In this document: positions 1 to 39,250 of the stretch, piece by piece | How positions within the stretch are numbered: the stretch's first letter is position 1 | Layout of the letters: the number at the start of each line of letters is the position of its first letter | Source of the DNA: Chloroflexota bacterium | GTDB taxonomy: Bacteria; Chloroflexota; UBA11872 | Reading direction: 5' to 3' | DNA length: 39,250 nt | Assembly (NCBI GenBank): GCA_028875175.1 | Contig: JAPPFO010000090.1 | Span: 876-40,125 of the forward strand | Notes under the pieces: generated by a model | What the model saw: only the letters and a program-made list of their open reading frames with translations | Database searches by the model: none | What the model was told of the DNA's origin: nothing | Program-made: the position numbers and the translations under genes

Positions 1-46
1 TCTCCCCCCCCACTAACATCCCCACAACCCAAAAAAAACCCCCAAA

Positions 47-87
47 CCCCCCCCCCCCCCCCCCCCCCCCGTGGGGGGGGGGGGGGG
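47..87. repeat. Homopolymer block C24-GT-G15 within C/A-only low-complexity sequence at the window edge (probable read/assembly artefact)
   Basis: Read directly: C at 47-70, g-t at 71-72, G at 73-87. Bases 1-46 are almost only C and A. No ORF. Lies at the extreme 5' end. Confidence 0.85.
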
Positions 88-160
88 CCGAGAGAGGGTT
101 CCCCCCTTCATCCCCCAGGCGCCAATACGCTCACGGACCGCGCTTCGCGGGCCCGGCCGG

Positions 161-190
161 TTGACCGCAAGGGCAAGAACTGATCAATAT
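161..190 (+). promoter_or_regulatory. Candidate sigma70-like promoter upstream of the tandem oxidoreductase genes
   Basis: TTGACC at 161-166, 18-nt spacer, CAATAT at 185-190, about 33 nt upstream of ATG 223. Pattern match only. Confidence 0.2.
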
Positions 191-222
191 GACGGGCACC
201 AGAGGTGCGAAAGGCCGTGCGC

Positions 223-1359
223 ATGACCGCTGAGACGTTGAGGGCCGTGGTCGTGGGTTGCGGTGTGGGACGCAACCACGCCGACGCCTACGTGCATTCC
301 GACGCCGCCGAACTGGTGGCGCTCTGCGATATCGACGAAGTCGCCCTGAACCGGGTCGCCGACGCGAACGACGTCGAGGCCCGCTACACCGACTTCGAAA
401 CCATGCTGCGCGAGCAGCAGCCCGACCTGATCAACATCGCCACCGCCCAGCCGCTGCACGCCGAAATGACCATCCTGGCGGCCACGCAGTACACGCCCAA
501 GGGCATCCTCTGCGAGAAGGGCATGGCCAACAACATGGGCGAGGCGCGATCGATGATCGCCGCCTGCGACCGCAACGGCGTCAAGCTGGCCATCGGCCAC
601 GAGTCGCGCTACCTGACCCAGATCCAGGAAGCCCGCGAGCTGATCACCGGCGGCGCCATCGGCACGGTGCGCCTGGCGCACGGCTGGTACGAACAGGGCG
701 GCATGCTCAACCAGATGTGCCACGGCTGCGACCGCGCCCTCTTCATCCTCGGCGACCCCGCGCCGCAATGGGTGATGGGCAACATCCAGCGCAACTCCGA
801 CCGCTGGGAACGCAGTTGGCCCTGCGAGGAAATGGCGATCGGCATCGTCGGATTCGCCGACGGCTCCCGCCTGATCCTGGAAGGCGAAACCCCCGGCGGC
901 GCCCAGGTCGAACAGCACCGGCTGACCTTCGTCGGCGACGAAGGCACGCTCTACGTCCGCACCGAAGGCGAAGTCCGGCCACCGGGTACCGTGCCCGAGG
1001 ATCCAATTGGCCTTCGGATTCAGCGTGGCGACGGCAGTGTCGAGGAGATCGAGTTTCACAACGACCCCTACCTGGACGCCCGCCATCGCGAAATCGACGC
1101 CTTCGCCCGCTGGGCCGGCGGCGAACTGGACGGGCACTACCAGGACGCGCATTTCTGCGTGCAAACGCAGGAGATCCTGATGGCCATCTACGAGTCGGCC
1201 CGCACCCACGGCCTGGTGCAGCTGCCCATGAAGACCCAATCCTCGCCGCTGATCGAGATGATCAACAGCGGCGCGCTGCCGGTGAGCAACCCGGGCTGGC
1301 ACGACATCCGGCACGGCACCAAAATTGCGCCGGTGGATTACGGCGGAGGGAACTCGTGA
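223..1359 (+). CDS. Gfo/Idh/MocA-family NAD(P)-dependent oxidoreductase, tandem paralogue 1
   Basis: ORF track 205..1359. Rossmann start LRAVVVGCGVGRNH, LVALCDID, CEKGMA, GVKLAIGH, C-terminal ILMAIYESARTHGLVQLP. ATG 223 preferred over GTG 205 because it aligns with the N-termini of paralogues 2 and 3 and has AAAGG (210-214) 8 nt upstream. Confidence 0.9.
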   Translation: MTAETLRAVVVGCGVGRNHADAYVHSDAAELVALCDIDEVALNRVADANDVEARYTDFETMLREQQPDLINIATAQPLHAEMTILAATQYTPKGILCEKGMANNMGEARSMIAACDRNGVKLAIGHESRYLTQIQEARELITGGAIGTVRLAHGWYEQGGMLNQMCHGCDRALFILGDPAPQWVMGNIQRNSDRWERSWPCEEMAIGIVGFADGSRLILEGETPGGAQVEQHRLTFVGDEGTLYVRTEGEVRPPGTVPEDPIGLRIQRGDGSVEEIEFHNDPYLDARHREIDAFARWAGGELDGHYQDAHFCVQTQEILMAIYESARTHGLVQLPMKTQSSPLIEMINSGALPVSNPGWHDIRHGTKIAPVDYGGGNS

Positions 1360-2444
1360 GCGCCCAACCTCTCCGCGCCGTCATCGTCGGCGGCCACATC
1401 GGCCGCAGCCACGCCCAGGGTTACCTGGCCAGTGACCGAATCGACCTCGTCGCCGTCTGCGACATCGATCCCAACACGCTGGCAGAGTTCGGCGACGAGT
1501 TCGACGTCGAGAACCGCTACACCGACTTCGAGACCATGCTGCGCGAGGAGGAACCGGACCTCGTCAGCATCGGCACGCCGCAGCAACTCCACGCCTCGAT
1601 GACGATCCTGGCGGCAACCCGCTATTCGCCGCGCGCCATCGTTACCGAGAAACCCATGGCCAGCAGCACCGGCGAGGGCTACGCCATGCTGGCGGCCTGT
1701 GAGCGCAACGGCGTGAAGCTGGCCATCGGGCACCAGGGCCGCTGGATGCCGCGGCACGAGAAGGTCCGGCAACTGATCGCCGACGGCGCGATCGGCACGG
1801 TGCTCACCGGCTTTGCCGGGCCGCCCAAGCCGGACGCCGGCCTCATGAACATCGCCACTCACCAGTTGAATTACTGGCAGTACTTGCTGGGCGACCCCAC
1901 GCCGCTTTGGGTGCTGGCCAACGTGCAGCGCCAGACCGACCGCTACGAGCGCGGCTGGCCGGCCGAGGATCTGGCGGGACTGCTGGTGGAGTTCGAAGGC
2001 GGAATCCGCCTCTCAATGGAGAGCGACACGCCGCCGGAAGGCCTGGAGCGGGACCTGCGCGTGATCACCGGAACCGAAGGCGTGATTTGGCTGGCCGGCG
2101 GGACCGCCGGCAACGTCATCCGGCTCCTGCGCCACGGCGCCTCGGGCTGGGAAACCATCGAGGCAAGTGAAGCCGAATTCAGCGACGCACGCACGCTGGA
2201 GCTTGACGCGCTGGCAGCCTGGGCAACCGGCGAGCTCGACGAACACCGCGGCGACGCCAACCTGGCCATCCACACCCTCGAAATCCTGATGGGTATCTAC
2301 GAGTCGGCTCGGACGCACAGCCTGGTTCAACTGCCGCTGAAGACCAAGGGATCGCCGCTGACCGCCATGATCGACGCCGGCGATCTGCCGGTGCGCTATC
2401 CGGGGCACTACGACATCCGCCACAAGTCCGCCACGCCAGACTAG
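1356..2444 (+). CDS. Gfo/Idh/MocA-family oxidoreductase, tandem paralogue 2
   Basis: Last 363 codons of ORF 258..2444. GTG 1356 overlaps the upstream stop (GTGA). LRAVIVGGHIGRSH, LVAVCDID, TEKPMA, GVKLAIGH, ILMGIYESARTHSLVQLP. The upstream part of the ORF is Arg/Pro-rich off-frame shadow of paralogue 1. Confidence 0.9.
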   Translation: MSAQPLRAVIVGGHIGRSHAQGYLASDRIDLVAVCDIDPNTLAEFGDEFDVENRYTDFETMLREEEPDLVSIGTPQQLHASMTILAATRYSPRAIVTEKPMASSTGEGYAMLAACERNGVKLAIGHQGRWMPRHEKVRQLIADGAIGTVLTGFAGPPKPDAGLMNIATHQLNYWQYLLGDPTPLWVLANVQRQTDRYERGWPAEDLAGLLVEFEGGIRLSMESDTPPEGLERDLRVITGTEGVIWLAGGTAGNVIRLLRHGASGWETIEASEAEFSDARTLELDALAAWATGELDEHRGDANLAIHTLEILMGIYESARTHSLVQLPLKTKGSPLTAMIDAGDLPVRYPGHYDIRHKSATPD

Positions 2445-2455
2445 GGGCCGCTGAC

Positions 2456-3550
2456 ATGACGACATACCGCGCTGGAGTCATCGGACTGAATCTCGGCCAG
2501 TCGCACGTTCGCGGGTTCGACGAGGCCGACGGAGTCGAGGTCGCGGCGGTCTGCGACATTGACGAATCACGGCTCGAGGAGGTCGCCGACCAGTACGACG
2601 TGGCCGGTCGCTACACCGACGCCGCGGCCATGCTGGAGGCCGAGTCGCTGGACATCGTCAGCGTCACCACCCCGGCGGCGCTGCATCCCATGATGACCCT
2701 GCTGGCCGCGCGCTTCCCCGTGCAGGCGATCATCTCCGAGAAGCCGCTGGCCAACTCGATGGGCGAAGCCGACGCCATGCTGGCGACCTGCAACGCCGCC
2801 GGCATCAAGCTGCTCTGCGGCTACCAGGGCCGCCACATGCCCGCCTTCGAACGCGCCCGCGGGCTGATCGCCGACGGCGCTATCGGCAAGCCGCTTTCGG
2901 TGAAGGTCAACGTCGAAGAAGGCGGCCTGCTCAACCAGGGGTCGCACCTGATCGACCGCGCCCTGTATGTGCTGGGCGACCCTGAACCGCTGTGGGTACT
3001 TGGCCAGGTCCAGCGGGAAACGGACCGCTATGAGCGCGGCTACGTCTGCGAAGACCTCTGCTTCTGCATTGCCGCGGTTGAAGGCGGCGCGCGGATCATC
3101 TACGACAACGACATCGGCCCACACGGCGATCTGGGCAACAGGGCCTTCGTGATCACGGGCGACGACGGCGTTCTGATCGTGGAGCCGGAAGATCCGGCGA
3201 TTTCGATGTCGTTCGGAATCAAGCTCATTTCAGGAAGTCGCGGCGACCTGCACGAGCCCTGGGACGGCGTACCGCCAAACTTCATGCTGGAACAGGCCAA
3301 CGAGCTCGTGGCCTGGCTCAACGGCGACTCCGACGGCCACCGGCAGGACGCCCACCACGCCATCAAGTCGCAGTCGATCCTGATGGGACTCTACGAAAGC
3401 GCGCGCACCCACACGCTGGTCCAGGTACCCATTCAGACCAAGCTGGCGCCGCTGGAAGCCGCGATCAACGAAGGCTCGCTCAAGGTCCGCTACCCGGGCG
3501 CCTACGACATCCGCCGCCCCTACGTCTACGCCAAAGACCAGGTCAGCTAG
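2456..3550 (+). CDS. Gfo/Idh/MocA-family oxidoreductase, tandem paralogue 3
   Basis: ORF track 2456..3550. YRAGVIGLNLGQSH, VAAVCDID, SEKPLA, GIKLLCGYQGR, ILMGLYESARTHTLVQVP. AGGGG about 7 nt upstream of the ATG. Confidence 0.9.
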   Translation: MTTYRAGVIGLNLGQSHVRGFDEADGVEVAAVCDIDESRLEEVADQYDVAGRYTDAAAMLEAESLDIVSVTTPAALHPMMTLLAARFPVQAIISEKPLANSMGEADAMLATCNAAGIKLLCGYQGRHMPAFERARGLIADGAIGKPLSVKVNVEEGGLLNQGSHLIDRALYVLGDPEPLWVLGQVQRETDRYERGYVCEDLCFCIAAVEGGARIIYDNDIGPHGDLGNRAFVITGDDGVLIVEPEDPAISMSFGIKLISGSRGDLHEPWDGVPPNFMLEQANELVAWLNGDSDGHRQDAHHAIKSQSILMGLYESARTHTLVQVPIQTKLAPLEAAINEGSLKVRYPGAYDIRRPYVYAKDQVS

Positions 3551-4575
3551 GCGACTTCCTCCGCCACCCCGGTCTCGCCGCAGATGTCCAACAGGGTGTG
3601 ATGGACGGCCCGGTCGTGGGCGTAGCTGAAGCGGGGTTCGCGTTCGCCACGGATGCAGGCCACAAAGTGCTCAACGTCGTCCCGAAACGGCGCTTCGCGG
3701 CCGGTGCCGTAGACCTTCCAGCCGTCCGCCCCGGCGCCGGAACCGCCGCGGTGAATGGCCACGGCCGGCGCGCGGTCGCCGATGGACGCCCACGGGGAGA
3801 CGATGGCCTGGGCCTCGGAACCGTAGACCTCGAAGCTGCGCGGGCGAACCTGCTCGGTTTCCAGGTGGCTGGATTCCAGGGTGGCGATAGCGCTCGGGTA
3901 TTCCAGCACCACGGTGGCGTTGTCAATATATCCCGACTCGACAAAGCGGTCGCAGCGCAGGAACGAGTGGACCGTGGCGGGCGTCCCCAGCACGGCCATC
4001 GCCATGTCCAGCGCGTGCGAACCGAGGTTGTAGAAGATGCCGCCCTCGAAGTAACGGTCGCGTCCGAGATACGTGTCGGCCAAGGGACGATAGGGGCTGC
4101 ACATGTGCGAGCGCACCCGGTAGATGTCGCCGAAGTCGCCGCGATCCACCATGTCCAGCATGCGCCGGAAGTGCGGCGTCAGGCGGTTGTTGTAGCCCAT
4201 CTGAAAGAGCAGGCCGGACGACTCGGCAAGGCCGATCAGCTCGTCCACGTGGGCGTGGGTCCAGCCGCAGGCCTTTTCCATGAGCAGGTGTTTGCCGGCC
4301 TGTAGCGCGCGGCGGGCATACGAAGGGTTCTGACGCTCGGCGCCGCCGATCAGAATTCCCAGGACGGCTGGATCGTCGAGCAGCCGGCTGATGTCGTCGA
4401 CGTATGGCAAGCCCGCCGAGTTCGGCTCGGACTCCCTGGCCGCGCGAGCATCGGCGCAGGGTTCGTAGACGCCGGCAAGGTCGATGTCTTGCAGGTCGCG
4501 CAGCCAGCGCAGCTTGCCAGGCGCGTGCCCGTGTTGCGCGCCCAGCATTCCCAATCGCACGGGTTGCTTGCTCAT
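3547..4575 (-). CDS. Gfo/Idh/MocA-family oxidoreductase (paralogue 4), co-transcribed with the LanC-like gene
   Basis: ORF track 3547..4575. VRLGMLGAQHGH, LAGVYEP, LLMEKACG, LLFQMGYNNR. ATG 4575 overlaps the stop of the upstream LanC-like gene (ATGA). Its stop shares a CTAG with the convergent gene ending at 3550. Confidence 0.85.
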   Translation of the reverse strand: MSKQPVRLGMLGAQHGHAPGKLRWLRDLQDIDLAGVYEPCADARAARESEPNSAGLPYVDDISRLLDDPAVLGILIGGAERQNPSYARRALQAGKHLLMEKACGWTHAHVDELIGLAESSGLLFQMGYNNRLTPHFRRMLDMVDRGDFGDIYRVRSHMCSPYRPLADTYLGRDRYFEGGIFYNLGSHALDMAMAVLGTPATVHSFLRCDRFVESGYIDNATVVLEYPSAIATLESSHLETEQVRPRSFEVYGSEAQAIVSPWASIGDRAPAVAIHRGGSGAGADGWKVYGTGREAPFRDDVEHFVACIRGEREPRFSYAHDRAVHHTLLDICGETGVAEEVA

Positions 4576-5792
4576 GGGGTGCGCTCCGAAGCCTCAGGCG
4601 GACGAACCATCAGCGGCATCTGAACCTCCTCGGGACGGGCCAGGCGCAGAAAAAAGTGGCCCAACCCGGATGATCCCAGCATGAAGTCCGGGCTGTAGTT
4701 GCCCGGCTCGTCCCCGGGCCAGCGCACTTCGCCGTCACGCTCCTCGCGATAGGCCATGGCGGCGTCGCCGAAGTCCCGCGCGTGGGACACCCATGACTCG
4801 TCGCCACCCACCCGCGCGAGTTCGATGAACAATTCCGCGTTCCCGGCCAAGCCGTGGCACTGGCTGGGGTTGTTGCGGACATCGCCGGCGGCCAACGTCG
4901 CCTGGGCGCAGCGCTCGGCAAATCGGCGCAGGTCGTCGTCGTCGAAGGTCTCCGCCGCGCGTGCCGCGAACAGCCCGATCCCCGGCGCCCCGTGGCACCA
5001 CTGCACGCGCGGACGGTGCGGATCGCCCGGCCAGCGGTTCCAGAAGATGCCGCGCTCGTCTTCCAGCGCGACCGCCTCGATCCAATTCCAGGCGTCGTAC
5101 ACAAGGTTCTTGATGGCGTCGTCGCCCGTAAATCGCCAAAGCTCCGCCAGCGCATAGGCGATGCCGCTGGCTCCGTGGACGAACCCCGCACTAAACCGAA
5201 CCTGCCCTTCGCGGTGCCAGTCCCAGCGCGCTCCTTCGTCGTCGCATTCGACGGTGCGGGTTATGTGGTCACCGGCCTTCACCGCGGCATCCAGCACGCT
5301 CTGATCTGCTGCGACCTGATACAGGCGCAGCAGAAAGATCACACTGCCGGCCGATCCGCTCAGTACATGCGCGTCCGGCCAGGACGCGCGAGCCACTGCG
5401 CGGGCCCGCGCCTGCGCGTCCCGCAGCCAGCGTTCGCGTCCTGTCGCCTCAAACAGGTGCAGGCACATCTGGCCGTGGCCCGACATGCCGAAGTACATGC
5501 CCGCGTCGGCGGATGGATCCCTGAGTTCAGGCTTGGACTGGCCCTCCACCCACATCGCCGCCGCTTCGGCCACTTCGCGGGCCTTGGGATCGCTGGTGAC
5601 GCGGAACAGGTCGGCAAACAGAAATACCACGCCGGCCGTCCCGCCAAAGACGCCGGTGGAGTACTGCGGCTTGCCGGTATAGCTGCGAGTCTCCCAGCGC
5701 GCGCCGCCGACGGCGGGACGGGCCAGCGCCGCGATGCTGTCGGCCACGCTCTGGGCGGCCACAAGGAATCGATCCTCGTCAGGCATGGCCAT
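4572..5792 (-). CDS. Stand-alone LanC-like (lanthionine synthetase C-like fold) protein
   Basis: ORF track 4572..5849 (TTG at 5849). Repeated Gly-rich motifs GVFGGTAGV, GMSGHG, SGSAGS, GFVHGASGIAYAL, WCHGAPGIGLF, CHGLAGNAELF, GSSGLGHFF, giving the H / C / C-H pattern of LanC cyclases. Start uncertain: ATG 5792 or ATG 5786 (CAGGA 5 nt upstream) versus TTG 5849. Confidence 0.85.
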   Translation of the reverse strand: MAMPDEDRFLVAAQSVADSIAALARPAVGGARWETRSYTGKPQYSTGVFGGTAGVVFLFADLFRVTSDPKAREVAEAAAMWVEGQSKPELRDPSADAGMYFGMSGHGQMCLHLFEATGRERWLRDAQARARAVARASWPDAHVLSGSAGSVIFLLRLYQVAADQSVLDAAVKAGDHITRTVECDDEGARWDWHREGQVRFSAGFVHGASGIAYALAELWRFTGDDAIKNLVYDAWNWIEAVALEDERGIFWNRWPGDPHRPRVQWCHGAPGIGLFAARAAETFDDDDLRRFAERCAQATLAAGDVRNNPSQCHGLAGNAELFIELARVGGDESWVSHARDFGDAAMAYREERDGEVRWPGDEPGNYSPDFMLGSSGLGHFFLRLARPEEVQMPLMVRPPEASERTP

Positions 5793-5902
5793 CCTGCGGG
5801 TTGCACACACCCTCACGGTAGCCGATTTCGGGCGACGAACACGCGACAAGCCGCCGCCGGGCGCGTAGTCTCACCGGACGACGCGAGGGGCTCGAGACAC
5901 CA

Positions 5903-7285
5903 ATGCAAGACGTGAAGCTGCCCGACACACCAATCACGGAGGCCTACCCGGGCCTGAACAACCTGGTTGTCGATTTCAACCAGATGAAGACCTTCCTGGA
6001 CGACCCGCTGGTACTGGTGGAGGGCGACGGCGTGCGCATTCGCGACCACGCCGGGCAGTGGTACATCGACGGGCTATCCGGCGTGGCGGCGGTACAGCTG
6101 GGGCACCGAAACCAGGGCATCATTGAGGCGATGCGCGCGCAACTCGATCGCATCGCGCTGGCGCTACCGCTTTACGCGTCGACCGAGCCGGCGATCGAGC
6201 TGGCCAAGCGGCTGGCGGAGGTGACGCCTGAGCCGCTGATTCACGTCAAGTTCACCACCGGCGGCTCGGAAGCGAATGAGACTGCGTTCAAGATCGCCCG
6301 TCAGTACCACGCGCAAACCGGCAACCCGGGCAAATACAAGGTGATCTCGCGGTACAAGAGCTACCACGGCGCCACCATGGGCGCCCTGGCCGCCAGCGGC
6401 GGCGCCTCCCGCAAGCTGCCGTACGAGCCCTTTCCCACCGGTTTCGTGCACGTGCACCCGCCGGACTGCTACCGCTGCCCGTTTGGGATGACCTATCCCG
6501 ACTGCGGCGTGCGTTGCGCGGAAATCGTGGACGAGGTCATCGTGGGCGAGGGCCCGGAAACGGTGGCCGCTCTGATTGCGGACCCGGTTGTCATGTCAGC
6601 CGAGGGCCTGATCGCGCCTCCACCGGAGTACTTCAAGATCCTGCGCGAGATCTGCGACCGCCATAACGTGCTGCTGATCTTTGACGAGATCATCACGGGC
6701 TTCGGGCGGCTCGGGGAGTTGTTCGCGGCGGACGTCTACGAGACCTGCCCGGACATCATGTCGGTCGGCAAGGGCATCAGCGGCGGCTACGCGGCGCTGG
6801 CGGCGGTGATGATGACGGAGCGCGTAGCCGATGCGTTCTGGGGCGACCTGGCCGACGGGGTGCACTTCAACGCGGGACACACCTACTCCGGCAACCCGGT
6901 GGCCTGCGCGGCCGGATTGGAAGCCGTGCGCCAGATCGTCGATGGCGGCGCGCTGGACAACGGCCGCGAGCGCGGCAAACAGCTGCGCGCGGGTCTGGAC
7001 GAACTGGAATCCCGCTACGAACAGATCGGGCGCGTGGACGGCCACGGCATGTTGCAGGGCGTGGAGTTCGTCAGCGACCGGGCATCGCGCTCGGCGTATC
7101 CGGTTTCCAACCTCCTCTGCCGCGCGGTGGGCCAGACCGCCAAGCGAAATGGACTCATCGCGCGCATGGGCGACCACACCTATGTGCTCGCTCCTCCCCT
7201 GGTTTCAACCGAGGAAGAGATCGACGAGATGCTGGACATCCTGGACGCGTCGATCGCGGAGACCCTAGAAACCTTCGAGGAGTGA
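5903..7285 (+). CDS. Class-III (omega-type) PLP-dependent aminotransferase
   Basis: ORF track 5903..7285. GGSEANETAFKIAR, LIFDEIITGFGRLG, PLP-lysine context SVGKGISGGY. GAGGGG about 14 nt upstream of the ATG. Confidence 0.9.
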   Translation: MQDVKLPDTPITEAYPGLNNLVVDFNQMKTFLDDPLVLVEGDGVRIRDHAGQWYIDGLSGVAAVQLGHRNQGIIEAMRAQLDRIALALPLYASTEPAIELAKRLAEVTPEPLIHVKFTTGGSEANETAFKIARQYHAQTGNPGKYKVISRYKSYHGATMGALAASGGASRKLPYEPFPTGFVHVHPPDCYRCPFGMTYPDCGVRCAEIVDEVIVGEGPETVAALIADPVVMSAEGLIAPPPEYFKILREICDRHNVLLIFDEIITGFGRLGELFAADVYETCPDIMSVGKGISGGYAALAAVMMTERVADAFWGDLADGVHFNAGHTYSGNPVACAAGLEAVRQIVDGGALDNGRERGKQLRAGLDELESRYEQIGRVDGHGMLQGVEFVSDRASRSAYPVSNLLCRAVGQTAKRNGLIARMGDHTYVLAPPLVSTEEEIDEMLDILDASIAETLETFEE

Positions 7286-8022
7286 GCCAGGCGGCGTTTG
7301 ACGACCGTGTGGCCGCCTACGCGCAGTCACCGACCCATCGCGAAGGCCCGACCCTGGACCTTACGCGTGCGTTTGCCCGGGCGCACCCGGGCGACCTGGT
7401 GCTGGATGTGAGCACGGGCACCGGGTTTACCGCCCATGCCCTGGCCGCTACACCCACTCTCGTTGTGGCTGCGGATATCGCTCCCAACATGCTGCGGCAC
7501 ACGCGCGCAGCCGCGCCATGCGAGGTTCGCGTTGTCCAAACCGACACGCACACCCTGGCGTTCGCCGATCGGACTTTCGACGTGGTGACGTGCCGCCATG
7601 CGTTCCATCACTACCAGGACGGTCGCACCGCCCTGGGCGAAATGACGCGCGTGGTTCGGCCGGGCGGACGGGTAGTCATCACCGATACGATCTCGCCAGA
7701 CGACGCCCATGTCGCCGAGGCCATGCACGAAATCGAGTCGCTCCGCGACCCGTCGCACGTCTGCAACCGGTACGCGGGCCAAATCCTGGATCTCATGGCT
7801 GACGTCGGGCTCAGCATTGAACGCAACACGGGCACGCGCACCGCGCAGGATTTCGACGGCTGGTGCAGCCGAACCGGCGTTTCCGATGACCTTCGGCAGC
7901 AGCTCTGGCGGGCCTTTACCGAAGACACAAGGGTCCGCGCGGCGTTCGATGCCCGCGAGACCGGTGACGGCCGCCGGTTTAACTGGCCGGTCCTGGTCGC
8001 GGCGGGGGTGCGGCGCACCTAG
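7282..8022 (+). CDS. Class-I SAM-dependent methyltransferase (Methyltransf_11-like)
   Basis: ORF track 7282..8022. Motif I LVLDVSTGTGFTAHALA, then FDVVTCRHAFHHY and RVVRPGGRVVITD. GTG start overlaps the aminotransferase stop (GTGA). Confidence 0.85.
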   Translation: MSQAAFDDRVAAYAQSPTHREGPTLDLTRAFARAHPGDLVLDVSTGTGFTAHALAATPTLVVAADIAPNMLRHTRAAAPCEVRVVQTDTHTLAFADRTFDVVTCRHAFHHYQDGRTALGEMTRVVRPGGRVVITDTISPDDAHVAEAMHEIESLRDPSHVCNRYAGQILDLMADVGLSIERNTGTRTAQDFDGWCSRTGVSDDLRQQLWRAFTEDTRVRAAFDARETGDGRRFNWPVLVAAGVRRT

Positions 8023-8067
8023 GCTCGGATACGATGCGGCAGGAGCCGCGCTCCGGGGGATGACGAC

Positions 8068-9399
8068 ATGGCAACCGCGCCGTTGAGAGTTGGATTTGTG
8101 GGTTGCGGCGGGATTTCCCGCCTATACACGGACATCTACTTGGGTCTCCACGAGTTGGCGCAGGTCGTCGCCGTGGCGGATCTGGTCCCAGAGTTGGCAC
8201 GCGATCGGGCTGAGGGACTGACGCACGGTTACCGAGCCGAAGCCGCGCGCCAGCACGCCATTGCCACGGGCGCCCGCAGCGAGGCCGAGCGAGACGACGC
8301 GCTGGCCAGGGCCGAGTCGGCCGAAGACGCCGCCTCGAACTCGATCCAGCGGTTTTCGAGTCATACCGAACTGCTGGCCGGATCCGATGTGGATGCCATC
8401 GTTCTCCTTACGGCGCCCTCCGTCCGTGGTGGGCCGACGGTTGAGGCCGCCGTGCAGGGGGTGCACGTCTTCACGCAAGGTCCAATGGCTCGCAGCGTGG
8501 AGGAAGCCGACGCCATGCTGGACGCGGCCGAAGCCTCGGGCATCAAGCTACACGTGCAAGTCGGTTCGCGCTACAGCCGCGGCATGCGGCACGCGCAGCG
8601 CGCGGTGGCCAGCGGCTTGATGGGCCAGATGGCCATGGCGAAGGTTGAGCTGAACAACTTCCGGCCGCAGTCCCCGTACTTCCGATCCACCCACTGGCAT
8701 GGGACCTGGGACGGCGAAGGCGGCACGTCGGTCTTCCATCACGGGCGCTACGTCATCGATCCGTTTCTGTACGTGGTTGGCTCGCCGATTGTGGAAGTGA
8801 CGTCTTACGCGGGCGCGATGCTGCGGCACATCGAGACCGATGACATGACGCTTTCGCTGGTGAAGTTCGCCAACGGAGCTCGCGGCGTGGTGCAGTCCTC
8901 GCTGCTGTATCACACCAATCCGCTAACCCCGACGTTTCGGATTGAGGTTATCGGCAGCGAGGCTTCGATGGTTCTCCACCAGGAATACACACATCCAGAT
9001 ATACCAACGGTGATGCTTGGAAACCGAGAGAACGGCTGGGAAGCCGACGTGAAGTTTGGGTCAAACCACGACCCGTCATTGGTTCAGCGGCTGGAGGCGC
9101 TGGAAGCCGAGGTGTCCGACGCCCCCGTGCGCGCCAGCGAGATGTACCAGAGCCAGATCTGGTTGGAGTCAATCCTGGAGGATTCGTCCACCCCCGCGCC
9201 ATTGCGCGTGCCGCATCACCACGCCGAATTCACACGTGCCGTGTACAAGTCGCACGAAACCGGCGCAACCGTCACGCTGCCGCTGGCTAAGGACGATCCC
9301 TTTTATACGTTTGAAGGGCGTCTGACTCACGGGCGGAAGCTTCCTGAAGACGACCCACCGCCGACGGGCGAGCTCCCGCGTCGCATGAGAGGCAGCTGA
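8068..9399 (+). CDS. Divergent Gfo/Idh/MocA-like oxidoreductase (paralogue 5) with Ala/Arg/Glu-rich insert and QGP in place of EKP
   Basis: ORF track 8068..9399. LRVGFVGCGGIS, VVAVADL, DAIVLLTAPS, GIKLHVQVGSRY. The position of the EKP motif reads TQGPMA (nt 8476-8484). About 35 extra residues lie between strand 2 and the ELLA helix. GGGGGA 8 nt upstream of the ATG. Confidence 0.75.
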   Translation: MATAPLRVGFVGCGGISRLYTDIYLGLHELAQVVAVADLVPELARDRAEGLTHGYRAEAARQHAIATGARSEAERDDALARAESAEDAASNSIQRFSSHTELLAGSDVDAIVLLTAPSVRGGPTVEAAVQGVHVFTQGPMARSVEEADAMLDAAEASGIKLHVQVGSRYSRGMRHAQRAVASGLMGQMAMAKVELNNFRPQSPYFRSTHWHGTWDGEGGTSVFHHGRYVIDPFLYVVGSPIVEVTSYAGAMLRHIETDDMTLSLVKFANGARGVVQSSLLYHTNPLTPTFRIEVIGSEASMVLHQEYTHPDIPTVMLGNRENGWEADVKFGSNHDPSLVQRLEALEAEVSDAPVRASEMYQSQIWLESILEDSSTPAPLRVPHHHAEFTRAVYKSHETGATVTLPLAKDDPFYTFEGRLTHGRKLPEDDPPPTGELPRRMRGS

Positions 9400-9458
9400 C
9401 CACGTAAGACTGACTCGCTGGCACGCGTCGCGCACCAATTGTCGGGCTAACCCACCAA

Positions 9459-9480
9459 ACGCGTGCTGTGGTGCACGCGT
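9459..9480. terminator. Stem-loop between convergent gene ends (possible bidirectional terminator)
   Basis: ACGCGTGC (9459-9466), 6-nt loop, GCACGCGT (9473-9480), within the 87-bp gap between the stops at 9399 (+) and 9487 (-). No U-tract. GCACGCGTCGC also occurs at 9421-9431. Confidence 0.3.
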
Positions 9481-9486
9481 CGCCCG

Positions 9487-10902
9487 CTAATACGCACCCC
9501 GACCACGCGCCACGACCCAGAGGGTGCGCAGCAGGATGGTGAGGTCGAGCAGCGGCGAGTAGTTCTGGATGTAGTAGAGGTCGTATTCGACGTTTTCGTG
9601 CAGAGGGAGTTCGCTGCGGCCGCTTACCTGCCACCAGCCGGTGATCCCCGGAAGCACCGCCAATCGCTGTCGCTGCCAGGACTCATACTGCTCAACGACC
9701 CACGGGAGTTCCGGGCGCGGCCCAACCAGGCTCATTTCGCCGCGCAGCACATTCCACAGTTGGGGGAGTTCGTCGAGACTGGTCCGGCGAAGGAAGCGGC
9801 CGACGCGGGTCACGCGCGGATCGTTCAGCGGTTTGTACACCGCGTTGACGGCAGCGCCACCCTGGAGAGCGGCTTCCTGCCGGCTCTCGGCATCCGGGAC
9901 CATCGTGCGTAGCTTGAACATGGTGAACATTCGGCCGGTCTCACCAACGCGTCGCTGAGCGAAGACGACCGGACGTCCACCGTCCAGGAAGACGGCCAGC
10001 GCCAGGACTGCGAGCACCGGCGCCATCAGCACGAGCGAGACGCTGGCCAGAACCAGATCGAATACTCGCTTGACGAATCGATCGAATCCCGTGATTACGG
10101 GCGCACGCACGCTGATCAGAGGCAGGCCCCACACGTCCTCTGCCATGGCCCGGCCGGCCATGAGATGAAACACATCGGGGACCAGCCGGACTCTGACAGG
10201 AACGCTGTCCAGTGCCACAACTATTTCGCGAATCCGCTCGTGGGCGTGCATTGGCAACGCGATCAGGACGTCGTCCACTTCATAGCGGTCAATCAGATTC
10301 TCGAGCTCGTTACTTGCTCCCAGCACCGGGGCCTCGTGGATCTCTTCGCCGCGTTTATCCGGATCGTCGTCGGCGAATCCGATGACCTGGAATCCGGACC
10401 AGGGACGTTCACGAATCATGGCCGCCACCCGTTCGCCGACCGGTCCGGCGCCGACCACCAGCACCCGAGTCGCGCCGCGGCCGGAGATGCGACGACTGCG
10501 CATCACGAGGTTGAGTAGCCACCGGAGATTGATAAGCAGCAGCGCATCCAGGGCAATGAAGTAAAGGAACAACAGTCGCGAGAGGAATTCGACTTTGAGG
10601 ACAAAGAAGGCCGCAAAAAGGACGACGGTGGCAAAGATGATGGCCGGAATCAGTACGCGGATTTCGTCCACGACTCGCAGCAGCCGCCGGTGGTCGTAGA
10701 GATGGACCATGCGGAAGAAGAAGGCCCAGACGAATCCGACGACCACGTACTCGCGGACGGTGAGCCAGGAGAGCAGGCTGGCATCGCCAGCGCCGATCGG
10801 CAGGGTATGCCGCAGGACATCCGCCAGGAAGAGGGCCAGCAGCGTGAGCGCGATATCGACAACGGCCAGGGCGCCGCCAAAGAGACGCGCGCGCTCCCTC
10901 AC
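9487..10902 (-). CDS. Initiating polyprenyl-phosphate glycosylphosphotransferase (WbaP/EPS-type bacterial sugar transferase)
   Basis: ORF track 9487..10902. N-terminal TM helices, central Rossmann-like VLVVGAGPVG domain, C-terminal sugar-transferase signature KRVFDLVLAS...MFKLRTM...NDPRVTRVGRFLRRTSLDELPQLWNVLRGEMSLVGPRP. Confidence 0.9.
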   Translation of the reverse strand: MRERARLFGGALAVVDIALTLLALFLADVLRHTLPIGAGDASLLSWLTVREYVVVGFVWAFFFRMVHLYDHRRLLRVVDEIRVLIPAIIFATVVLFAAFFVLKVEFLSRLLFLYFIALDALLLINLRWLLNLVMRSRRISGRGATRVLVVGAGPVGERVAAMIRERPWSGFQVIGFADDDPDKRGEEIHEAPVLGASNELENLIDRYEVDDVLIALPMHAHERIREIVVALDSVPVRVRLVPDVFHLMAGRAMAEDVWGLPLISVRAPVITGFDRFVKRVFDLVLASVSLVLMAPVLAVLALAVFLDGGRPVVFAQRRVGETGRMFTMFKLRTMVPDAESRQEAALQGGAAVNAVYKPLNDPRVTRVGRFLRRTSLDELPQLWNVLRGEMSLVGPRPELPWVVEQYESWQRQRLAVLPGITGWWQVSGRSELPLHENVEYDLYYIQNYSPLLDLTILLRTLWVVARGRGAY

Positions 10903-10919
10903 CTCAGCGCTCCCTCACC
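10891..10919. repeat. Perfect 13-bp direct repeat (GCGCTCCCTCACC x2, 3-bp spacer) straddling a gene junction
   Basis: 10891-10903 and 10907-10919 are identical. On the coding (minus) strand this reads GGTGAGGGAGCGC-TGA-GGTGAGGGAGCGC, encoding ...LVRER-stop and then GTG-start M-R-E-R. Confidence 0.9.
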
Positions 10920-12055
10920 AGTTCGCGGTATACCAGTTCGGTTGCCCGGGCCATCGCCTCGGCGTCGTGATAGACCGCCACGGCCGCATGAGCCTCCGTT
11001 GCAAGCGTGCGAGCCTCATCCGAGTGTGTCAACAACCGCAGCGTCGCGGCGGCGGCGGCGGGAATGTCACCTGGTTTGACCAGGAGTCCGGTGCGCTCGT
11101 GCTCGATGAGATCGGTCGTTCCGACGGCGCGGGCGGCAACAATTGGAACTCCGGCGGTCATGACCTCCATGATCGAGTAGGGCACACCCTCCCAGCGGGC
11201 CATGTGCAGGTACACATCCAGCGCCGTGAGCAGCGTGCGGGCGTTGGTCACAAATCCCGGAAGCGACGTTGCCTTGTGGACGTCGAGTTCCCGAAGGCGA
11301 TCCTCCACCTGCGTACGCAGTTCACCGTCGTTGGTCCAGAGAAACCGAGCGTCCGGGCGCCGGCGGTAGATCGCCGCGAATGTCTCCGCAATGTCGAACG
11401 GCGCCTTCTGTTCGGTAAACCGAGCCGTGGTGCCGACAATCGGCGCGTCAGCTGGCAGACCGAGACGTCGGCGGGCCTCCGCGCGCGGCAGAGGCTCGAA
11501 CGGCGCAAACGTGAGAGGGACTTTGCGAACTTTGCGCGGCTGAACGATTTCGCCCGCCACCTGTCGTTCGCCCTCTGAGAGCGCGATGAGCGCTGACGTT
11601 GCACGTCCCAGCATTGCTTCCAGCCAGCGCAAGGGCGCACGTGCGATGGGCGAGGCGAAGTTGAGGAAGTAGAACCCATGCGGCGTATGAACAATCCGGG
11701 CACCCGGCGCGAGCATGGCGGCCACGCGGCCAACGACGCCCGCCTTGGTGCTGTGGGTGTGCACGATGTCGTAGCGACCACGGTGGATCAGCCGCACGAG
11801 CGCCCAGGTCGCGCGCCAATCGTCGATCGGTCGAATGGCGCGAGTCATGGGCACGACGTGCAGCTGCACGTCCAGTGCCGACATGTCGTCGAAAAACGAG
11901 GTGTCGCCGCGAGGCTCGGAGCGAACACGGGGACACGCCACTTCGAAGTGGAAGGACGAGCGATCGGAAGCGGCCGCCAGATCGAGCAGATGGCGCTTGG
12001 TGCCGCCAATCGTGGCCTCCATGACCTGGAGAACTCGAATCGGACGGCGAGCCAT
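10904..12055 (-). CDS. GT4-family glycosyltransferase
   Basis: ORF track 10904..12055. IRVLQVMEATIGGTKRH N-terminus and C-terminal E-x7-E region RWEGVPYSIMEVMTAGVPIVA...GLLV. Confidence 0.85.
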   Translation of the reverse strand: MARRPIRVLQVMEATIGGTKRHLLDLAAASDRSSFHFEVACPRVRSEPRGDTSFFDDMSALDVQLHVVPMTRAIRPIDDWRATWALVRLIHRGRYDIVHTHSTKAGVVGRVAAMLAPGARIVHTPHGFYFLNFASPIARAPLRWLEAMLGRATSALIALSEGERQVAGEIVQPRKVRKVPLTFAPFEPLPRAEARRRLGLPADAPIVGTTARFTEQKAPFDIAETFAAIYRRRPDARFLWTNDGELRTQVEDRLRELDVHKATSLPGFVTNARTLLTALDVYLHMARWEGVPYSIMEVMTAGVPIVAARAVGTTDLIEHERTGLLVKPGDIPAAAAATLRLLTHSDEARTLATEAHAAVAVYHDAEAMARATELVYRELVRER

Positions 12056-12063
12056 CGGCAGCG

Positions 12064-13038
12064 CTAGCGCAGCACCGCCTCTTGCATCCAGGCGTACTCC
12101 GCCGCGATGCCCTCGTGGATGGTTGTTGACGGATCAAAGCCGAGCACGCGACGCGCCCTGGAGGTATCGGCCTGGCTGTGAAGCTGGTCGGCGGGATGCG
12201 CCTCGGCGTAGATACGCTCGGCCGGCTTGCCGGCGACCTGCTCCATCGTGCCGATCAGTTCGTTGACCGATGCCGTGGGGCCACTGCCGATGTTGAAAGT
12301 CTCGCCGATGGGTAGCGCATCAAGCACCCGTACCTGGGCGTCAACCGCGTCGGCCACGTAGGTCAGTTCCCGCGTCTGCTCGCCGTCGCCATAGATTGTG
12401 ATCGGCTTGCCGGTGGCTATAGCCTTGAGTCCGATGTGCACGAGCATGTCGGGCCGCTGGCGCGGACCAAACAGGGTGTAGTAGCGAAGGACGACCACCG
12501 GCAGACCGAACAGCCGGTGATAAGAACTGAGCAGGTGCTCGTCCAGCAGCTTGGTCATCGCGTAAAACGACCGCGGTTCGAGTGGATGGTCTTCGGGCGT
12601 GGGCATCCTGGGATTGAAGCCGTAGATCGAGGATGTCGAAGCAAAACTGAAGAGCTTCACGCCTGCGCGCAACGCAGCGTCGGCCAGCCGTTGCGTTGAG
12701 CGGCTGTTGTCCTGCATGTACCGCTGGAAGTTGGTGGGCGTCCAGCCTTCGCGGACGCCGGCTCGGGCCGCCAGGTGAAAGACGTACTGCACGCCGCCGA
12801 GCACTTTGTCGAGGTCGAGGTCGGCGTCCAACAGGTGGGCCGGCACGAAGTCGAAACCCTCGTGCTGCCGGAGTGAGTCAAGATTCGCCTGTTTCTGGTC
12901 GAGGTCGTAGCTGTCGGTCATGCCATCCAGACCGACGACTCGATGGCCTCGCGCTAACAGCGACTCGCAGAGATGGGACGCAATAAACCCGGAAGCCCCA
13001 GTGACAAGTGTTCCAGGGCGGCCGTTGGCCTCTGGCAT
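12064..13038 (-). CDS. Extended-SDR NAD-dependent sugar epimerase/dehydratase
   Basis: ORF track 12064..13041 (TTG). ATG 13038 is the adjacent codon. LVTGASGFIASH (TGxxGxxG), ASTSSIYG, YAMTK (YxxxK). Confidence 0.85.
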   Translation of the reverse strand: MPEANGRPGTLVTGASGFIASHLCESLLARGHRVVGLDGMTDSYDLDQKQANLDSLRQHEGFDFVPAHLLDADLDLDKVLGGVQYVFHLAARAGVREGWTPTNFQRYMQDNSRSTQRLADAALRAGVKLFSFASTSSIYGFNPRMPTPEDHPLEPRSFYAMTKLLDEHLLSSYHRLFGLPVVVLRYYTLFGPRQRPDMLVHIGLKAIATGKPITIYGDGEQTRELTYVADAVDAQVRVLDALPIGETFNIGSGPTASVNELIGTMEQVAGKPAERIYAEAHPADQLHSQADTSRARRVLGFDPSTTIHEGIAAEYAWMQEAVLR

Positions 13039-13057
13039 CAAAGCCCCGCGTGAAGAA

Positions 13058-13076
13058 AGCGCGCCAGCCGCGCGCT
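13058..13076 (-). promoter_or_regulatory. GC stem-loop in the 69-nt intra-operon gap, next to an AT-rich TATACT element
   Basis: AGCGCGC (13058-13064), 5-nt loop, GCGCGCT (13070-13076). On the minus strand TATACT lies at 13087-13082, about 44 nt upstream of ATG 13038. Function (attenuator, processing site or internal promoter) not resolvable. Confidence 0.2.
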
Positions 13077-13107
13077 GCGAGAGTATATCGGCGAGCCCTT
13101 CGCCACG

Positions 13108-14244
13108 TTACGCGGCGGCATCGCGAATGACGGTCGCATAGAGGGCGCGCGTGGCGGCACGCATGCCCTCTAAATCGAACGTCTCGGCCGCATGTCGACG
13201 CGCAGCGGAACCCAATCGCAGCCGGCGCTCGCTATCGAGCAGCGTTGCCGTCAAGGCGGAGGCCAGGGCTTGCGCATCACCCTGGGGAGTCAACACGCCG
13301 GTCTGGTTGTGCTCCACGATTTCAGGAACGCCCCCAACGGCCGTCGCCACGACTGGCCGACTTGCCATCGCGGCTTCCATGACCACAAGGCCCAGTCCTT
13401 CCCAGTCAGACGCCAGCACGACCAGGTCGGCGGCGGCCATCAGGTTCGGTATGTCGGCGCGCACACCCAGCCAGCGCACCGCATCGCGCAGATCCAAGTC
13501 GTCGGTGAGTTGGAGCAACCCGGCCCGATAGGCGGGGCCTCCCAGCTGGGTCTCGCCGGCGCAGAGCAATTGGGCGTTACCGAGCTTTCGGCGCACCTGG
13601 GCGAACGCCCGCAGGAGTACATCGTGCCGCTTCTGCGGATCGAGGCGCGCGGGGCACAGCACCAGCGGTACATCTGCCCCGATGCCAAGCTCCCGACGCG
13701 CGGCCGCCCGATCCAGGCCGCTGAACGGCCCGGAATCCAGGCCATACCGAATGACCTCAATCCGATCTCTGGGGACTCCGAGTTGCTGATTCGTCCAACC
13801 CGCGACCGCCTCCGAAATGGCGATTGTGCGCCGCGTGGGACGGGTAGCCAGCGCATGGAGGGCCCGTGCCGACGAGGACTCGAGACGAGCTTCGATGTTG
13901 TGCTTGGTGGACACGATGGCGCGAACGCCGACCGCCCGCGCTGCCAGCGCACCGTACATGTCGGCGCGCAGGAGGTGTGTGTGCACGAGCGCATATCGCC
14001 CGCGCCTGATGAGCGCCGCCAGACGGGGCAGCCGCACGGCGCCAAACGGTCCGGCCATCGGGATATGGGCTATGCGTTCGACGCATGCCTCAAACTCCGG
14101 GCGCAGGTCGTGGTCGCGAAAGTAAACCAGGTCAATATCGGCGAACTCGCGTAGACCGGGCAGCAATTCAACGAGATGGCGCTGCGCCCCACCGACCGCG
14201 AGCGACGTGACTATCTGCAGAACGCGCAACCGGCTCCTGGTCAC
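13108..14244 (-). CDS. GT4-family glycosyltransferase
   Basis: ORF track 13108..14244. LRVLQIVTSLAVGGAQRH, SDWEGLGLVVMEAAMASRPVVATAVGGVPEIV. GTG start overlaps the upstream stop (GTGA). Confidence 0.85.
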   Translation of the reverse strand: MTRSRLRVLQIVTSLAVGGAQRHLVELLPGLREFADIDLVYFRDHDLRPEFEACVERIAHIPMAGPFGAVRLPRLAALIRRGRYALVHTHLLRADMYGALAARAVGVRAIVSTKHNIEARLESSSARALHALATRPTRRTIAISEAVAGWTNQQLGVPRDRIEVIRYGLDSGPFSGLDRAAARRELGIGADVPLVLCPARLDPQKRHDVLLRAFAQVRRKLGNAQLLCAGETQLGGPAYRAGLLQLTDDLDLRDAVRWLGVRADIPNLMAAADLVVLASDWEGLGLVVMEAAMASRPVVATAVGGVPEIVEHNQTGVLTPQGDAQALASALTATLLDSERRLRLGSAARRHAAETFDLEGMRAATRALYATVIRDAAA

Positions 14245-15461
14245 GTGCGGGCGGTCAGCAAAGCGTCGTAGCGGGCCAGCGTCTGCTCGACTTGCCGCTG
14301 GAGGGAGAATGTGGAGGCCGCGCGTTGGCGCGCAGCCCTACCCAGCGACCGTGCGTGCTCGGCATCGCCCACGATCAGGTCGATCCGGTCGGCCAGGGCC
14401 AGCGGATCGGTGGGATCCACGGTGTATCCCCAGGCGCCATCCGCCACGATTTCGGGACCCGCGCCAAGCGTGGAGGCTATGGCCGGCCGTCCGGCCGCCA
14501 TTGATTCGATGATCGTCAGGTTGAACGGGTCTGGATAGGTCGAGGGGGCCAACGTCACGGTCGCGGCGGCGTAGGCGTCGCGAAGCGCCGCTGGCTCCAT
14601 CCATCCGGGCAGGAGCAAGCGTTCGCCCACACCCAGCTCGTCGGCCAGTCGCCGGAGTTTCGGCGCGTAACGCGGGTTTTCGCCAGCGATTACCAGGCGC
14701 AGGTCCGAATGCCGGGAACGTGCCAGCGCGTGCAGCGCCGCCTCCGCGCCCTTCTCGCGCGAGACGCGGGCCGCCAGCAGCGCCAGCGGGTCTCCGTCCA
14801 GCCCGTGCGTCGACCGAAACGCCGCCCCATCGCCGTTACCCCACCAGTCCACGTCCACTCCGTTATAGACAACCTCGGCGCCCCCGAAACCGTTGGCGCG
14901 CAGGGCGGTCTTCAGCGTTCGACTGATGGCAAACAGGTGGTCCACATGCTTGGACATGTGCTGGTCGATGACCACGTTGCGTGCCGGATTCCAGCGGAAC
15001 CGCTGGCATTTGGCGCAGTTGAACCAGCGCTGGCGAAAGTCCACCGGGCCGCCGGTGCAGATGAACTTGATGCAGCAGAACAGCAGATAGTCGTGGGCGG
15101 TGTAGAGCACCGGCACACCCAGGCGATCGGCTGCCGTAAGCGATGCAAACGACAGGTGCTGATGCACGTTGTGGGCATGCACGACGTCAGGATTGAAGTC
15201 GGCTAATTCACGACGGACGCCCGGCAACACCATCGGATTGGCCATCGCCACCGTGTTGCGAAACCGCTCCGGATAGCGAGATCGCAGCCGGCGAACGCGA
15301 ACACCGTCCTGGTCACGGTGCGATCCGGCCCCAGACGTGGTGGCAATCACGCACACGTCATGAGCAGCCTGGACGAAGGCGCCAGCCAGGCGTTCAACCA
15401 CGACCCCGGCCCCGCCGCGATTCTCAGGGGGATAGGTGTCGGCAAGGAGGGCGATGCGCAT
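14241..15461 (-). CDS. GT4-family glycosyltransferase with Cys-rich insert
   Basis: ORF track 14241..15461. MRIALLADTYPPENRGGAG, STYPDPFNLTIIESMAAGRPAIAS. Cys cluster FCCIKFICTGG...NCAKCQ at nt 15006-15077. Confidence 0.85.
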   Translation of the reverse strand: MRIALLADTYPPENRGGAGVVVERLAGAFVQAAHDVCVIATTSGAGSHRDQDGVRVRRLRSRYPERFRNTVAMANPMVLPGVRRELADFNPDVVHAHNVHQHLSFASLTAADRLGVPVLYTAHDYLLFCCIKFICTGGPVDFRQRWFNCAKCQRFRWNPARNVVIDQHMSKHVDHLFAISRTLKTALRANGFGGAEVVYNGVDVDWWGNGDGAAFRSTHGLDGDPLALLAARVSREKGAEAALHALARSRHSDLRLVIAGENPRYAPKLRRLADELGVGERLLLPGWMEPAALRDAYAAATVTLAPSTYPDPFNLTIIESMAAGRPAIASTLGAGPEIVADGAWGYTVDPTDPLALADRIDLIVGDAEHARSLGRAARQRAASTFSLQRQVEQTLARYDALLTART

Positions 15462-15493
15462 GTGGAGCGGCCCGACGGTTCGACGGAGTGATT

Positions 15494-16564
15494 CTAGGCG
15501 GTGTACGCCGCCAGGCAGCGTTCGGCAACCGCGGACCAGGTAAAGCGGGCTACGACGTGGTCGCGGGCTGCCTGGCCCTGCGTTTGGGCGTGCTGAAGCG
15601 AAGTGGTGAGCGGCGTCAGCTCGCGGCGGAGGGCGTCGGGATCGCTCGGCGGCACGGTCGCGCCACCGACGGACGGGATGATCTCGGGCATGCCGGCCAC
15701 GTCCGAAACAATCGCTGCGGTCCCGCAGGCCATGGCTTCGAGCGGCGCCAATCCGACGAGTTCCGGCAACGCCTGTCGCCGTCCGAGGTAGTCCTCATAG
15801 ACCGACGGCATGACGAAGGCACAGGCCGATCGCAGGGCGGAGATCACCTCGAAGTCCGAAGCTCCCAGGTGGATCCGCACCGGACGGGACGCGGCCTCCG
15901 ATCGAACGAACTCAAGATAGTCGGCGTCGTAGGGGCGCCCGTAAATGTCGAGTGAGGCGCCGACAGGTAGTCCTCGAATCGCAGTCTCGATGCCCTTGTG
16001 GGGCAACAGGCGCCCCACATAGACGACCTGGCCAAGCGTCTTTTTTGTACCGGGCGAGTATTTGGCCGTATCAACGCCTGCGTAGATTACTTCCGTCCGG
16101 CGTCCGACGTAGGGGAGCGTTGCGGCGGCGAATTCGCTCTGCGCCAACTGTCCGTCGATCCAGCGACCGATCCGCAAACGGCGAACCCAGTTCACGCCAC
16201 CGCCACCGTGATCGGTGACATAGACGCGCTTGCCGAGCGGCCGGCCGTTCAGTGCGGCCAGCGCCGTGAGACCGGACCTCGCCTGGTGGCAGTGGACAAC
16301 ATTCGCCCAGCCCAGGGCTCGAAGAAACCCGGGACCGATGGCGTCGTAGGCTCGGCCGCGAAGCTGCCTCCAGGTTCGCTGGACCTCGATGTCGAACCCG
16401 CTGACATGCCGGGTTCCTGGCGGGCCGCCGAATGCGACCAGTCGGGTGGGCGTCTGTTGTCGCATGGCGATTGCGAGCTCCAGCGGATAACGCTCGCCGC
16501 CGCCGCGCACCGACTCGTCGCCGAACCAGGTTGGCGACAGATGCAGGACTCGTAGCTCACTCAC
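15494..16564 (-). CDS. GT4-family glycosyltransferase
   Basis: ORF track 15494..16837. The first 91 codons overlap the upstream methyltransferase gene and are Ala/Pro/Arg-rich. GTG 16564 gives a GTGA overlap with that gene's stop and an N-terminus (M)SELRVLHLSPTWF typical of GT4. C-terminal PSVYEDY...APLEAMACGTAAIVSDVAGMPEI. Confidence 0.8.
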   Translation of the reverse strand: MSELRVLHLSPTWFGDESVRGGGERYPLELAIAMRQQTPTRLVAFGGPPGTRHVSGFDIEVQRTWRQLRGRAYDAIGPGFLRALGWANVVHCHQARSGLTALAALNGRPLGKRVYVTDHGGGGVNWVRRLRIGRWIDGQLAQSEFAAATLPYVGRRTEVIYAGVDTAKYSPGTKKTLGQVVYVGRLLPHKGIETAIRGLPVGASLDIYGRPYDADYLEFVRSEAASRPVRIHLGASDFEVISALRSACAFVMPSVYEDYLGRRQALPELVGLAPLEAMACGTAAIVSDVAGMPEIIPSVGGATVPPSDPDALRRELTPLTTSLQHAQTQGQAARDHVVARFTWSAVAERCLAAYTA

Positions 16565-17379
16565 GCAAGCCGCTCGGCCACGATGAGATAGCCCCCGGGG
16601 TCGCGCACCTCTCGCCGAAATGGCCGCCACAGGAGAGCCGACCACAGGCCAAGCCAGAGCGGCATGGGCAGGAGCCGCCGCCGGTGGAGTCCGCGGAACC
16701 AGTCCAGCACGCGCCGACCGCCAACTCGTCGGACCATCAGTTCGTCCAGCCGCCGCCAGGTTCGCTGGGTTTCGGCCGGGAGATGTCCCCGGCTGGCAAC
16801 GATGGTCAGCCCGCGCTCGGCCAGCCGTTCCGTCCACTCTTCCAGCGACCGATAGTGGTAGTGACCCAGCCGAGCGTTCGTCGACGCCAGCGCGGCGTTC
16901 CCCGAGTCGCGCTCGATTCGCTCGGCAAATGCCGGTGCCGGAACGGTGAATACCAAACGACCGCCGGGCTGGAGCACGCGCGCGGCTTCCGTCACGGCGT
17001 CCAGATCGCTCGGGATGTGTTCCAGCACGCTATGGCTGTAGACCGCGCCGTAGGAGGCGGACGCGACTGGTAGTCGCGTGCCGTCGGCGCGCATGACGGC
17101 TCGATACACCCCTGAGGCTTTTGCGACGCGAGCCTCATTGGCGACGAGCTCAAGCCCGTCCACCGGCCAGTGGGACCGCAGCACCGAGCGCGCGACTTCG
17201 CCGGTGCCGCAGCCCAGGTCGAGGACGGGTGTGGGAAACGTGATGTCACGCAGCATGGCGAACTCGGTCGCCCGCCAGAGCGCCACAGCCGGCTGATGCG
17301 GATGGGCGCGCAGCGCCAGCCGCAGAACATCCCGGTCGCTCCTGGCCACGAGCGCCGTTGGGAAACCACTGTCAGCCAT
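16561..17379 (-). CDS. Class-I SAM-dependent methyltransferase
   Basis: ORF track 16561..17466. ATG 17379 (MADSGFP...) chosen because the longer form overlaps the upstream gene; it leaves an 8-nt overlap ATGGCTGA. VLDLGCGTGEVARS, YGAVYSHSVLEHIP, RVLQPGGRLVFTVP. Confidence 0.8.
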   Translation of the reverse strand: MADSGFPTALVARSDRDVLRLALRAHPHQPAVALWRATEFAMLRDITFPTPVLDLGCGTGEVARSVLRSHWPVDGLELVANEARVAKASGVYRAVMRADGTRLPVASASYGAVYSHSVLEHIPSDLDAVTEAARVLQPGGRLVFTVPAPAFAERIERDSGNAALASTNARLGHYHYRSLEEWTERLAERGLTIVASRGHLPAETQRTWRRLDELMVRRVGGRRVLDWFRGLHRRRLLPMPLWLGLWSALLWRPFRREVRDPGGYLIVAERLA

Positions 17380-18421
17380 GGCGTGAGTCTTCGATGAGCT
17401 GCCGCATGCGCACGGCGTAGGTGTGATCGCGCTCGACGCGGCGCTTGCCGGCCGCGGCGATTGCACGCCGGGCCGACTCGTCGTTCAGGTATCGCTCAAT
17501 CGACGCTGCCGCATCGTCGGCGTCCTGGTATGTAGCAAGTTCCGTCCCAACCTCGAAGAGCTCGGGCATTCGCGCCTTGAAGTCGGTCAGTTGGAACGCG
17601 CCGGCCGCGGGGATCTCGAATGTCCGCATGTTCGGACCTTCGCGCATCTGGGCGTGGTGGATGTTCAACACGATCTTCGCGCTTCGGTAGGCCCGTGCCA
17701 CGGCGGCGGCCGGCAGCAGGGTGAGGCCGCGATGCGCCTCGCGAACCCGATAGCCCGGTTCCAGCTTCTCCCAGCCGCGGCCCCAAACGGCCAGGTTGGC
17801 CCCGGAACGGGCAACGGCTTCCAGGATTTCAACTCGGGACCGGTTCGCCGGCAGATGGCCCATGTTGTGCCGCGCGTCGCCCACGAAGATCACGTCCACG
17901 GGCTCGGCGTCCGCGTCCTGCCCGGTCCAGGCAGCGGGATGGACAGCGTGCGGCATGAACCTCGCCGTAACGCCCCGCGGTTCCAGGTCGGGAGCGTAGG
18001 TCGGATCGGCCAGATAGAACCGGTCGTACAGATGCGCCGCCGCCGTGATGTTGGGAAACCAGCCTGGATCGTCGCCACACCACTGGACGACGGGGCCGCT
18101 GGTGAGGTTACGCAGGCGCTCAATCGTCTCGGGTAGCAGAACCTCGCCCTTGAGAACCAGGGTGAACTCCGGCCGATGCCGCGCGGCAAGCCGGATTACG
18201 TCCAGATTGTCCATCCGCATTGCGTCGAACACTCGCGCGACGTTGAATCGGTCTGGGCCTTTGAGTCGCCGCTGCACGCGCCCCCAGAGCCCAATGGGCC
18301 GTTCCAGCCGCTGGCTGTAGCGGTGCATTCGCACGTCATGCCCAGCGTCTCGCAGGCCCTCAGCGCAGTATTCGATCCACTGTCCGGTGTCCCAGTGCGG
18401 GCCGACGAGCAATACGCGCAT
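17372..18421 (-). CDS. CgeB-type glycosyltransferase (DUF3880 + Glyco_trans_1_2-like)
   Basis: ORF track 17372..18532. ATG 18421 gives MRVLLVGPHW, 7 nt after the upstream stop. VIFVGDARHN, LAVWGRGWE, SAKIVLNIHHAQMREGPNMRTFEIPAAGAFQLTD, RVERDHTYAVRMRQLIE. Confidence 0.8.
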   Translation of the reverse strand: MRVLLVGPHWDTGQWIEYCAEGLRDAGHDVRMHRYSQRLERPIGLWGRVQRRLKGPDRFNVARVFDAMRMDNLDVIRLAARHRPEFTLVLKGEVLLPETIERLRNLTSGPVVQWCGDDPGWFPNITAAAHLYDRFYLADPTYAPDLEPRGVTARFMPHAVHPAAWTGQDADAEPVDVIFVGDARHNMGHLPANRSRVEILEAVARSGANLAVWGRGWEKLEPGYRVREAHRGLTLLPAAAVARAYRSAKIVLNIHHAQMREGPNMRTFEIPAAGAFQLTDFKARMPELFEVGTELATYQDADDAAASIERYLNDESARRAIAAAGKRRVERDHTYAVRMRQLIEDSRHG

Positions 18422-18428
18422 TGTCCGT

Positions 18429-19904
18429 TTACACAGCGGCCGCGCGCCGCTTCCACAGCGCGCCAAGTTCTGACCGCAGGGCCCTGCGGTCGATGAGGTA
18501 GAGAAGACCTGCGTAGACCAACACGACAACAACCCCGCCCTGGATCAACAAGACGGCATCGGTCAGCAGGGGCAGCAGGATGAATCGCCCGAAGAGACCG
18601 GCACCGACTGCCGCAATAAGCGGACGGACCAAGTGACGAACAAGTCGCAGGTCGAATTCACGACGCCCGATCGGCAACAGAACCAACGCAGCCAGTCCCT
18701 GGGATACAGCCAGCCCGATCGGCACCGCCAGGAACCCGACCCCCAGCGCCATGAGGACCGCGGCCACTCCCCAGGCGGCAGCGGCCCAGCCCAGGGACAC
18801 CATGAGAACAATCTTCGTCTTTCCCACGGCGTTGAGGATCGGCGTTATGAGGCCGTTGATGGGGATCAGAGCGTTATTGACGGCCAAAACGTAGAGGGCC
18901 GGAACCGCGGGCAGCCACTGCTCACCATAGATCAGCCCGGCGATTTCGGGCCCAAACGCGATGACCGCAACGAATCCCGGCAGCGTCACGATGGCGTTCC
19001 ACTTCAACGTGAGTTCGGCGCCTCGGCGAACCTGGTCCGGCGCATCCTGGATGCGCGCGAAAGTGGGCAGGCTCACTCGAGCCACCCACTGCGTCAGCGC
19101 CAGCGGCTGGGCGGAAACCCGATTGGCCCAGTTGAGATACCCCGTGGCCGTGGCTCCGAACGCCCGGGGCGTGAAGAGCGGAATGAGCGAGTCTTTCAGC
19201 GTGATCGCCAACCGTGATCCCTGAAAGCGGGCGCCAAATCCGACGTGAGGCGCGAGGACTCGCAAGTTCCTCGTTGGCGCCGGCCACCACGGCCGGGCCA
19301 CCACAACCGCGAGCGTGGACACCAAACTGGCGCCAACATGCGCGATCACCAGGCTCCACACGCCAGCGGCGCCAATGGCGAAGCCGATGCCGGCGATGTA
19401 ATAGAACAGGGTTCCGGCGATATCGGCCGCGGCGAGCCGGCCAAATTGCAGGTGTCGCTCGAGTAGAGCCGCCGGGACGATGCGAAAGGCGGTGAAGAAG
19501 ACCGAGAAGGCAAACAGCCGCGTCATCCACGGGTCGATTTGATCGTTCAGCAACGCGTTGACCACAAATGGCCCGGCGAGAAACACCACCACGCCCCCCG
19601 CAAAGACGAGAAGCAATTGGCCCGTAAAGACCGCCCGCAGGTCGCGGGATTGAGGCTCGCTGCCGCGCTGAATCAGACTGGGTTGCAGCCCCAGGTCGGC
19701 AAATTGCTTGACCAGTCCGGCAAAGGTGGCGATTGGAACGATGACGCCGAAGTCCGCCGGCGTCAGCAGGCGAAAAAGCGCGATGCTGCCCACGAACGAG
19801 ACAAGCTTCATGCCGCCTTCGCGCATGCCAAGCGAAACGACGCCGCGGAGCGCGCGGTCCTCGAGGTCTCCCTTTCGAGCCAGGGGCGACGCGTTACCGG
19901 TCAC
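18429..19904 (-). CDS. Wzx-type (MOP superfamily) polysaccharide flippase
   Basis: ORF track 18429..19904. About 12-14 hydrophobic helices. N-terminal GSIALFRLLTPADFGV...LGLQPSLIQR typical of Polysacc_synt proteins. GTG start overlaps the upstream stop (GTGA). Confidence 0.8.
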   Translation of the reverse strand: MTGNASPLARKGDLEDRALRGVVSLGMREGGMKLVSFVGSIALFRLLTPADFGVIVPIATFAGLVKQFADLGLQPSLIQRGSEPQSRDLRAVFTGQLLLVFAGGVVVFLAGPFVVNALLNDQIDPWMTRLFAFSVFFTAFRIVPAALLERHLQFGRLAAADIAGTLFYYIAGIGFAIGAAGVWSLVIAHVGASLVSTLAVVVARPWWPAPTRNLRVLAPHVGFGARFQGSRLAITLKDSLIPLFTPRAFGATATGYLNWANRVSAQPLALTQWVARVSLPTFARIQDAPDQVRRGAELTLKWNAIVTLPGFVAVIAFGPEIAGLIYGEQWLPAVPALYVLAVNNALIPINGLITPILNAVGKTKIVLMVSLGWAAAAWGVAAVLMALGVGFLAVPIGLAVSQGLAALVLLPIGRREFDLRLVRHLVRPLIAAVGAGLFGRFILLPLLTDAVLLIQGGVVVVLVYAGLLYLIDRRALRSELGALWKRRAAAV

Positions 19905-21031
19905 GCCCGAGCGTCCAGGCGCCCGCCCAGGCTCTCGGCATACACGTCCAGGAGTTGCTGTGCCGATCGGCGCCAGGTCATCGCATCCGCCCGGCGGCGC
20001 CCTCCATCAGCCAACGCCTGCCAGCGGCTTCCATCGGTCAGGACGCCGCGAAGCGCGTCAGTCAGCGCCGGCACGTCATTCGGTGGAACCAGCAAGCCGT
20101 TGTGGTCATGGATGACTGGCTCCTCGGCCCCGGAATCGCGGGCACTGACCACGGGAGTCCCGCAGGCGTTGGCTTCCAGCAGCACGAGGCCGAAGCCGTC
20201 GAAATCGGAGCCAGCCAACCGGTAGGGCATCGTCACCACGCGCGCGCGGTGGTACCAGTCCACGAGTTCGTTCTCGCTGACAATGCCGGTCAGGGTGACG
20301 AATCTGTCGAGCTCAAGCTCGCGGATCCGGGTGCGCAGCTGATTGACGAAGGGTGACGACGAATCGGAGGGGCCGACGACCACGTATCGGTGGGCGACGC
20401 CCTCGGACTTCAGGCGTGCGAAGGCCTCCAGCGCCAGGTCGAATCCCTTGCGAGGCTTGCTCTCGCCGACCGACACGATCAATCCAGGTTCCCGAGGCGG
20501 CGGTTCCGCGCGCTGAAAGTCCTCCGCCCGCACAGCCAGCGGCACCACGCTTGTCTGCCGCACATTGGCATCGGCTTCGACTCGCCGGCGCGTGTAGTCG
20601 CTGATGGCGGGTAGGCCACGCGCCCGCCGTAACGCCCAGCGCAGCAGCCAGCGCTCAATCCAAGGCCGGCCTGACGGAATGGAATAGGTGCCAACGAGCG
20701 ACACAAGGTAGGGCCGTCGACCGGCCGCCAGGGCAACTCCCGGGGCGTAGGGCTCGACCATGCAATGGATGACGTCGGCTCCGCGCAGAGCCCGAAGCAA
20801 TGGTGGCAGCGTGCGCTGGAACATACGCAACGGATGGCGCCGCCCATGCTGAAACGAGGGAATCTCCGCGTGGTCGGGGTAGTCGCGCAAGTCGGCCATC
20901 GTCGCCAGACGGCGAGGGCTGACGAGGCGCAGGTCAACCCCTGCGGCAATTAACTCCCGGGCCAGCTCGCCCGCGTAGCGTCCCCAGCCGTTGGTCGGAT
21001 CGAGCGCGTCGCTGACCAGCGCCAGCTTCAC
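19901..21031 (-). CDS. GT4-family glycosyltransferase
   Basis: ORF track 19901..21031. MKLALVSDALDPTNGWGRY, DGFGLVLLEANACGTPVVSARDSGAEEPV. GTGA overlap with the upstream gene. Confidence 0.85.
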   Translation of the reverse strand: MKLALVSDALDPTNGWGRYAGELARELIAAGVDLRLVSPRRLATMADLRDYPDHAEIPSFQHGRRHPLRMFQRTLPPLLRALRGADVIHCMVEPYAPGVALAAGRRPYLVSLVGTYSIPSGRPWIERWLLRWALRRARGLPAISDYTRRRVEADANVRQTSVVPLAVRAEDFQRAEPPPREPGLIVSVGESKPRKGFDLALEAFARLKSEGVAHRYVVVGPSDSSSPFVNQLRTRIRELELDRFVTLTGIVSENELVDWYHRARVVTMPYRLAGSDFDGFGLVLLEANACGTPVVSARDSGAEEPVIHDHNGLLVPPNDVPALTDALRGVLTDGSRWQALADGGRRRADAMTWRRSAQQLLDVYAESLGGRLDARA

Positions 21032-23655
21032 CGGCGGTCGGTCCAGAGGCCTGCGGCGGCCAGCACGACGAGTGCGCCCAGCGCCACCAATGAAACGACG
21101 AGCCCGGCAGCAAAGCCCGGTGGCTCATACGTCATCGCCACCGTGTGCGGACCGGCGCTGGCAACCGGAACCCCGCGCATCAGCGAGTTCACGGTGACCA
21201 TCTCCGTCGGGCGCCCGTCCACGCTCGCCTTCCAGCCCGGAAACTGCGCCTCGTTGAACACCAGCAGTCCCGGCTCGCTCAGTTCCACTCGCACAGTTAC
21301 GGCGCCCGCGCTCCGTTCGGGAGGATGCACCACGTCGATGCTCTCGGCGCTCGATGTCCGAATCCCGGGATCACGATCGACAATCGGCGGGCCGGGGCGA
21401 CCGGCGAGAGCGTCCAACGTGGAAGACGTTGAGGCGCCCGGCTCGATGATCTGCCAGTCACGCGCGATCCACGCGCGGGGAGCCCAGTCCGCCACTTCAT
21501 ACACGTACAGACTCTGGTTGACCGACGCCCACCGCGGCAGGGCAAGGTCTTCGACCTGGACCTCGCGCAAGGTCGGAACATCAAGCGGCACGCCGGAGGT
21601 AACGAAGCGCACGTTGGCAGCCGCCAGGGCAGGTACCCGGCGTCGCAGCATCTCGGTTCGTCCCTCGGCGTCCAGGGCCGCGTCAGACGCGAACCCGGCA
21701 ACCGTGGAGCGTTCGCTTCCGACGAAGGCCAGGTAATCCGCCGTGGTCTGCGGCATCAGGTTCTCGTAGCCGTCGATCGAGGCGCGCCCGCCGGTCATGG
21801 GCAGGTTGGGGGCCAGCGTTTCATTGAGAAAGACGTATTCCAGCAGGTCCCGACGCGTTCGATCCAGTTCCGTTCCCGCGGCGGTGGATAGCTCGAATTT
21901 CTGTGCCTGGCTGCGATAGGAGAACACTCGCCAGTCGCCCCCGGAGTTGGGTGGCACTACGCCGGCGGCCTGCGGATCCCGGGCATACCAGTCGCTGGGT
22001 ACTGTTGGAATCCCATGAAAGGGCGCCAGCAGGACGTCGAGTACCAATACGCCAACGAGGGCCGCTTGCGCGCTCGCTGGCGAGACGCGATGGCGCAGAA
22101 ACCGCCAGAAGATCAAGGCCGTCAGCAAGGCCGCCAGCAGCGACCAGCGCGGCGCCCAGTACTCGAGACTAAAGGCCGCCGTCATGCGTTCGTACAGCTG
22201 ATCGAATGTGCGGTAGTAGCGTTCGGCGGTTAAGAATCGGCCTTCCGATCCGACGATTACCCGATCGATGTAGTCGTAGCCGTAGGGAACGATCAGGAAG
22301 GCAAAGCCGGAGAGCACGACTGTGGCCGCCACCGCGCCGGCGCCGATGAGCCCGGCCAACCAGACCCAGGCGCGGCCGATCCAGCGCACCAGCACGCTGG
22401 ATCGCAGATCGTCAACGCTCAACCGCTCGATTCCCATTGCCGTCAGGAATGCCACTCCGAACGACGCCGCGATTCCGAATCGCGCTGGCTGTCGGAAGAA
22501 TTCGAAGAGCGGAAGCTTGTGCAACAGGGGAAAGCCGAGGCTGAAGGAGCCCATCGAGAGAAGCCAGGTCAGCAGGACGAGCCCGCCCAGGAACCAGGTA
22601 AGGCGTTGGCGCCAGCCGATCACGATGGCAATCAACGCCAGGGCCGGCGCGGCAAGTCCGAGATAGAGCAGTTCTTCGGCGTTGAGGGTTTCATTCAGCA
22701 CTCGTGGAATCTCGAATGACGGATAGACGTACCCCAACACGAGGCTCCACGGAGGAATGGACCCCTGCGAAGCCGTGGCAAAGTCAAGCCCGCCGGCGCG
22801 GGCGGAGAGCTCCGTCGTGGTAATGGTCGGCAAGAGTCGGACGGCGCCCACGGCCAGTCCCACGACGGCGGCGGCGGCCACCCATCCCGCGTTCCTGGCT
22901 GCGTGGACAAATCCCACGTCGCCCCAGTTCCACCAGAAGCGCGTGGCGGCGAAGAGAAGCCAGACGAATCCCCACAACAACGCAATTTGGGGATGACCGG
23001 CCAGCACGGTGACCGCTGCGCTGATCGCCAGCAGCGCACTGTAGCGGCGCTGTCCGCGCGTGATCAGCTCGATGGCCCCGACTCCGGCCGGGAGGGCAAA
23101 GAAGATGTCGGCGTAGTTCAGGAAGCGCGACGTTGCGAAGACGAAGCCGCCATAGGTGAACAGAAAGGCGGCCACATAGGCGCCCAGCCGGGTGAGCCCC
23201 CAGACCCGGCCCAGCCAATAGGCGGCCGCGGCCGCGAGGGCAAGACCAAGCGCCAGTTCGATGAAATAAGCGCGCAGCGGTTCAAATATCACGAGCAGTA
23301 GCCAGGTCAGCGGATAGAACCAGCCGAATTCGGAGAACGCAACGGGAAAGCCCGCCAACATGCCGTCCGCCCAGAGAGGGATTCGGCCTTCACGAACGCC
23401 TTCGGCCAACAGCGCATACCGCGGCTGGTAGCTCAGCAGGAGGTCGAGGTCCAGCCAGGGCGCGCCGGCAAAGAGCAGGTCGCGATAGAGCACCAAGAGC
23501 GGCGTCAGCAGCCCGACCGCTACCAGCGCGCGGCGCTGGGCGATCGAGGCATGCTCAATACAGCCGAGCGCACCGACCCAGGCCTGGCTCAGCCTGGTCA
23601 AGACGCCGGCGTAGATTCCAGGAACTCGCGGATAGCCGCGGCGCGCTGCGTCCAT
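21028..23655 (-). CDS. Large polytopic membrane protein, YfhO-like (GT-C-type extracytoplasmic glycosyltransferase candidate)
   Basis: ORF track 21028..23655. About 14 N-terminal TM helices, a ~300-aa soluble domain, then FPGWKASVDGRPTEMVTVNSLMRGVPVASAGPHTVAMTYEP followed by one terminal TM helix, as in the YfhO architecture. ATG 23655 overlaps the upstream GT4 gene by 58 nt. In-frame TTG 23601 would give a TTGA overlap instead. Confidence 0.65.
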   Translation of the reverse strand: MDAARRGYPRVPGIYAGVLTRLSQAWVGALGCIEHASIAQRRALVAVGLLTPLLVLYRDLLFAGAPWLDLDLLLSYQPRYALLAEGVREGRIPLWADGMLAGFPVAFSEFGWFYPLTWLLLVIFEPLRAYFIELALGLALAAAAAYWLGRVWGLTRLGAYVAAFLFTYGGFVFATSRFLNYADIFFALPAGVGAIELITRGQRRYSALLAISAAVTVLAGHPQIALLWGFVWLLFAATRFWWNWGDVGFVHAARNAGWVAAAAVVGLAVGAVRLLPTITTTELSARAGGLDFATASQGSIPPWSLVLGYVYPSFEIPRVLNETLNAEELLYLGLAAPALALIAIVIGWRQRLTWFLGGLVLLTWLLSMGSFSLGFPLLHKLPLFEFFRQPARFGIAASFGVAFLTAMGIERLSVDDLRSSVLVRWIGRAWVWLAGLIGAGAVAATVVLSGFAFLIVPYGYDYIDRVIVGSEGRFLTAERYYRTFDQLYERMTAAFSLEYWAPRWSLLAALLTALIFWRFLRHRVSPASAQAALVGVLVLDVLLAPFHGIPTVPSDWYARDPQAAGVVPPNSGGDWRVFSYRSQAQKFELSTAAGTELDRTRRDLLEYVFLNETLAPNLPMTGGRASIDGYENLMPQTTADYLAFVGSERSTVAGFASDAALDAEGRTEMLRRRVPALAAANVRFVTSGVPLDVPTLREVQVEDLALPRWASVNQSLYVYEVADWAPRAWIARDWQIIEPGASTSSTLDALAGRPGPPIVDRDPGIRTSSAESIDVVHPPERSAGAVTVRVELSEPGLLVFNEAQFPGWKASVDGRPTEMVTVNSLMRGVPVASAGPHTVAMTYEPPGFAAGLVVSLVALGALVVLAAAGLWTDRR

Positions 23656-24806
23656 GTACGGCTCTCCACCTCCAAACGTGCGGCCTGGGCCAGGCGGGCG
23701 GCCAGCGCCGAGTCGGCCAACAGGCGCGTCACCGCCGCCGCCAGCGCGCTCGGGTCATCCGGCGCTACGAGTAGGGCGTTGCGCTCATGGTCCAGGACCT
23801 CGCGCAGTGAGGGTAAGTCACTGGCTACGATCGGACGCTCGGCGGCCATGTATTCGAAGAGTTTCAGCGGCGAGGTGTGTTCGCGCGCGATGACCTGCCG
23901 CCCGCTGAACGGAATCACGGCCATGTCCGCCGCCACCAGGTATTGGCGCGCCTCATCGGGCGGCAGGTGGCCCATGACGTGGACATTGGGCAGGTCGGCG
24001 GCGGCCGCCCTGATTCGATCAAGGTCGGGCGAGATTCCGCCCACGACGACCCATTGCACATCCGGTGCGGCATGGCGCGCCGCCTCCACGAGCGTATCCA
24101 CGCCCTTCCACGGATACAGGTGCCCCAGGTAGCAGACGACGGGCGCGTTCCCCGGGATTTCAAGCCTGGAGCGGGCGGCCTCGCGGTCACGACTTGCGAA
24201 TGCCCGAAGGTCCACCGCGTCAGGCGCGACAAACAGGCGCTGCGGATCGAATCCAGCGTCGAGATACCAGCCTCGCAGACCCTCGGTGATGGCGATCACC
24301 GCGTCCATGCGACGCGCGGCCCACAAGTGCAGGGCTGCCGAGAGACGCGAGCGAGGGACGGTATGTACCTCAAAGCCGAAGCGGGCGGGTTGACCGAGCA
24401 GCATCCGCAAGACCGTCAACGGCAGCAGGTCGCGGCTGTAAACCACGTTGGGCCGCCAGCGGCGCACGAGCGTGAGGGCAGCGATGGCGAACGACCAAAG
24501 CTGAAGCAAATGCGCGGCCAGCCTGATCGGGCCAAGATTGAGCAGCGGCCAGTCGATGGTCACGCGCTTGATCGCGTCGACGGTCGGAATCCCAACGAGC
24601 GCGAATGTCTTGCGCACGCCGGCGTATTCAAACGGGTCGCTCACCGAGCGCATGGCCTCGGTGTTCGCCCGTCGGGCATACGCGAGCAAGACGGTGGCGC
24701 CGGCGGATGCAAAACCCGCGGCCATGTGCATGATCTGTAGTGGATGGGCGCGCTCGCTGGGAATCCGCGCGTTCGCAACCATCACGATGCGCGGCGACGC
24801 CTCCAC
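23598..24806 (-). CDS. GT4-like glycosyltransferase
   Basis: ORF track 23598..24887. PRIVMVANARIPSERAHPLQIMHMA N-terminus, EHTSPLKLFEYMAAERPIVASDLPSLREV C-terminus. Start ambiguous: GTG 24806 (2 nt after the upstream stop), GTG 24785, ATG 24782 or GTG 24887. Confidence 0.75.
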   Translation of the reverse strand: MEASPRIVMVANARIPSERAHPLQIMHMAAGFASAGATVLLAYARRANTEAMRSVSDPFEYAGVRKTFALVGIPTVDAIKRVTIDWPLLNLGPIRLAAHLLQLWSFAIAALTLVRRWRPNVVYSRDLLPLTVLRMLLGQPARFGFEVHTVPRSRLSAALHLWAARRMDAVIAITEGLRGWYLDAGFDPQRLFVAPDAVDLRAFASRDREAARSRLEIPGNAPVVCYLGHLYPWKGVDTLVEAARHAAPDVQWVVVGGISPDLDRIRAAAADLPNVHVMGHLPPDEARQYLVAADMAVIPFSGRQVIAREHTSPLKLFEYMAAERPIVASDLPSLREVLDHERNALLVAPDDPSALAAAVTRLLADSALAARLAQAARLEVESRTWTQRAAAIREFLESTPAS

Positions 24807-24808
24807 CC

Positions 24809-26617
24809 TTAGATCCGATATCTGACGCACACCGTGGCGCCGGCCTCTTGCGCGCCAAACTCGATGACGTTCCCCGTCCGTCGCCACGGAGCATCCGCCT
24901 CAACCTGAGGTTCCCGCCCCGCGGCCGGGACCCAGTAGCGTAGGTCGGGTACGAGCACGGAGGTCTCGAGTTGGTCGGTGACGGCAATTTCGCCCGCGGC
25001 AAGGTTGTACGTTCGCCTGGTGCGCACGCCGGCGAGCGCGCGGCCGTCCGCACGCGCCACGCCGGACGCCACCGTCAGTGCGTCGTCTGTGGCCTCGGTC
25101 CGGCCCTCAAGCGCGTGGCTGGACAGCCAGCGGCGGCTTGCCCGCCAGGACGGCGGGCCAAAGTGCCGCCAGAGCAAACCGAACGCGTAGCGAGAGCGGC
25201 CAGCGCGCAGGTGGGTCCGCGCAATGTGCAGCAGGAAGCGCGACTCTCGAGGAGCCAGCAGCCGACGCACGTCCGGCAGCGGCCTGCGCCTGGACTCCGG
25301 TGCGACCTCCCAGGCGCCCTCGGGAACGGCCGGCTCCGAGCGATAGCGCAGCCGATTGCGCCATCCATCGCGGGCGTTGCCGACGTAGATCAAACCGCCG
25401 CCGCCAACGCGTCCACCGACCAGCCGGTCGGACGGGCGCTTCCTGGTTCGTACCAGCGCGCAGACTCGTGGCGCTTCCAGCCTGGCCACCCCGGCGTCCT
25501 CCGCCACTGACGGATCGGAGCGTCCGGCCGCCGGCGGGTTGCTCGGCAGGTCGTCCAGTTCGGCCGCGGCGTGGGCCCGCGCCAGCCAGGCGAGATCGGC
25601 GGTGTGCATGACCCGGCAGACGAAGGCCGGCGCGCCTTGCGTCGCGTCGATCAGCCCTCCCTCGCCGAGCGCCGCCGCGCTCTGGGCTGCGACGCGACCA
25701 GCGAGAGGCAGCAGCGCTTCGCGTCCGTCCGAAGCAAGCACGTACGCGCCATACGGAGCGGAACCAACCTCCGCATCCGCGTCCCAGAACCAGCGCTTGC
25801 CTTCCAATCCAAGCGGCATCACACCGTCGGGACGGAGTACGAATGCCAGGAAATCGGCGCCGTCGCGCAGGCGGTCCTCAAAGGACGCTTCCGCGTCAAT
25901 GTGCCGCAGAGCATAGCGAGCGAAGGCCACGCAGCGGCTGTGGTAGTAAACCGTCAGATCGGCAATCCCCTCGCCTTCGCCAAGCAGAGCCGCATCGCGG
26001 ACATAGGCAAACGAGCCATCCGACCGCATCTCGGCGAGCGAGCGCGCCATCGAGTCCTGCACGGCGCGGGCCCATGCCGGCTCGTCTAACGCTGCAGAGG
26101 CGGCTGCCAGACCCATCGCGCCCCAGAGCCGCTGGTTGACCACGGGCTTATCGATGACGTTCGTGAGCAGATAGGTGTCGCAGCACAGCCGGAGCGCCTG
26201 TTCGATGGCGTCGCGATCCGTCGCCGAGAGCTCGTCTCCCGCGTGCAGCAGCAGCGTCGCCAGCGCGTCGACGCACTCCCCAGCGTCGATGATGTTCGTC
26301 GAGTTATTGCGATGATCGTGAAGGCCCGGGAAGAACACCCAGGCTCCGCCGGCGCCCGAGTCGGGCGCCAGGCGCGCCACGACGCGCCGCGCCGTGGCCA
26401 CGGCCCTGGTGAGGTAACGCTCCTGGTTCGTGTGCGCGTGCAGCGCGCAGTTGATCACGATGCCGCGGGCCGTCTTGCCGGTGTGATCGACCCCATGTTC
26501 CGGACAGCGCGTGTAGTCATGCCGGTCCGTCAGGCGCTCGAAGGCCGTTGAAGCCTCGGCCAGCACCCAGGCGGCGCGCGGGGTCAGGACGGACGATCGA
26601 ACGGCTTCAACCGTCAT
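24809..26617 (-). CDS. Hypothetical protein: alpha-toroid-like N-terminal half and beta-rich C-terminal half (heparinase II/III-like architecture at best)
   Basis: ORF track 24809..26659. ATG 26617 (MTVEAVRSS) lies 4 nt after the upstream stop. Helical repeats with DG-aromatic turns (MRSDGSFAYV, LRPDGVMPLG, GGAWVFFPG). No signal peptide or TM helix seen. Function not recognisable. Confidence 0.6.
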   Translation of the reverse strand: MTVEAVRSSVLTPRAAWVLAEASTAFERLTDRHDYTRCPEHGVDHTGKTARGIVINCALHAHTNQERYLTRAVATARRVVARLAPDSGAGGAWVFFPGLHDHRNNSTNIIDAGECVDALATLLLHAGDELSATDRDAIEQALRLCCDTYLLTNVIDKPVVNQRLWGAMGLAAASAALDEPAWARAVQDSMARSLAEMRSDGSFAYVRDAALLGEGEGIADLTVYYHSRCVAFARYALRHIDAEASFEDRLRDGADFLAFVLRPDGVMPLGLEGKRWFWDADAEVGSAPYGAYVLASDGREALLPLAGRVAAQSAAALGEGGLIDATQGAPAFVCRVMHTADLAWLARAHAAAELDDLPSNPPAAGRSDPSVAEDAGVARLEAPRVCALVRTRKRPSDRLVGGRVGGGGLIYVGNARDGWRNRLRYRSEPAVPEGAWEVAPESRRRPLPDVRRLLAPRESRFLLHIARTHLRAGRSRYAFGLLWRHFGPPSWRASRRWLSSHALEGRTEATDDALTVASGVARADGRALAGVRTRRTYNLAAGEIAVTDQLETSVLVPDLRYWVPAAGREPQVEADAPWRRTGNVIEFGAQEAGATVCVRYRI

Positions 26618-26621
26618 GGCC

Positions 26622-27227
26622 CTACGTTCGCTCGCGGATGACGCGGGCGGGCATTCCACCCACGATCGCGTACGGCGGCACGTCGTCGGACACCACTGCG
26701 CGTACGGCCACGACCGCCCCGTCGCCGATCGTCACGCCGGGCAGCACCACAACGTCGCTGTAGAGCATGACGTCGTTGCCGATCGTTACCGGCGCGGTTT
26801 CAATTGGCGCGTCCAGGGCTGGCGTGTCGCGCTTATCGAGCAGGTGCCGATGGGTGTAGATGCTTGAGCGCCGACCAATATGCGACCGCTGGCCCACCCG
26901 GATCCCGCCCGTGCAGTCGAGGCGCGTTTCTGAGAGGACTTCCGTTCCCGCGCCGATCGTCAGTGCCGCATCCGGCGCGCGTCCGGGCTCCCAGCCGGCC
27001 CGCACGTCACGCTTGATGCGGACGCCGTCGCCCACGGTCAGCCGCAGGCCCGGCGGGTAATAGAAGCGTCCGTCCACCCGAACCCCTGGTCCGCAGGTCA
27101 CGCCCGTCGCACGCCGCAGCAGGGCCGCTCGGATCCGCCAGAGCAGCTGCTGGTATGACGGCAGCACGTGCAGGTCCGGCAGTTGACCGACGAGACGGGC
27201 GAGCTGACGGGACGGATCCAGGTTCAT
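26622..27227 (-). CDS. Hexapeptide-repeat (left-handed beta-helix) acetyltransferase
   Basis: ORF track 26622..27293. ATG 27227 overlaps the upstream stop (ATGA). IGNDVMLYSDVVVLPGVTIGDGAVVAVRAVVSDDVPPYAIVGGMPARVI. Confidence 0.85.
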   Translation of the reverse strand: MNLDPSRQLARLVGQLPDLHVLPSYQQLLWRIRAALLRRATGVTCGPGVRVDGRFYYPPGLRLTVGDGVRIKRDVRAGWEPGRAPDAALTIGAGTEVLSETRLDCTGGIRVGQRSHIGRRSSIYTHRHLLDKRDTPALDAPIETAPVTIGNDVMLYSDVVVLPGVTIGDGAVVAVRAVVSDDVPPYAIVGGMPARVIRERT

Positions 27228-28363
27228 AGCGACGCTTCCGTCTCGGCGACCGTTGGAAACTGCGGTCGCGCGCCCTTGCGCAGCGCGTTGCATGCCTCGG
27301 CCAGGTGCACTGCCAGACCGGGGGCGCCGTGCTCTTGCATCACCGAGGCGCGCAATCGTTCGACGACAGCCTGCCGTGAATCCACGCGCATACCCAGGAG
27401 CCGGCCCAATCCCACCGCCAGTTCGTCGCTGGAACTCTCAACCAGGAAATCACCCGAGTGCTCCCCGAGTACGCCGCGGTAGGCACGGTTATTGGTGATG
27501 AGCGGCGTGGCACAGGCCAACGCCTCCAGCCCCGTCTTGTCCAGCGCCGGTTGCGCGCGCCAGTTCACGAAGACATCCAGCGATCCATAGAACCCTGCCA
27601 TGGCGTCACCGGGTACAGCGCCCACGAACTCAACGGCGTTACGCACGCCTAGCGTATCGGCGAGCGACTTCAACTCGTCCACATAGGCCCGATCGGACGG
27701 ATAAAAGGGTTCACCCGCGATGCGCAGCCTGGCTTCCGGACACGCATCGCGGCGCAGCGCGGCCAGGGCTGTGATGCCGGGCTCGAACCCCTTGAGCGGC
27801 GTAAGGCGTCCCGCCATTCCGATCACCGGTCCCTGTTCCGGCTTGCGCTTATCCGGTGGTTGAAATCGTCCCGTATCGATCCCATGCCCCAGCACGTACG
27901 CCCGTTCGCTCGCGATCGGATAGCTGTCGAACGAAGCCGTAAGGGCAGCGTCGATCTTCCGGTTGGCCCGGCGCAGCATCGGCGTCAGGCCGTGACTGGC
28001 GTACCACAGCGCCAGCGGCGCGTTGGCGATTCGGGTCAGCGGCGCCAGCGCCACGGCGTAGGCCGGAACCATGTGAGCCAGAACCGCGTTCACACGGCGG
28101 CGCAGAACCAGCCGTGCGCAGACTGCACCAAACGCCATGGCCGCCAACGCCCGCGACCGCCCGTGTTCCCGGCCCAGCCCGGTCACGGAGACGTTTGATG
28201 GGAGATCAACCTCGCCAACCCGCGCGGCGACCACGTGCACGGCTTCCGCCTGTCGTGCCAGTTCGGCCGTCCAGGTATGCGCCACCGCGAGATTGGTGCT
28301 CGTGCGGTCGAGCTCCTGGGTTACGAACAGCAGGCGAAGGCCGCTGTCCGATGGCCTGCTCAC
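27224..28363 (-). CDS. GT4/GT1-like glycosyltransferase
   Basis: ORF track 27224..28363. LRLLFVTQELDRTSTNLAVAH, GRLTPLKGF, LDKTGLEALACATPLITNN. GTGA overlap with the upstream gene. Confidence 0.75.
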   Translation of the reverse strand: MSRPSDSGLRLLFVTQELDRTSTNLAVAHTWTAELARQAEAVHVVAARVGEVDLPSNVSVTGLGREHGRSRALAAMAFGAVCARLVLRRRVNAVLAHMVPAYAVALAPLTRIANAPLALWYASHGLTPMLRRANRKIDAALTASFDSYPIASERAYVLGHGIDTGRFQPPDKRKPEQGPVIGMAGRLTPLKGFEPGITALAALRRDACPEARLRIAGEPFYPSDRAYVDELKSLADTLGVRNAVEFVGAVPGDAMAGFYGSLDVFVNWRAQPALDKTGLEALACATPLITNNRAYRGVLGEHSGDFLVESSSDELAVGLGRLLGMRVDSRQAVVERLRASVMQEHGAPGLAVHLAEACNALRKGARPQFPTVAETEASL

Positions 28364-29490
28364 GTCGACCCGCGCTCGGCCAACCGGCGATAGGCGGCGG
28401 CATACGCGCCCAGCACCGCGGACTTCTCGAACTGAGCCGTGGCGGCCCGAGCGGCGCGGCCGGCCGCCCGTAGCGCGTCGGAATCGCTCAGCACAGCCCT
28501 TATCAGTTCCGCGCCAGCCGCGGCATCCCAGGGCAGCAACCAGCCGTTGGCCCCGTGGTCAATGGTCTCCGGCATCACGCCGACCGGCGTGGCGAAGACC
28601 GGCGTGGCACAAGCCATGGCTTCCAGGCACACACGCGGACCGCCTTCACTGAGCGACGGAGCAATGAGCGCCTGCATGCGACGGTAAAAATCGGCCAGAT
28701 CGGAGGGACTGTCGAGCCAGTCAATGAATGTGACGCGGTCCAGGATGCCGGTACGCGTCAGTCTGCGTCGCAGCGAGTTGTCTTCTGGCCCCTGGCCGGC
28801 AACGACGAACCGCGCCTGGGAATCCTGCGAAGCAAGGGCAGCGAAGACGTGCGCCACGTAGCCCAGGTTCTTGTTCGCGACCAGGCGTCCAACGAAGCCG
28901 AGAGCAAAGTCCCGAACAACTTCGCCCGGGGCGAATACCTCTCGGTCGATATAGGCCGAGGGCAGGATGAGCATCCGGTCGTGGGGAACACCCCAATCCG
29001 AGAGCAAGTCCGGCACTTCCCGCCGATTGACCACGCGAATGGCGGCCGCGCGGCGTGCGACGCGCGACACATACGCACGGTAGACCAGCTTCGCCAGCGG
29101 CTCCCACCACTGGGCCCGCTTCGGGTGCCCCGGCACGTGGTGGATTTCGCTAACAAAGGGCGTCGCGCAACGACGGGACAGCCACGCGGCCGCCCGACCG
29201 TTGGCGAAGATCCCGTAGTCGTGCGTGACGATCAGGCCGTGACCATGGCGTTGCAGCAGGTCGGCGCCACGGCGTCGCATCCAGGCCGACTGTCGCAGCC
29301 GCGACACGGGTGCCGGTTCCACGTACACGCCCGGAAACGGCTCTGCTTTGCGAGCGCCCGCAGCTCGCGGCGTCAGCACGTCGATTTGATCGAAGTCGGC
29401 CGCAAGGCCGCCCAGCGTGGTGTGAAACGGCCCCTGGCGACCCGTGGTGACATCTCGGTCACCGCTGAGCATCAGCAGCTTTGCGCTCAC
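28360..29490 (-). CDS. GT4-family glycosyltransferase
   Basis: ORF track 28360..29562. GTG 29490 gives a GTGA overlap with the upstream stop and the N-terminus (M)SAKLLMLSGD. APSLSEGGPRVCLEAMACATPVFATPVGVMPE. Confidence 0.8.
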   Translation of the reverse strand: MSAKLLMLSGDRDVTTGRQGPFHTTLGGLAADFDQIDVLTPRAAGARKAEPFPGVYVEPAPVSRLRQSAWMRRRGADLLQRHGHGLIVTHDYGIFANGRAAAWLSRRCATPFVSEIHHVPGHPKRAQWWEPLAKLVYRAYVSRVARRAAAIRVVNRREVPDLLSDWGVPHDRMLILPSAYIDREVFAPGEVVRDFALGFVGRLVANKNLGYVAHVFAALASQDSQARFVVAGQGPEDNSLRRRLTRTGILDRVTFIDWLDSPSDLADFYRRMQALIAPSLSEGGPRVCLEAMACATPVFATPVGVMPETIDHGANGWLLPWDAAAGAELIRAVLSDSDALRAAGRAARAATAQFEKSAVLGAYAAAYRRLAERGST

Positions 29491-30650
29491 GTAGCGGTGC
29501 GCGACGCGGAGCCGGTGACCTCGGAAAGGATCGTCATCGTTTCGTCGACTAGCCGGTCCCACGAAAAGTGATCCAGGCCCTCGGAACCCTCGCGGACGAG
29601 ACGCTGGGCAAGCTCGCGGTCGGTCAGGAGGCGGTTCACGGCGGCCACGAACGCGCGGTGATCGCCGAGCGGCGTTAGCAGCGCGTTGTGCTCGTGCGTG
29701 AGGATTTCACGGTTCCCCCCGATATCCGTCGTCACAATTGGCGTTCCAACCACGCGAGCTTCCACGAGCGTGTGCGAAAGCCCCTCATACGAGGTGTTCA
29801 GCACAAACACGTCGGCGGCGCGCAGATACATGCCAACATCGCGGTGCGGCACCCGGCCCACGAAGCGGACGCGGTCGCCCAGGCCCAGCACCGCGGCAAA
29901 GCGCTCCAGGGCCTGTTGCTCCGGCCCGTCGCCGACGATGGCCAGCACGGAGTCATTCGCAAAGTCCGGCACCATGCGGAGTAGGTCGTCAACCCGCTTC
30001 CAGCCGTAGAGCCGTGACACGGTGCAGACTAATGGCCCTTCAAAGCCAAGTTTCCGCTTAGCCTCCTCGCGCGAAACGTCGATCTCTGGGATCTCGGTCA
30101 GCGCGTTATGGACCACGCGGAGCTTCTCCGGCCTGGCGCCCCAGTTCCGCACGAACCCACCCACGTAGCCGCTGGGAACCACGACCACCGTGGCCAGCGC
30201 CGTATACATCCTCTGGATGAACTGGAACGCTCGAGTCCGCAGCCCGTGACGTGTGCGCTGAAACTCCTCGATGCCCAGCGCCGTCATGCCGCGACGGTGC
30301 GCCGACTCCCAGGCCCAGTCGCCCACGATTTTCAGCACCCGCGGACGACCCGCCAGCAGTGCCGCCAGCGTTGAGGGCGCCTCGATGCCGTTGATGTAGA
30401 CCACGTCGGACTGCAACGCGGCCCGCAAGGTATGCCACCACACCAGGGCGTAGCGCAGCGGCACGGGCGTGTCCCAGGAGACTCGCACAATAGGGAATGG
30501 CGGACGCACCAGGCCCTCGGGATCGTCCGGGCAGACCACCGCCCTGACGTCGTGGCCGCGGTTGTGCAAGGTCAACGCCAGGTTGTAGATGTGCGTTGCC
30601 GGTCCGCCCACGGTTGGCGGAAAGATGTTCGAGACAAAGGTAATGCGCAT
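29487..30650 (-). CDS. GT4-family glycosyltransferase
   Basis: ORF track 29487..30686. ATG 30650 gives MRITFVSNIFPPTVGGPATH. NTSYEGLSHTLVEARVVGTPIVTTDIGGNREI. Confidence 0.85.
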   Translation of the reverse strand: MRITFVSNIFPPTVGGPATHIYNLALTLHNRGHDVRAVVCPDDPEGLVRPPFPIVRVSWDTPVPLRYALVWWHTLRAALQSDVVYINGIEAPSTLAALLAGRPRVLKIVGDWAWESAHRRGMTALGIEEFQRTRHGLRTRAFQFIQRMYTALATVVVVPSGYVGGFVRNWGARPEKLRVVHNALTEIPEIDVSREEAKRKLGFEGPLVCTVSRLYGWKRVDDLLRMVPDFANDSVLAIVGDGPEQQALERFAAVLGLGDRVRFVGRVPHRDVGMYLRAADVFVLNTSYEGLSHTLVEARVVGTPIVTTDIGGNREILTHEHNALLTPLGDHRAFVAAVNRLLTDRELAQRLVREGSEGLDHFSWDRLVDETMTILSEVTGSASRTAT

Positions 30651-30710
30651 TGCTCGGACGCTAGCACCGGGCCACGGACGCGACAACGCCGCGAATTGCG
30701 CTCGCGTGAC

Positions 30711-30726
30711 GGCGGGGCGCCCCGCC
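30711..30726 (-). other. Perfect 16-bp GC palindrome (stem-loop) just downstream of the radical-SAM gene
   Basis: GGCGGGGCGCCCCGCC equals its own reverse complement. It lies 11 nt after stop 30738, inside the 87-nt gap that is the largest break in the minus-strand array. No U-tract. Confidence 0.4.
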
Positions 30727-30737
30727 CCACCTGCCGA

Positions 30738-31859
30738 TCAGTTGCCTGGCGACTCGGTCCCGTTGGTTATGTGCGAACCGTTGGTCCCGACCTGAAGGAC
30801 GGGCAGCGCATCCCCGGTCACCACGCCGCGAGCGCCGGCAAAGAGGTTCCAGGACGAACCGTCCTCCTGCCAGATGGCGTCGCATCCACGGCACAGCTTG
30901 TAGTCATCCAGCTTGCCGCGCACGTGCGCCTCGCGAATCGCGCGATACGCCGGGTTGTTCCAGATGTCCAGCAGCGACTCGTTGGCAAGGTCTCCCATGA
31001 TCTGGTCTTCGCCGAAGTCCGCGCAGCAGGAGGGGACCTTGCCGTCCCAGTAGATCGCCATGGACTTCCAGAGCCAGTTGCAGGGGTAGTAATTCGGGCC
31101 ATGCGGACGCGCGGTGTAGAAGTCGGACGAGTCCATCTGCCCGGCCCAGCCGTGCGCCCAGAACGTGTCCCACTCGTCCACGGGCAATCCGTCAAAGCGC
31201 TGCCGGAAGTGCTCCGGAATCACCGGTGCGGCGCCCTTGGGATAGCTCGAGTCCCAGAGCTGAATCACCTGCATCACGAAGTACGGTTTCGGGCCGGAAC
31301 GCTGCTTTCGCGATTCAAGGAGTCGAAGCACGCGCTCAAGCGTGCGGTCGAACTGCGCGCCCTTGCGCATGACTTCGTAGTGTTCGGGTTCGCCCGAGTC
31401 AAAGCTGATCGTCAGCTTGCTCGGCGCCGCGTCCAGCAACTGCTCAATCTTCTCGTCGCGCAGCAGGGTGGCGTTCGTGTTGATGTGGGCGGCAATCCCG
31501 GCCCGCTCGCAGACCTCGATCATCTCGTAGATGTCCTTGTGCATCAGCGACTCGCCGCGGAAGAACAGGTTGGCCTCCCGCACGAACGGCTTTGCCTCGT
31601 CGATGATCTTGCGGAACAGGCCCATGTCCATGAACGGCTTCTGCTTTTTGAGTTCGTCGGCGAGCACACTCTGCGGACACATGGGACAGCGCAGGTTGCA
31701 GGCGCTGGTCGGCTCGATGTGCAGCTTGAGCGGCCCATAGGGCAACTCGGTCGTGCCGCGCATCCAGTGGTAGGCAAAGCGACTGAGCGACGGCCGGAGG
31801 ATCGCGCGGTGCCGCCGGTACTTAACCAGCAGGTCTTTCGCCTGGCTGATCGAATTCAC
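30738..31859 (-). CDS. Radical SAM enzyme with C-terminal SPASM/twitch-like Cys-rich domain
   Basis: ORF track 30738..31859. CNLRCPMC (CX3CX2C, nt 31677-31700), FFRGESLMH, INTNATLL. C-terminal C-x12-G-x4-C (PCNWLWKSMAIYWDGKVPSCC) and CRGC. GTG start overlaps the stop of the Trm112-like gene (GTGA). Confidence 0.85.
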   Translation of the reverse strand: MNSISQAKDLLVKYRRHRAILRPSLSRFAYHWMRGTTELPYGPLKLHIEPTSACNLRCPMCPQSVLADELKKQKPFMDMGLFRKIIDEAKPFVREANLFFRGESLMHKDIYEMIEVCERAGIAAHINTNATLLRDEKIEQLLDAAPSKLTISFDSGEPEHYEVMRKGAQFDRTLERVLRLLESRKQRSGPKPYFVMQVIQLWDSSYPKGAAPVIPEHFRQRFDGLPVDEWDTFWAHGWAGQMDSSDFYTARPHGPNYYPCNWLWKSMAIYWDGKVPSCCADFGEDQIMGDLANESLLDIWNNPAYRAIREAHVRGKLDDYKLCRGCDAIWQEDGSSWNLFAGARGVVTGDALPVLQVGTNGSHITNGTESPGN

Positions 31860-32086
31860 GAGCTAACGGCTTCCTCGTGCCTCGGGGGAATCGCGTCTTC
31901 CCACAGCATGTTGGGAATCCCGTCCTCGACCCTGTATCGATAGCCGCAAACTGTACAGACGAGAAAGTCGCCCTTGATGCGCAGTACGCCGTCATCGCGC
32001 GGATGATCGTCGTTCACGCAGCGCAGGATCGCCAGGAAGTCGTCTGGAATGAGCGGCGGCGCGGACGTCGCGTCCGAATCAGCCAT
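31856..32086 (-). CDS. Trm112/YcaR-like (UPF0434) mini-protein, 76 aa
   Basis: ORF track 31856..32086. FLAILRCV...LVCTVCGYRYRVEDGIPNMLWEDA matches the Trm112-type zinc-ribbon-like pattern, with the first CxxC knuckle degenerate. AAGGGAG about 13 nt upstream of the ATG. Confidence 0.7.
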   Translation of the reverse strand: MADSDATSAPPLIPDDFLAILRCVNDDHPRDDGVLRIKGDFLVCTVCGYRYRVEDGIPNMLWEDAIPPRHEEAVSS

Positions 32087-32115
32087 TAGTGTCGCCTGCT
32101 CCCTTCTCTTGGAAG

Positions 32116-34374
32116 CTAGAGCATGAAATGTAGCGTGTCAAAGCTAATCAACAGCGCGGCAAACGCGCCAATCGCAGCAACGCGCACTGACCGCACACGG
32201 CGCCCAGATGGCCAGATGCGGCCGGTCAGACCAACCCAAGCCCCGAGCACGGCGAATTGAAGTACCAATAGCAGTCCGCCCACCCAAATAATAAGCATCG
32301 GGTAGGCAAGGAAACCCTCGACGAGGCTCAAGGACCAAAAGTCCAGTCCAAGCCCGTTTTCAGGATGCGACGGAACGGCCTCAATACCGAATCGTGACCA
32401 GGGCGTTCGGCTCAGGGCGTCGGCCAGCCAGTCAGTGCGGTCCGGTGCAAGGAGGTTCATGGCGTCCGCGCGCAGCAGCCAGGCGTGCGCCAGCAAGGGC
32501 GAAAACTGGTAGGCATAAAGGACTGCCGCGTAATCGCCTTCGGGCTGAATCGACGACCACGGCTGGTAGTCAGCACCGCCGTAGATTGCGCCCTTGAGCG
32601 TTACGGAGCCGGCGACTTGTTGCTGGAAGAGGTCCAGGTAGCCCGCGAAGTCCTTGGACACGCCCATGAACTGCACGCCGGCGCTAATCAGCACCGCACC
32701 GGCCAGGGCCGCGCCAGGCAGCCAGGTTCGCGCCCGCTCGACTACCCGTTCGAAAAGCGGCGCACCTACGATCACCAGCAGCGGCAACGCTGGCACCAGG
32801 TAGCGCGGTCCCCAGGCGTTACCGCCGTACCAGACCTGTTTGCGGCTGTAGAGCAACGCATACGCAACCGGAATCGCCAGGAATACGAGCGAACGCCAGC
32901 CATGGCGGCGCACAAACCAGGGCAGTGCGGGCAGCGAGACGAGAAGGATGGGGTTGTACCAGAGCACACCCTTGCCCCAGCTTGTGATCAGTCCGCCAAG
33001 CCCCAGGCCAAACGGCAGCTCCAGCCAGCCGCGCTGCAGGCCGCCGATAAGTTCGTGCACGTACAGGAAGCGGAAATCGAATAGCGTGGCCGCGGCCACC
33101 AGTGCCGGAACCAGCACGACCAGAAACGGGGCCAGGAACAGGAAGACCGGCCGCACCGATTGCCTCAGCGTTGTGCGCCAGGAACCGCCCGAATGTTCGC
33201 CCACGACCAGTCCCGCCACGAGAATGGGCACGGTTATGACGCTGACGTACTTGGTCAGCACCGCCGCGAACGCCGCCAGGCCGGCCAGGGCCACGAAGCG
33301 CAGCCGCCGGGTTGAGCCGTAGACGAGGGAAAGCCACACCGCCGCCAGAAGAAACGTCGTCACCAGCGGTTCGGAGAAGTCGAACTTCGCGTAGGGCCAG
33401 GCCATCGTGCCGACGGCGTAGATCAGCGCGCTGACGACGGCCACCCGCTCGCCGTATTGCAGCCGTCGCAGGATTCGAAAGACCAGCACCACACCAACGG
33501 CCGTAGCCAGCGCGTTGGCCGCCGCCACCCAGATGCGGCGGAAGAACTCGCGATTCTGGCGCTCCGACCAAACTCGTCCGACCCCCGGCCCATCAAGCCA
33601 CGTCCCATCGGGCGTACGCAGCGCCAGACCGTCCACGTAAAAGTTCCCGGTGGGCTGCAGGTAGCTGACTCGCGCCGATGCGAGTTCGCGCGGCGGATCG
33701 AATCGCCACGTCGATCCGTAGTAGTACGCGCGTGCATTGCCGATCTGGCGAGCCACCGGTGGCGGTTGCTCATGCTGAATCCGTGCGCGCACGTCGCCCC
33801 GGTCGTAGGCCCATTCGGCGGTCTCAATGCCGACGCGGATCGGGTGTTCAGTCGTGGTTCCGGCGGCATCGGTGAGATGAAGCCGCGCGATCTCCGTCCC
33901 CTGGGAGAACCCGGCGCTAAGTCCGCTGTGCGACAACAGGACCAGTCTGTCGTAGCTGCCGGGTTCGATTCCAAGCTCGATTTCGTCGGTCACCTCGGGC
34001 CCCCGCGATCCGCCCAGCGGGGGAAAGTTCACCAGCAACACGTCGTGCTCGCCCAACGGAATCCGGTCTCGCTGCGGAGCCGCCTCGGCTAAGGGCTCCG
34101 CGAATGCAACGAATGGCATGAACGCCGTGGGCAAGCCCACGCCCCAGCGGGTGAAATTTCGGTTTTGGTCGCGCAGATAGGCGTGGCCATGATCGACGAT
34201 GACGCTCTTCGCCATCTCGAACGCAAAGGTGCCGTCGGCGCTGTAGCCGCCGCCATTCCGTGCCGCTCCCATGCTCAGCGCGTACAGCGTGAAGGCAAAT
34301 GCAAACAGCAGAAAGGCGGGACGCGCCTGCGCCCAGCGCATCAGGCGCCGCGTGCGCGTCACGCGACGGCCCAC
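32116..34374 (-). CDS. Large polytopic GT-C-like (ArnT/PMT-type) membrane glycosyltransferase candidate with ~180-aa soluble insert
   Basis: ORF track 32116..34374. Basic N-terminus, TM1, loop YSADGTFAFEMAKS, TM2, soluble insert (nt ~33541-34089), then at least 10 TM helices to the C-terminus. Start GTG 34374 or ATG 34341. Confidence 0.6.
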   Translation of the reverse strand: MGRRVTRTRRLMRWAQARPAFLLFAFAFTLYALSMGAARNGGGYSADGTFAFEMAKSVIVDHGHAYLRDQNRNFTRWGVGLPTAFMPFVAFAEPLAEAAPQRDRIPLGEHDVLLVNFPPLGGSRGPEVTDEIELGIEPGSYDRLVLLSHSGLSAGFSQGTEIARLHLTDAAGTTTEHPIRVGIETAEWAYDRGDVRARIQHEQPPPVARQIGNARAYYYGSTWRFDPPRELASARVSYLQPTGNFYVDGLALRTPDGTWLDGPGVGRVWSERQNREFFRRIWVAAANALATAVGVVLVFRILRRLQYGERVAVVSALIYAVGTMAWPYAKFDFSEPLVTTFLLAAVWLSLVYGSTRRLRFVALAGLAAFAAVLTKYVSVITVPILVAGLVVGEHSGGSWRTTLRQSVRPVFLFLAPFLVVLVPALVAAATLFDFRFLYVHELIGGLQRGWLELPFGLGLGGLITSWGKGVLWYNPILLVSLPALPWFVRRHGWRSLVFLAIPVAYALLYSRKQVWYGGNAWGPRYLVPALPLLVIVGAPLFERVVERARTWLPGAALAGAVLISAGVQFMGVSKDFAGYLDLFQQQVAGSVTLKGAIYGGADYQPWSSIQPEGDYAAVLYAYQFSPLLAHAWLLRADAMNLLAPDRTDWLADALSRTPWSRFGIEAVPSHPENGLGLDFWSLSLVEGFLAYPMLIIWVGGLLLVLQFAVLGAWVGLTGRIWPSGRRVRSVRVAAIGAFAALLISFDTLHFML

Positions 34375-34380
34375 TGAAAG

Positions 34381-35967
34381 CTACGGCGCGTCATCGACGA
34401 GCTCGCTCACGAGCGCGTTGAGCCGCTCGCGGAAGGCCGGCGTATTGAATCGCTCGCTCGACTCGCGGGCGCGTCTCGCCATCCCCGCCCGCATATCGAG
34501 GTCTTGCACCAGACGCCACGTCCGCTCGCGCAGTTCATCGGTCGAGGACCAGAGAAAGCCGTCCTCGCCGTCGCGCACCAGTTCCGGCGGCCCACCTTGA
34601 TTCAGCACCACCGGCACAGCTTGATTGGCCATGGCTTCCACCACGGAGATTCCGAAGTGCTCAAACTTGACCGGATTGCGTGCTACACGCTCGCCGTATC
34701 CGGCCGCGTGCCAATAGACCTGGGCTTCAGCGTAAAGGCGCTGCAAGTCCGCGAATGGCGCATCGATGGCGAATTCAATCGGGTGGCCGGCCGCACGCCG
34801 CCGCAACTCGTCCGTATAAGCAAGGTCAATGTCTCGCCGGCTCTGATGGCCCGCCAAACGCAGCGTCCAGCCCTGCAGGCCATCGCGGCACATGCGGATG
34901 AACTGGTCGATCATCACCCCGTGCTTCTTCTCATGCGTGCCTCGAAAAAAGCGGCCCACGCTCAGGATCGTTCGTGTCTTGGCCCGCGCCATGGCCCAGC
35001 TCGTGTCAACCGGAGGGTAGAGCAGCGGCCCGCTGCGCCCCCAGTACACCTCCATCCACGCGCGGCTGTACTCCGAGATCGGACAGATCATGTCGTAGGT
35101 ATCCAGGTGGGCCAGGGAATAGAACGCCGGCAGCCCTTCCAGCCGCAGCCCCAGCTCACGAAACATCCGGCGGAAAAGCAGTTCGTAGAGGAAGTGGCGT
35201 GGGTGACGAACGCGCACGTCCGTGACGGCAAGCCCGACTTCACGGTTGTCGGCCTCGGCAATCCTGTCGGTGGGGTTGAACGTTGGCGACTCCAGCATCA
35301 AGTCAACAAGACCGTCCCGCACAAACTGCCGGTCTACGTCGATCCTCCACGCCTCGAAGGCTCCCGGGCGCGGTGCAAACGAGCGTTTGGCGATCACCGT
35401 ACCGCCCGCCAGACAGCGCACTGGCAGGTCGGCGCCTGGCTGAAAATTCCCGCCCACGATTTCGATCGGGACGGGCTTCCGGCCGCCCGGCACCCGCATC
35501 TTGATACACGCCCGGTCGGTCGCGTACCGAAACCAGCCGCGACCAAGTTCTTGCACGTCGTAGAAGCCGTCGCTCCACTCCGGCAGCAAGAGCTCCCGCG
35601 TCAGGAAGCGCCCGATGGCCTGTCGCATTCGCGCCGGCCAGCTGCGATCGATCGGGGATGGAAAAAGCACCAGCATCAGGCTGTGCCGCGCTGCCGACGG
35701 CTGATTCGTCATGAACGAGGCATTAACGAACAGGTCGTACTCACGCGTGACTTCGGCAAACCTGTTCGGGGGCAAGGCCGGAATCACGCGGATGCCGATC
35801 CCGTCGAGGTCAATGTGGAGCGCCTCGGCCAGCTCGTCGCGCCCAATCGGGCGGTGGGTAATGAGTTCGGTATCGAACCGCTCGGCCAGCACACGGGCGG
35901 CCATTACCGCGTGCCGCTCGCCGCCGCCTTTCTGATGCAGCCAGCGGTTGTAAACCCCCGCTCTCAC
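34381..35967 (-). CDS. GT4-family glycosyltransferase carrying an internal ~120-aa beta-rich insert
   Basis: ORF track 34381..35967. C-terminal FEHFGISVVEAMANQAVPVVLNQGGPPELV...GFLW. Insert at aa ~132-254. GTGA overlap with the upstream GT2 gene. Confidence 0.8.
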   Translation of the reverse strand: MRAGVYNRWLHQKGGGERHAVMAARVLAERFDTELITHRPIGRDELAEALHIDLDGIGIRVIPALPPNRFAEVTREYDLFVNASFMTNQPSAARHSLMLVLFPSPIDRSWPARMRQAIGRFLTRELLLPEWSDGFYDVQELGRGWFRYATDRACIKMRVPGGRKPVPIEIVGGNFQPGADLPVRCLAGGTVIAKRSFAPRPGAFEAWRIDVDRQFVRDGLVDLMLESPTFNPTDRIAEADNREVGLAVTDVRVRHPRHFLYELLFRRMFRELGLRLEGLPAFYSLAHLDTYDMICPISEYSRAWMEVYWGRSGPLLYPPVDTSWAMARAKTRTILSVGRFFRGTHEKKHGVMIDQFIRMCRDGLQGWTLRLAGHQSRRDIDLAYTDELRRRAAGHPIEFAIDAPFADLQRLYAEAQVYWHAAGYGERVARNPVKFEHFGISVVEAMANQAVPVVLNQGGPPELVRDGEDGFLWSSTDELRERTWRLVQDLDMRAGMARRARESSERFNTPAFRERLNALVSELVDDAP

Positions 35968-37325
35968 AACATCTCAATGAACGGATGCAGCTCACGCCCG
36001 TCCAGCGGAGCCAGGCGAGCCTCACGACGCCGACACTGCCACGTGCGCGACCCCACAGTTGCGGCGCTCGTTAGCGCCAACAAGCGCGCAAAGGCCAAAC
36101 GTGCCGCCTCCGCGTTACGCATACCGAGCCCGCGGCGGGCGTCGCCTGCCCCGAATTTCACGGCGGCGGCCGCGTGTTGGGCCACCCACGCCCACGGTGC
36201 GTTCTTGCCCAGCATTCGGAGCTTGCCGAACTCCACATTGCGCACGAACCCTGGGGACCACTCGCGGCTAAGAGCGGCATGTTCATGGCGCACAACCGAG
36301 CTGGGCTCGTACCAAAAGCGCCAGCCACGGCGACGGGCGCGCCAGGCGAGATCGGCATCCTCGTAGTACATGAAGATACCGTCGTCCAGATAGTCCAGCG
36401 CATCCAGCATTGACCGACGGTAGAGAACCGCTGCCCCTTTGGGCGCAAAGATCTCACGAGCCTGGCTGAAGCCCGGCGAGTCCCAGGCCGACCAGGGCAC
36501 GCCTGCCAGCAATTGCGTCCCCCGGTCGCGCATTGAGCCGTCGTCGAGCGGCGCGATGCCCGCACACTCGATAGCCGGCCGCGCCAGGCCAGCCACCAAT
36601 TCGGCCTTGAAATCAAGCTGAACCGTCGTGCGATCACTTCCAATCGGCACCTCGCCCAGCAGATGGTCACCCGCGTGTACGGTGATGGGCACTTTCGCCC
36701 GTCCGTCGCCTGCCGCCACGTCGAGGCGTAGCCACGTCGACGCCCGATCGACGGGTACCGCAAGGGCTGTGCAGCCATCGGTCCAGCGAAACGCCTGGCC
36801 AGACACGTTCAGTTCTACACCATGAGCGCCGCCGGTCACCTCCGCCAACCCGGCCGTCGTCTCCGCGCCAAAGAGTTGGACACCCAGCCGTCGCCGGTCA
36901 GGCGGGGGCGGTTCAAATGTGGCAGTGGTCAGCCTGACGGGAATCCGATCGTGCTGATGCAGCAGCTTGGCCCCTACGCCGCCGGCGATCGGGTCGCCAT
37001 TGAGGCGTGTGACCAGGGGCTCCAGCCAGCCCGGCTCGACCTCCGTGTCTGGATTGAGAAGTCCCACGTAGGGCTCGTCCGCCTCGCGCAATGCCCGATT
37101 GTTGCCGCGCGAGAATCCCAGATTTGCTCCGTTTTCGATCAGCTCTACTTCTGGATACGACTGCTCGATTCGCGCCGGCGATCCATCGCTTGACGCGTTG
37201 TCGACCACCGTTACTCGTAGATCCGAGTAGCGGGTGGCCAGCAATCGCTCAATACATCGCTCGATCCGCCCGGCGCCGTTGTAGTTCAGCACAACGACGC
37301 GGACGGGCGGATAGTCGCTGGTCAT
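35964..37325 (-). CDS. GT2-family glycosyltransferase (WbbL/rhamnosyltransferase-like core) with internal ~125-aa insert
   Basis: ORF track 35964..37325. VRVVVLNYNGAGRIERCIERL, VTVVDNASSDGS, NLGFSRGNN, LLNPDTEV, AAVLYRRSML, FMYYEDADLAWRARRRGW. Insert at aa ~126-250. ATGA overlap with the upstream ABC gene. Confidence 0.85.
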   Translation of the reverse strand: MTSDYPPVRVVVLNYNGAGRIERCIERLLATRYSDLRVTVVDNASSDGSPARIEQSYPEVELIENGANLGFSRGNNRALREADEPYVGLLNPDTEVEPGWLEPLVTRLNGDPIAGGVGAKLLHQHDRIPVRLTTATFEPPPPDRRRLGVQLFGAETTAGLAEVTGGAHGVELNVSGQAFRWTDGCTALAVPVDRASTWLRLDVAAGDGRAKVPITVHAGDHLLGEVPIGSDRTTVQLDFKAELVAGLARPAIECAGIAPLDDGSMRDRGTQLLAGVPWSAWDSPGFSQAREIFAPKGAAVLYRRSMLDALDYLDDGIFMYYEDADLAWRARRRGWRFWYEPSSVVRHEHAALSREWSPGFVRNVEFGKLRMLGKNAPWAWVAQHAAAAVKFGAGDARRGLGMRNAEAARLAFARLLALTSAATVGSRTWQCRRREARLAPLDGRELHPFIEML

Positions 37326-39028
37326 TCCACCCGGATAGAGCGCACGGCAATGCCCAGCGGGCGGGTGTCCGAATCCAGCCCCACTTCGGCCGGCACCAGC
37401 GCGTCGTCAACCTCGATCACCAACTCGTGAGTCTTCGGCGCCGTCACCGGATCCAGCGGAATCACGATGTCCTCGAAGTCCATGCCGTGCAGCCTGAAGG
37501 TGGCGATGTGCCGCCCATCCACGCTGACTCGGCCCTGGGCTTGGGCGCGCCCATGCAGTGGACGACAGGCCGACAGAATCAAGGCGCCCTGGCCAACGTC
37601 CTGACGGAGGTAGGCCACGGAGCGCTCGCTGGTCCAGCGCACTCGAGGCGGCCAGTTTTCCGCCGGGAACCAGCCTTCGCCCAGCCATTCAGCGTCAGGC
37701 GCGCCCATCGCCAGCTTCCCGGGCGGCGGCGTCCAGAACGGACCGGCAGGTTCCGAAAGCATGTCCGGCTGAGCGATCGGCGCCGACGAGGAGCGAAGCT
37801 CATCCGTGGACGGTGCAACGGCTATTCGCCACTGCGACGGCACCACGGCCACGCCGCGCTGGGTGCCCGTCGCCTTCCCCACAAAGAGCGTGATGGCATT
37901 GGGCCACAGGTGGTAGGGATGCAGGCGATCGTCGCCCGGCCACGCGCCCAGCGACAGTTGATAGCTGCCCGGCCCCAGCGGCAGTGGTCCAAGCGAGCAC
38001 TCCACGCGAGTGCGTCCTGGCTGCACGCCGATAGGTCCCCGAGTCGAGGCCGTGGAGGTCTCGTGCATCAGCAAACCGTCGCTGCGACGCACCGCGCAGC
38101 CAACCACCACATCATCGAGATACGCATCTGACTCAAGCTCCATTTGCAGCCGCACAACGCCGCCCGGCAGATAGGCGTAGCTCTCCGTTCCAGTCGCCCC
38201 GTCCGTGGCCACGGCCGCCTGGATGCGAAACGTGTCGCCGCCGAGGTCGGGTGTCGTCTCACTGGGCCCCGTTGGCACCTCCGCTGCTGCGCCCGCCATG
38301 TGCTGTAGGTACTGCTGGATCACGTCGCGCGGGTCCCCCAGAGCGCGGATCTGCCCGCCGTCGATCCAGAGCACCCGGTCGCAGAACCGTCGCACCTGGA
38401 TCGGATCGTGTGACACAAAGACCAACGTGCGCCCACGGGCCTTGATGTCGGCCAGCGCCTCGTAACACTTGGACGTAAAGCGTGCGTCCCCGACCGCCAG
38501 CACTTCGTCGATCAGCAGGATGTCTGGATCAACATTGATGGCGATGGAGAATCCGAGCCGCATAAACATGCCGGACGAGTAGTGGCGAACCGGCGTGTCG
38601 ATAAAGCGTTCCAACTCGGCGAAGGCGACGATGCGGTCGTAGAGCTGCCGCATCTCGTTACGCTCGATACCGAGGAATGAACCGTTCAGGAAAATGTTCT
38701 CGCGACCCGTCAGGTCCGGGTGCATCCCCGCGCCCAGTTCAAGCAGGCCGAAGACCTTGCCGCTCGTCAGGACTTCACCCGCCGTTGCTTCGATCGTGCG
38801 CGCCAACAGCTTCAGAATCGTGGTCTTGCCAGACCCGTTGGGGCCGATGATTCCAAGGGTTTCGCCTTCGGCGACCTGCAGATCAACGCCATCGAGCGCC
38901 CAGAATTCTTCGTGCTCGATCCGTCGTCGGCCAAGCAACGCCAACGCCATGCCCTGCCACGTGCGTGCGGCCTCGTGGCGGATCCTGAAACGCTTGCGGA
39001 TCCCACGAAGTTCAATGGCGGCTGGCAT
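37322..39028 (-). CDS. Wzt/TagH-type polysaccharide-export ABC transporter ATP-binding protein with two-part C-terminal extension
   Basis: ORF track 37322..39028. Walker A GPNGSGKTT, signature YSSGM, Walker B ILLIDEVLAVGD, H-loop FVSHD. These are followed by a Wzt_C-like beta-sandwich (FRIQAAV...GPGSYQLSLGA...ITLFV) and a further ~120-aa module. First gene of the minus-strand array. Confidence 0.85.
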   Translation of the reverse strand: MPAAIELRGIRKRFRIRHEAARTWQGMALALLGRRRIEHEEFWALDGVDLQVAEGETLGIIGPNGSGKTTILKLLARTIEATAGEVLTSGKVFGLLELGAGMHPDLTGRENIFLNGSFLGIERNEMRQLYDRIVAFAELERFIDTPVRHYSSGMFMRLGFSIAINVDPDILLIDEVLAVGDARFTSKCYEALADIKARGRTLVFVSHDPIQVRRFCDRVLWIDGGQIRALGDPRDVIQQYLQHMAGAAAEVPTGPSETTPDLGGDTFRIQAAVATDGATGTESYAYLPGGVVRLQMELESDAYLDDVVVGCAVRRSDGLLMHETSTASTRGPIGVQPGRTRVECSLGPLPLGPGSYQLSLGAWPGDDRLHPYHLWPNAITLFVGKATGTQRGVAVVPSQWRIAVAPSTDELRSSSAPIAQPDMLSEPAGPFWTPPPGKLAMGAPDAEWLGEGWFPAENWPPRVRWTSERSVAYLRQDVGQGALILSACRPLHGRAQAQGRVSVDGRHIATFRLHGMDFEDIVIPLDPVTAPKTHELVIEVDDALVPAEVGLDSDTRPLGIAVRSIRVE

Positions 39029-39118
39029 CTAAGACCTGATTTCCCCGAGTGGACCTAGACTAGCCAGGTGCCGAGAGTGATCGGCCTGCGACCATCCACC
39101 GACTGAGGGGCACGGGAG

Positions 39119-39250
39119 ATGAGGCTGAGTTTCGAAACGAAGGAGATCGGTGCGCAGCCCATGCTGGCCATCCGAACGACGAGCCCGATGGACAAGCTCG
39201 AAGAGCTGCTGGGGTCGTTGTTTGGCGAGGTCTACGGGTACATCCAGGAG
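39119..39250 (+). CDS. Partial (5' end only) GyrI-like / effector-binding-domain protein
   Basis: My own translation from ATG 39119 to the window end: MRLSFETKEIGAQPMLAIRTTSPMDKLEELLGSLFGEVYGYIQE. It resembles the N-terminal beta-alpha unit of GyrI-like small-molecule-binding domains. An in-frame stop at 39104 excludes a longer N-terminus. Truncated by the window. Confidence 0.45.
   Translation, partial: MRLSFETKEIGAQPMLAIRTTSPMDKLEELLGSLFGEVYGYIQE

Follow-up and report, generated by a model that had tools for sequence, protein, structure and literature searches.

Two separable glycan-assembly modules, one with Wzm/Wzt and one with Wzx and a YfhO-family enzyme, in a Chloroflexota gene cluster

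The window, meaning the whole 39,250-nucleotide stretch of contig JAPPFO010000090.1 analysed here, comes from an uncultured lineage of the Chloroflexota that is apparently sponge-associated. An unbroken chain of minus-strand open reading frames (ORFs) runs from 9487 to 39028 and holds 23 genes in ~30 kb, and a Pfam profile search gave every ORF of the chain support for the family named by eye in an initial annotation, so that both its all-minus-strand run and its family calls were borne out. The plus-strand ORFs within these limits are antisense shadows of minus-strand genes in a sequence of 66% GC; the minus-strand genes have a GC3 of 0.72-0.86. With boundaries taken from the longest ORFs, only two gaps exceed 35 nt, as had been claimed: 13042-13107 (66 nt) and 30687-30737 (51 nt). 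The chain encodes one Bac_transf phosphoglycosyltransferase (PGT), ten proteins above the Glycos_transf_1 cut-off, one CgeB-type protein matching Glyco_trans_1_2 only, and one GT2, together with Wzx, Wzt, a YfhO-family and a PMT_2-type GT-C, a short-chain dehydrogenase/reductase (SDR), a methyltransferase (MT), an acetyltransferase, a radical-SAM (rSAM)/SPASM enzyme, a toroid protein and a Trm112-like ORF. The last of these completes the earlier total of 23, which was correct although the items then listed summed to 22. No polytopic protein was left unassigned after a hydrophobic-segment count and family search, and the two huge ones reported before proved to be the YfhO-family (875 aa) and PMT_2 (752 aa) proteins. 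The Pfam search found no nucleotidyltransferase or sugar dehydrogenase in the window, where the SDR is the sole sugar-activation gene, as stated earlier, and neither the window nor the flanks examined yielded an LCP ligase, a WaaL-type ligase or an acceptor gene.

Module B occupies 9487-30686 on the minus strand and begins with GT4i (29487-30686; Glycos_transf_1 E=4e-37), GT4h (28360-29562; E=7e-33) and GT4g (27224-28363; E=1e-16). These are followed by a hexapeptide-repeat O-acetyltransferase (26622-27293; Hexapep), whose WcaF- and Vat-type NCBIfam matches stayed below cut-off, and by the soluble 616-aa toroid protein (24809-26659), which has no TM segment. The AF2 model of the latter (pLDDT 92) combines an alpha-toroid with a beta-sandwich, which gives shape to what had been called an unknown toroid-like protein; its Foldseek matches are PL8/12/15/17/33 lyases and DS-epimerase 1 (E 1e-9 to 1e-7), and the predicted fold is shared with dermatan-sulfate epimerase and with polysaccharide lyases specific for uronates. 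The family is small (143 representative clusters in 1.84 billion), with C52, H59 and C348 invariant and H55 nearly so. Next to GT4f (23598-24887; E=4e-26) lies the 875-aa YfhO-family GT-C (21028-23655; PF09586), which has a beta-rich C-terminal domain, a final TM helix and a nearly invariant D71 after TM1; all 26 aligned homologues match PF09586, and the best structural matches of its AF2 model (pLDDT 83) are AftD, ArnT, AglB, STT3, EmbB and AftA. GT4e (19901-21031; E=1e-31) separates it from the 491-aa Wzx/MOP-family flippase (18429-19904; Polysacc_synt_3 E=5e-55), which has 12 hydrophobic segments, and the two activities are linked by naturally occurring YfhO-Wzx fusions, P0088 and P0096.

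The remainder of module B consists of the CgeB-type glycosyltransferase (17372-18532; Glyco_trans_1_2 E=9e-35), the class I SAM methyltransferase (16561-17466; Methyltransf_11 E=1e-17), GT4d (15494-16837; Glycos_transf_1 at residues 263-426), GT4c (14241-15461; E=1e-29), GT4b (13108-14244; E=8e-38), the 325-aa SDR nucleotide-sugar epimerase/dehydratase (12064-13041; Epimerase E=2e-53), GT4a (10904-12055; Glycos_transf_1 and Glyco_transf_4) and the initiating PGT (9487-10902). The longest ORF of GT4d overlaps that of MT by 277 nt and is probably overextended at its 5' end into the MT gene. The SDR did not reach any NCBIfam equivalog, its GalE, RmlB, LegB and TviC scores all being below cut-off. 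The PGT (471 aa; 5 hydrophobic segments) is of the large WbaP/WcaJ type, with Bac_transf (E=5e-67) and CoA_binding_3 domains, and belongs to the polyprenyl-phosphate hexose-1-phosphate transferases (TIGR03025 EPS_sugtrans, 449 bits vs a cut-off of 296).

Module A extends over 30738-39028, also on the minus strand, and continues with wzm beyond the window. Wzt (37322-39028) contains ABC_tran and Wzt_C, that is, a carbohydrate-binding domain, and carries an extra C-terminal domain of ~180 aa; its residues 35-400 align to full-length Aquifex aeolicus Wzt (8dku, 7k2t; E=6e-68), and residues 385-568 have no Pfam match. The 453-aa GT2 (35964-37325; Glycos_transf_2 E=7e-22) has an insertion in its GT-A domain, no TM segment in a hydrophobic-segment scan and no GtrB/ArnC/DPM1-type NCBIfam match. 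GT4j, an extended GT4 of 528 aa (34381-35967; Glycos_transf_1 at residues 330-502), follows GT2 in every module A compared, and the two always travel with wzm-wzt and not with other transferases. The 752-aa PMT_2/ArnT-like GT-C (32116-34374; PMT_2 29.1 bits vs a cut-off of 26.1) has 10 hydrophobic segments, a ~240-aa domain after TM1 and very strong conservation (mean column identity 71%; D47, E53 and D61 after TM1 invariant). The 76-aa Trm112-like zinc-ribbon ORF (31856-32086) overlaps the rSAM start by 4 nt and is called as a gene in public contigs; it matches Pfam Trm112p (E=0.005) and, below cut-off, NCBIfam Trm112_arch (E=3e-7), and precomputed Trm112p matches exist for its counterparts in two distant relatives (L038 and L039). 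The 373-aa rSAM/SPASM enzyme (30738-31859; Radical_SAM and SPASM) has weak sequence matches in the PDB, to BtrN and to BlsE, a cytosylglucuronate decarboxylase, and its gene is present in all module A copies examined except the partial module A of L043.

The initial annotation had seen no Wzm, which was an artefact of where the window ends. Public contigs of the same locus, 99.9% identical to the window, encode a 280-aa ABC2_membrane protein just past 39250, with wzm ~680 nt upstream of wzt and, between them, a divergent GyrI-like gene outside the pathway, whose first 44 codons lie at 39119-39250 on the plus strand. In more distant relatives (L037, L038, L039 and L042), wzm directly adjoins wzt. 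The best NCBIfam match of Wzm is a galactan-export permease, below the equivalog cut-off. Of the wzm/wzy pair whose presence just outside had been considered earlier, only the first member was found; Wzy- and Wzz-like families had no match in the window, as the initial annotation had noted, or in the 10 kb past wzt.

The boundary between the modules is the 51-nt gap at 30687-30737, one of the only two above 35 nt. The order from GT2 to GT4d (~22 kb, the span covered per locus) recurs unchanged in 29 species-representative genomes of the Chloroflexota, with proteins as little as about 50% identical, which fits a conserved core envelope locus and not a hypervariable serotype locus. Among the related loci, 27 extend as far as the junction, and in 25 of these, with protein identities as low as about 50%, the modules directly adjoin; the exceptions are L028, with a 3.6-kb insertion, and L025, where they are unlinked. 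L037 and L028 carry unrelated antisense genes at precisely the junction. Distant relatives have a stand-alone module A with the order wzm-wzt-GT2-GT4-GT-C-Trm112-rSAM; in L038 and L039 it lies beside pyrimidine, purA and pyrG genes, with Wzt 54% and 50% identical, and distant relatives' module A includes a 403-410-aa methyltransferase, which is absent from the window. L040 has module B alone (YfhO 43% identical; MT in the same position), and chromosome OY282448.1 carries both modules about 1 Mb apart, B at 0.59-0.62 Mb and A at 1.61-1.64 Mb. In L043, a more distant core of Wzm-Wzt-GT2-GT4 likewise occurs together with a YfhO-type GT-C. We are highly confident that the region consists of two separable glycan-assembly modules placed head to tail. 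The initial annotation had offered one long glycan or two fused pathways, and the second is favoured because the halves separate in relatives, lie ~1 Mb apart in one of them and receive insertions at their junction. Since the modules are unlinked in one genome, a physical link is unneeded for function; their adjacency within one clade may be mere inheritance.

From these gene contents, module A very likely represents an ABC-transporter-dependent pathway. In the cytoplasm, the soluble GT2 and the extended GT4 would polymerise a polyprenyl-linked chain, Wzm/Wzt would export it, and the 752-aa GT-C would act on the exported chain outside the membrane, with tailoring by the rSAM/SPASM enzyme and its putative Trm112-like partner. 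That Wzt has a carbohydrate-binding domain suggests that it recognises the chain end; with the methyltransferase of distant modules missing here, module A of the window has no chain-terminator candidate. Module B is somewhat less securely read as a Wzx/YfhO-dependent pathway without Wzy. The WbaP-type PGT, nine GT4 enzymes and the CgeB-type transferase would build a lipid-linked oligosaccharide of about 11 sugars, which would be methylated and acetylated, with the lyase/epimerase-fold protein perhaps altering a uronic acid in the cytoplasm, and flipped by Wzx, after which the YfhO GT-C would hand it to an outside acceptor, either en bloc or by acting as a polymerase. The YfhO enzymes that have been characterised move single sugars from Und-P-sugar, not Und-PP-oligosaccharides (PMC8035078), which counts against this scheme for module B. 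The locus has no polyprenyl-monophosphate sugar donor enzyme of the GtrB/CsbB/GacI type, its sole GT2 being soluble, which leaves both GT-C enzymes without a defined donor. Taken as a whole, we slightly favour the reading that an ABC route and a Wzx/YfhO route yield parts of one composite envelope glycan, comparable to the two-chain wall polysaccharides that lactococci, streptococci and enterococci make or to mycobacterial arabinogalactan. That the two products are actually joined is the weakest element of the scheme and is put forward tentatively.

The strongest competing explanation, that the locus makes an ABC-exported polymer and a separate, unrelated Wzx-dependent glycan whose genes adjoin by ancestry only, is rather unlikely. 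It would suit the relatives that have one module alone or both far apart, the foreign genes at the junction and the fact that each module owns a GT-C enzyme; against it stand the 25 loci with direct adjacency, the lack of an initiating transferase in module A where module B ends in a PGT, and the characterised Gram-positive systems, in which an ABC-exported chain accepts a Wzx-flipped chain (PMC9574508). Less probable still is protein glycosylation, for example of an S-layer, with the YfhO- or PMT_2-type GT-C as the oligosaccharyl- or glycosyltransferase, a proposal that concerns the acceptor and is compatible with two modules. Several matches speak for it: the superfamily of PMT_2 is that of protein O-mannosyltransferases; PgfM1 and PgfM2, from the Pgf system that glycosylates proteins in Streptococcus mutans, are weak matches for the C-terminus of the 875-aa protein; Wzx has its best NCBIfam match in an O-glycosylation flippase; and the 875-aa model counts AglB and STT3 among its structural matches. 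However, the NCBIfam scores are far below cut-off (22 bits vs 1400 and 121 bits vs 720), the top structural matches AftD and ArnT are polymer- or lipid-directed, and no S-layer or other acceptor protein gene was found near the locus. Cultured Dehalococcoidia (Tepidiforma) bear S-layers, and peptidoglycan synthesis was lost in the marine radiation of the class (PMC10284905); SAR202 symbionts of sponges are without peptidoglycan genes (PMC6306507). These parallels would favour a protein acceptor if they extend to the lineage of the window in class and peptidoglycan status. Finally, a single long defined glycan, built as one chain by 13 cytoplasmic transferases with one export step and later decoration, would agree with the one strand, tight spacing and many 4-nt overlaps but is highly improbable given the separate and unlinked halves in relatives, the two complete export systems (Wzm/Wzt and Wzx) and the restriction of GT2 and the extended GT4 to wzm-wzt.

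The mixture of ABC, Wzx and GT-C functions is less odd than the initial annotation had claimed, because wzm is present just past the window and because ABC export with a Wzx-type flippase and GT-C enzymes but no Wzy is an established design, of which this locus is an uncharacterised case. Streptococcal and lactococcal rhamnose-rich wall polysaccharides are made in this way (PMC9574508, PMC8035078), and ABC-dependent O antigens with GT-C decoration have been described (PMC11127046). The window shares with WzmWzt O-antigen export in E. coli O9a and Aquifex aeolicus a Wzt with nucleotide- and carbohydrate-binding domains and an ABC-2 permease partner, and differs in the extra C-terminal domain of Wzt, the lack of a WbdD-like terminator and the divergent gene that separates wzm from wzt in its lineage; Chloroflexota are reported to be without LPS synthesis and BAM genes (PMC13319060). 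The CsbB/GtcA/YfhO, GtrA/B/V and GacI/J/K/L systems likewise combine a YfhO- or PMT_2-type GT-C with a flippase, but their defining Und-P-sugar GT-A enzyme was not found in the locus. Mycobacterial arabinogalactan assembly resembles this locus in its cytoplasmic polymer made by GT2-type polymerases, Wzm/Wzt export and outside GT-C extension, and the galactan-export match of Wzm and AftD as the best structural match of the 875-aa protein point the same way; these matches fall short of equivalog cut-offs, the window has no decaprenyl-phospho-arabinose genes, and it also has a Wzx flippase and a further module started by a PGT. The closest rhamnose-rich loci are Lactococcus lactis cwps (rgp and wps), Streptococcus pyogenes gac and Enterococcus faecalis epa, which, like the window, encode in one locus an ABC-exported chain (RgpC/D or GacD/E corresponding to Wzm/Wzt), a Wzx-family flippase (WpsG, GacK) and outside-acting GT-C enzymes (WpsJ, WpsI, GacL; several of PMT_2 type). 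In them too a Wzy-type polymerase is lacking (gac) or polymerisation is performed by a GT-C enzyme (Lactococcus) (PMC9574508, PMC8035078). The host here is a member of the Chloroflexota, and the likeness is one of architecture. Unlike these loci, the window has no rml genes or LCP ligase, and its Wzx side starts with a WbaP-type PGT giving an Und-PP-sugar, where GacI/GacJ or WpsA/WpsB pairs give Und-P-GlcNAc. It also has about 11 transferases on that side compared with 1-5, places a YfhO-family GT-C beside Wzx, and adds the rSAM/SPASM and Trm112-like pair and the lyase/epimerase-fold protein.

The locus at 9487-39028 is an uncharacterized Chloroflexota version, itself strongly conserved, of a composite architecture that is already known, and its genes fall into two modules. 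Module A (30738-39028) carries wzt, a GT2 and a ~530-aa GT4 glycosyltransferase (GT4j), a 752-aa PMT_2-type GT-C protein, a Trm112-like ORF and a radical-SAM (rSAM)/SPASM gene, while module B (9487-30686) carries nine further GT4 genes together with those for a CgeB-type transferase, an acetyltransferase, a 616-aa toroid protein, an 875-aa YfhO protein, Wzx, a methyltransferase, an SDR and the initiating phosphoglycosyltransferase (PGT). An ORF scan of the window, which has a GC content of 66%, bore out an unbroken minus-strand chain from 9487 to 39028, in which 4-nt overlaps between adjacent genes are common and only two gaps exceed 35 nt at longest-ORF boundaries (13042-13107 and 30687-30737). 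The initial annotation had given 23 genes, and this count is right, but the items it listed add up to 22; the missing one is a 76-aa Trm112-like ORF (31856-32086), which overlaps the start of the rSAM gene by 4 nt and is kept together with that gene in every full module A examined. We considered this ORF as a possible RiPP precursor and rejected the idea, because it encodes a Trm112-like zinc ribbon with a CxxC motif. Each family that had been named by eye was supported by Pfam. The PGT is of the large WbaP/WcaJ type (Bac_transf and CoA_binding_3, with TIGR03025 above its cut-off), ten proteins exceeded the Glycos_transf_1 threshold, the CgeB-type protein matched Glyco_trans_1_2 as its sole Pfam family, Wzx is a MOP/Wzx flippase (Polysacc_synt_3, E=5e-55), and Wzt combines ABC_tran with Wzt_C. 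The chain also encodes an SDR epimerase/dehydratase, a class I methyltransferase, a hexapeptide acetyltransferase and the rSAM/SPASM enzyme, and all four polytopic proteins could be placed in families (PGT, Wzx, YfhO and PMT_2). There was no equivalog-level NCBIfam assignment for any transferase, SDR, methyltransferase or acetyltransferase, and thus sugar identities cannot be inferred.

The modular organization is the key result and comes from comparative genomics. A scan with the 616-aa protein, using one genome per species, returned 29 loci with identities of 49% to 97%, all titled Chloroflexota or Chloroflexi MAGs and several located on complete chromosomes of 3.0-3.8 Mb. When the window proteins were mapped by tblastn, the order from GT2 to GT4d, judged over ~22 kb, was identical in these 29 species genomes at protein identities down to ~50-60%. 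The sole difference was a further GT4, which 13 of these loci have between Wzx and the CgeB-type gene and which implies that their module B product differs by one sugar. This extra GT4 has ~400 aa (e.g., L013:18188-19387 and L029:~18200-19309, as well as 11 other loci) and is absent in the window lineage. Literature searches yielded no paper that describes this locus or links a Chloroflexota locus of its kind to a characterized polymer.

The suggestion that two pathways are fused in one operon is well supported, because the halves also stand alone, are unlinked in one chromosome and are split by insertions at their junction. Module A alone lies beside pyrimidine, purA and pyrG genes in two relatives, L038 (Wzt 54% identical) and L039 (Wzt 50% identical, from a protein cluster with Tara ocean sequences among its members), and is followed there by unrelated genes. 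Module B alone, with GT4s, acetyltransferase, 616-aa protein, YfhO (43% identical), Wzx, CgeB-type gene, methyltransferase, further GT4s and SDR, is found in L040. On chromosome OY282448.1, module B occupies 0.59-0.62 Mb (L025) and module A 1.61-1.64 Mb (L042). In L037 and L028, unrelated antisense genes separate rSAM from the first module B GT4, precisely at the point that corresponds to the 51-nt gap 30687-30737 in the window. The inserted genes are an amidohydrolase gene (Amidohydro_2, L037:18383-19213, minus strand) and a gene for a 672-aa DNA-methyltransferase-like protein (L028:2690-4708, minus strand). In L043, whose Wzt is 45% identical, wzm-wzt-GT2-GT4 is kept and paired with a different, 1032-aa YfhO-type GT-C; this locus also has a toxin-antitoxin-like DUF4258/DUF2283 pair between the module A GT2 and GT4 (L043:13143-13656). 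The stand-alone module B of L040 contains a 467-aa membrane protein (L040:2545-3948) with several TM segments, a central soluble region, no Pfam match and no window counterpart, which might be a chain-length or polymerase-related factor.

The absence of Wzm from the window proved to be a window-edge artefact. Six public contigs, from MAGs GCA_028874295.1, GCA_034423535.1 and GCA_028818835.1 plus re-assemblies with sample names indicative of a sponge metagenome study, are 99.9% identical to the window over its right-hand part, and in these extended contigs a 280-aa ABC2_membrane protein lies beside wzt, ~680 nt upstream of it (L001:8482-9324). Its best NCBIfam match is the galactan-export permease Wzm, below cut-off. 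Between wzm and wzt sits a divergently transcribed gene for a 153-aa GyrI-like (small-molecule-binding) protein on the plus strand (window 39119-39250, continuing in L001:9449-9910), the first 44 codons of which form the last 132 nt of the window. Only these near-identical contigs showed the gene at that position, and wzm abuts wzt directly in L037, L038, L039 and L042, the four more distant relatives whose wzt-proximal flank was examined; thus, the insertion of the GyrI-like gene is specific to this lineage. The promoter region of the wzt operon is likely the 90-nt divergent stretch 39029-39118. Scans for promoters and terminators found no excess of sites over shuffled sequence. One hairpin with a perfect 5-bp GC stem (GCGCG-GCTGG-CGCGC, then TTTCTT; 13059-13073, minus strand) does fall into one of the two long gaps, the 66-nt stretch 13042-13107 between the GT4b and SDR genes. 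Past wzm, the extended contigs continue with the housekeeping genes pyrG, purA and the pyr operon. The region left of the PGT (258-9399, mostly plus strand) holds nothing but four genes for GFO/IDH/MocA oxidoreductases, a LanC-like gene at 4572-5849 (minus strand), and genes for a class III aminotransferase and a methyltransferase. The longest ORF at 258-2444 (plus strand, 728 aa) is probably overextended at its annotated length, as public calls place a short upstream gene and then a 362-aa GFO/IDH/MocA gene (~1356-2444) there. GFO/IDH/MocA genes also directly follow module A in L042.

Judged from its sequences, module A looks like a standard ABC-transporter-dependent pathway. Residues 35-400 of the Wzt-type nucleotide-binding protein align with full-length Aquifex aeolicus Wzt (PDB 8dku/7k2t, E=6e-68), including its carbohydrate-binding domain, and residues 385-568 add a further domain, for which Pfam gave no match. 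Wzt proteins with these three domains are common among Chloroflexota-labelled sequences down to 38% identity, and the nearest class-labelled homologue (50% identical, from a "Dehalococcoidia bacterium") gives no more than a weak hint of class. The 752-aa protein passed the PMT_2 threshold and carries a ~240-aa domain after TM1. Its mean column identity is 71% among sequences whose Wzt proteins are just ~50% identical, and D47, E53 and D61 after TM1 are invariant. The GT2 is soluble, without a TM segment, and its NCBIfam matches are of the MftF, PgaC and EpsD types. Pfam gave no match for the 752-aa loop 39-280, the GT2 insertion or the GT4j N-terminus. In the proposed pathway, the GT2 and GT4 would act as a polymerase pair that builds the chain, and the conservation of this pair next to wzt hints that polymerization may be completed in the cytoplasm before export. 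Wzm/Wzt would then export the chain, with the carbohydrate-binding domain recognizing the substrate, and the 752-aa GT-C would act on it outside the membrane. The stand-alone modules L038 and L039 also encode a 403-410-aa methyltransferase between GT4 and GT-C (L038:14725-15957 and L039:14682-15893), which is absent from module A of the window and may serve to terminate the chain, the Wzt carbohydrate-binding domain then recognizing this end. We compared it with the window methyltransferase and found that the two are not orthologous.

Module B has the initiating PGT and the Wzx flippase of a Wzx/Wzy-type pathway, and it resembles a Wzx-dependent route without Wzy and Wzz. The earlier impression that both were missing held up, with no Wzy_C or O-antigen polymerase match in the 23 proteins or the flanks examined and no Wzz/PCP match in the window or flanks. 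The 875-aa protein scored 33.6 bits against YfhO (PF09586, cut-off 28.5) over its C-terminal part only, and 26 of 26 aligned homologues matched the same family (best E=3e-22), two homologue clusters (77% and 85% identical) being named YfhO family protein by NCBI. Because PDB sequence searches with the 875-, 616- and 752-aa proteins gave nothing useful, structure prediction and Foldseek were needed. The AlphaFold2 model of the 875-aa protein (pLDDT 83) has a GT-C fold, with AftD and ArnT as the best Foldseek matches, followed by AglB, STT3, EmbB and AftA; the PMT_2 protein, which is above its Pfam cut-off, is likewise assigned to the GT-C fold. The acidic residue after TM1 (D71) is nearly invariant, and the C-terminal extracytoplasmic domain is beta-rich. 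An apparent 1283-aa GT4-GT-C fusion in seven relatives was discarded because a TAG stop is present. Two natural fusions join a full-length YfhO-like protein to a flippase, namely P0088 (1358 aa, MOP flippase domain, L045:7953-12029) and P0096 (1400 aa, MOP/Wzx flippase, L044:10001-14203). They support a direct hand-over from flippase to YfhO enzyme, and together with the PGT (Und-PP) initiation of module B they suggest that YfhO enzymes may handle more than single-sugar decoration. In L044, a PMT_2-type GT-C directly follows P0096 and no cytoplasmic transferases are nearby; this PMT_2 protein is not closely related to the 752-aa one, the link holding at family level only. No Und-P-sugar donor synthase of the GtrB/CsbB/GacI type was found at the locus, where the GT2 has no match to GtrB, ArnC or DPM1 models, and such a gene may be elsewhere in the genome. 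In the proposed pathway, an oligosaccharide of ~11 sugars would be assembled by the PGT together with ten other transferases, methylated and acetylated, flipped by Wzx and passed to an acceptor by the YfhO-type GT-C.

The 616-aa protein has no TM segment, and its family is small, with 143 representative clusters out of 1.84 billion. Its AF2 model (pLDDT 92) combines an alpha-toroid with a beta-sandwich, and in Foldseek the fold matches uronate-specific lyases of families PL8, 12, 15, 17 and 33 as well as dermatan-sulfate epimerase 1. The family has a CPxHxxxHTGK motif plus C348, in which C52, H59 and C348 are invariant and H55 nearly so, and this pattern suggests a Cys/His metal site. Such a site would not be expected in polysaccharide lyases with the toroid fold. 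For a cytoplasmic member of this fold that is linked to biosynthesis, a role as an epimerase-type tailoring enzyme would be more likely than one as a degradative lyase. A 553-aa neighbour of a distant YfhO homologue (L041) was also considered as a relative and is not related.

The Chloroflexota envelope is debated, both as monoderm versus atypical outer layers and as polysaccharide versus protein (PMC13319060, PMC7332563), and a loss of peptidoglycan has been reported for marine lineages of the Dehalococcoidia type (PMC10284905, PMC6306507). Because the gene order is kept in 29 species genomes and a core of wzm-wzt-GT2-GT4 with a GT-C is found again in Chloroflexota that are more distant, the locus is a concrete genetic candidate for a major surface glycopolymer of these uncultured symbionts, one that the sponge host and phages would encounter at the cell surface. 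The locus also extends the Gram-positive dual-chain logic of ABC export, Wzx and GT-C to another phylum, with a different initiation chemistry (PGT, Und-PP). We speculate, while considering it rather unlikely, that the two modules together make a composite envelope glycopolymer, in which the Wzx-fed YfhO GT-C replaces Wzy/WaaL and puts the PGT-initiated oligosaccharide on the ABC-exported chain. The YfhO enzyme would then transfer or polymerize the oligosaccharide, and the polymer would be shared by an entire clade of Chloroflexota, sponge-associated and more broadly marine. If true, the YfhO family would gain a new catalytic role, and the polymer could be the uncharacterized outer wall layer of a lineage possibly devoid of peptidoglycan.

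The mix of export logics, which had been presented as a paradox, is not anomalous, as Wzm is present and the architecture has precedent, with mycobacterial arabinogalactan as one example. The nearest precedents are the rhamnose-rich wall polysaccharides of lactococci, streptococci and enterococci, in which an ABC-exported rhamnan is decorated or extended outside via a Wzx-family flippase and GT-C enzymes; streptococci do this without a Wzy, and in lactococci a GT-C enzyme serves as the polymerase (PMC9574508, PMC8035078). GT-C enzymes that decorate ABC-dependent O antigens are a further precedent (PMC11127046). The Chloroflexota locus differs from these systems in several respects. It has no counterpart of the WpsA/WpsB (GacI/GacJ)-like pair of L. 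lactis Rha-CWPS, module B ending instead in a WbaP-type PGT, and its Wzx-side chain would be started by this PGT (Und-PP) instead of a GacI/J-type Und-P-GlcNAc synthase. It also lacks a GtrB/CsbB-type donor synthase. In the L. lactis type, a GT-C enzyme joins the two chains covalently and an LCP enzyme anchors them to peptidoglycan, but no LCP ligase gene is present in the window or flanks. In turn, the Chloroflexota locus has many more transferases than its precedents, and it adds the rSAM/Trm112 pair and a protein with a lyase/epimerase fold.

Follow-up and report, generated by a model that had tools for sequence, protein, structure and literature searches.

BtrN (PDB 4M7T/4M7S), the 2-deoxy-scyllo-inosamine dehydrogenase of butirosin biosynthesis, is the founding twitch-domain radical-SAM enzyme, and we know of no small partner protein that it needs. 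Other radical-SAM enzymes are encoded beside a small protein that is not their substrate, e.g. PqqE with PqqD, MftC with MftB, and Dph1/Dph2 with Dph3, a small metal protein that acts as electron donor for Dph1-Dph2. These small proteins are either winged-helix proteins of the PqqD/RRE type that bind peptides or CSL zinc-finger proteins that donate electrons, whereas the protein described here is predicted to be a Trm112 zinc-knuckle protein, and its gene lies in a glycan rather than a peptide context.

Proteins of the Trm112 family are known from methyltransferase holoenzymes (Trm9, Trm11, Mtq2, Bud23; Hvo_0019-Trm112, 6F5Z; A. fulgidus Trm11-Trm112, 6ZXW), in which the C-terminal beta4 strand of Trm112 engages the partner (review PMC5372719). 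The experimentally known clients are all class-I methyltransferases, and as of 2017 nothing was known of what bacterial Trm112 proteins do (PMC5372719). The sole partner proposed so far for a bacterial member, and thus the first one, is the class-I methyltransferase MtrP, predicted in 2026 for ML1347/Rv1684 at a mycolate-export locus (bioRxiv 10.64898/2026.07.15.738315).

Here we analyze a 39,250-nt stretch of Chloroflexota DNA (the window), in which a gene for a Trm112-like mini-protein overlaps the gene of a radical-SAM enzyme. In the literature searched we found no description of a Trm112-radical-SAM pairing; an earlier reading of the window made without database searches (the sequence-only reading) had likewise known of none.

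The gene pair and its surroundings

The two genes follow a glycosyltransferase series, the order in the window being Wzt, GT2, GT1, GT-C, mini-protein, enzyme and GT4 (Table 1). The translation of the mini-protein contains LVCTVCGYRYRVEDGIPNMLWEDA. Its stop codon and the start codon of the enzyme share the four nucleotides GTGA, an arrangement compatible with translational coupling of the two genes. On the upstream side 29 nt separate the mini-protein ORF from the stop of the GT-C gene (32116), and 87 nt lie between the enzyme ORF and the GT4 gene, given a GT4 start at ATG 30650; this start (MRITFVSN...) is the likely one and is conserved in homologous loci. The sequence-only reading had described these 76-aa and 373-aa ORFs with their GTGA overlap, both gaps and a perfect palindrome in the second, and the coordinates confirm each of these points (31856-31859 for the overlap). 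Both ORFs are conserved as proteins: their 90% clusters comprise 18 (mini-protein) and 113 (enzyme) members, to which NCBI gives the names 'Trm112 family protein' and 'radical SAM protein', respectively.

Table 1. Features of the gene pair and its flanks, in window coordinates
Feature	Position	Strand	Remarks
76-aa mini-protein ORF	31856..32086	minus	ATG 32086 to TGA 31856; assigned to the Trm112/UPF0434 family, divergent
373-aa radical-SAM ORF	30738..31859	minus	start GTG 31859
GTGA overlap, 4 nt	31856..31859	minus	mini-protein stop codon over radical-SAM GTG start
752-aa membrane GT-C glycosyltransferase (PMT_2)	32116..34374	minus	directly upstream of the pair
GT4 glycosyltransferase	29487..30650	minus	directly downstream of the pair
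CX3CX2C motif C54-N-L-R-C58-P-M-C61	31677..31700	minus	predicted to bind the SAM [4Fe-4S] cluster; invariant or nearly so in alignments A1 and A2
Twitch region	30882..31082	minus	auxiliary C260, C278, C323 and C326, all invariant
G56-I-P-N-M-L61 codons	31904..31921	minus	most conserved mini-protein strand; P58, M60 and L61 invariant (alignments A3 and A4)
Perfect 16-nt GC palindrome/hairpin GGCGGGGCGCCCCGCC	30711..30726		just after the radical-SAM stop codon; no T-tract
Intergenic block CGTTGTC-N17-GGTGCTAGCGTC-N7-ATG	30651..30688	minus	before the GT4 gene

A GC-rich hairpin occurs at the place of the palindrome in L001-L009 (loci are numbered L001 onwards), where mostly its sequence is conserved and only one pair covaries. 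With almost no covariation in these loci and no T-tract, a structured RNA or a terminator was rejected; Rfam families and tRNAs were not found anywhere within the window. The block before the GT4 gene is conserved in L001-L017 despite protein identities of 71-94%, and may be an internal promoter (TTGTCG, extended -10 TGcTAGCGT) from which a near-leaderless GT4 mRNA would start. A generic sigma-70 scan gave no call on this block.

Conservation of the pair itself was followed across related loci. Of the 43 loci closest to the window (enzyme identity 47-94%), 39 have the mini-protein gene adjacent to the enzyme gene, and 33 of these 39 keep the 4-nt overlap over a range of 49-94% enzyme identity; this overlap also occurs in L085/L086. 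The exact overlap persists while the mini-protein falls to about 32-40% identity. The gene order around PMT_2/GT-C holds as in the window in L001-L025, and a GT4 gene follows the enzyme immediately or at short distance on the downstream side in L001-L018 (with 3.6 kb between them in L011), L030-L034 and L036-L043. In L037-L043 the upstream neighbours are different and the overlap is kept. In L026-L029 the two genes have swapped places, the mini-protein lying downstream of the enzyme at a distance of 43-45 nt, and the pair stands outside any glycan operon, flanked by RuvCAB and a CAAX protease at one end and by unrelated genes at the other. In L027, annotation of ten ORFs within ~6.6 kb on the upstream and 2.5 kb on the downstream side revealed neither a glycosyltransferase nor a methyltransferase. 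On this sequence evidence the mini-protein and the enzyme form a conserved two-gene module. An adjacent mini-protein is missing from four of the 43 close loci (L032-L035, the lineage of Thermoflexus and TK10) and from all 37 distant relatives (35-41% identity), so that the enzyme fold does not need the mini-protein in general; the pairing characterizes one clade and does not extend to the enzyme family as a whole.

The sequence-only reading had looked to conserved adjacency and to gene fusion as signs of a functional link. Adjacency was indeed found, and it survives changes of gene order and context; a Trm112-radical-SAM fusion was not seen among the 120 + 150 + 120 homologues listed. Enzyme homologues of 400-457 aa owe their surplus length to low-complexity C-terminal tails only, and one apparent fusion (P0084) was discarded as a frameshifted read-through into a GT4 gene. 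Fusions of another kind do occur: in P0243, which occurs in two assemblies with a DegT aminotransferase as neighbour, a PMT_2 domain is joined to a protein related to the enzyme (residues 2-331, 32% identity), and in P0197 a GT4 is joined to such a protein. The fusion partners in the wider enzyme family are thus the same kinds of genes that flank the pair in the window. Within the window, the pair is coupled neither to an aminotransferase of the DegT type nor to an obvious keto-reductase.

The radical-SAM enzyme

With its CX3CX2C motif and a score of 67 bits against PF04055 (cut-off 29.5), the enzyme can be assigned to the radical SAM superfamily; PF13186 gives 60 bits. Five cysteines follow the radical-SAM core in the pattern C260-x12-G273-x4-C278(C279), then C323-x2-C326. 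Four of them are invariant in 86 homologues, and C279 is conserved in the close clade only. The seven-Cys SPASM motif CX9-15GX4C...CX2CX5CX3C...C is absent from the enzyme in the alignment of homologues, and the enzyme's alignment to the BtrN twitch domain suggests that the PF13186 model also detects twitch domains. The cysteine positions thereby bear out what had been read from the sequence at the outset, i.e. CNLRCPMC, C-x12-G-x4-C and CRGC without the full SPASM set.

A profile of the enzyme family searched against PDB sequences finds BtrN best (E 5.5e-30, in two stretches, core and auxiliary domain), and it also matches BlsE, DesII and the twitch dehydrogenase SpeY, which together with BtrN make up a carbohydrate/cyclitol-modifying group. 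C278, C323 and C326 align with the cluster ligands in BtrN 'LPCFEDF' and 'LCKNC', and the window enzyme has the CX3CX2C motif and the four auxiliary-cluster cysteines at the same relative positions; the auxiliary cluster of BtrN is Cys4-ligated (PMC10337720). The AF2 model of the enzyme (pLDDT 89, pTM 0.88) leads Foldseek to BtrN 4m7t first, with a TM of 0.74-0.79 on the target and 15-18% identity in the structural alignment. Profile and model agree in predicting a twitch-type, BtrN-like enzyme with one auxiliary cluster held by four cysteines. In contrast to BtrN it is ~120 residues longer, with an N-terminal extension (residues 1-44) modelled as helices throughout, a C-terminal tail and an insert near residues 200-260; and it belongs to an envelope-glycan locus, whereas BtrN belongs to an aminoglycoside cluster. 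It is not a BtrN orthologue, given the 15-18% identity and its neighbours, which are glycosyltransferases and an ABC exporter with no aminoglycoside genes.

Among the NCBIfam radical-SAM/SPASM families, the best score was 96 bits, for TIGR04317 (cut-off 380), and all 48 matches (W-cofactor maturase, ScmF, NirJ, PqqE, AhbD, BlsE and others) stay far under their cut-offs and cover the core only. The sequence-only reading had proposed to place the enzyme in a subfamily by HMM; no curated NCBIfam family was reached, and the placement comes instead from profile and fold, as a BtrN-like twitch enzyme. Its sugar- or cyclitol-type reading held up, as the nearest characterized relatives are BtrN, BlsE and DesII and not peptide maturases. 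A full SPASM, anSME-like or peptide-maturase enzyme was ruled out by cysteine count and best matches. The wider family of such BtrN-like twitch enzymes is large and has no name; collected at E<=1e-30, it comprises 8,864 clusters at 50% identity.

The Trm112-like mini-protein

Taken alone, the window mini-protein scores under the cut-offs, both against PF03966 (17.3 bits, cut-off 22) and against NCBIfam Trm112_arch (30 bits, cut-off 77). Its positional orthologues in L020, L025, L027, L030, L031 and L036 reach 28-39 bits against PF03966 (cut-off 22), and phmmer and HMM searches connect them to the window protein. Nearly all listed matches of a search with the orthologue profile are PF03966 proteins, the few without a Pfam assignment among those listed being close relatives of the window mini-protein; the best 120 Trm112 profile matches are all 54-84 aa long. 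The AF2 model (pLDDT 72) gives the same picture, as its top nine Foldseek matches in the PDB are all small proteins of the UPF0434/Trm112 family, with 2PK7, 2JR6, 2KPI, 6ZXW_H, 2HF1, 6F5Z and 2JNY among the structures matched (probability 0.69-0.99, TM 0.5-0.67; the E-values of 0.06-0.4 are weak because the domain is tiny). Orthologue scores, profile and predicted fold thus all agree with the Trm112-like call of the sequence-only reading, and we regard the mini-protein as a divergent member of Trm112/UPF0434.

The divergence concerns the metal site in particular. The Trm112 zinc signature is [C/D]PX[C/D]...CX2C, with an archaeal spacing of 19-36 residues (PMC5372719); the window protein has C23-V-N-D26, a slightly shorter spacing of 17 residues, and then C44-x2-C47, the Pro of the signature being absent. 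The canonical CPxC knuckle, half of the zinc site of Trm112 in the holoenzymes, is replaced by C23-VN-D26-DHPRDDG. Ligands differ from clade to clade: in the window clade C23, C44 and C47 are joined by Asp or His, there are two Cys in L019-L025 and a single one in L026-L029, and a complete four-Cys site CPxC...C..C is found only in the mini-proteins of L030-L043. Since the ligands are not conserved, a structural role fits. Conservation covers the folded core, and the C-terminal tail is variable or absent, comprising 2-4 residues in L026-L029, L031 and L036. The strand Y51...G56-I-P-N-M-L61 is retained and, in the 21 paired mini-protein/linker/enzyme sequences of alignment A3, as well as in A4, it holds the residues given in Table 1. 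The equivalent strand presumably pairs with the methyltransferase in Trm112-methyltransferase crystal structures.

Compared with the described holoenzymes, the window protein shares family and predicted fold with the small subunit and retains the C-terminal GIPxML segment, and its proposed partner also uses SAM. The known clients, however, are Rossmann-fold enzymes, whereas the gene-linked enzyme here is a predicted radical-SAM partial TIM-barrel. Bacterial UPF0434/YcaR and ML1347/Rv1684 resemble it in being stand-alone proteins of about 60-80 aa whose genes lie among those for the cell envelope, and in other bacteria, too, Trm112-like genes overlap tightly with the envelope or enzyme genes next to them; the predicted partner of ML1347/Rv1684, unlike ours, is not a radical-SAM enzyme.

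Proposed function and alternative explanations

The pair is probably a heterodimeric sugar-modifying radical enzyme. The twitch-domain enzyme would hold a SAM-binding [4Fe-4S] cluster on C54/C58/C61 and a second cluster fully ligated by C260/C278/C323/C326. By analogy with BtrN, BlsE and DesII, it would cleave SAM reductively, and the 5'-deoxyadenosyl radical would abstract hydrogen from a carbon of the sugar; the electron would then pass to the auxiliary cluster, as proposed for BtrN, and the product would be a keto-sugar or, once a further step has followed, an epimer or an amino-sugar. This reaction type is drawn by analogy across an identity to BtrN of only about 18%. Most likely the enzyme would act on a precursor of the envelope glycan that this locus produces; given the fusions of its relatives to GT-C and GT4 glycosyltransferases, the lipid-linked sugar on which the neighbouring GT-C works is one candidate. 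The mini-protein, made in step with the enzyme via the GTGA overlap, would act as its small subunit, binding by beta-strand addition through the ...YxV/IxDGIPxML strand as Trm112 does with class-I methyltransferases, and stabilizing or activating the SAM enzyme while being neither substrate nor electron carrier. For this explanation as a whole, i.e. a two-gene module with BtrN-like sugar chemistry and the mini-protein as small subunit, we see about an even chance.

A bolder version appears rather unlikely to us: the Trm112-like protein would be an obligate activating subunit, and the heterodimer would oxidize or epimerize the polyprenyl-phosphate-linked GT-C sugar at the membrane, independently of oxygen, with a logic like that of DprE1/DprE2 in mycobacterial arabinan synthesis. 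Were the mini-protein such an obligate subunit, it would have the first Trm112 client outside the class-I methyltransferases. If a complex is formed at all, the notion of Trm112 as an activator would reach beyond methyltransferases into radical-SAM chemistry. Bacterial Trm112 proteins are widespread, and a conserved, coupled radical-SAM gene offers them a concrete, testable partner; in addition, the ties of the enzyme family to glycan loci, in some cases by GT-C or GT4 fusion, point to uncharacterized radical chemistry in envelope-glycan synthesis.

Alternatively, the mini-protein could be an ordinary Trm112 hub for class-I SAM methyltransferases, encoded in the window (a 301-aa enzyme at 16561-17466) or elsewhere, with a position that merely reflects operon hitch-hiking. 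The nature of all known clients and of MtrP speaks for this, as do the methyltransferase in the window operon and a 410-451-aa class-I methyltransferase two genes upstream of the mini-protein in L019-L025 and L085/L086. However, the window methyltransferase, the nearest one, is ~14 kb from the pair and has only generic similarity to the L020 enzyme (27% over 98 aa), of which it is not an orthologue; a methyltransferase partner in the same unit was rejected, as the 451-aa L020 methyltransferase beside the GT-C has no orthologue there in the window. In L026-L029 the pair stands alone, with no methyltransferase among the ten L027 neighbours annotated, and the overlap that is kept across 49-94% identity and varied upstream neighbours is with the radical-SAM gene. 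We therefore hold the hub explanation to be unlikely.

It is also conceivable that the mini-protein and the enzyme are functionally unrelated and have stayed neighbours by common descent in a single phylum. The paired loci do come almost exclusively from Chloroflexota and have a common operon synteny, and the 39 loci are not independent observations, because most of them represent one vertically inherited operon. Nor is the adjacency of a Trm112-type small gene very specific, since in other bacteria such genes overlap unrelated ones (LarC, a 245-aa GT2); moreover, four close loci and the distant clade do without the mini-protein. Yet adjacency has outlived an inversion of order, a move out of the glycan operon and new upstream genes, and the exact overlap has been held through strong divergence of the mini-protein, which makes mere shared descent quite improbable.

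As a rubredoxin-like or Dph3-like metal protein, the mini-protein might give an electron to the radical-SAM cluster. CTVCGYRYRVEDGIP matches the first rubredoxin knuckle (CTVCGYIYNPEDGDP) with an E of about 0.02-0.05, and Dph3 with Dph1-Dph2 provides a precedent. The four-Cys site, however, is confined to L030-L043, with fewer Cys in the other clades, and the whole-protein sequence and fold matches are Trm112/UPF0434 and not rubredoxin; a rubredoxin-like carrier was ruled out by the lack of ligand conservation, and electron transfer in general is very doubtful.

Finally, a RiPP-type system, in which the small ORF would be a precursor or RRE-like partner and the enzyme a peptide maturase, is hardly credible: small precursor ORFs often precede SPASM/twitch radical-SAM genes, SuiB, SkfB and PqqE are among the structural matches of the enzyme, and the variable tail of the mini-protein is of a kind often seen in RiPP cores, but the window holds no PqqD/RRE domain, peptidase or RiPP exporter, the neighbours and fusion partners of the enzyme family are glycosyltransferases, the best sequence and fold matches with two-domain coverage are the sugar enzymes BtrN and BlsE, and the mini-protein, which the sequence-only reading had weighed as a possible peptide substrate, is a predicted folded Trm112 domain in which the core is conserved and the tail dispensable.

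Gene pair and its spacers

The sequence-only reading of this DNA had described a small Trm112-like ORF that overlaps the start of a radical-SAM gene, and its account of the junctions is borne out at the nucleotide level: the two ORFs share a GTGA overlap of 4 bases, the mini-protein ORF lies 29 nt from the upstream 752-aa gene, and the 87 nt between the radical-SAM stop and the conserved ATG of the following gene (30650) contain a perfect 16-nt palindrome (see table). Both ORFs are real genes; their exact sequences fall in 90%-identity clusters of 18 members (mini-protein, NCBI name 'Trm112 family protein') and 113 members (enzyme, 'radical SAM protein'). The two are probably co-translated. 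They stand in a single long minus-strand envelope-glycan locus whose genes run from ~39028 down to 9487; the window has a G+C content of ~66% and is most closely related to metagenome-assembled genomes of Chloroflexota.

Features of the window in and around the gene pair (glycan-locus genes in locus order)
Feature	Position	Strand	Remark
Wzt/TagH-like ABC ATPase with Wzt_C domain	37322-39028	-	first in locus order
GT2, then GT1, then PMT_2-type GT-C membrane glycosyltransferase		-	after ABC ATPase
Mini-protein ORF, 76 aa	ATG 32086 to TGA 31856	-	Trm112-like; after GT-C
Overlap of the two ORFs	31856-31859		GTGA
Radical-SAM ORF, 373 aa	GTG 31859 to 30738	-	after mini-protein, overlapping it
GC-rich hairpin	30693-30737		after radical-SAM stop
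Perfect palindrome, 16 nt	30711-30726		in the same spacer
Conserved non-coding block	30651-30688	-	directly 5' of GT4
Three GT4s, hexapeptide acetyltransferase, alginate-lyase-like protein		-	after radical-SAM enzyme
GT4, YfhO-like membrane protein, GT4, Wzx-like flippase		-	after alginate-lyase-like protein
Further glycosyltransferases, class-I methyltransferase, NAD epimerase/dehydratase, Bac_transf priming enzyme		-	after flippase
Left flank	258-9399		four GFO/IDH/MocA oxidoreductases
GFO/IDH/MocA protein	258-2444		370-aa N-terminal half without family assignment
LanC-like protein	4572-5849		left flank
Class-III aminotransferase	5903-7285		left flank
Methyltransferase	7282-8022		left flank

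The hairpin after the radical-SAM stop is kept in all ten sequences compared (the window and loci L001-L009), among which it has no T-tract and shows a compensatory change in one pair only. The block CGTTGTC-N17-GGTGCTAGCGTC-N7-ATG in front of the GT4 gene is strongly conserved in L001-L017 and resembles a -35 element with an extended -10 promoter, so that the GT4 mRNA may be near-leaderless, its ATG lying ~7 nt past the putative -10. If this promoter is real, the radical-SAM gene would be the last one in the upstream transcription unit.

Conservation of the pairing

Scanning one genome per species yielded 80 loci; among their six-frame ORFs the mini-protein was sought first by its own sequence and then by an HMM. 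They form a close clade (L001-L043, 47-94% enzyme identity) and a distant one (L044-L080, 35-41%). The conserved adjacency that the sequence-only reading had asked about holds in 39 of the 43 close-clade loci, but not in L032-L035, where no adjacent mini-protein was found in the sequence at hand, nor in any of the 37 distant loci (L056 has a copy 6.5 kb away). The mini-protein lies upstream with the same 4-nt overlap in 33 loci and upstream with a gap of 81-115 nt in two (L030, L036); in four (L026-L029) it is an 83-aa form 43-45 nt downstream. All but one of the close-clade loci are labelled Chloroflexota. The exception, L030 (JBLNDL010000067.1), is labelled Sphingomonadaceae; its locus is nearly identical to L031 from Chloroflexi UBA6077, and the contig may be mis-binned. 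The Thermoflexus/TK10-type loci L032-L035 carry a short repeated element in several copies around the radical-SAM gene (L032 7500-8000 and 9200-9500, with equivalents in the others), the translation of which recurs as ...PLMKIRFAWP....

Most of the 39 paired loci have the operon GT-C, mini-protein, enzyme, GT4 in common and are therefore not independent. Three arrangements go beyond shared descent. In L026-L029 the gene order is inverted and the surroundings are not those of a glycan locus, with RuvCAB and a CAAX protease on one side of the pair and a D-serine-dehydratase-like gene and an oxidoreductase on the other; in L037-L043 the overlap is intact behind other upstream genes (PTPS_related membrane protein, unknown gene, Uma2); and in L019-L025 the pair ends the operon with no GT4 after it. 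The 4-nt overlap also recurs in L085/L086. Thus the two genes make up a stable module that belongs to one clade in a much larger enzyme family, for which the profile retrieves 8864 clusters at 50% identity (E<=1e-30). Among the 150 matches listed, the window's clade is represented at this clustering by one full-length protein (P0025).

Family assignment of the two proteins

With 17.3 bits the mini-protein of the window falls under the Pfam Trm112p cut-off of 22; despite this, the earlier assignment to the Trm112 family stands on orthologue scores, profile search and predicted fold. The same-position proteins of L020, L025, L030, L031 and L036 score 30-39 bits and that of L027 27.9 bits, and phmmer and HMM searches connect all six with the protein of the window. 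A profile built from these proteins retrieves almost exclusively stand-alone PF03966 proteins of 54-84 aa. The top nine PDB neighbours of the AF2 model (pLDDT 72) are UPF0434/Trm112-family structures, including archaeal Trm112 from Trm11 and Hvo_0019 complexes, with structure-match E-values kept weak by the very small size of the domain. The solved UPF0434 structure 2HF1 is annotated as LpxK kinase. More distant loci show the textbook UPF0434 pattern (LLEILACPxC...WLVC..CGxRYPIxDGIPVML); in the window's clade the CPxC half-site is replaced by C23-VN-D26-DHPRDDG. The four metal-ligand positions are not conserved among clades: L030-L043 have four cysteines, L019-L025 have two, and L026-L029 have a single one, in an 83-aa variant (~9178-9431) with a ~30-residue insert that is predicted from its sequence pattern to be helical. 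Invariant are L21, C23, Y51, P58, M60 and L61, the last three within the C-terminal GIPxML segment. In crystal structures of Trm112 the equivalent strand pairs with methyltransferases. A review says of partner engagement only that it occurs by a C-terminal beta4 strand (PMC5372719).

In the enzyme, Pfam places Radical_SAM at residues 48-183 and SPASM at 260-327, and none of the curated NCBIfam families scores anywhere close to its threshold. The cysteine patterns reported before are exact (C54-x3-C58-x2-C61; C260-x12-G-x4-C278-C279; C323-x2-C326). Alignments of 20 and 86 homologues show the CX3CX2C triad and C260, C278, C323 and C326 to be invariant while C279 varies. As had been noticed, the full 7-Cys SPASM set is absent; four auxiliary ligands imply one cluster, and the auxiliary region is accordingly predicted to be a twitch domain. 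Searching PDB sequences with the family profile gives BtrN as by far the top match (E 5.5e-30, core and auxiliary domain covered), with C278, C323 and C326 aligned to its 'LPCFEDF' and 'LCKNC' motifs, followed by BlsE, SuiB, PqqE and DesII and, lower down, the twitch dehydrogenase SpeY. BtrN is also the top structural match (TM 0.74-0.79 on target) of the confident AF2 model (pLDDT 89, pTM 0.88), before SuiB, BlsE, DesII and anSME. By both searches, the nearest characterised relatives are thus carbohydrate/cyclitol enzymes. The substrate of BtrN is 2-deoxy-scyllo-inosamine, of which it oxidises a secondary alcohol, and its Cys4-ligated auxiliary cluster has a proposed role in electron transfer (PMC10337720). 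The enzyme is, however, no BtrN orthologue: the two are ~18% identical, and it carries an insert as well as 44 extra residues at the N-terminus.

Fusion proteins were found among the best representatives of the enzyme family. P0243 (746 aa, Candidatus Omnitrophota, MDP2921174.1) consists of a GT-C domain of PMT_2 type and, behind it, a relative of the enzyme that aligns with residues 2 to 331 of the window enzyme at 32% identity, and P0197 of a GT4 followed by another such relative; P0229 and P0231 contain the enzyme in tandem duplication. P0243 is seen in two assemblies (L081 3136-5376, L082 2956-5196) beside a DegT-type sugar aminotransferase, methyltransferases, GT2, Wzy and asparagine synthase. 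The partners GT-C and GT4 match the kinds of gene on either side of the enzyme in the window, and the fusions put it, including its N-terminal extension, on a membrane glycosyltransferase at the cytoplasmic end of the latter. As both clusters are singletons at 90% identity, they appear supportive rather than conclusive of the glycosyltransferase link.

Proposed function and alternatives

The glycan locus thus contains two co-inherited genes, one for a mini-protein of Trm112 fold and one for a twitch radical-SAM enzyme of BtrN type. It is likely that the two genes form a functional unit, and the chances that their products form a physical complex seem about even. BtrN-like sugar oxidation or epimerisation is a more tentative proposal by analogy: the enzyme would abstract hydrogen from one of the sugar carbons, after which the auxiliary cluster would take off the electron, giving a keto-sugar either as end product or on the way to an epimer or amino-sugar. 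As substrate we propose a precursor of the glycan made by the locus, which may be the lipid-linked sugar that GT-C uses. The mini-protein would be a structural or activating subunit, bound by strand addition as Trm112 is with methyltransferases. In line with the earlier statement that no such pairing was known, the literature searches brought up no article that connects a radical-SAM enzyme with Trm112 or UPF0434, and neither protein of the pair has an NCBIfam model. A July 2026 preprint presents a predicted complex of ML1347 with the methyltransferase MtrP as taking the paradigm to bacteria for the first time (bioRxiv 10.64898/2026.07.15.738315). New would be the class of SAM enzyme with which a small subunit of Trm112 type is partnered, in a putative complex, and a branch of twitch radical-SAM enzymes that is associated with glycans and has yet to be characterised.

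That the mini-protein instead serves as a Trm112 hub for methyltransferases is consistent with all precedent, and a methyltransferase is indeed found two genes upstream of it in L019-L025 and L085. However, that enzyme has no orthologue at the corresponding place in the window, and the stand-alone L027 pair has neither a methyltransferase nor a glycosyltransferase among its ten annotated neighbouring ORFs (~6.6 kb upstream and 2.5 kb downstream); we regard this reading as unlikely. Still less probable is that the two genes lack a functional link, which is hard to square with an adjacency that has outlasted both inversion and relocation. Outside this phylum, genes of the Trm112 family do overlap unrelated genes, e.g. 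LarC and small GT2, so tight adjacency is common and the type of partner not constant, a caveat for all readings. One such neighbourhood, which recurs in Verrucomicrobiae and other bacteria, is seen in L083/L084 (3730-4180) and L087/L088 (4001-4177): a LarC-like (Ni_insertion) gene is overlapped at its end by the Trm112-family gene, after which comes a 245-aa GT2. The match of the mini-protein to the rubredoxin knuckle would fit a rubredoxin-like or Dph3-like electron donor, but with metal ligands that are not conserved we hold this to be very improbable. A RiPP precursor or RRE-like partner is the least credible, being contradicted by the folded, family-typical core and dispensable tail of the mini-protein, the BtrN type of the enzyme and the glycosyltransferase context.

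In O-antigen systems the Wzt_C domain recognises a chain-terminating modification. Given this domain in the ABC ATPase, the locus glycan may carry a terminal cap, which could be made by the radical-SAM enzyme or by the methyltransferase. The genes of the left flank, next to the glycan locus, may together serve to modify a sugar or cyclitol.

Follow-up and report, generated by a model that had tools for sequence, protein, structure and literature searches.

A predicted beta-jelly-roll module recurs in the exporter ATPase and two glycosyltransferases of a Chloroflexota glycan locus, circularly permuted in one of them

The exporter ATPase of O-antigen-type ABC transporters, Wzt, carries a jelly-roll domain (Wzt_C) C-terminal to its nucleotide-binding domain (NBD), which reads the capped terminus of the polymer; in A. 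aeolicus, the cap read by Wzt is a methylated sugar (PMC9445017). Accessory domains are also known from polymer-modifying transferases, where the stacked domains at the C-terminus of TarS, which resemble carbohydrate-binding modules (CBMs), and the DUF1975 domains of the GT4 enzymes TarM and GtfA have been connected with oligomer formation, with binding of the polymer and with processivity (PMC5156392). The module described here is likewise a non-catalytic, beta-rich unit that GT-A and GT-B transferases carry as a fusion or an insert. Unlike the teichoic acid domains, it is common to transferases and exporter, and it belongs to another domain family: Pfam finds neither DUF1975 nor CBM48 in the window proteins or the excised segments, including the GT4 insert. 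We know of no permuted versions of the TarS, TarM or GtfA accessory domains, nor of any report of Wzt_C copies in transferases. To our knowledge, how ABC-dependent pathways couple extension, termination and export has been worked out in detail only for a handful of systems from proteobacteria and Aquifex, where Wzt alone has a glycan-reading domain.

We analysed a 39,250-nucleotide stretch of a contig from an uncultured Chloroflexota bacterium (JAPPFO010000090.1), hereafter the window. Its Wzt-type ATPase gene (37322..39028, minus strand, 568 aa) encodes an ABC_tran domain at aa 45–176 (Pfam, E = 9e-19), with TagH- and Wzt-like matches in NCBIfam, and residues 28–390 of the 404-residue A. aeolicus Wzt (8dku/7k2t) align to aa 35–400 (E = 6e-68). 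A canonical Wzt_C domain (PF14524, scoring 36.4 bits where the cut-off is 30.4) lies at aa 273–384 (37877..38212, minus strand). Downstream of Wzt are genes for a GT2 (GT-A) glycosyltransferase (35964..37325, minus strand, 453 aa; Glycos_transf_2 at aa 10–134, Pfam), a GT4 (GT-B) glycosyltransferase (34381..35967, minus strand, 528 aa; Glycos_transf_1 at aa 330–502, Pfam) and a PMT_2-like protein. Upstream, an ABC2_membrane gene precedes Wzt in orthologous loci L001–L003 and L005; in the window, this position falls beyond the 3′ end. With a Wzt-type NBD and carbohydrate-binding domain (CBD), glycosyltransferases in the operon and, in orthologous loci, a nearby ABC-2 permease, the locus is assigned from its gene content to a Wzm/Wzt ABC-transporter-dependent glycan pathway.

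Each of the three proteins contains an additional segment, and the original prediction was that these represent one recurring module. The peptides it quoted translate exactly from their positions, all on the minus strand (37325–37681, ABC aa 450–568; 36576–36950, GT2 aa 126–250; 35206–35574, GT4 aa 132–254), and HMM-derived limits are, on the whole, slightly wider (ABC aa 442–568, GT2 aa 121–243, GT4 aa 126–261). Copy 1, identified by HMM and hhalign, is an extra C-terminal domain of the ATPase with canonical strand order (37325..37705, minus strand), separated by a ~60-aa linker from the preceding part of the protein. Copy 3, also in canonical order, lies within the N-terminal Rossmann domain of GT4 (35185..35592, minus strand). 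In GT2, a tail (aa 124–154; 36864..36956, minus strand), corresponding to family profile positions 92–127, stands N-terminal to a head (aa 161–240; 36606..36845, minus strand) corresponding to positions 5–88. Pfam and alignments to solved structures confirm that plain Wzt, GT2 and GT4 proteins lack these segments. The solved GT2 6p61 aligns to aa 5–109 and 292–332 of the window GT2, leaving ~155 extra residues in between. In GT4, the insert region is conserved across 117 full-length relatives (~507–573 aa, among the matches listed and aligned). Both insertion sites adjoin acceptor-binding parts of the enzymes, with the GT2 copy between the donor and acceptor halves and the GT4 copy in the acceptor-side N-terminal domain.

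Similarity between the segments is barely visible in pairwise comparison. BLASTP of the full-length ABC and GT4 proteins gave two collinear HSPs with E-values of 0.26 and 0.45, and GT2 gave no HSP with either, as would be expected if the resemblance arose by chance or from the composition of unrelated GC-rich coding sequences. Profiles gave a different result. When the ABC module alone was the query, a word-indexed homologue search yielded just three proteins, and ABC orthologues were therefore collected from neighbouring loci, giving a profile of five orthologues; the GT4-insert profile was built from 102 sequences. The ABC module matched the GT4 insert over 110 columns (hhalign Prob 98%, P = 2.6e-13, score 75.9), the GT4 and GT2 inserts matched in head (score 80.1, P = 1.5e-13) and tail (43.5, P = 6e-7) with the order swapped, and the ABC and GT2 modules scored 29.9 and 27.1. 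For each pair, 60 column-shuffled controls had means of 11–12 (sd 1.7–2.6) and a maximum of 19, placing the module scores 5–25 sd above the null. Among the window's 449 six-frame ORFs, an HMM built from GT4 inserts alone matched ABC aa 452–567 (E = 2.3e-8) and GT2 (E = 2e-5), with the next ORF at E = 0.9. A broader family HMM matched GT4 (2e-28, profile positions 2–137), ABC (8e-26, positions 10–130) and GT2 (7e-14); no other ORF scored better than 0.27. Furthermore, 43 Chloroflexota species genomes retain the Wzt-GT2-GT4 triad with the module, its order unchanged, and both predicted structural models are confident (below). We therefore give practically no credence to chance similarity, and consider it almost certain that the three copies are homologous and that the GT2 copy is permuted.

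As the HMMs match only the ABC, GT4 and GT2 ORFs, the window contains exactly three copies. The GT4-insert and family HMMs found none in the 752-aa PMT_2-like protein. A candidate fourth copy in the ORF at 10904–12055 (GT2-insert HMM, E = 0.012) was rejected, as it falls inside an ordinary Glycos_transf_1 domain and is not matched by the broader HMM.

The GT2 copy had been described as partial or permuted. Permutation was borne out; incompleteness was not. When the sequence is re-ordered, it aligns to the canonical copies in one end-to-end stretch (query 9–121 to target 2–120, E = 5e-9; 217 matches at E ≤ 10), whereas the native order gives a significant alignment for the head alone. As judged from these alignments, the GT2 copy is a complete circular permutant in which the last two strands come first; in the model of this copy, the tail piece contributes strands at residues 9–17 and 32–39. 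The tail-before-head order was detected in 33 of 43 Chloroflexota GT2 orthologues, with the tail below threshold in the other 10. A parallel is the CBM36–CBM60 pair, in which CBM60 is reportedly a circular permutant of CBM36, as described by Montanier et al. in 2010. The natural permutant within the GT2 illustrates cleanly how a domain can be inserted through permutation.

Equating the shared module with the cap-binding domain of Wzt, as the original prediction implied, would make the transferase segments copies of Wzt_C. Both domains are beta-sandwiches C-terminal to the NBD of the exporter. However, the position directly after the NBD is already taken by a separate Wzt_C (aa 273–384), and solved Wzt covers only ABC aa 35–400, so that the module is a second, downstream domain absent from the solved proteins, and is present in transferases besides. 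None of the three segments has a Pfam Wzt_C match even at E ≤ 10, profiles of the Wzt_C region score 14–17 against those of the module, which is within the shuffled null (hhalign), and no Wzt CBD appears in the best 50 Foldseek matches of the GT4 model. Identity with Wzt_C is thus contradicted at the level of sequence, and we consider this explanation very improbable.

The suggestion that the module is a beta-sandwich agrees with AlphaFold models of the GT4 copy (pLDDT 89.6, pTM 0.84, nine strands) and the GT2 copy (pLDDT 92), both of which are all-beta. Foldseek matched the GT4 model to CBM6, CBM35, CBM36, CBM4, CBM29 and CBM61 and to BcsB and GH43 C-terminal domains (E 2e-4 to 1.7e-3), with TM-scores of only 0.41–0.57 and sequence identities of 7–18%; the jelly rolls of CBM6, CBM35, CBM36 and CBM4 are its best structural matches. 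At E ≤ 1e-3 there were 28 PDB matches (TM 0.38–0.56), including CBM6, CBM36 and CBM4; most of these either bind glycans or are accessory domains found on carbohydrate-active enzymes. On these superpositions, the GT4 copy is predicted to have a CBM6/35/36-like beta-jelly-roll fold. The permuted GT2 model had no significant Foldseek match (best E = 0.018), which is not counted against the fold because the aligner depends on sequence order. Profile searches of PDB sequences with two module alignments (A1 and A2) returned no meaningful match and no solved member. The matched CBMs reside on secreted glycoside hydrolases, in contrast to the module, which is found here in cytoplasmic biosynthetic enzymes and an ATPase.

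Beyond the window, the family comprises 3001 cluster representatives (50% identity clusters) at E ≤ 1e-3, and the module mostly occurs as 2–5 tandem copies per protein. Among the best 150 of the 3001 matches, which were surveyed for architecture, the carriers take part in glycan assembly on either side of the membrane, with Wzy_C in 10/67, GT4 in 6/67 and PMT_2 in 5/67, along with methyltransferases, a sulfatase-like protein and a GT2-GT4 fusion. Ten carrier proteins have source names that are all “hypothetical” or generic. The residues G-[FW]-[YH]..E, RW[TS] and D.R.LG, on the first and last strands, are invariant family-wide; they may simply hold the sandwich together and have no part in a binding site.

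Whether the module is a named domain was one of the checks originally proposed. No Pfam family matches the three excised segments at E ≤ 10 (DUF7024 included, gathering cut-off 24.4 bits), NCBIfam has none for the module on the full proteins, and Pfam also fails to match the family consensus and seven of eight sampled copies. The eighth, in carrier P0337 (aa 19–147), passes the DUF7024 (PF22895) cut-off with 35.9 bits, its module positions 36–125 aligning to positions 61–144 of the 145-position DUF7024 profile. DUF7024 is matched by 4/67 carriers (best E = 8.9e-8), and a sub-threshold match falls inside a module copy of another (P0252). Since the window segments, the consensus and most sampled copies lack a match, the Pfam model covers only the fringe of the module family; no function is attached to it, and the link is one at superfamily level only. 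A literature search found no mention of DUF7024, and tblastn of a DUF7024-positive protein against plasmids gave no match. CBM60 is sub-threshold in two of ten carriers scanned individually and matched in two more of the 67 (best E = 8e-20). Overall, the module is a nine-strand beta-jelly-roll of old origin and wide distribution, with next to no annotation and distantly related to DUF7024.

Methyltransferases with a C-terminal fourth copy follow GT4 in 10 of the 43 triad genomes, and the Wzt copy is closest to this methyltransferase copy (E = 2e-15). The ABC and GT4 copies rank only 238th of 272 by similarity to each other. The three copies of the window are not each other's nearest relatives, and recent duplication within the operon was rejected on this ground. 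The idea of one shared module therefore holds in the sense of one homologous domain; the copies themselves are old, divergent paralogues rather than mutual closest relatives, and for that reason the same ligand specificity cannot be assumed. In the divergent half, the Wzt copy is conserved like Wzt_C (0.57 versus 0.53 identity), while in GT2 and GT4 the module has diverged more rapidly than the catalytic domains (0.35–0.38 versus 0.48–0.69).

Glycan binding, in the manner of a CBM, is the most likely function, and we rate the chances of the mechanism proposed here as evenly balanced. Each copy would bind the growing lipid-linked polymer, or some feature of it, so that both transferases, the exporter and, in some genomes, the methyltransferase would be kept on the same substrate, aiding processivity and hand-over from synthesis to export. 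The CBM-like fold of the GT4 copy, the glycan-assembly roles of the carriers, the conservation of the triad and the constraint on the Wzt copy point to this function, as do the insertion sites beside acceptor-binding parts, the closeness of the Wzt copy to that of the methyltransferase and the tandem arrays, which on carbohydrate-active proteins are typical of CBMs. Against it stand the moderate fold similarity (TM ~0.5), the non-glycan roles that jelly rolls also have, the position of the invariant residues on the first and last strands, the high divergence of the three copies, the faster evolution of the GT2 and GT4 modules and the lack of a significant Foldseek match for the permuted model.

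The main rival is protein–protein assembly, in which the copies bind each other or oligomerise, requiring no direct contact with glycan, and unite GT2, GT4, Wzt and, where present, the methyltransferase in one membrane-associated machine. A copy on every cytosolic component of a conserved operon would suit such a role, and there are precedents: the jelly-roll CBDs of Wzt dimerise by strand exchange (PMC9445017), TarS trimerises via its stacked CBM-like domains, and the DUF1975 beta-sheet insert in the N-terminal part of TarM and GtfA serves trimerisation or partner binding (PMC5156392). Most family members, however, are tandem arrays within a single, often predicted extracytoplasmic protein, which fits ligand avidity better, and a GT2-type permuted copy also occurs in locus L004, whose Wzt lacks the module. 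We regard assembly as rather unlikely. A C2-type-like beta-sandwich anchor, attaching to the bilayer or to the polyprenyl-(pyro)phosphate end of the substrate and recruiting peripheral enzymes to the membrane, seems less likely again. All carriers work on lipid-linked substrates at the membrane, and the invariant Arg residues seen in the alignments (RW, D.R) could bind phosphate, but the long C-terminal arrays on integral membrane proteins need no extra anchor and none of the GT4 model's fold matches at E ≤ 1e-3 is a lipid-binding domain.

The module may also couple synthesis to export, as originally suggested, and this idea is somewhat strengthened by the methyltransferase with a fourth copy found after GT4 in the ten related genomes. 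More tentatively, and with some doubt, the module could be a cytoplasmic “address” domain by which every soluble step of the pathway would recognise one and the same polymer on its lipid carrier. These steps would comprise the pair of transferases that build the chain, the methyltransferase that terminates it in genomes that have one, and the exporter ATPase, in which the module would sit beside the cap-reading Wzt_C. This would represent a previously undescribed coordination of polymerisation, termination and export, and the DUF7024-like family would constitute a major unrecognised class of glycan-binding domains in biosynthetic rather than degradative enzymes, on both membrane faces. At least 3000 clusters, with carriers spanning Wzy-like, GT-C, GT-A, GT-B and methyltransferase proteins, are barely modelled in databases, and a proper model would improve the annotation of many glycan-assembly genes. 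The presence of the same accessory domain on the exporter and every cytosolic enzyme of an operon conserved in Chloroflexota, a little-studied phylum, offers a testable handle on how synthesis and export are coupled.

The ABC ATPase (568 aa; 37322-39028), GT2 (453 aa; 35964-37325) and GT4 (528 aa; 34381-35967) genes are consecutive, translationally coupled and all on the minus strand, and together they hold the span 35206-37681, for which the original prediction proposed a shared module of ~120 aa. Translation of the predicted ranges gives the quoted peptides exactly. Pfam recognises ABC_tran (aa 45-176) and a canonical Wzt_C domain (aa 273-384) in the ATPase, only Glycos_transf_2 (aa 10-134) in GT2 and only Glycos_transf_1 (aa 330-502) in GT4. 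Both transferase inserts are true extras: the plain solved GT2 structure 6p61 matches aa 5-109 and 292-332 of GT2, with ~155 residues between, and in GT4 relatives the Glyco_transf_4 N-terminal model restarts directly past the module.

Pairwise BLASTP among the three proteins was weak, with two collinear HSPs between the ABC ATPase and GT4 (E 0.26 and 0.45) and no match for GT2. Profiles were built from relatives of GT4 and GT2, for each of which the best 120 matches were listed, mostly full length (~507-573 aa and ~426-491 aa, respectively, plus a few shorter fragments), and from ABC orthologues drawn from syntenic loci. The insert region is conserved in the near-full-length relatives aligned (117 for GT4, 116 for GT2). 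Using hhalign, the ABC module matched the GT4 insert with a score of 75.9 (P=2.6e-13, Prob 98%, 110 columns). The GT4 and GT2 inserts matched in the N-terminal part, or head (80.1, P=1.5e-13), and, in swapped order, in the C-terminal part, or tail (43.5, P=6e-7), while head and tail of ABC versus GT2 scored 29.9 and 27.1. Since hhalign P-values apply to single comparisons, we relied on 60 column-shuffled controls per pair, which gave a mean of 11-12, a standard deviation of 1.7-2.6 and a maximum of 19. An HMM of GT4 inserts alone, to which neither ABC nor GT2 sequences contributed, was run over all 449 ORFs from six-frame translation of the window and recovered ABC aa 452-567 (E=2.3e-8) and GT2 (E=2e-5), with no further match (next best E=0.9). 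A family HMM of 273 copies from other proteins, whose seed ancestry included the window GT4 and ABC copies but not GT2, gave E values of 2e-28 for GT4, 8e-26 for ABC and 7e-14 for GT2 (next ORF 0.27). Chance similarity is thus excluded: the same module is present in all three proteins as proposed, profile alignment and HMM searches both recover every copy, and the window contains exactly three.

The GT2 copy had been described as partial or permuted. Family profile positions 92-127 map to GT2 aa 124-154 and positions 5-88 to aa 161-240. In native order, significant alignment is confined to the head; re-ordered with head before tail, the copy gives one unbroken alignment (q9-121 to t2-120) with canonical copies of unrelated proteins, and a single-sequence phmmer search yields 217 matches (E=5e-9). 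It is therefore a circular permutant and not a partial copy. AlphaFold models the native GT2 insert confidently (pLDDT 92.5, pTM 0.84), with the two tail strands coming ahead of those of the head, and the tail precedes the head in GT2 of 33/43 Chloroflexota orthologues, the other 10 having a short tail below the reporting threshold. As the canonical GT4 copy and the permuted GT2 copy both sit as insertions within a host domain, the module termini must be close together, as the geometry of a viable permutation would require.

The GT4 insert is modelled as a nine-strand beta-sandwich (pLDDT 89.6, pTM 0.84), in keeping with the predicted fold. Foldseek against the PDB gave 28 matches at E<=1e-3 (TM 0.38-0.56), among which CBM6, CBM36, CBM4 and accessory domains of carbohydrate-active enzymes predominate; CBM35, CBM29 and CBM61 fell just under the cut-off (E 1.1e-3 to 1.7e-3), and other matches included cellulose-synthase BcsB, GH43 C-terminal domains and Cry1 toxin domains. 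The structure comparison thus returned CBM-like folds for the GT4 copy, with no Wzt carbohydrate-binding domain (CBD) among the best 50 matches. The permuted GT2 model had no significant match, which we attribute to the order dependence of the alignment. Profile searches of PDB sequences detected no homologue of the module.

The module had by implication been equated with the Wzt CBD, an equation that does not hold. ATPase aa 35-400 match Aquifex aeolicus Wzt (404 aa) over residues 28-390 (E=6e-68); that protein comprises an ATPase domain and a CBD, whereas the window ATPase carries the module as a further domain (aa 442-568) behind a poorly conserved linker (0.46-0.54 identity). Its own Wzt_C region scored 14-17 against the module profiles, equivalent to the null. 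With a separate Wzt_C at aa 273-384, the sequence evidence contradicts identity with the cap-binding CBD.

Searching the GT4 and ABC copy profile against 1.84 billion cluster representatives identified 3001 proteins at E<=1e-3, of which 324 reach E<=1e-10. Architectures were taken from the best 150 of the 3001 matches; 125 of the best 146 contain 2-5 tandem copies, usually towards the C-terminal end of large proteins. A Pfam scan covering 87 of these found Wzy_C (10/67), GT4 (6) and PMT_2 (5), as well as methyltransferases, radical SAM, GDSL, a sulfatase-like protein and a GT2-GT4 fusion. One family copy passed the DUF7024 cut-off (35.9 bits) and a few proteins had sub-threshold CBM60 or DUF7024 matches, while no Pfam model matched the family consensus, 7 of the 8 copies sampled or any of the three in the window. 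The source names of the carriers checked were "hypothetical" or generic, and a literature search found no paper mentioning DUF7024. Given this sparse coverage, the module represents a superfamily, linked to DUF7024, that is under-modelled. In a Geobacter MAG (L047, 3472-11454, plus strand) an open frame of 2660 aa is similar to GT4 and contains three copies of the module, and P0251 is a GT2-GT4 fusion of 933 aa whose GT4 half has the module as an insert; both show that it travels with transferases outside Chloroflexota too. In some family members, such as P0271, it is joined to SPASM or radical SAM domains.

The three copies are homologous, but a single, recently shared copy is not indicated: the ABC and GT4 copies rank 238 of 272 in similarity, and GT4 and the re-ordered GT2 copy rank 227. 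Not being mutual nearest relatives, they did not arise by recent duplication within the operon; they are old paralogues fused separately. The nearest relative of the Wzt copy is the C-terminal module of methyltransferases, with matches to a gene in the related locus L003 (11031-12263; E=2e-15) and to P0273, a two-copy methyltransferase.

A scan of species-representative genomes found 46 loci, 43 of them from uncultured Chloroflexota MAGs, and all 43 have the order Wzt with module, GT2, GT4 with insert. In 10/43 (L003, L039-L046 and L048) a methyltransferase with a C-terminal module copy directly follows GT4 and could be the chain-terminating capping enzyme; the window has none at this position. 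The wider operon is conserved in L001-L003 and L005: ABC-2 permease, Wzt, GT2, GT4, a PMT_2-like protein (~750 aa), a small protein (~75 aa), radical SAM/SPASM and additional GT4s. The module diverges more quickly among GT2 and GT4 orthologues than their catalytic domains do (0.35-0.38 versus 0.48-0.69 identity), in Wzt orthologues it is as conserved as Wzt_C, and none of the orthologues compared has lost it. The window's PMT_2-like (GT-C-type) membrane protein (752 aa; 32116-34374, minus strand), conserved right after GT4, has no module copy; several PMT_2 proteins elsewhere have 3-5 in tandem. Between it and the radical SAM/SPASM gene (30738-31859, minus strand), which every syntenic locus has within its glycan operon, is a 76-aa ORF (31856-32086, minus strand) with a CxxC zinc-ribbon motif (CTVCGYRYRVEDGIPNML). 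This ORF overlaps the start of the radical SAM/SPASM gene by 4 nt and is present in all syntenic loci, its L003 counterpart being annotated Trm112p-like. L004, a locus of another, rhamnose type (RmlA-D-like genes, DUF2142), encodes a 38% identical GT2 with permuted module beside a 422-aa Wzt without the extra module; the GT2 copy is therefore not strictly dependent on a Wzt module.

Elsewhere in the window, a second glycan-assembly gene set (9487-29562, minus strand) looks like a Wzx-dependent route, with a Bac_transf initiating transferase at 9487-10902, a Polysacc_synt_3 flippase at 18429-19904 and a YfhO-like membrane protein at 21028-23655. This set also encodes a hexapeptide acyltransferase and an epimerase, along with at least nine GT4-type genes, and carries no module copy. 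A 616-aa ORF amid this glycosyltransferase cluster (24809-26659, minus strand) has no Pfam match at E<=1e-4. The LanC-like (lanthionine synthetase C-like) protein (4572-5849, minus strand), adjoining GFO/IDH/MocA oxidoreductases, an aminotransferase and a methyltransferase, appears unrelated to the module.

The CBM-like fold, the tandem-array habit, the exclusive link to glycan-assembly proteins at both membrane faces and insertion points adjoining acceptor-binding regions favour glycan binding as the likeliest role, a reading we hold with moderate confidence. Of the original interpretation, the CBM-like character stands; the Wzt CBM identity and the recently shared copy do not. The main rival, a part in protein-protein assembly, has precedents in the strand-exchanged dimers of Wzt CBDs (PMC9445017), the stacked CBM-like trimerisation domain of TarS and the DUF1975 insert of TarM/GtfA (PMC5156392), but we think it rather unlikely, and a membrane-binding or lipid-carrier-binding role seems improbable. 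In A. aeolicus, Wzt_C has an established cap-reading role, the cap being a methylated sugar (PMC9445017). Under glycan binding, the module would let every cytosolic enzyme, and the exporter, hold the lipid-linked polymer, a grip that would complement cap reading by Wzt_C.
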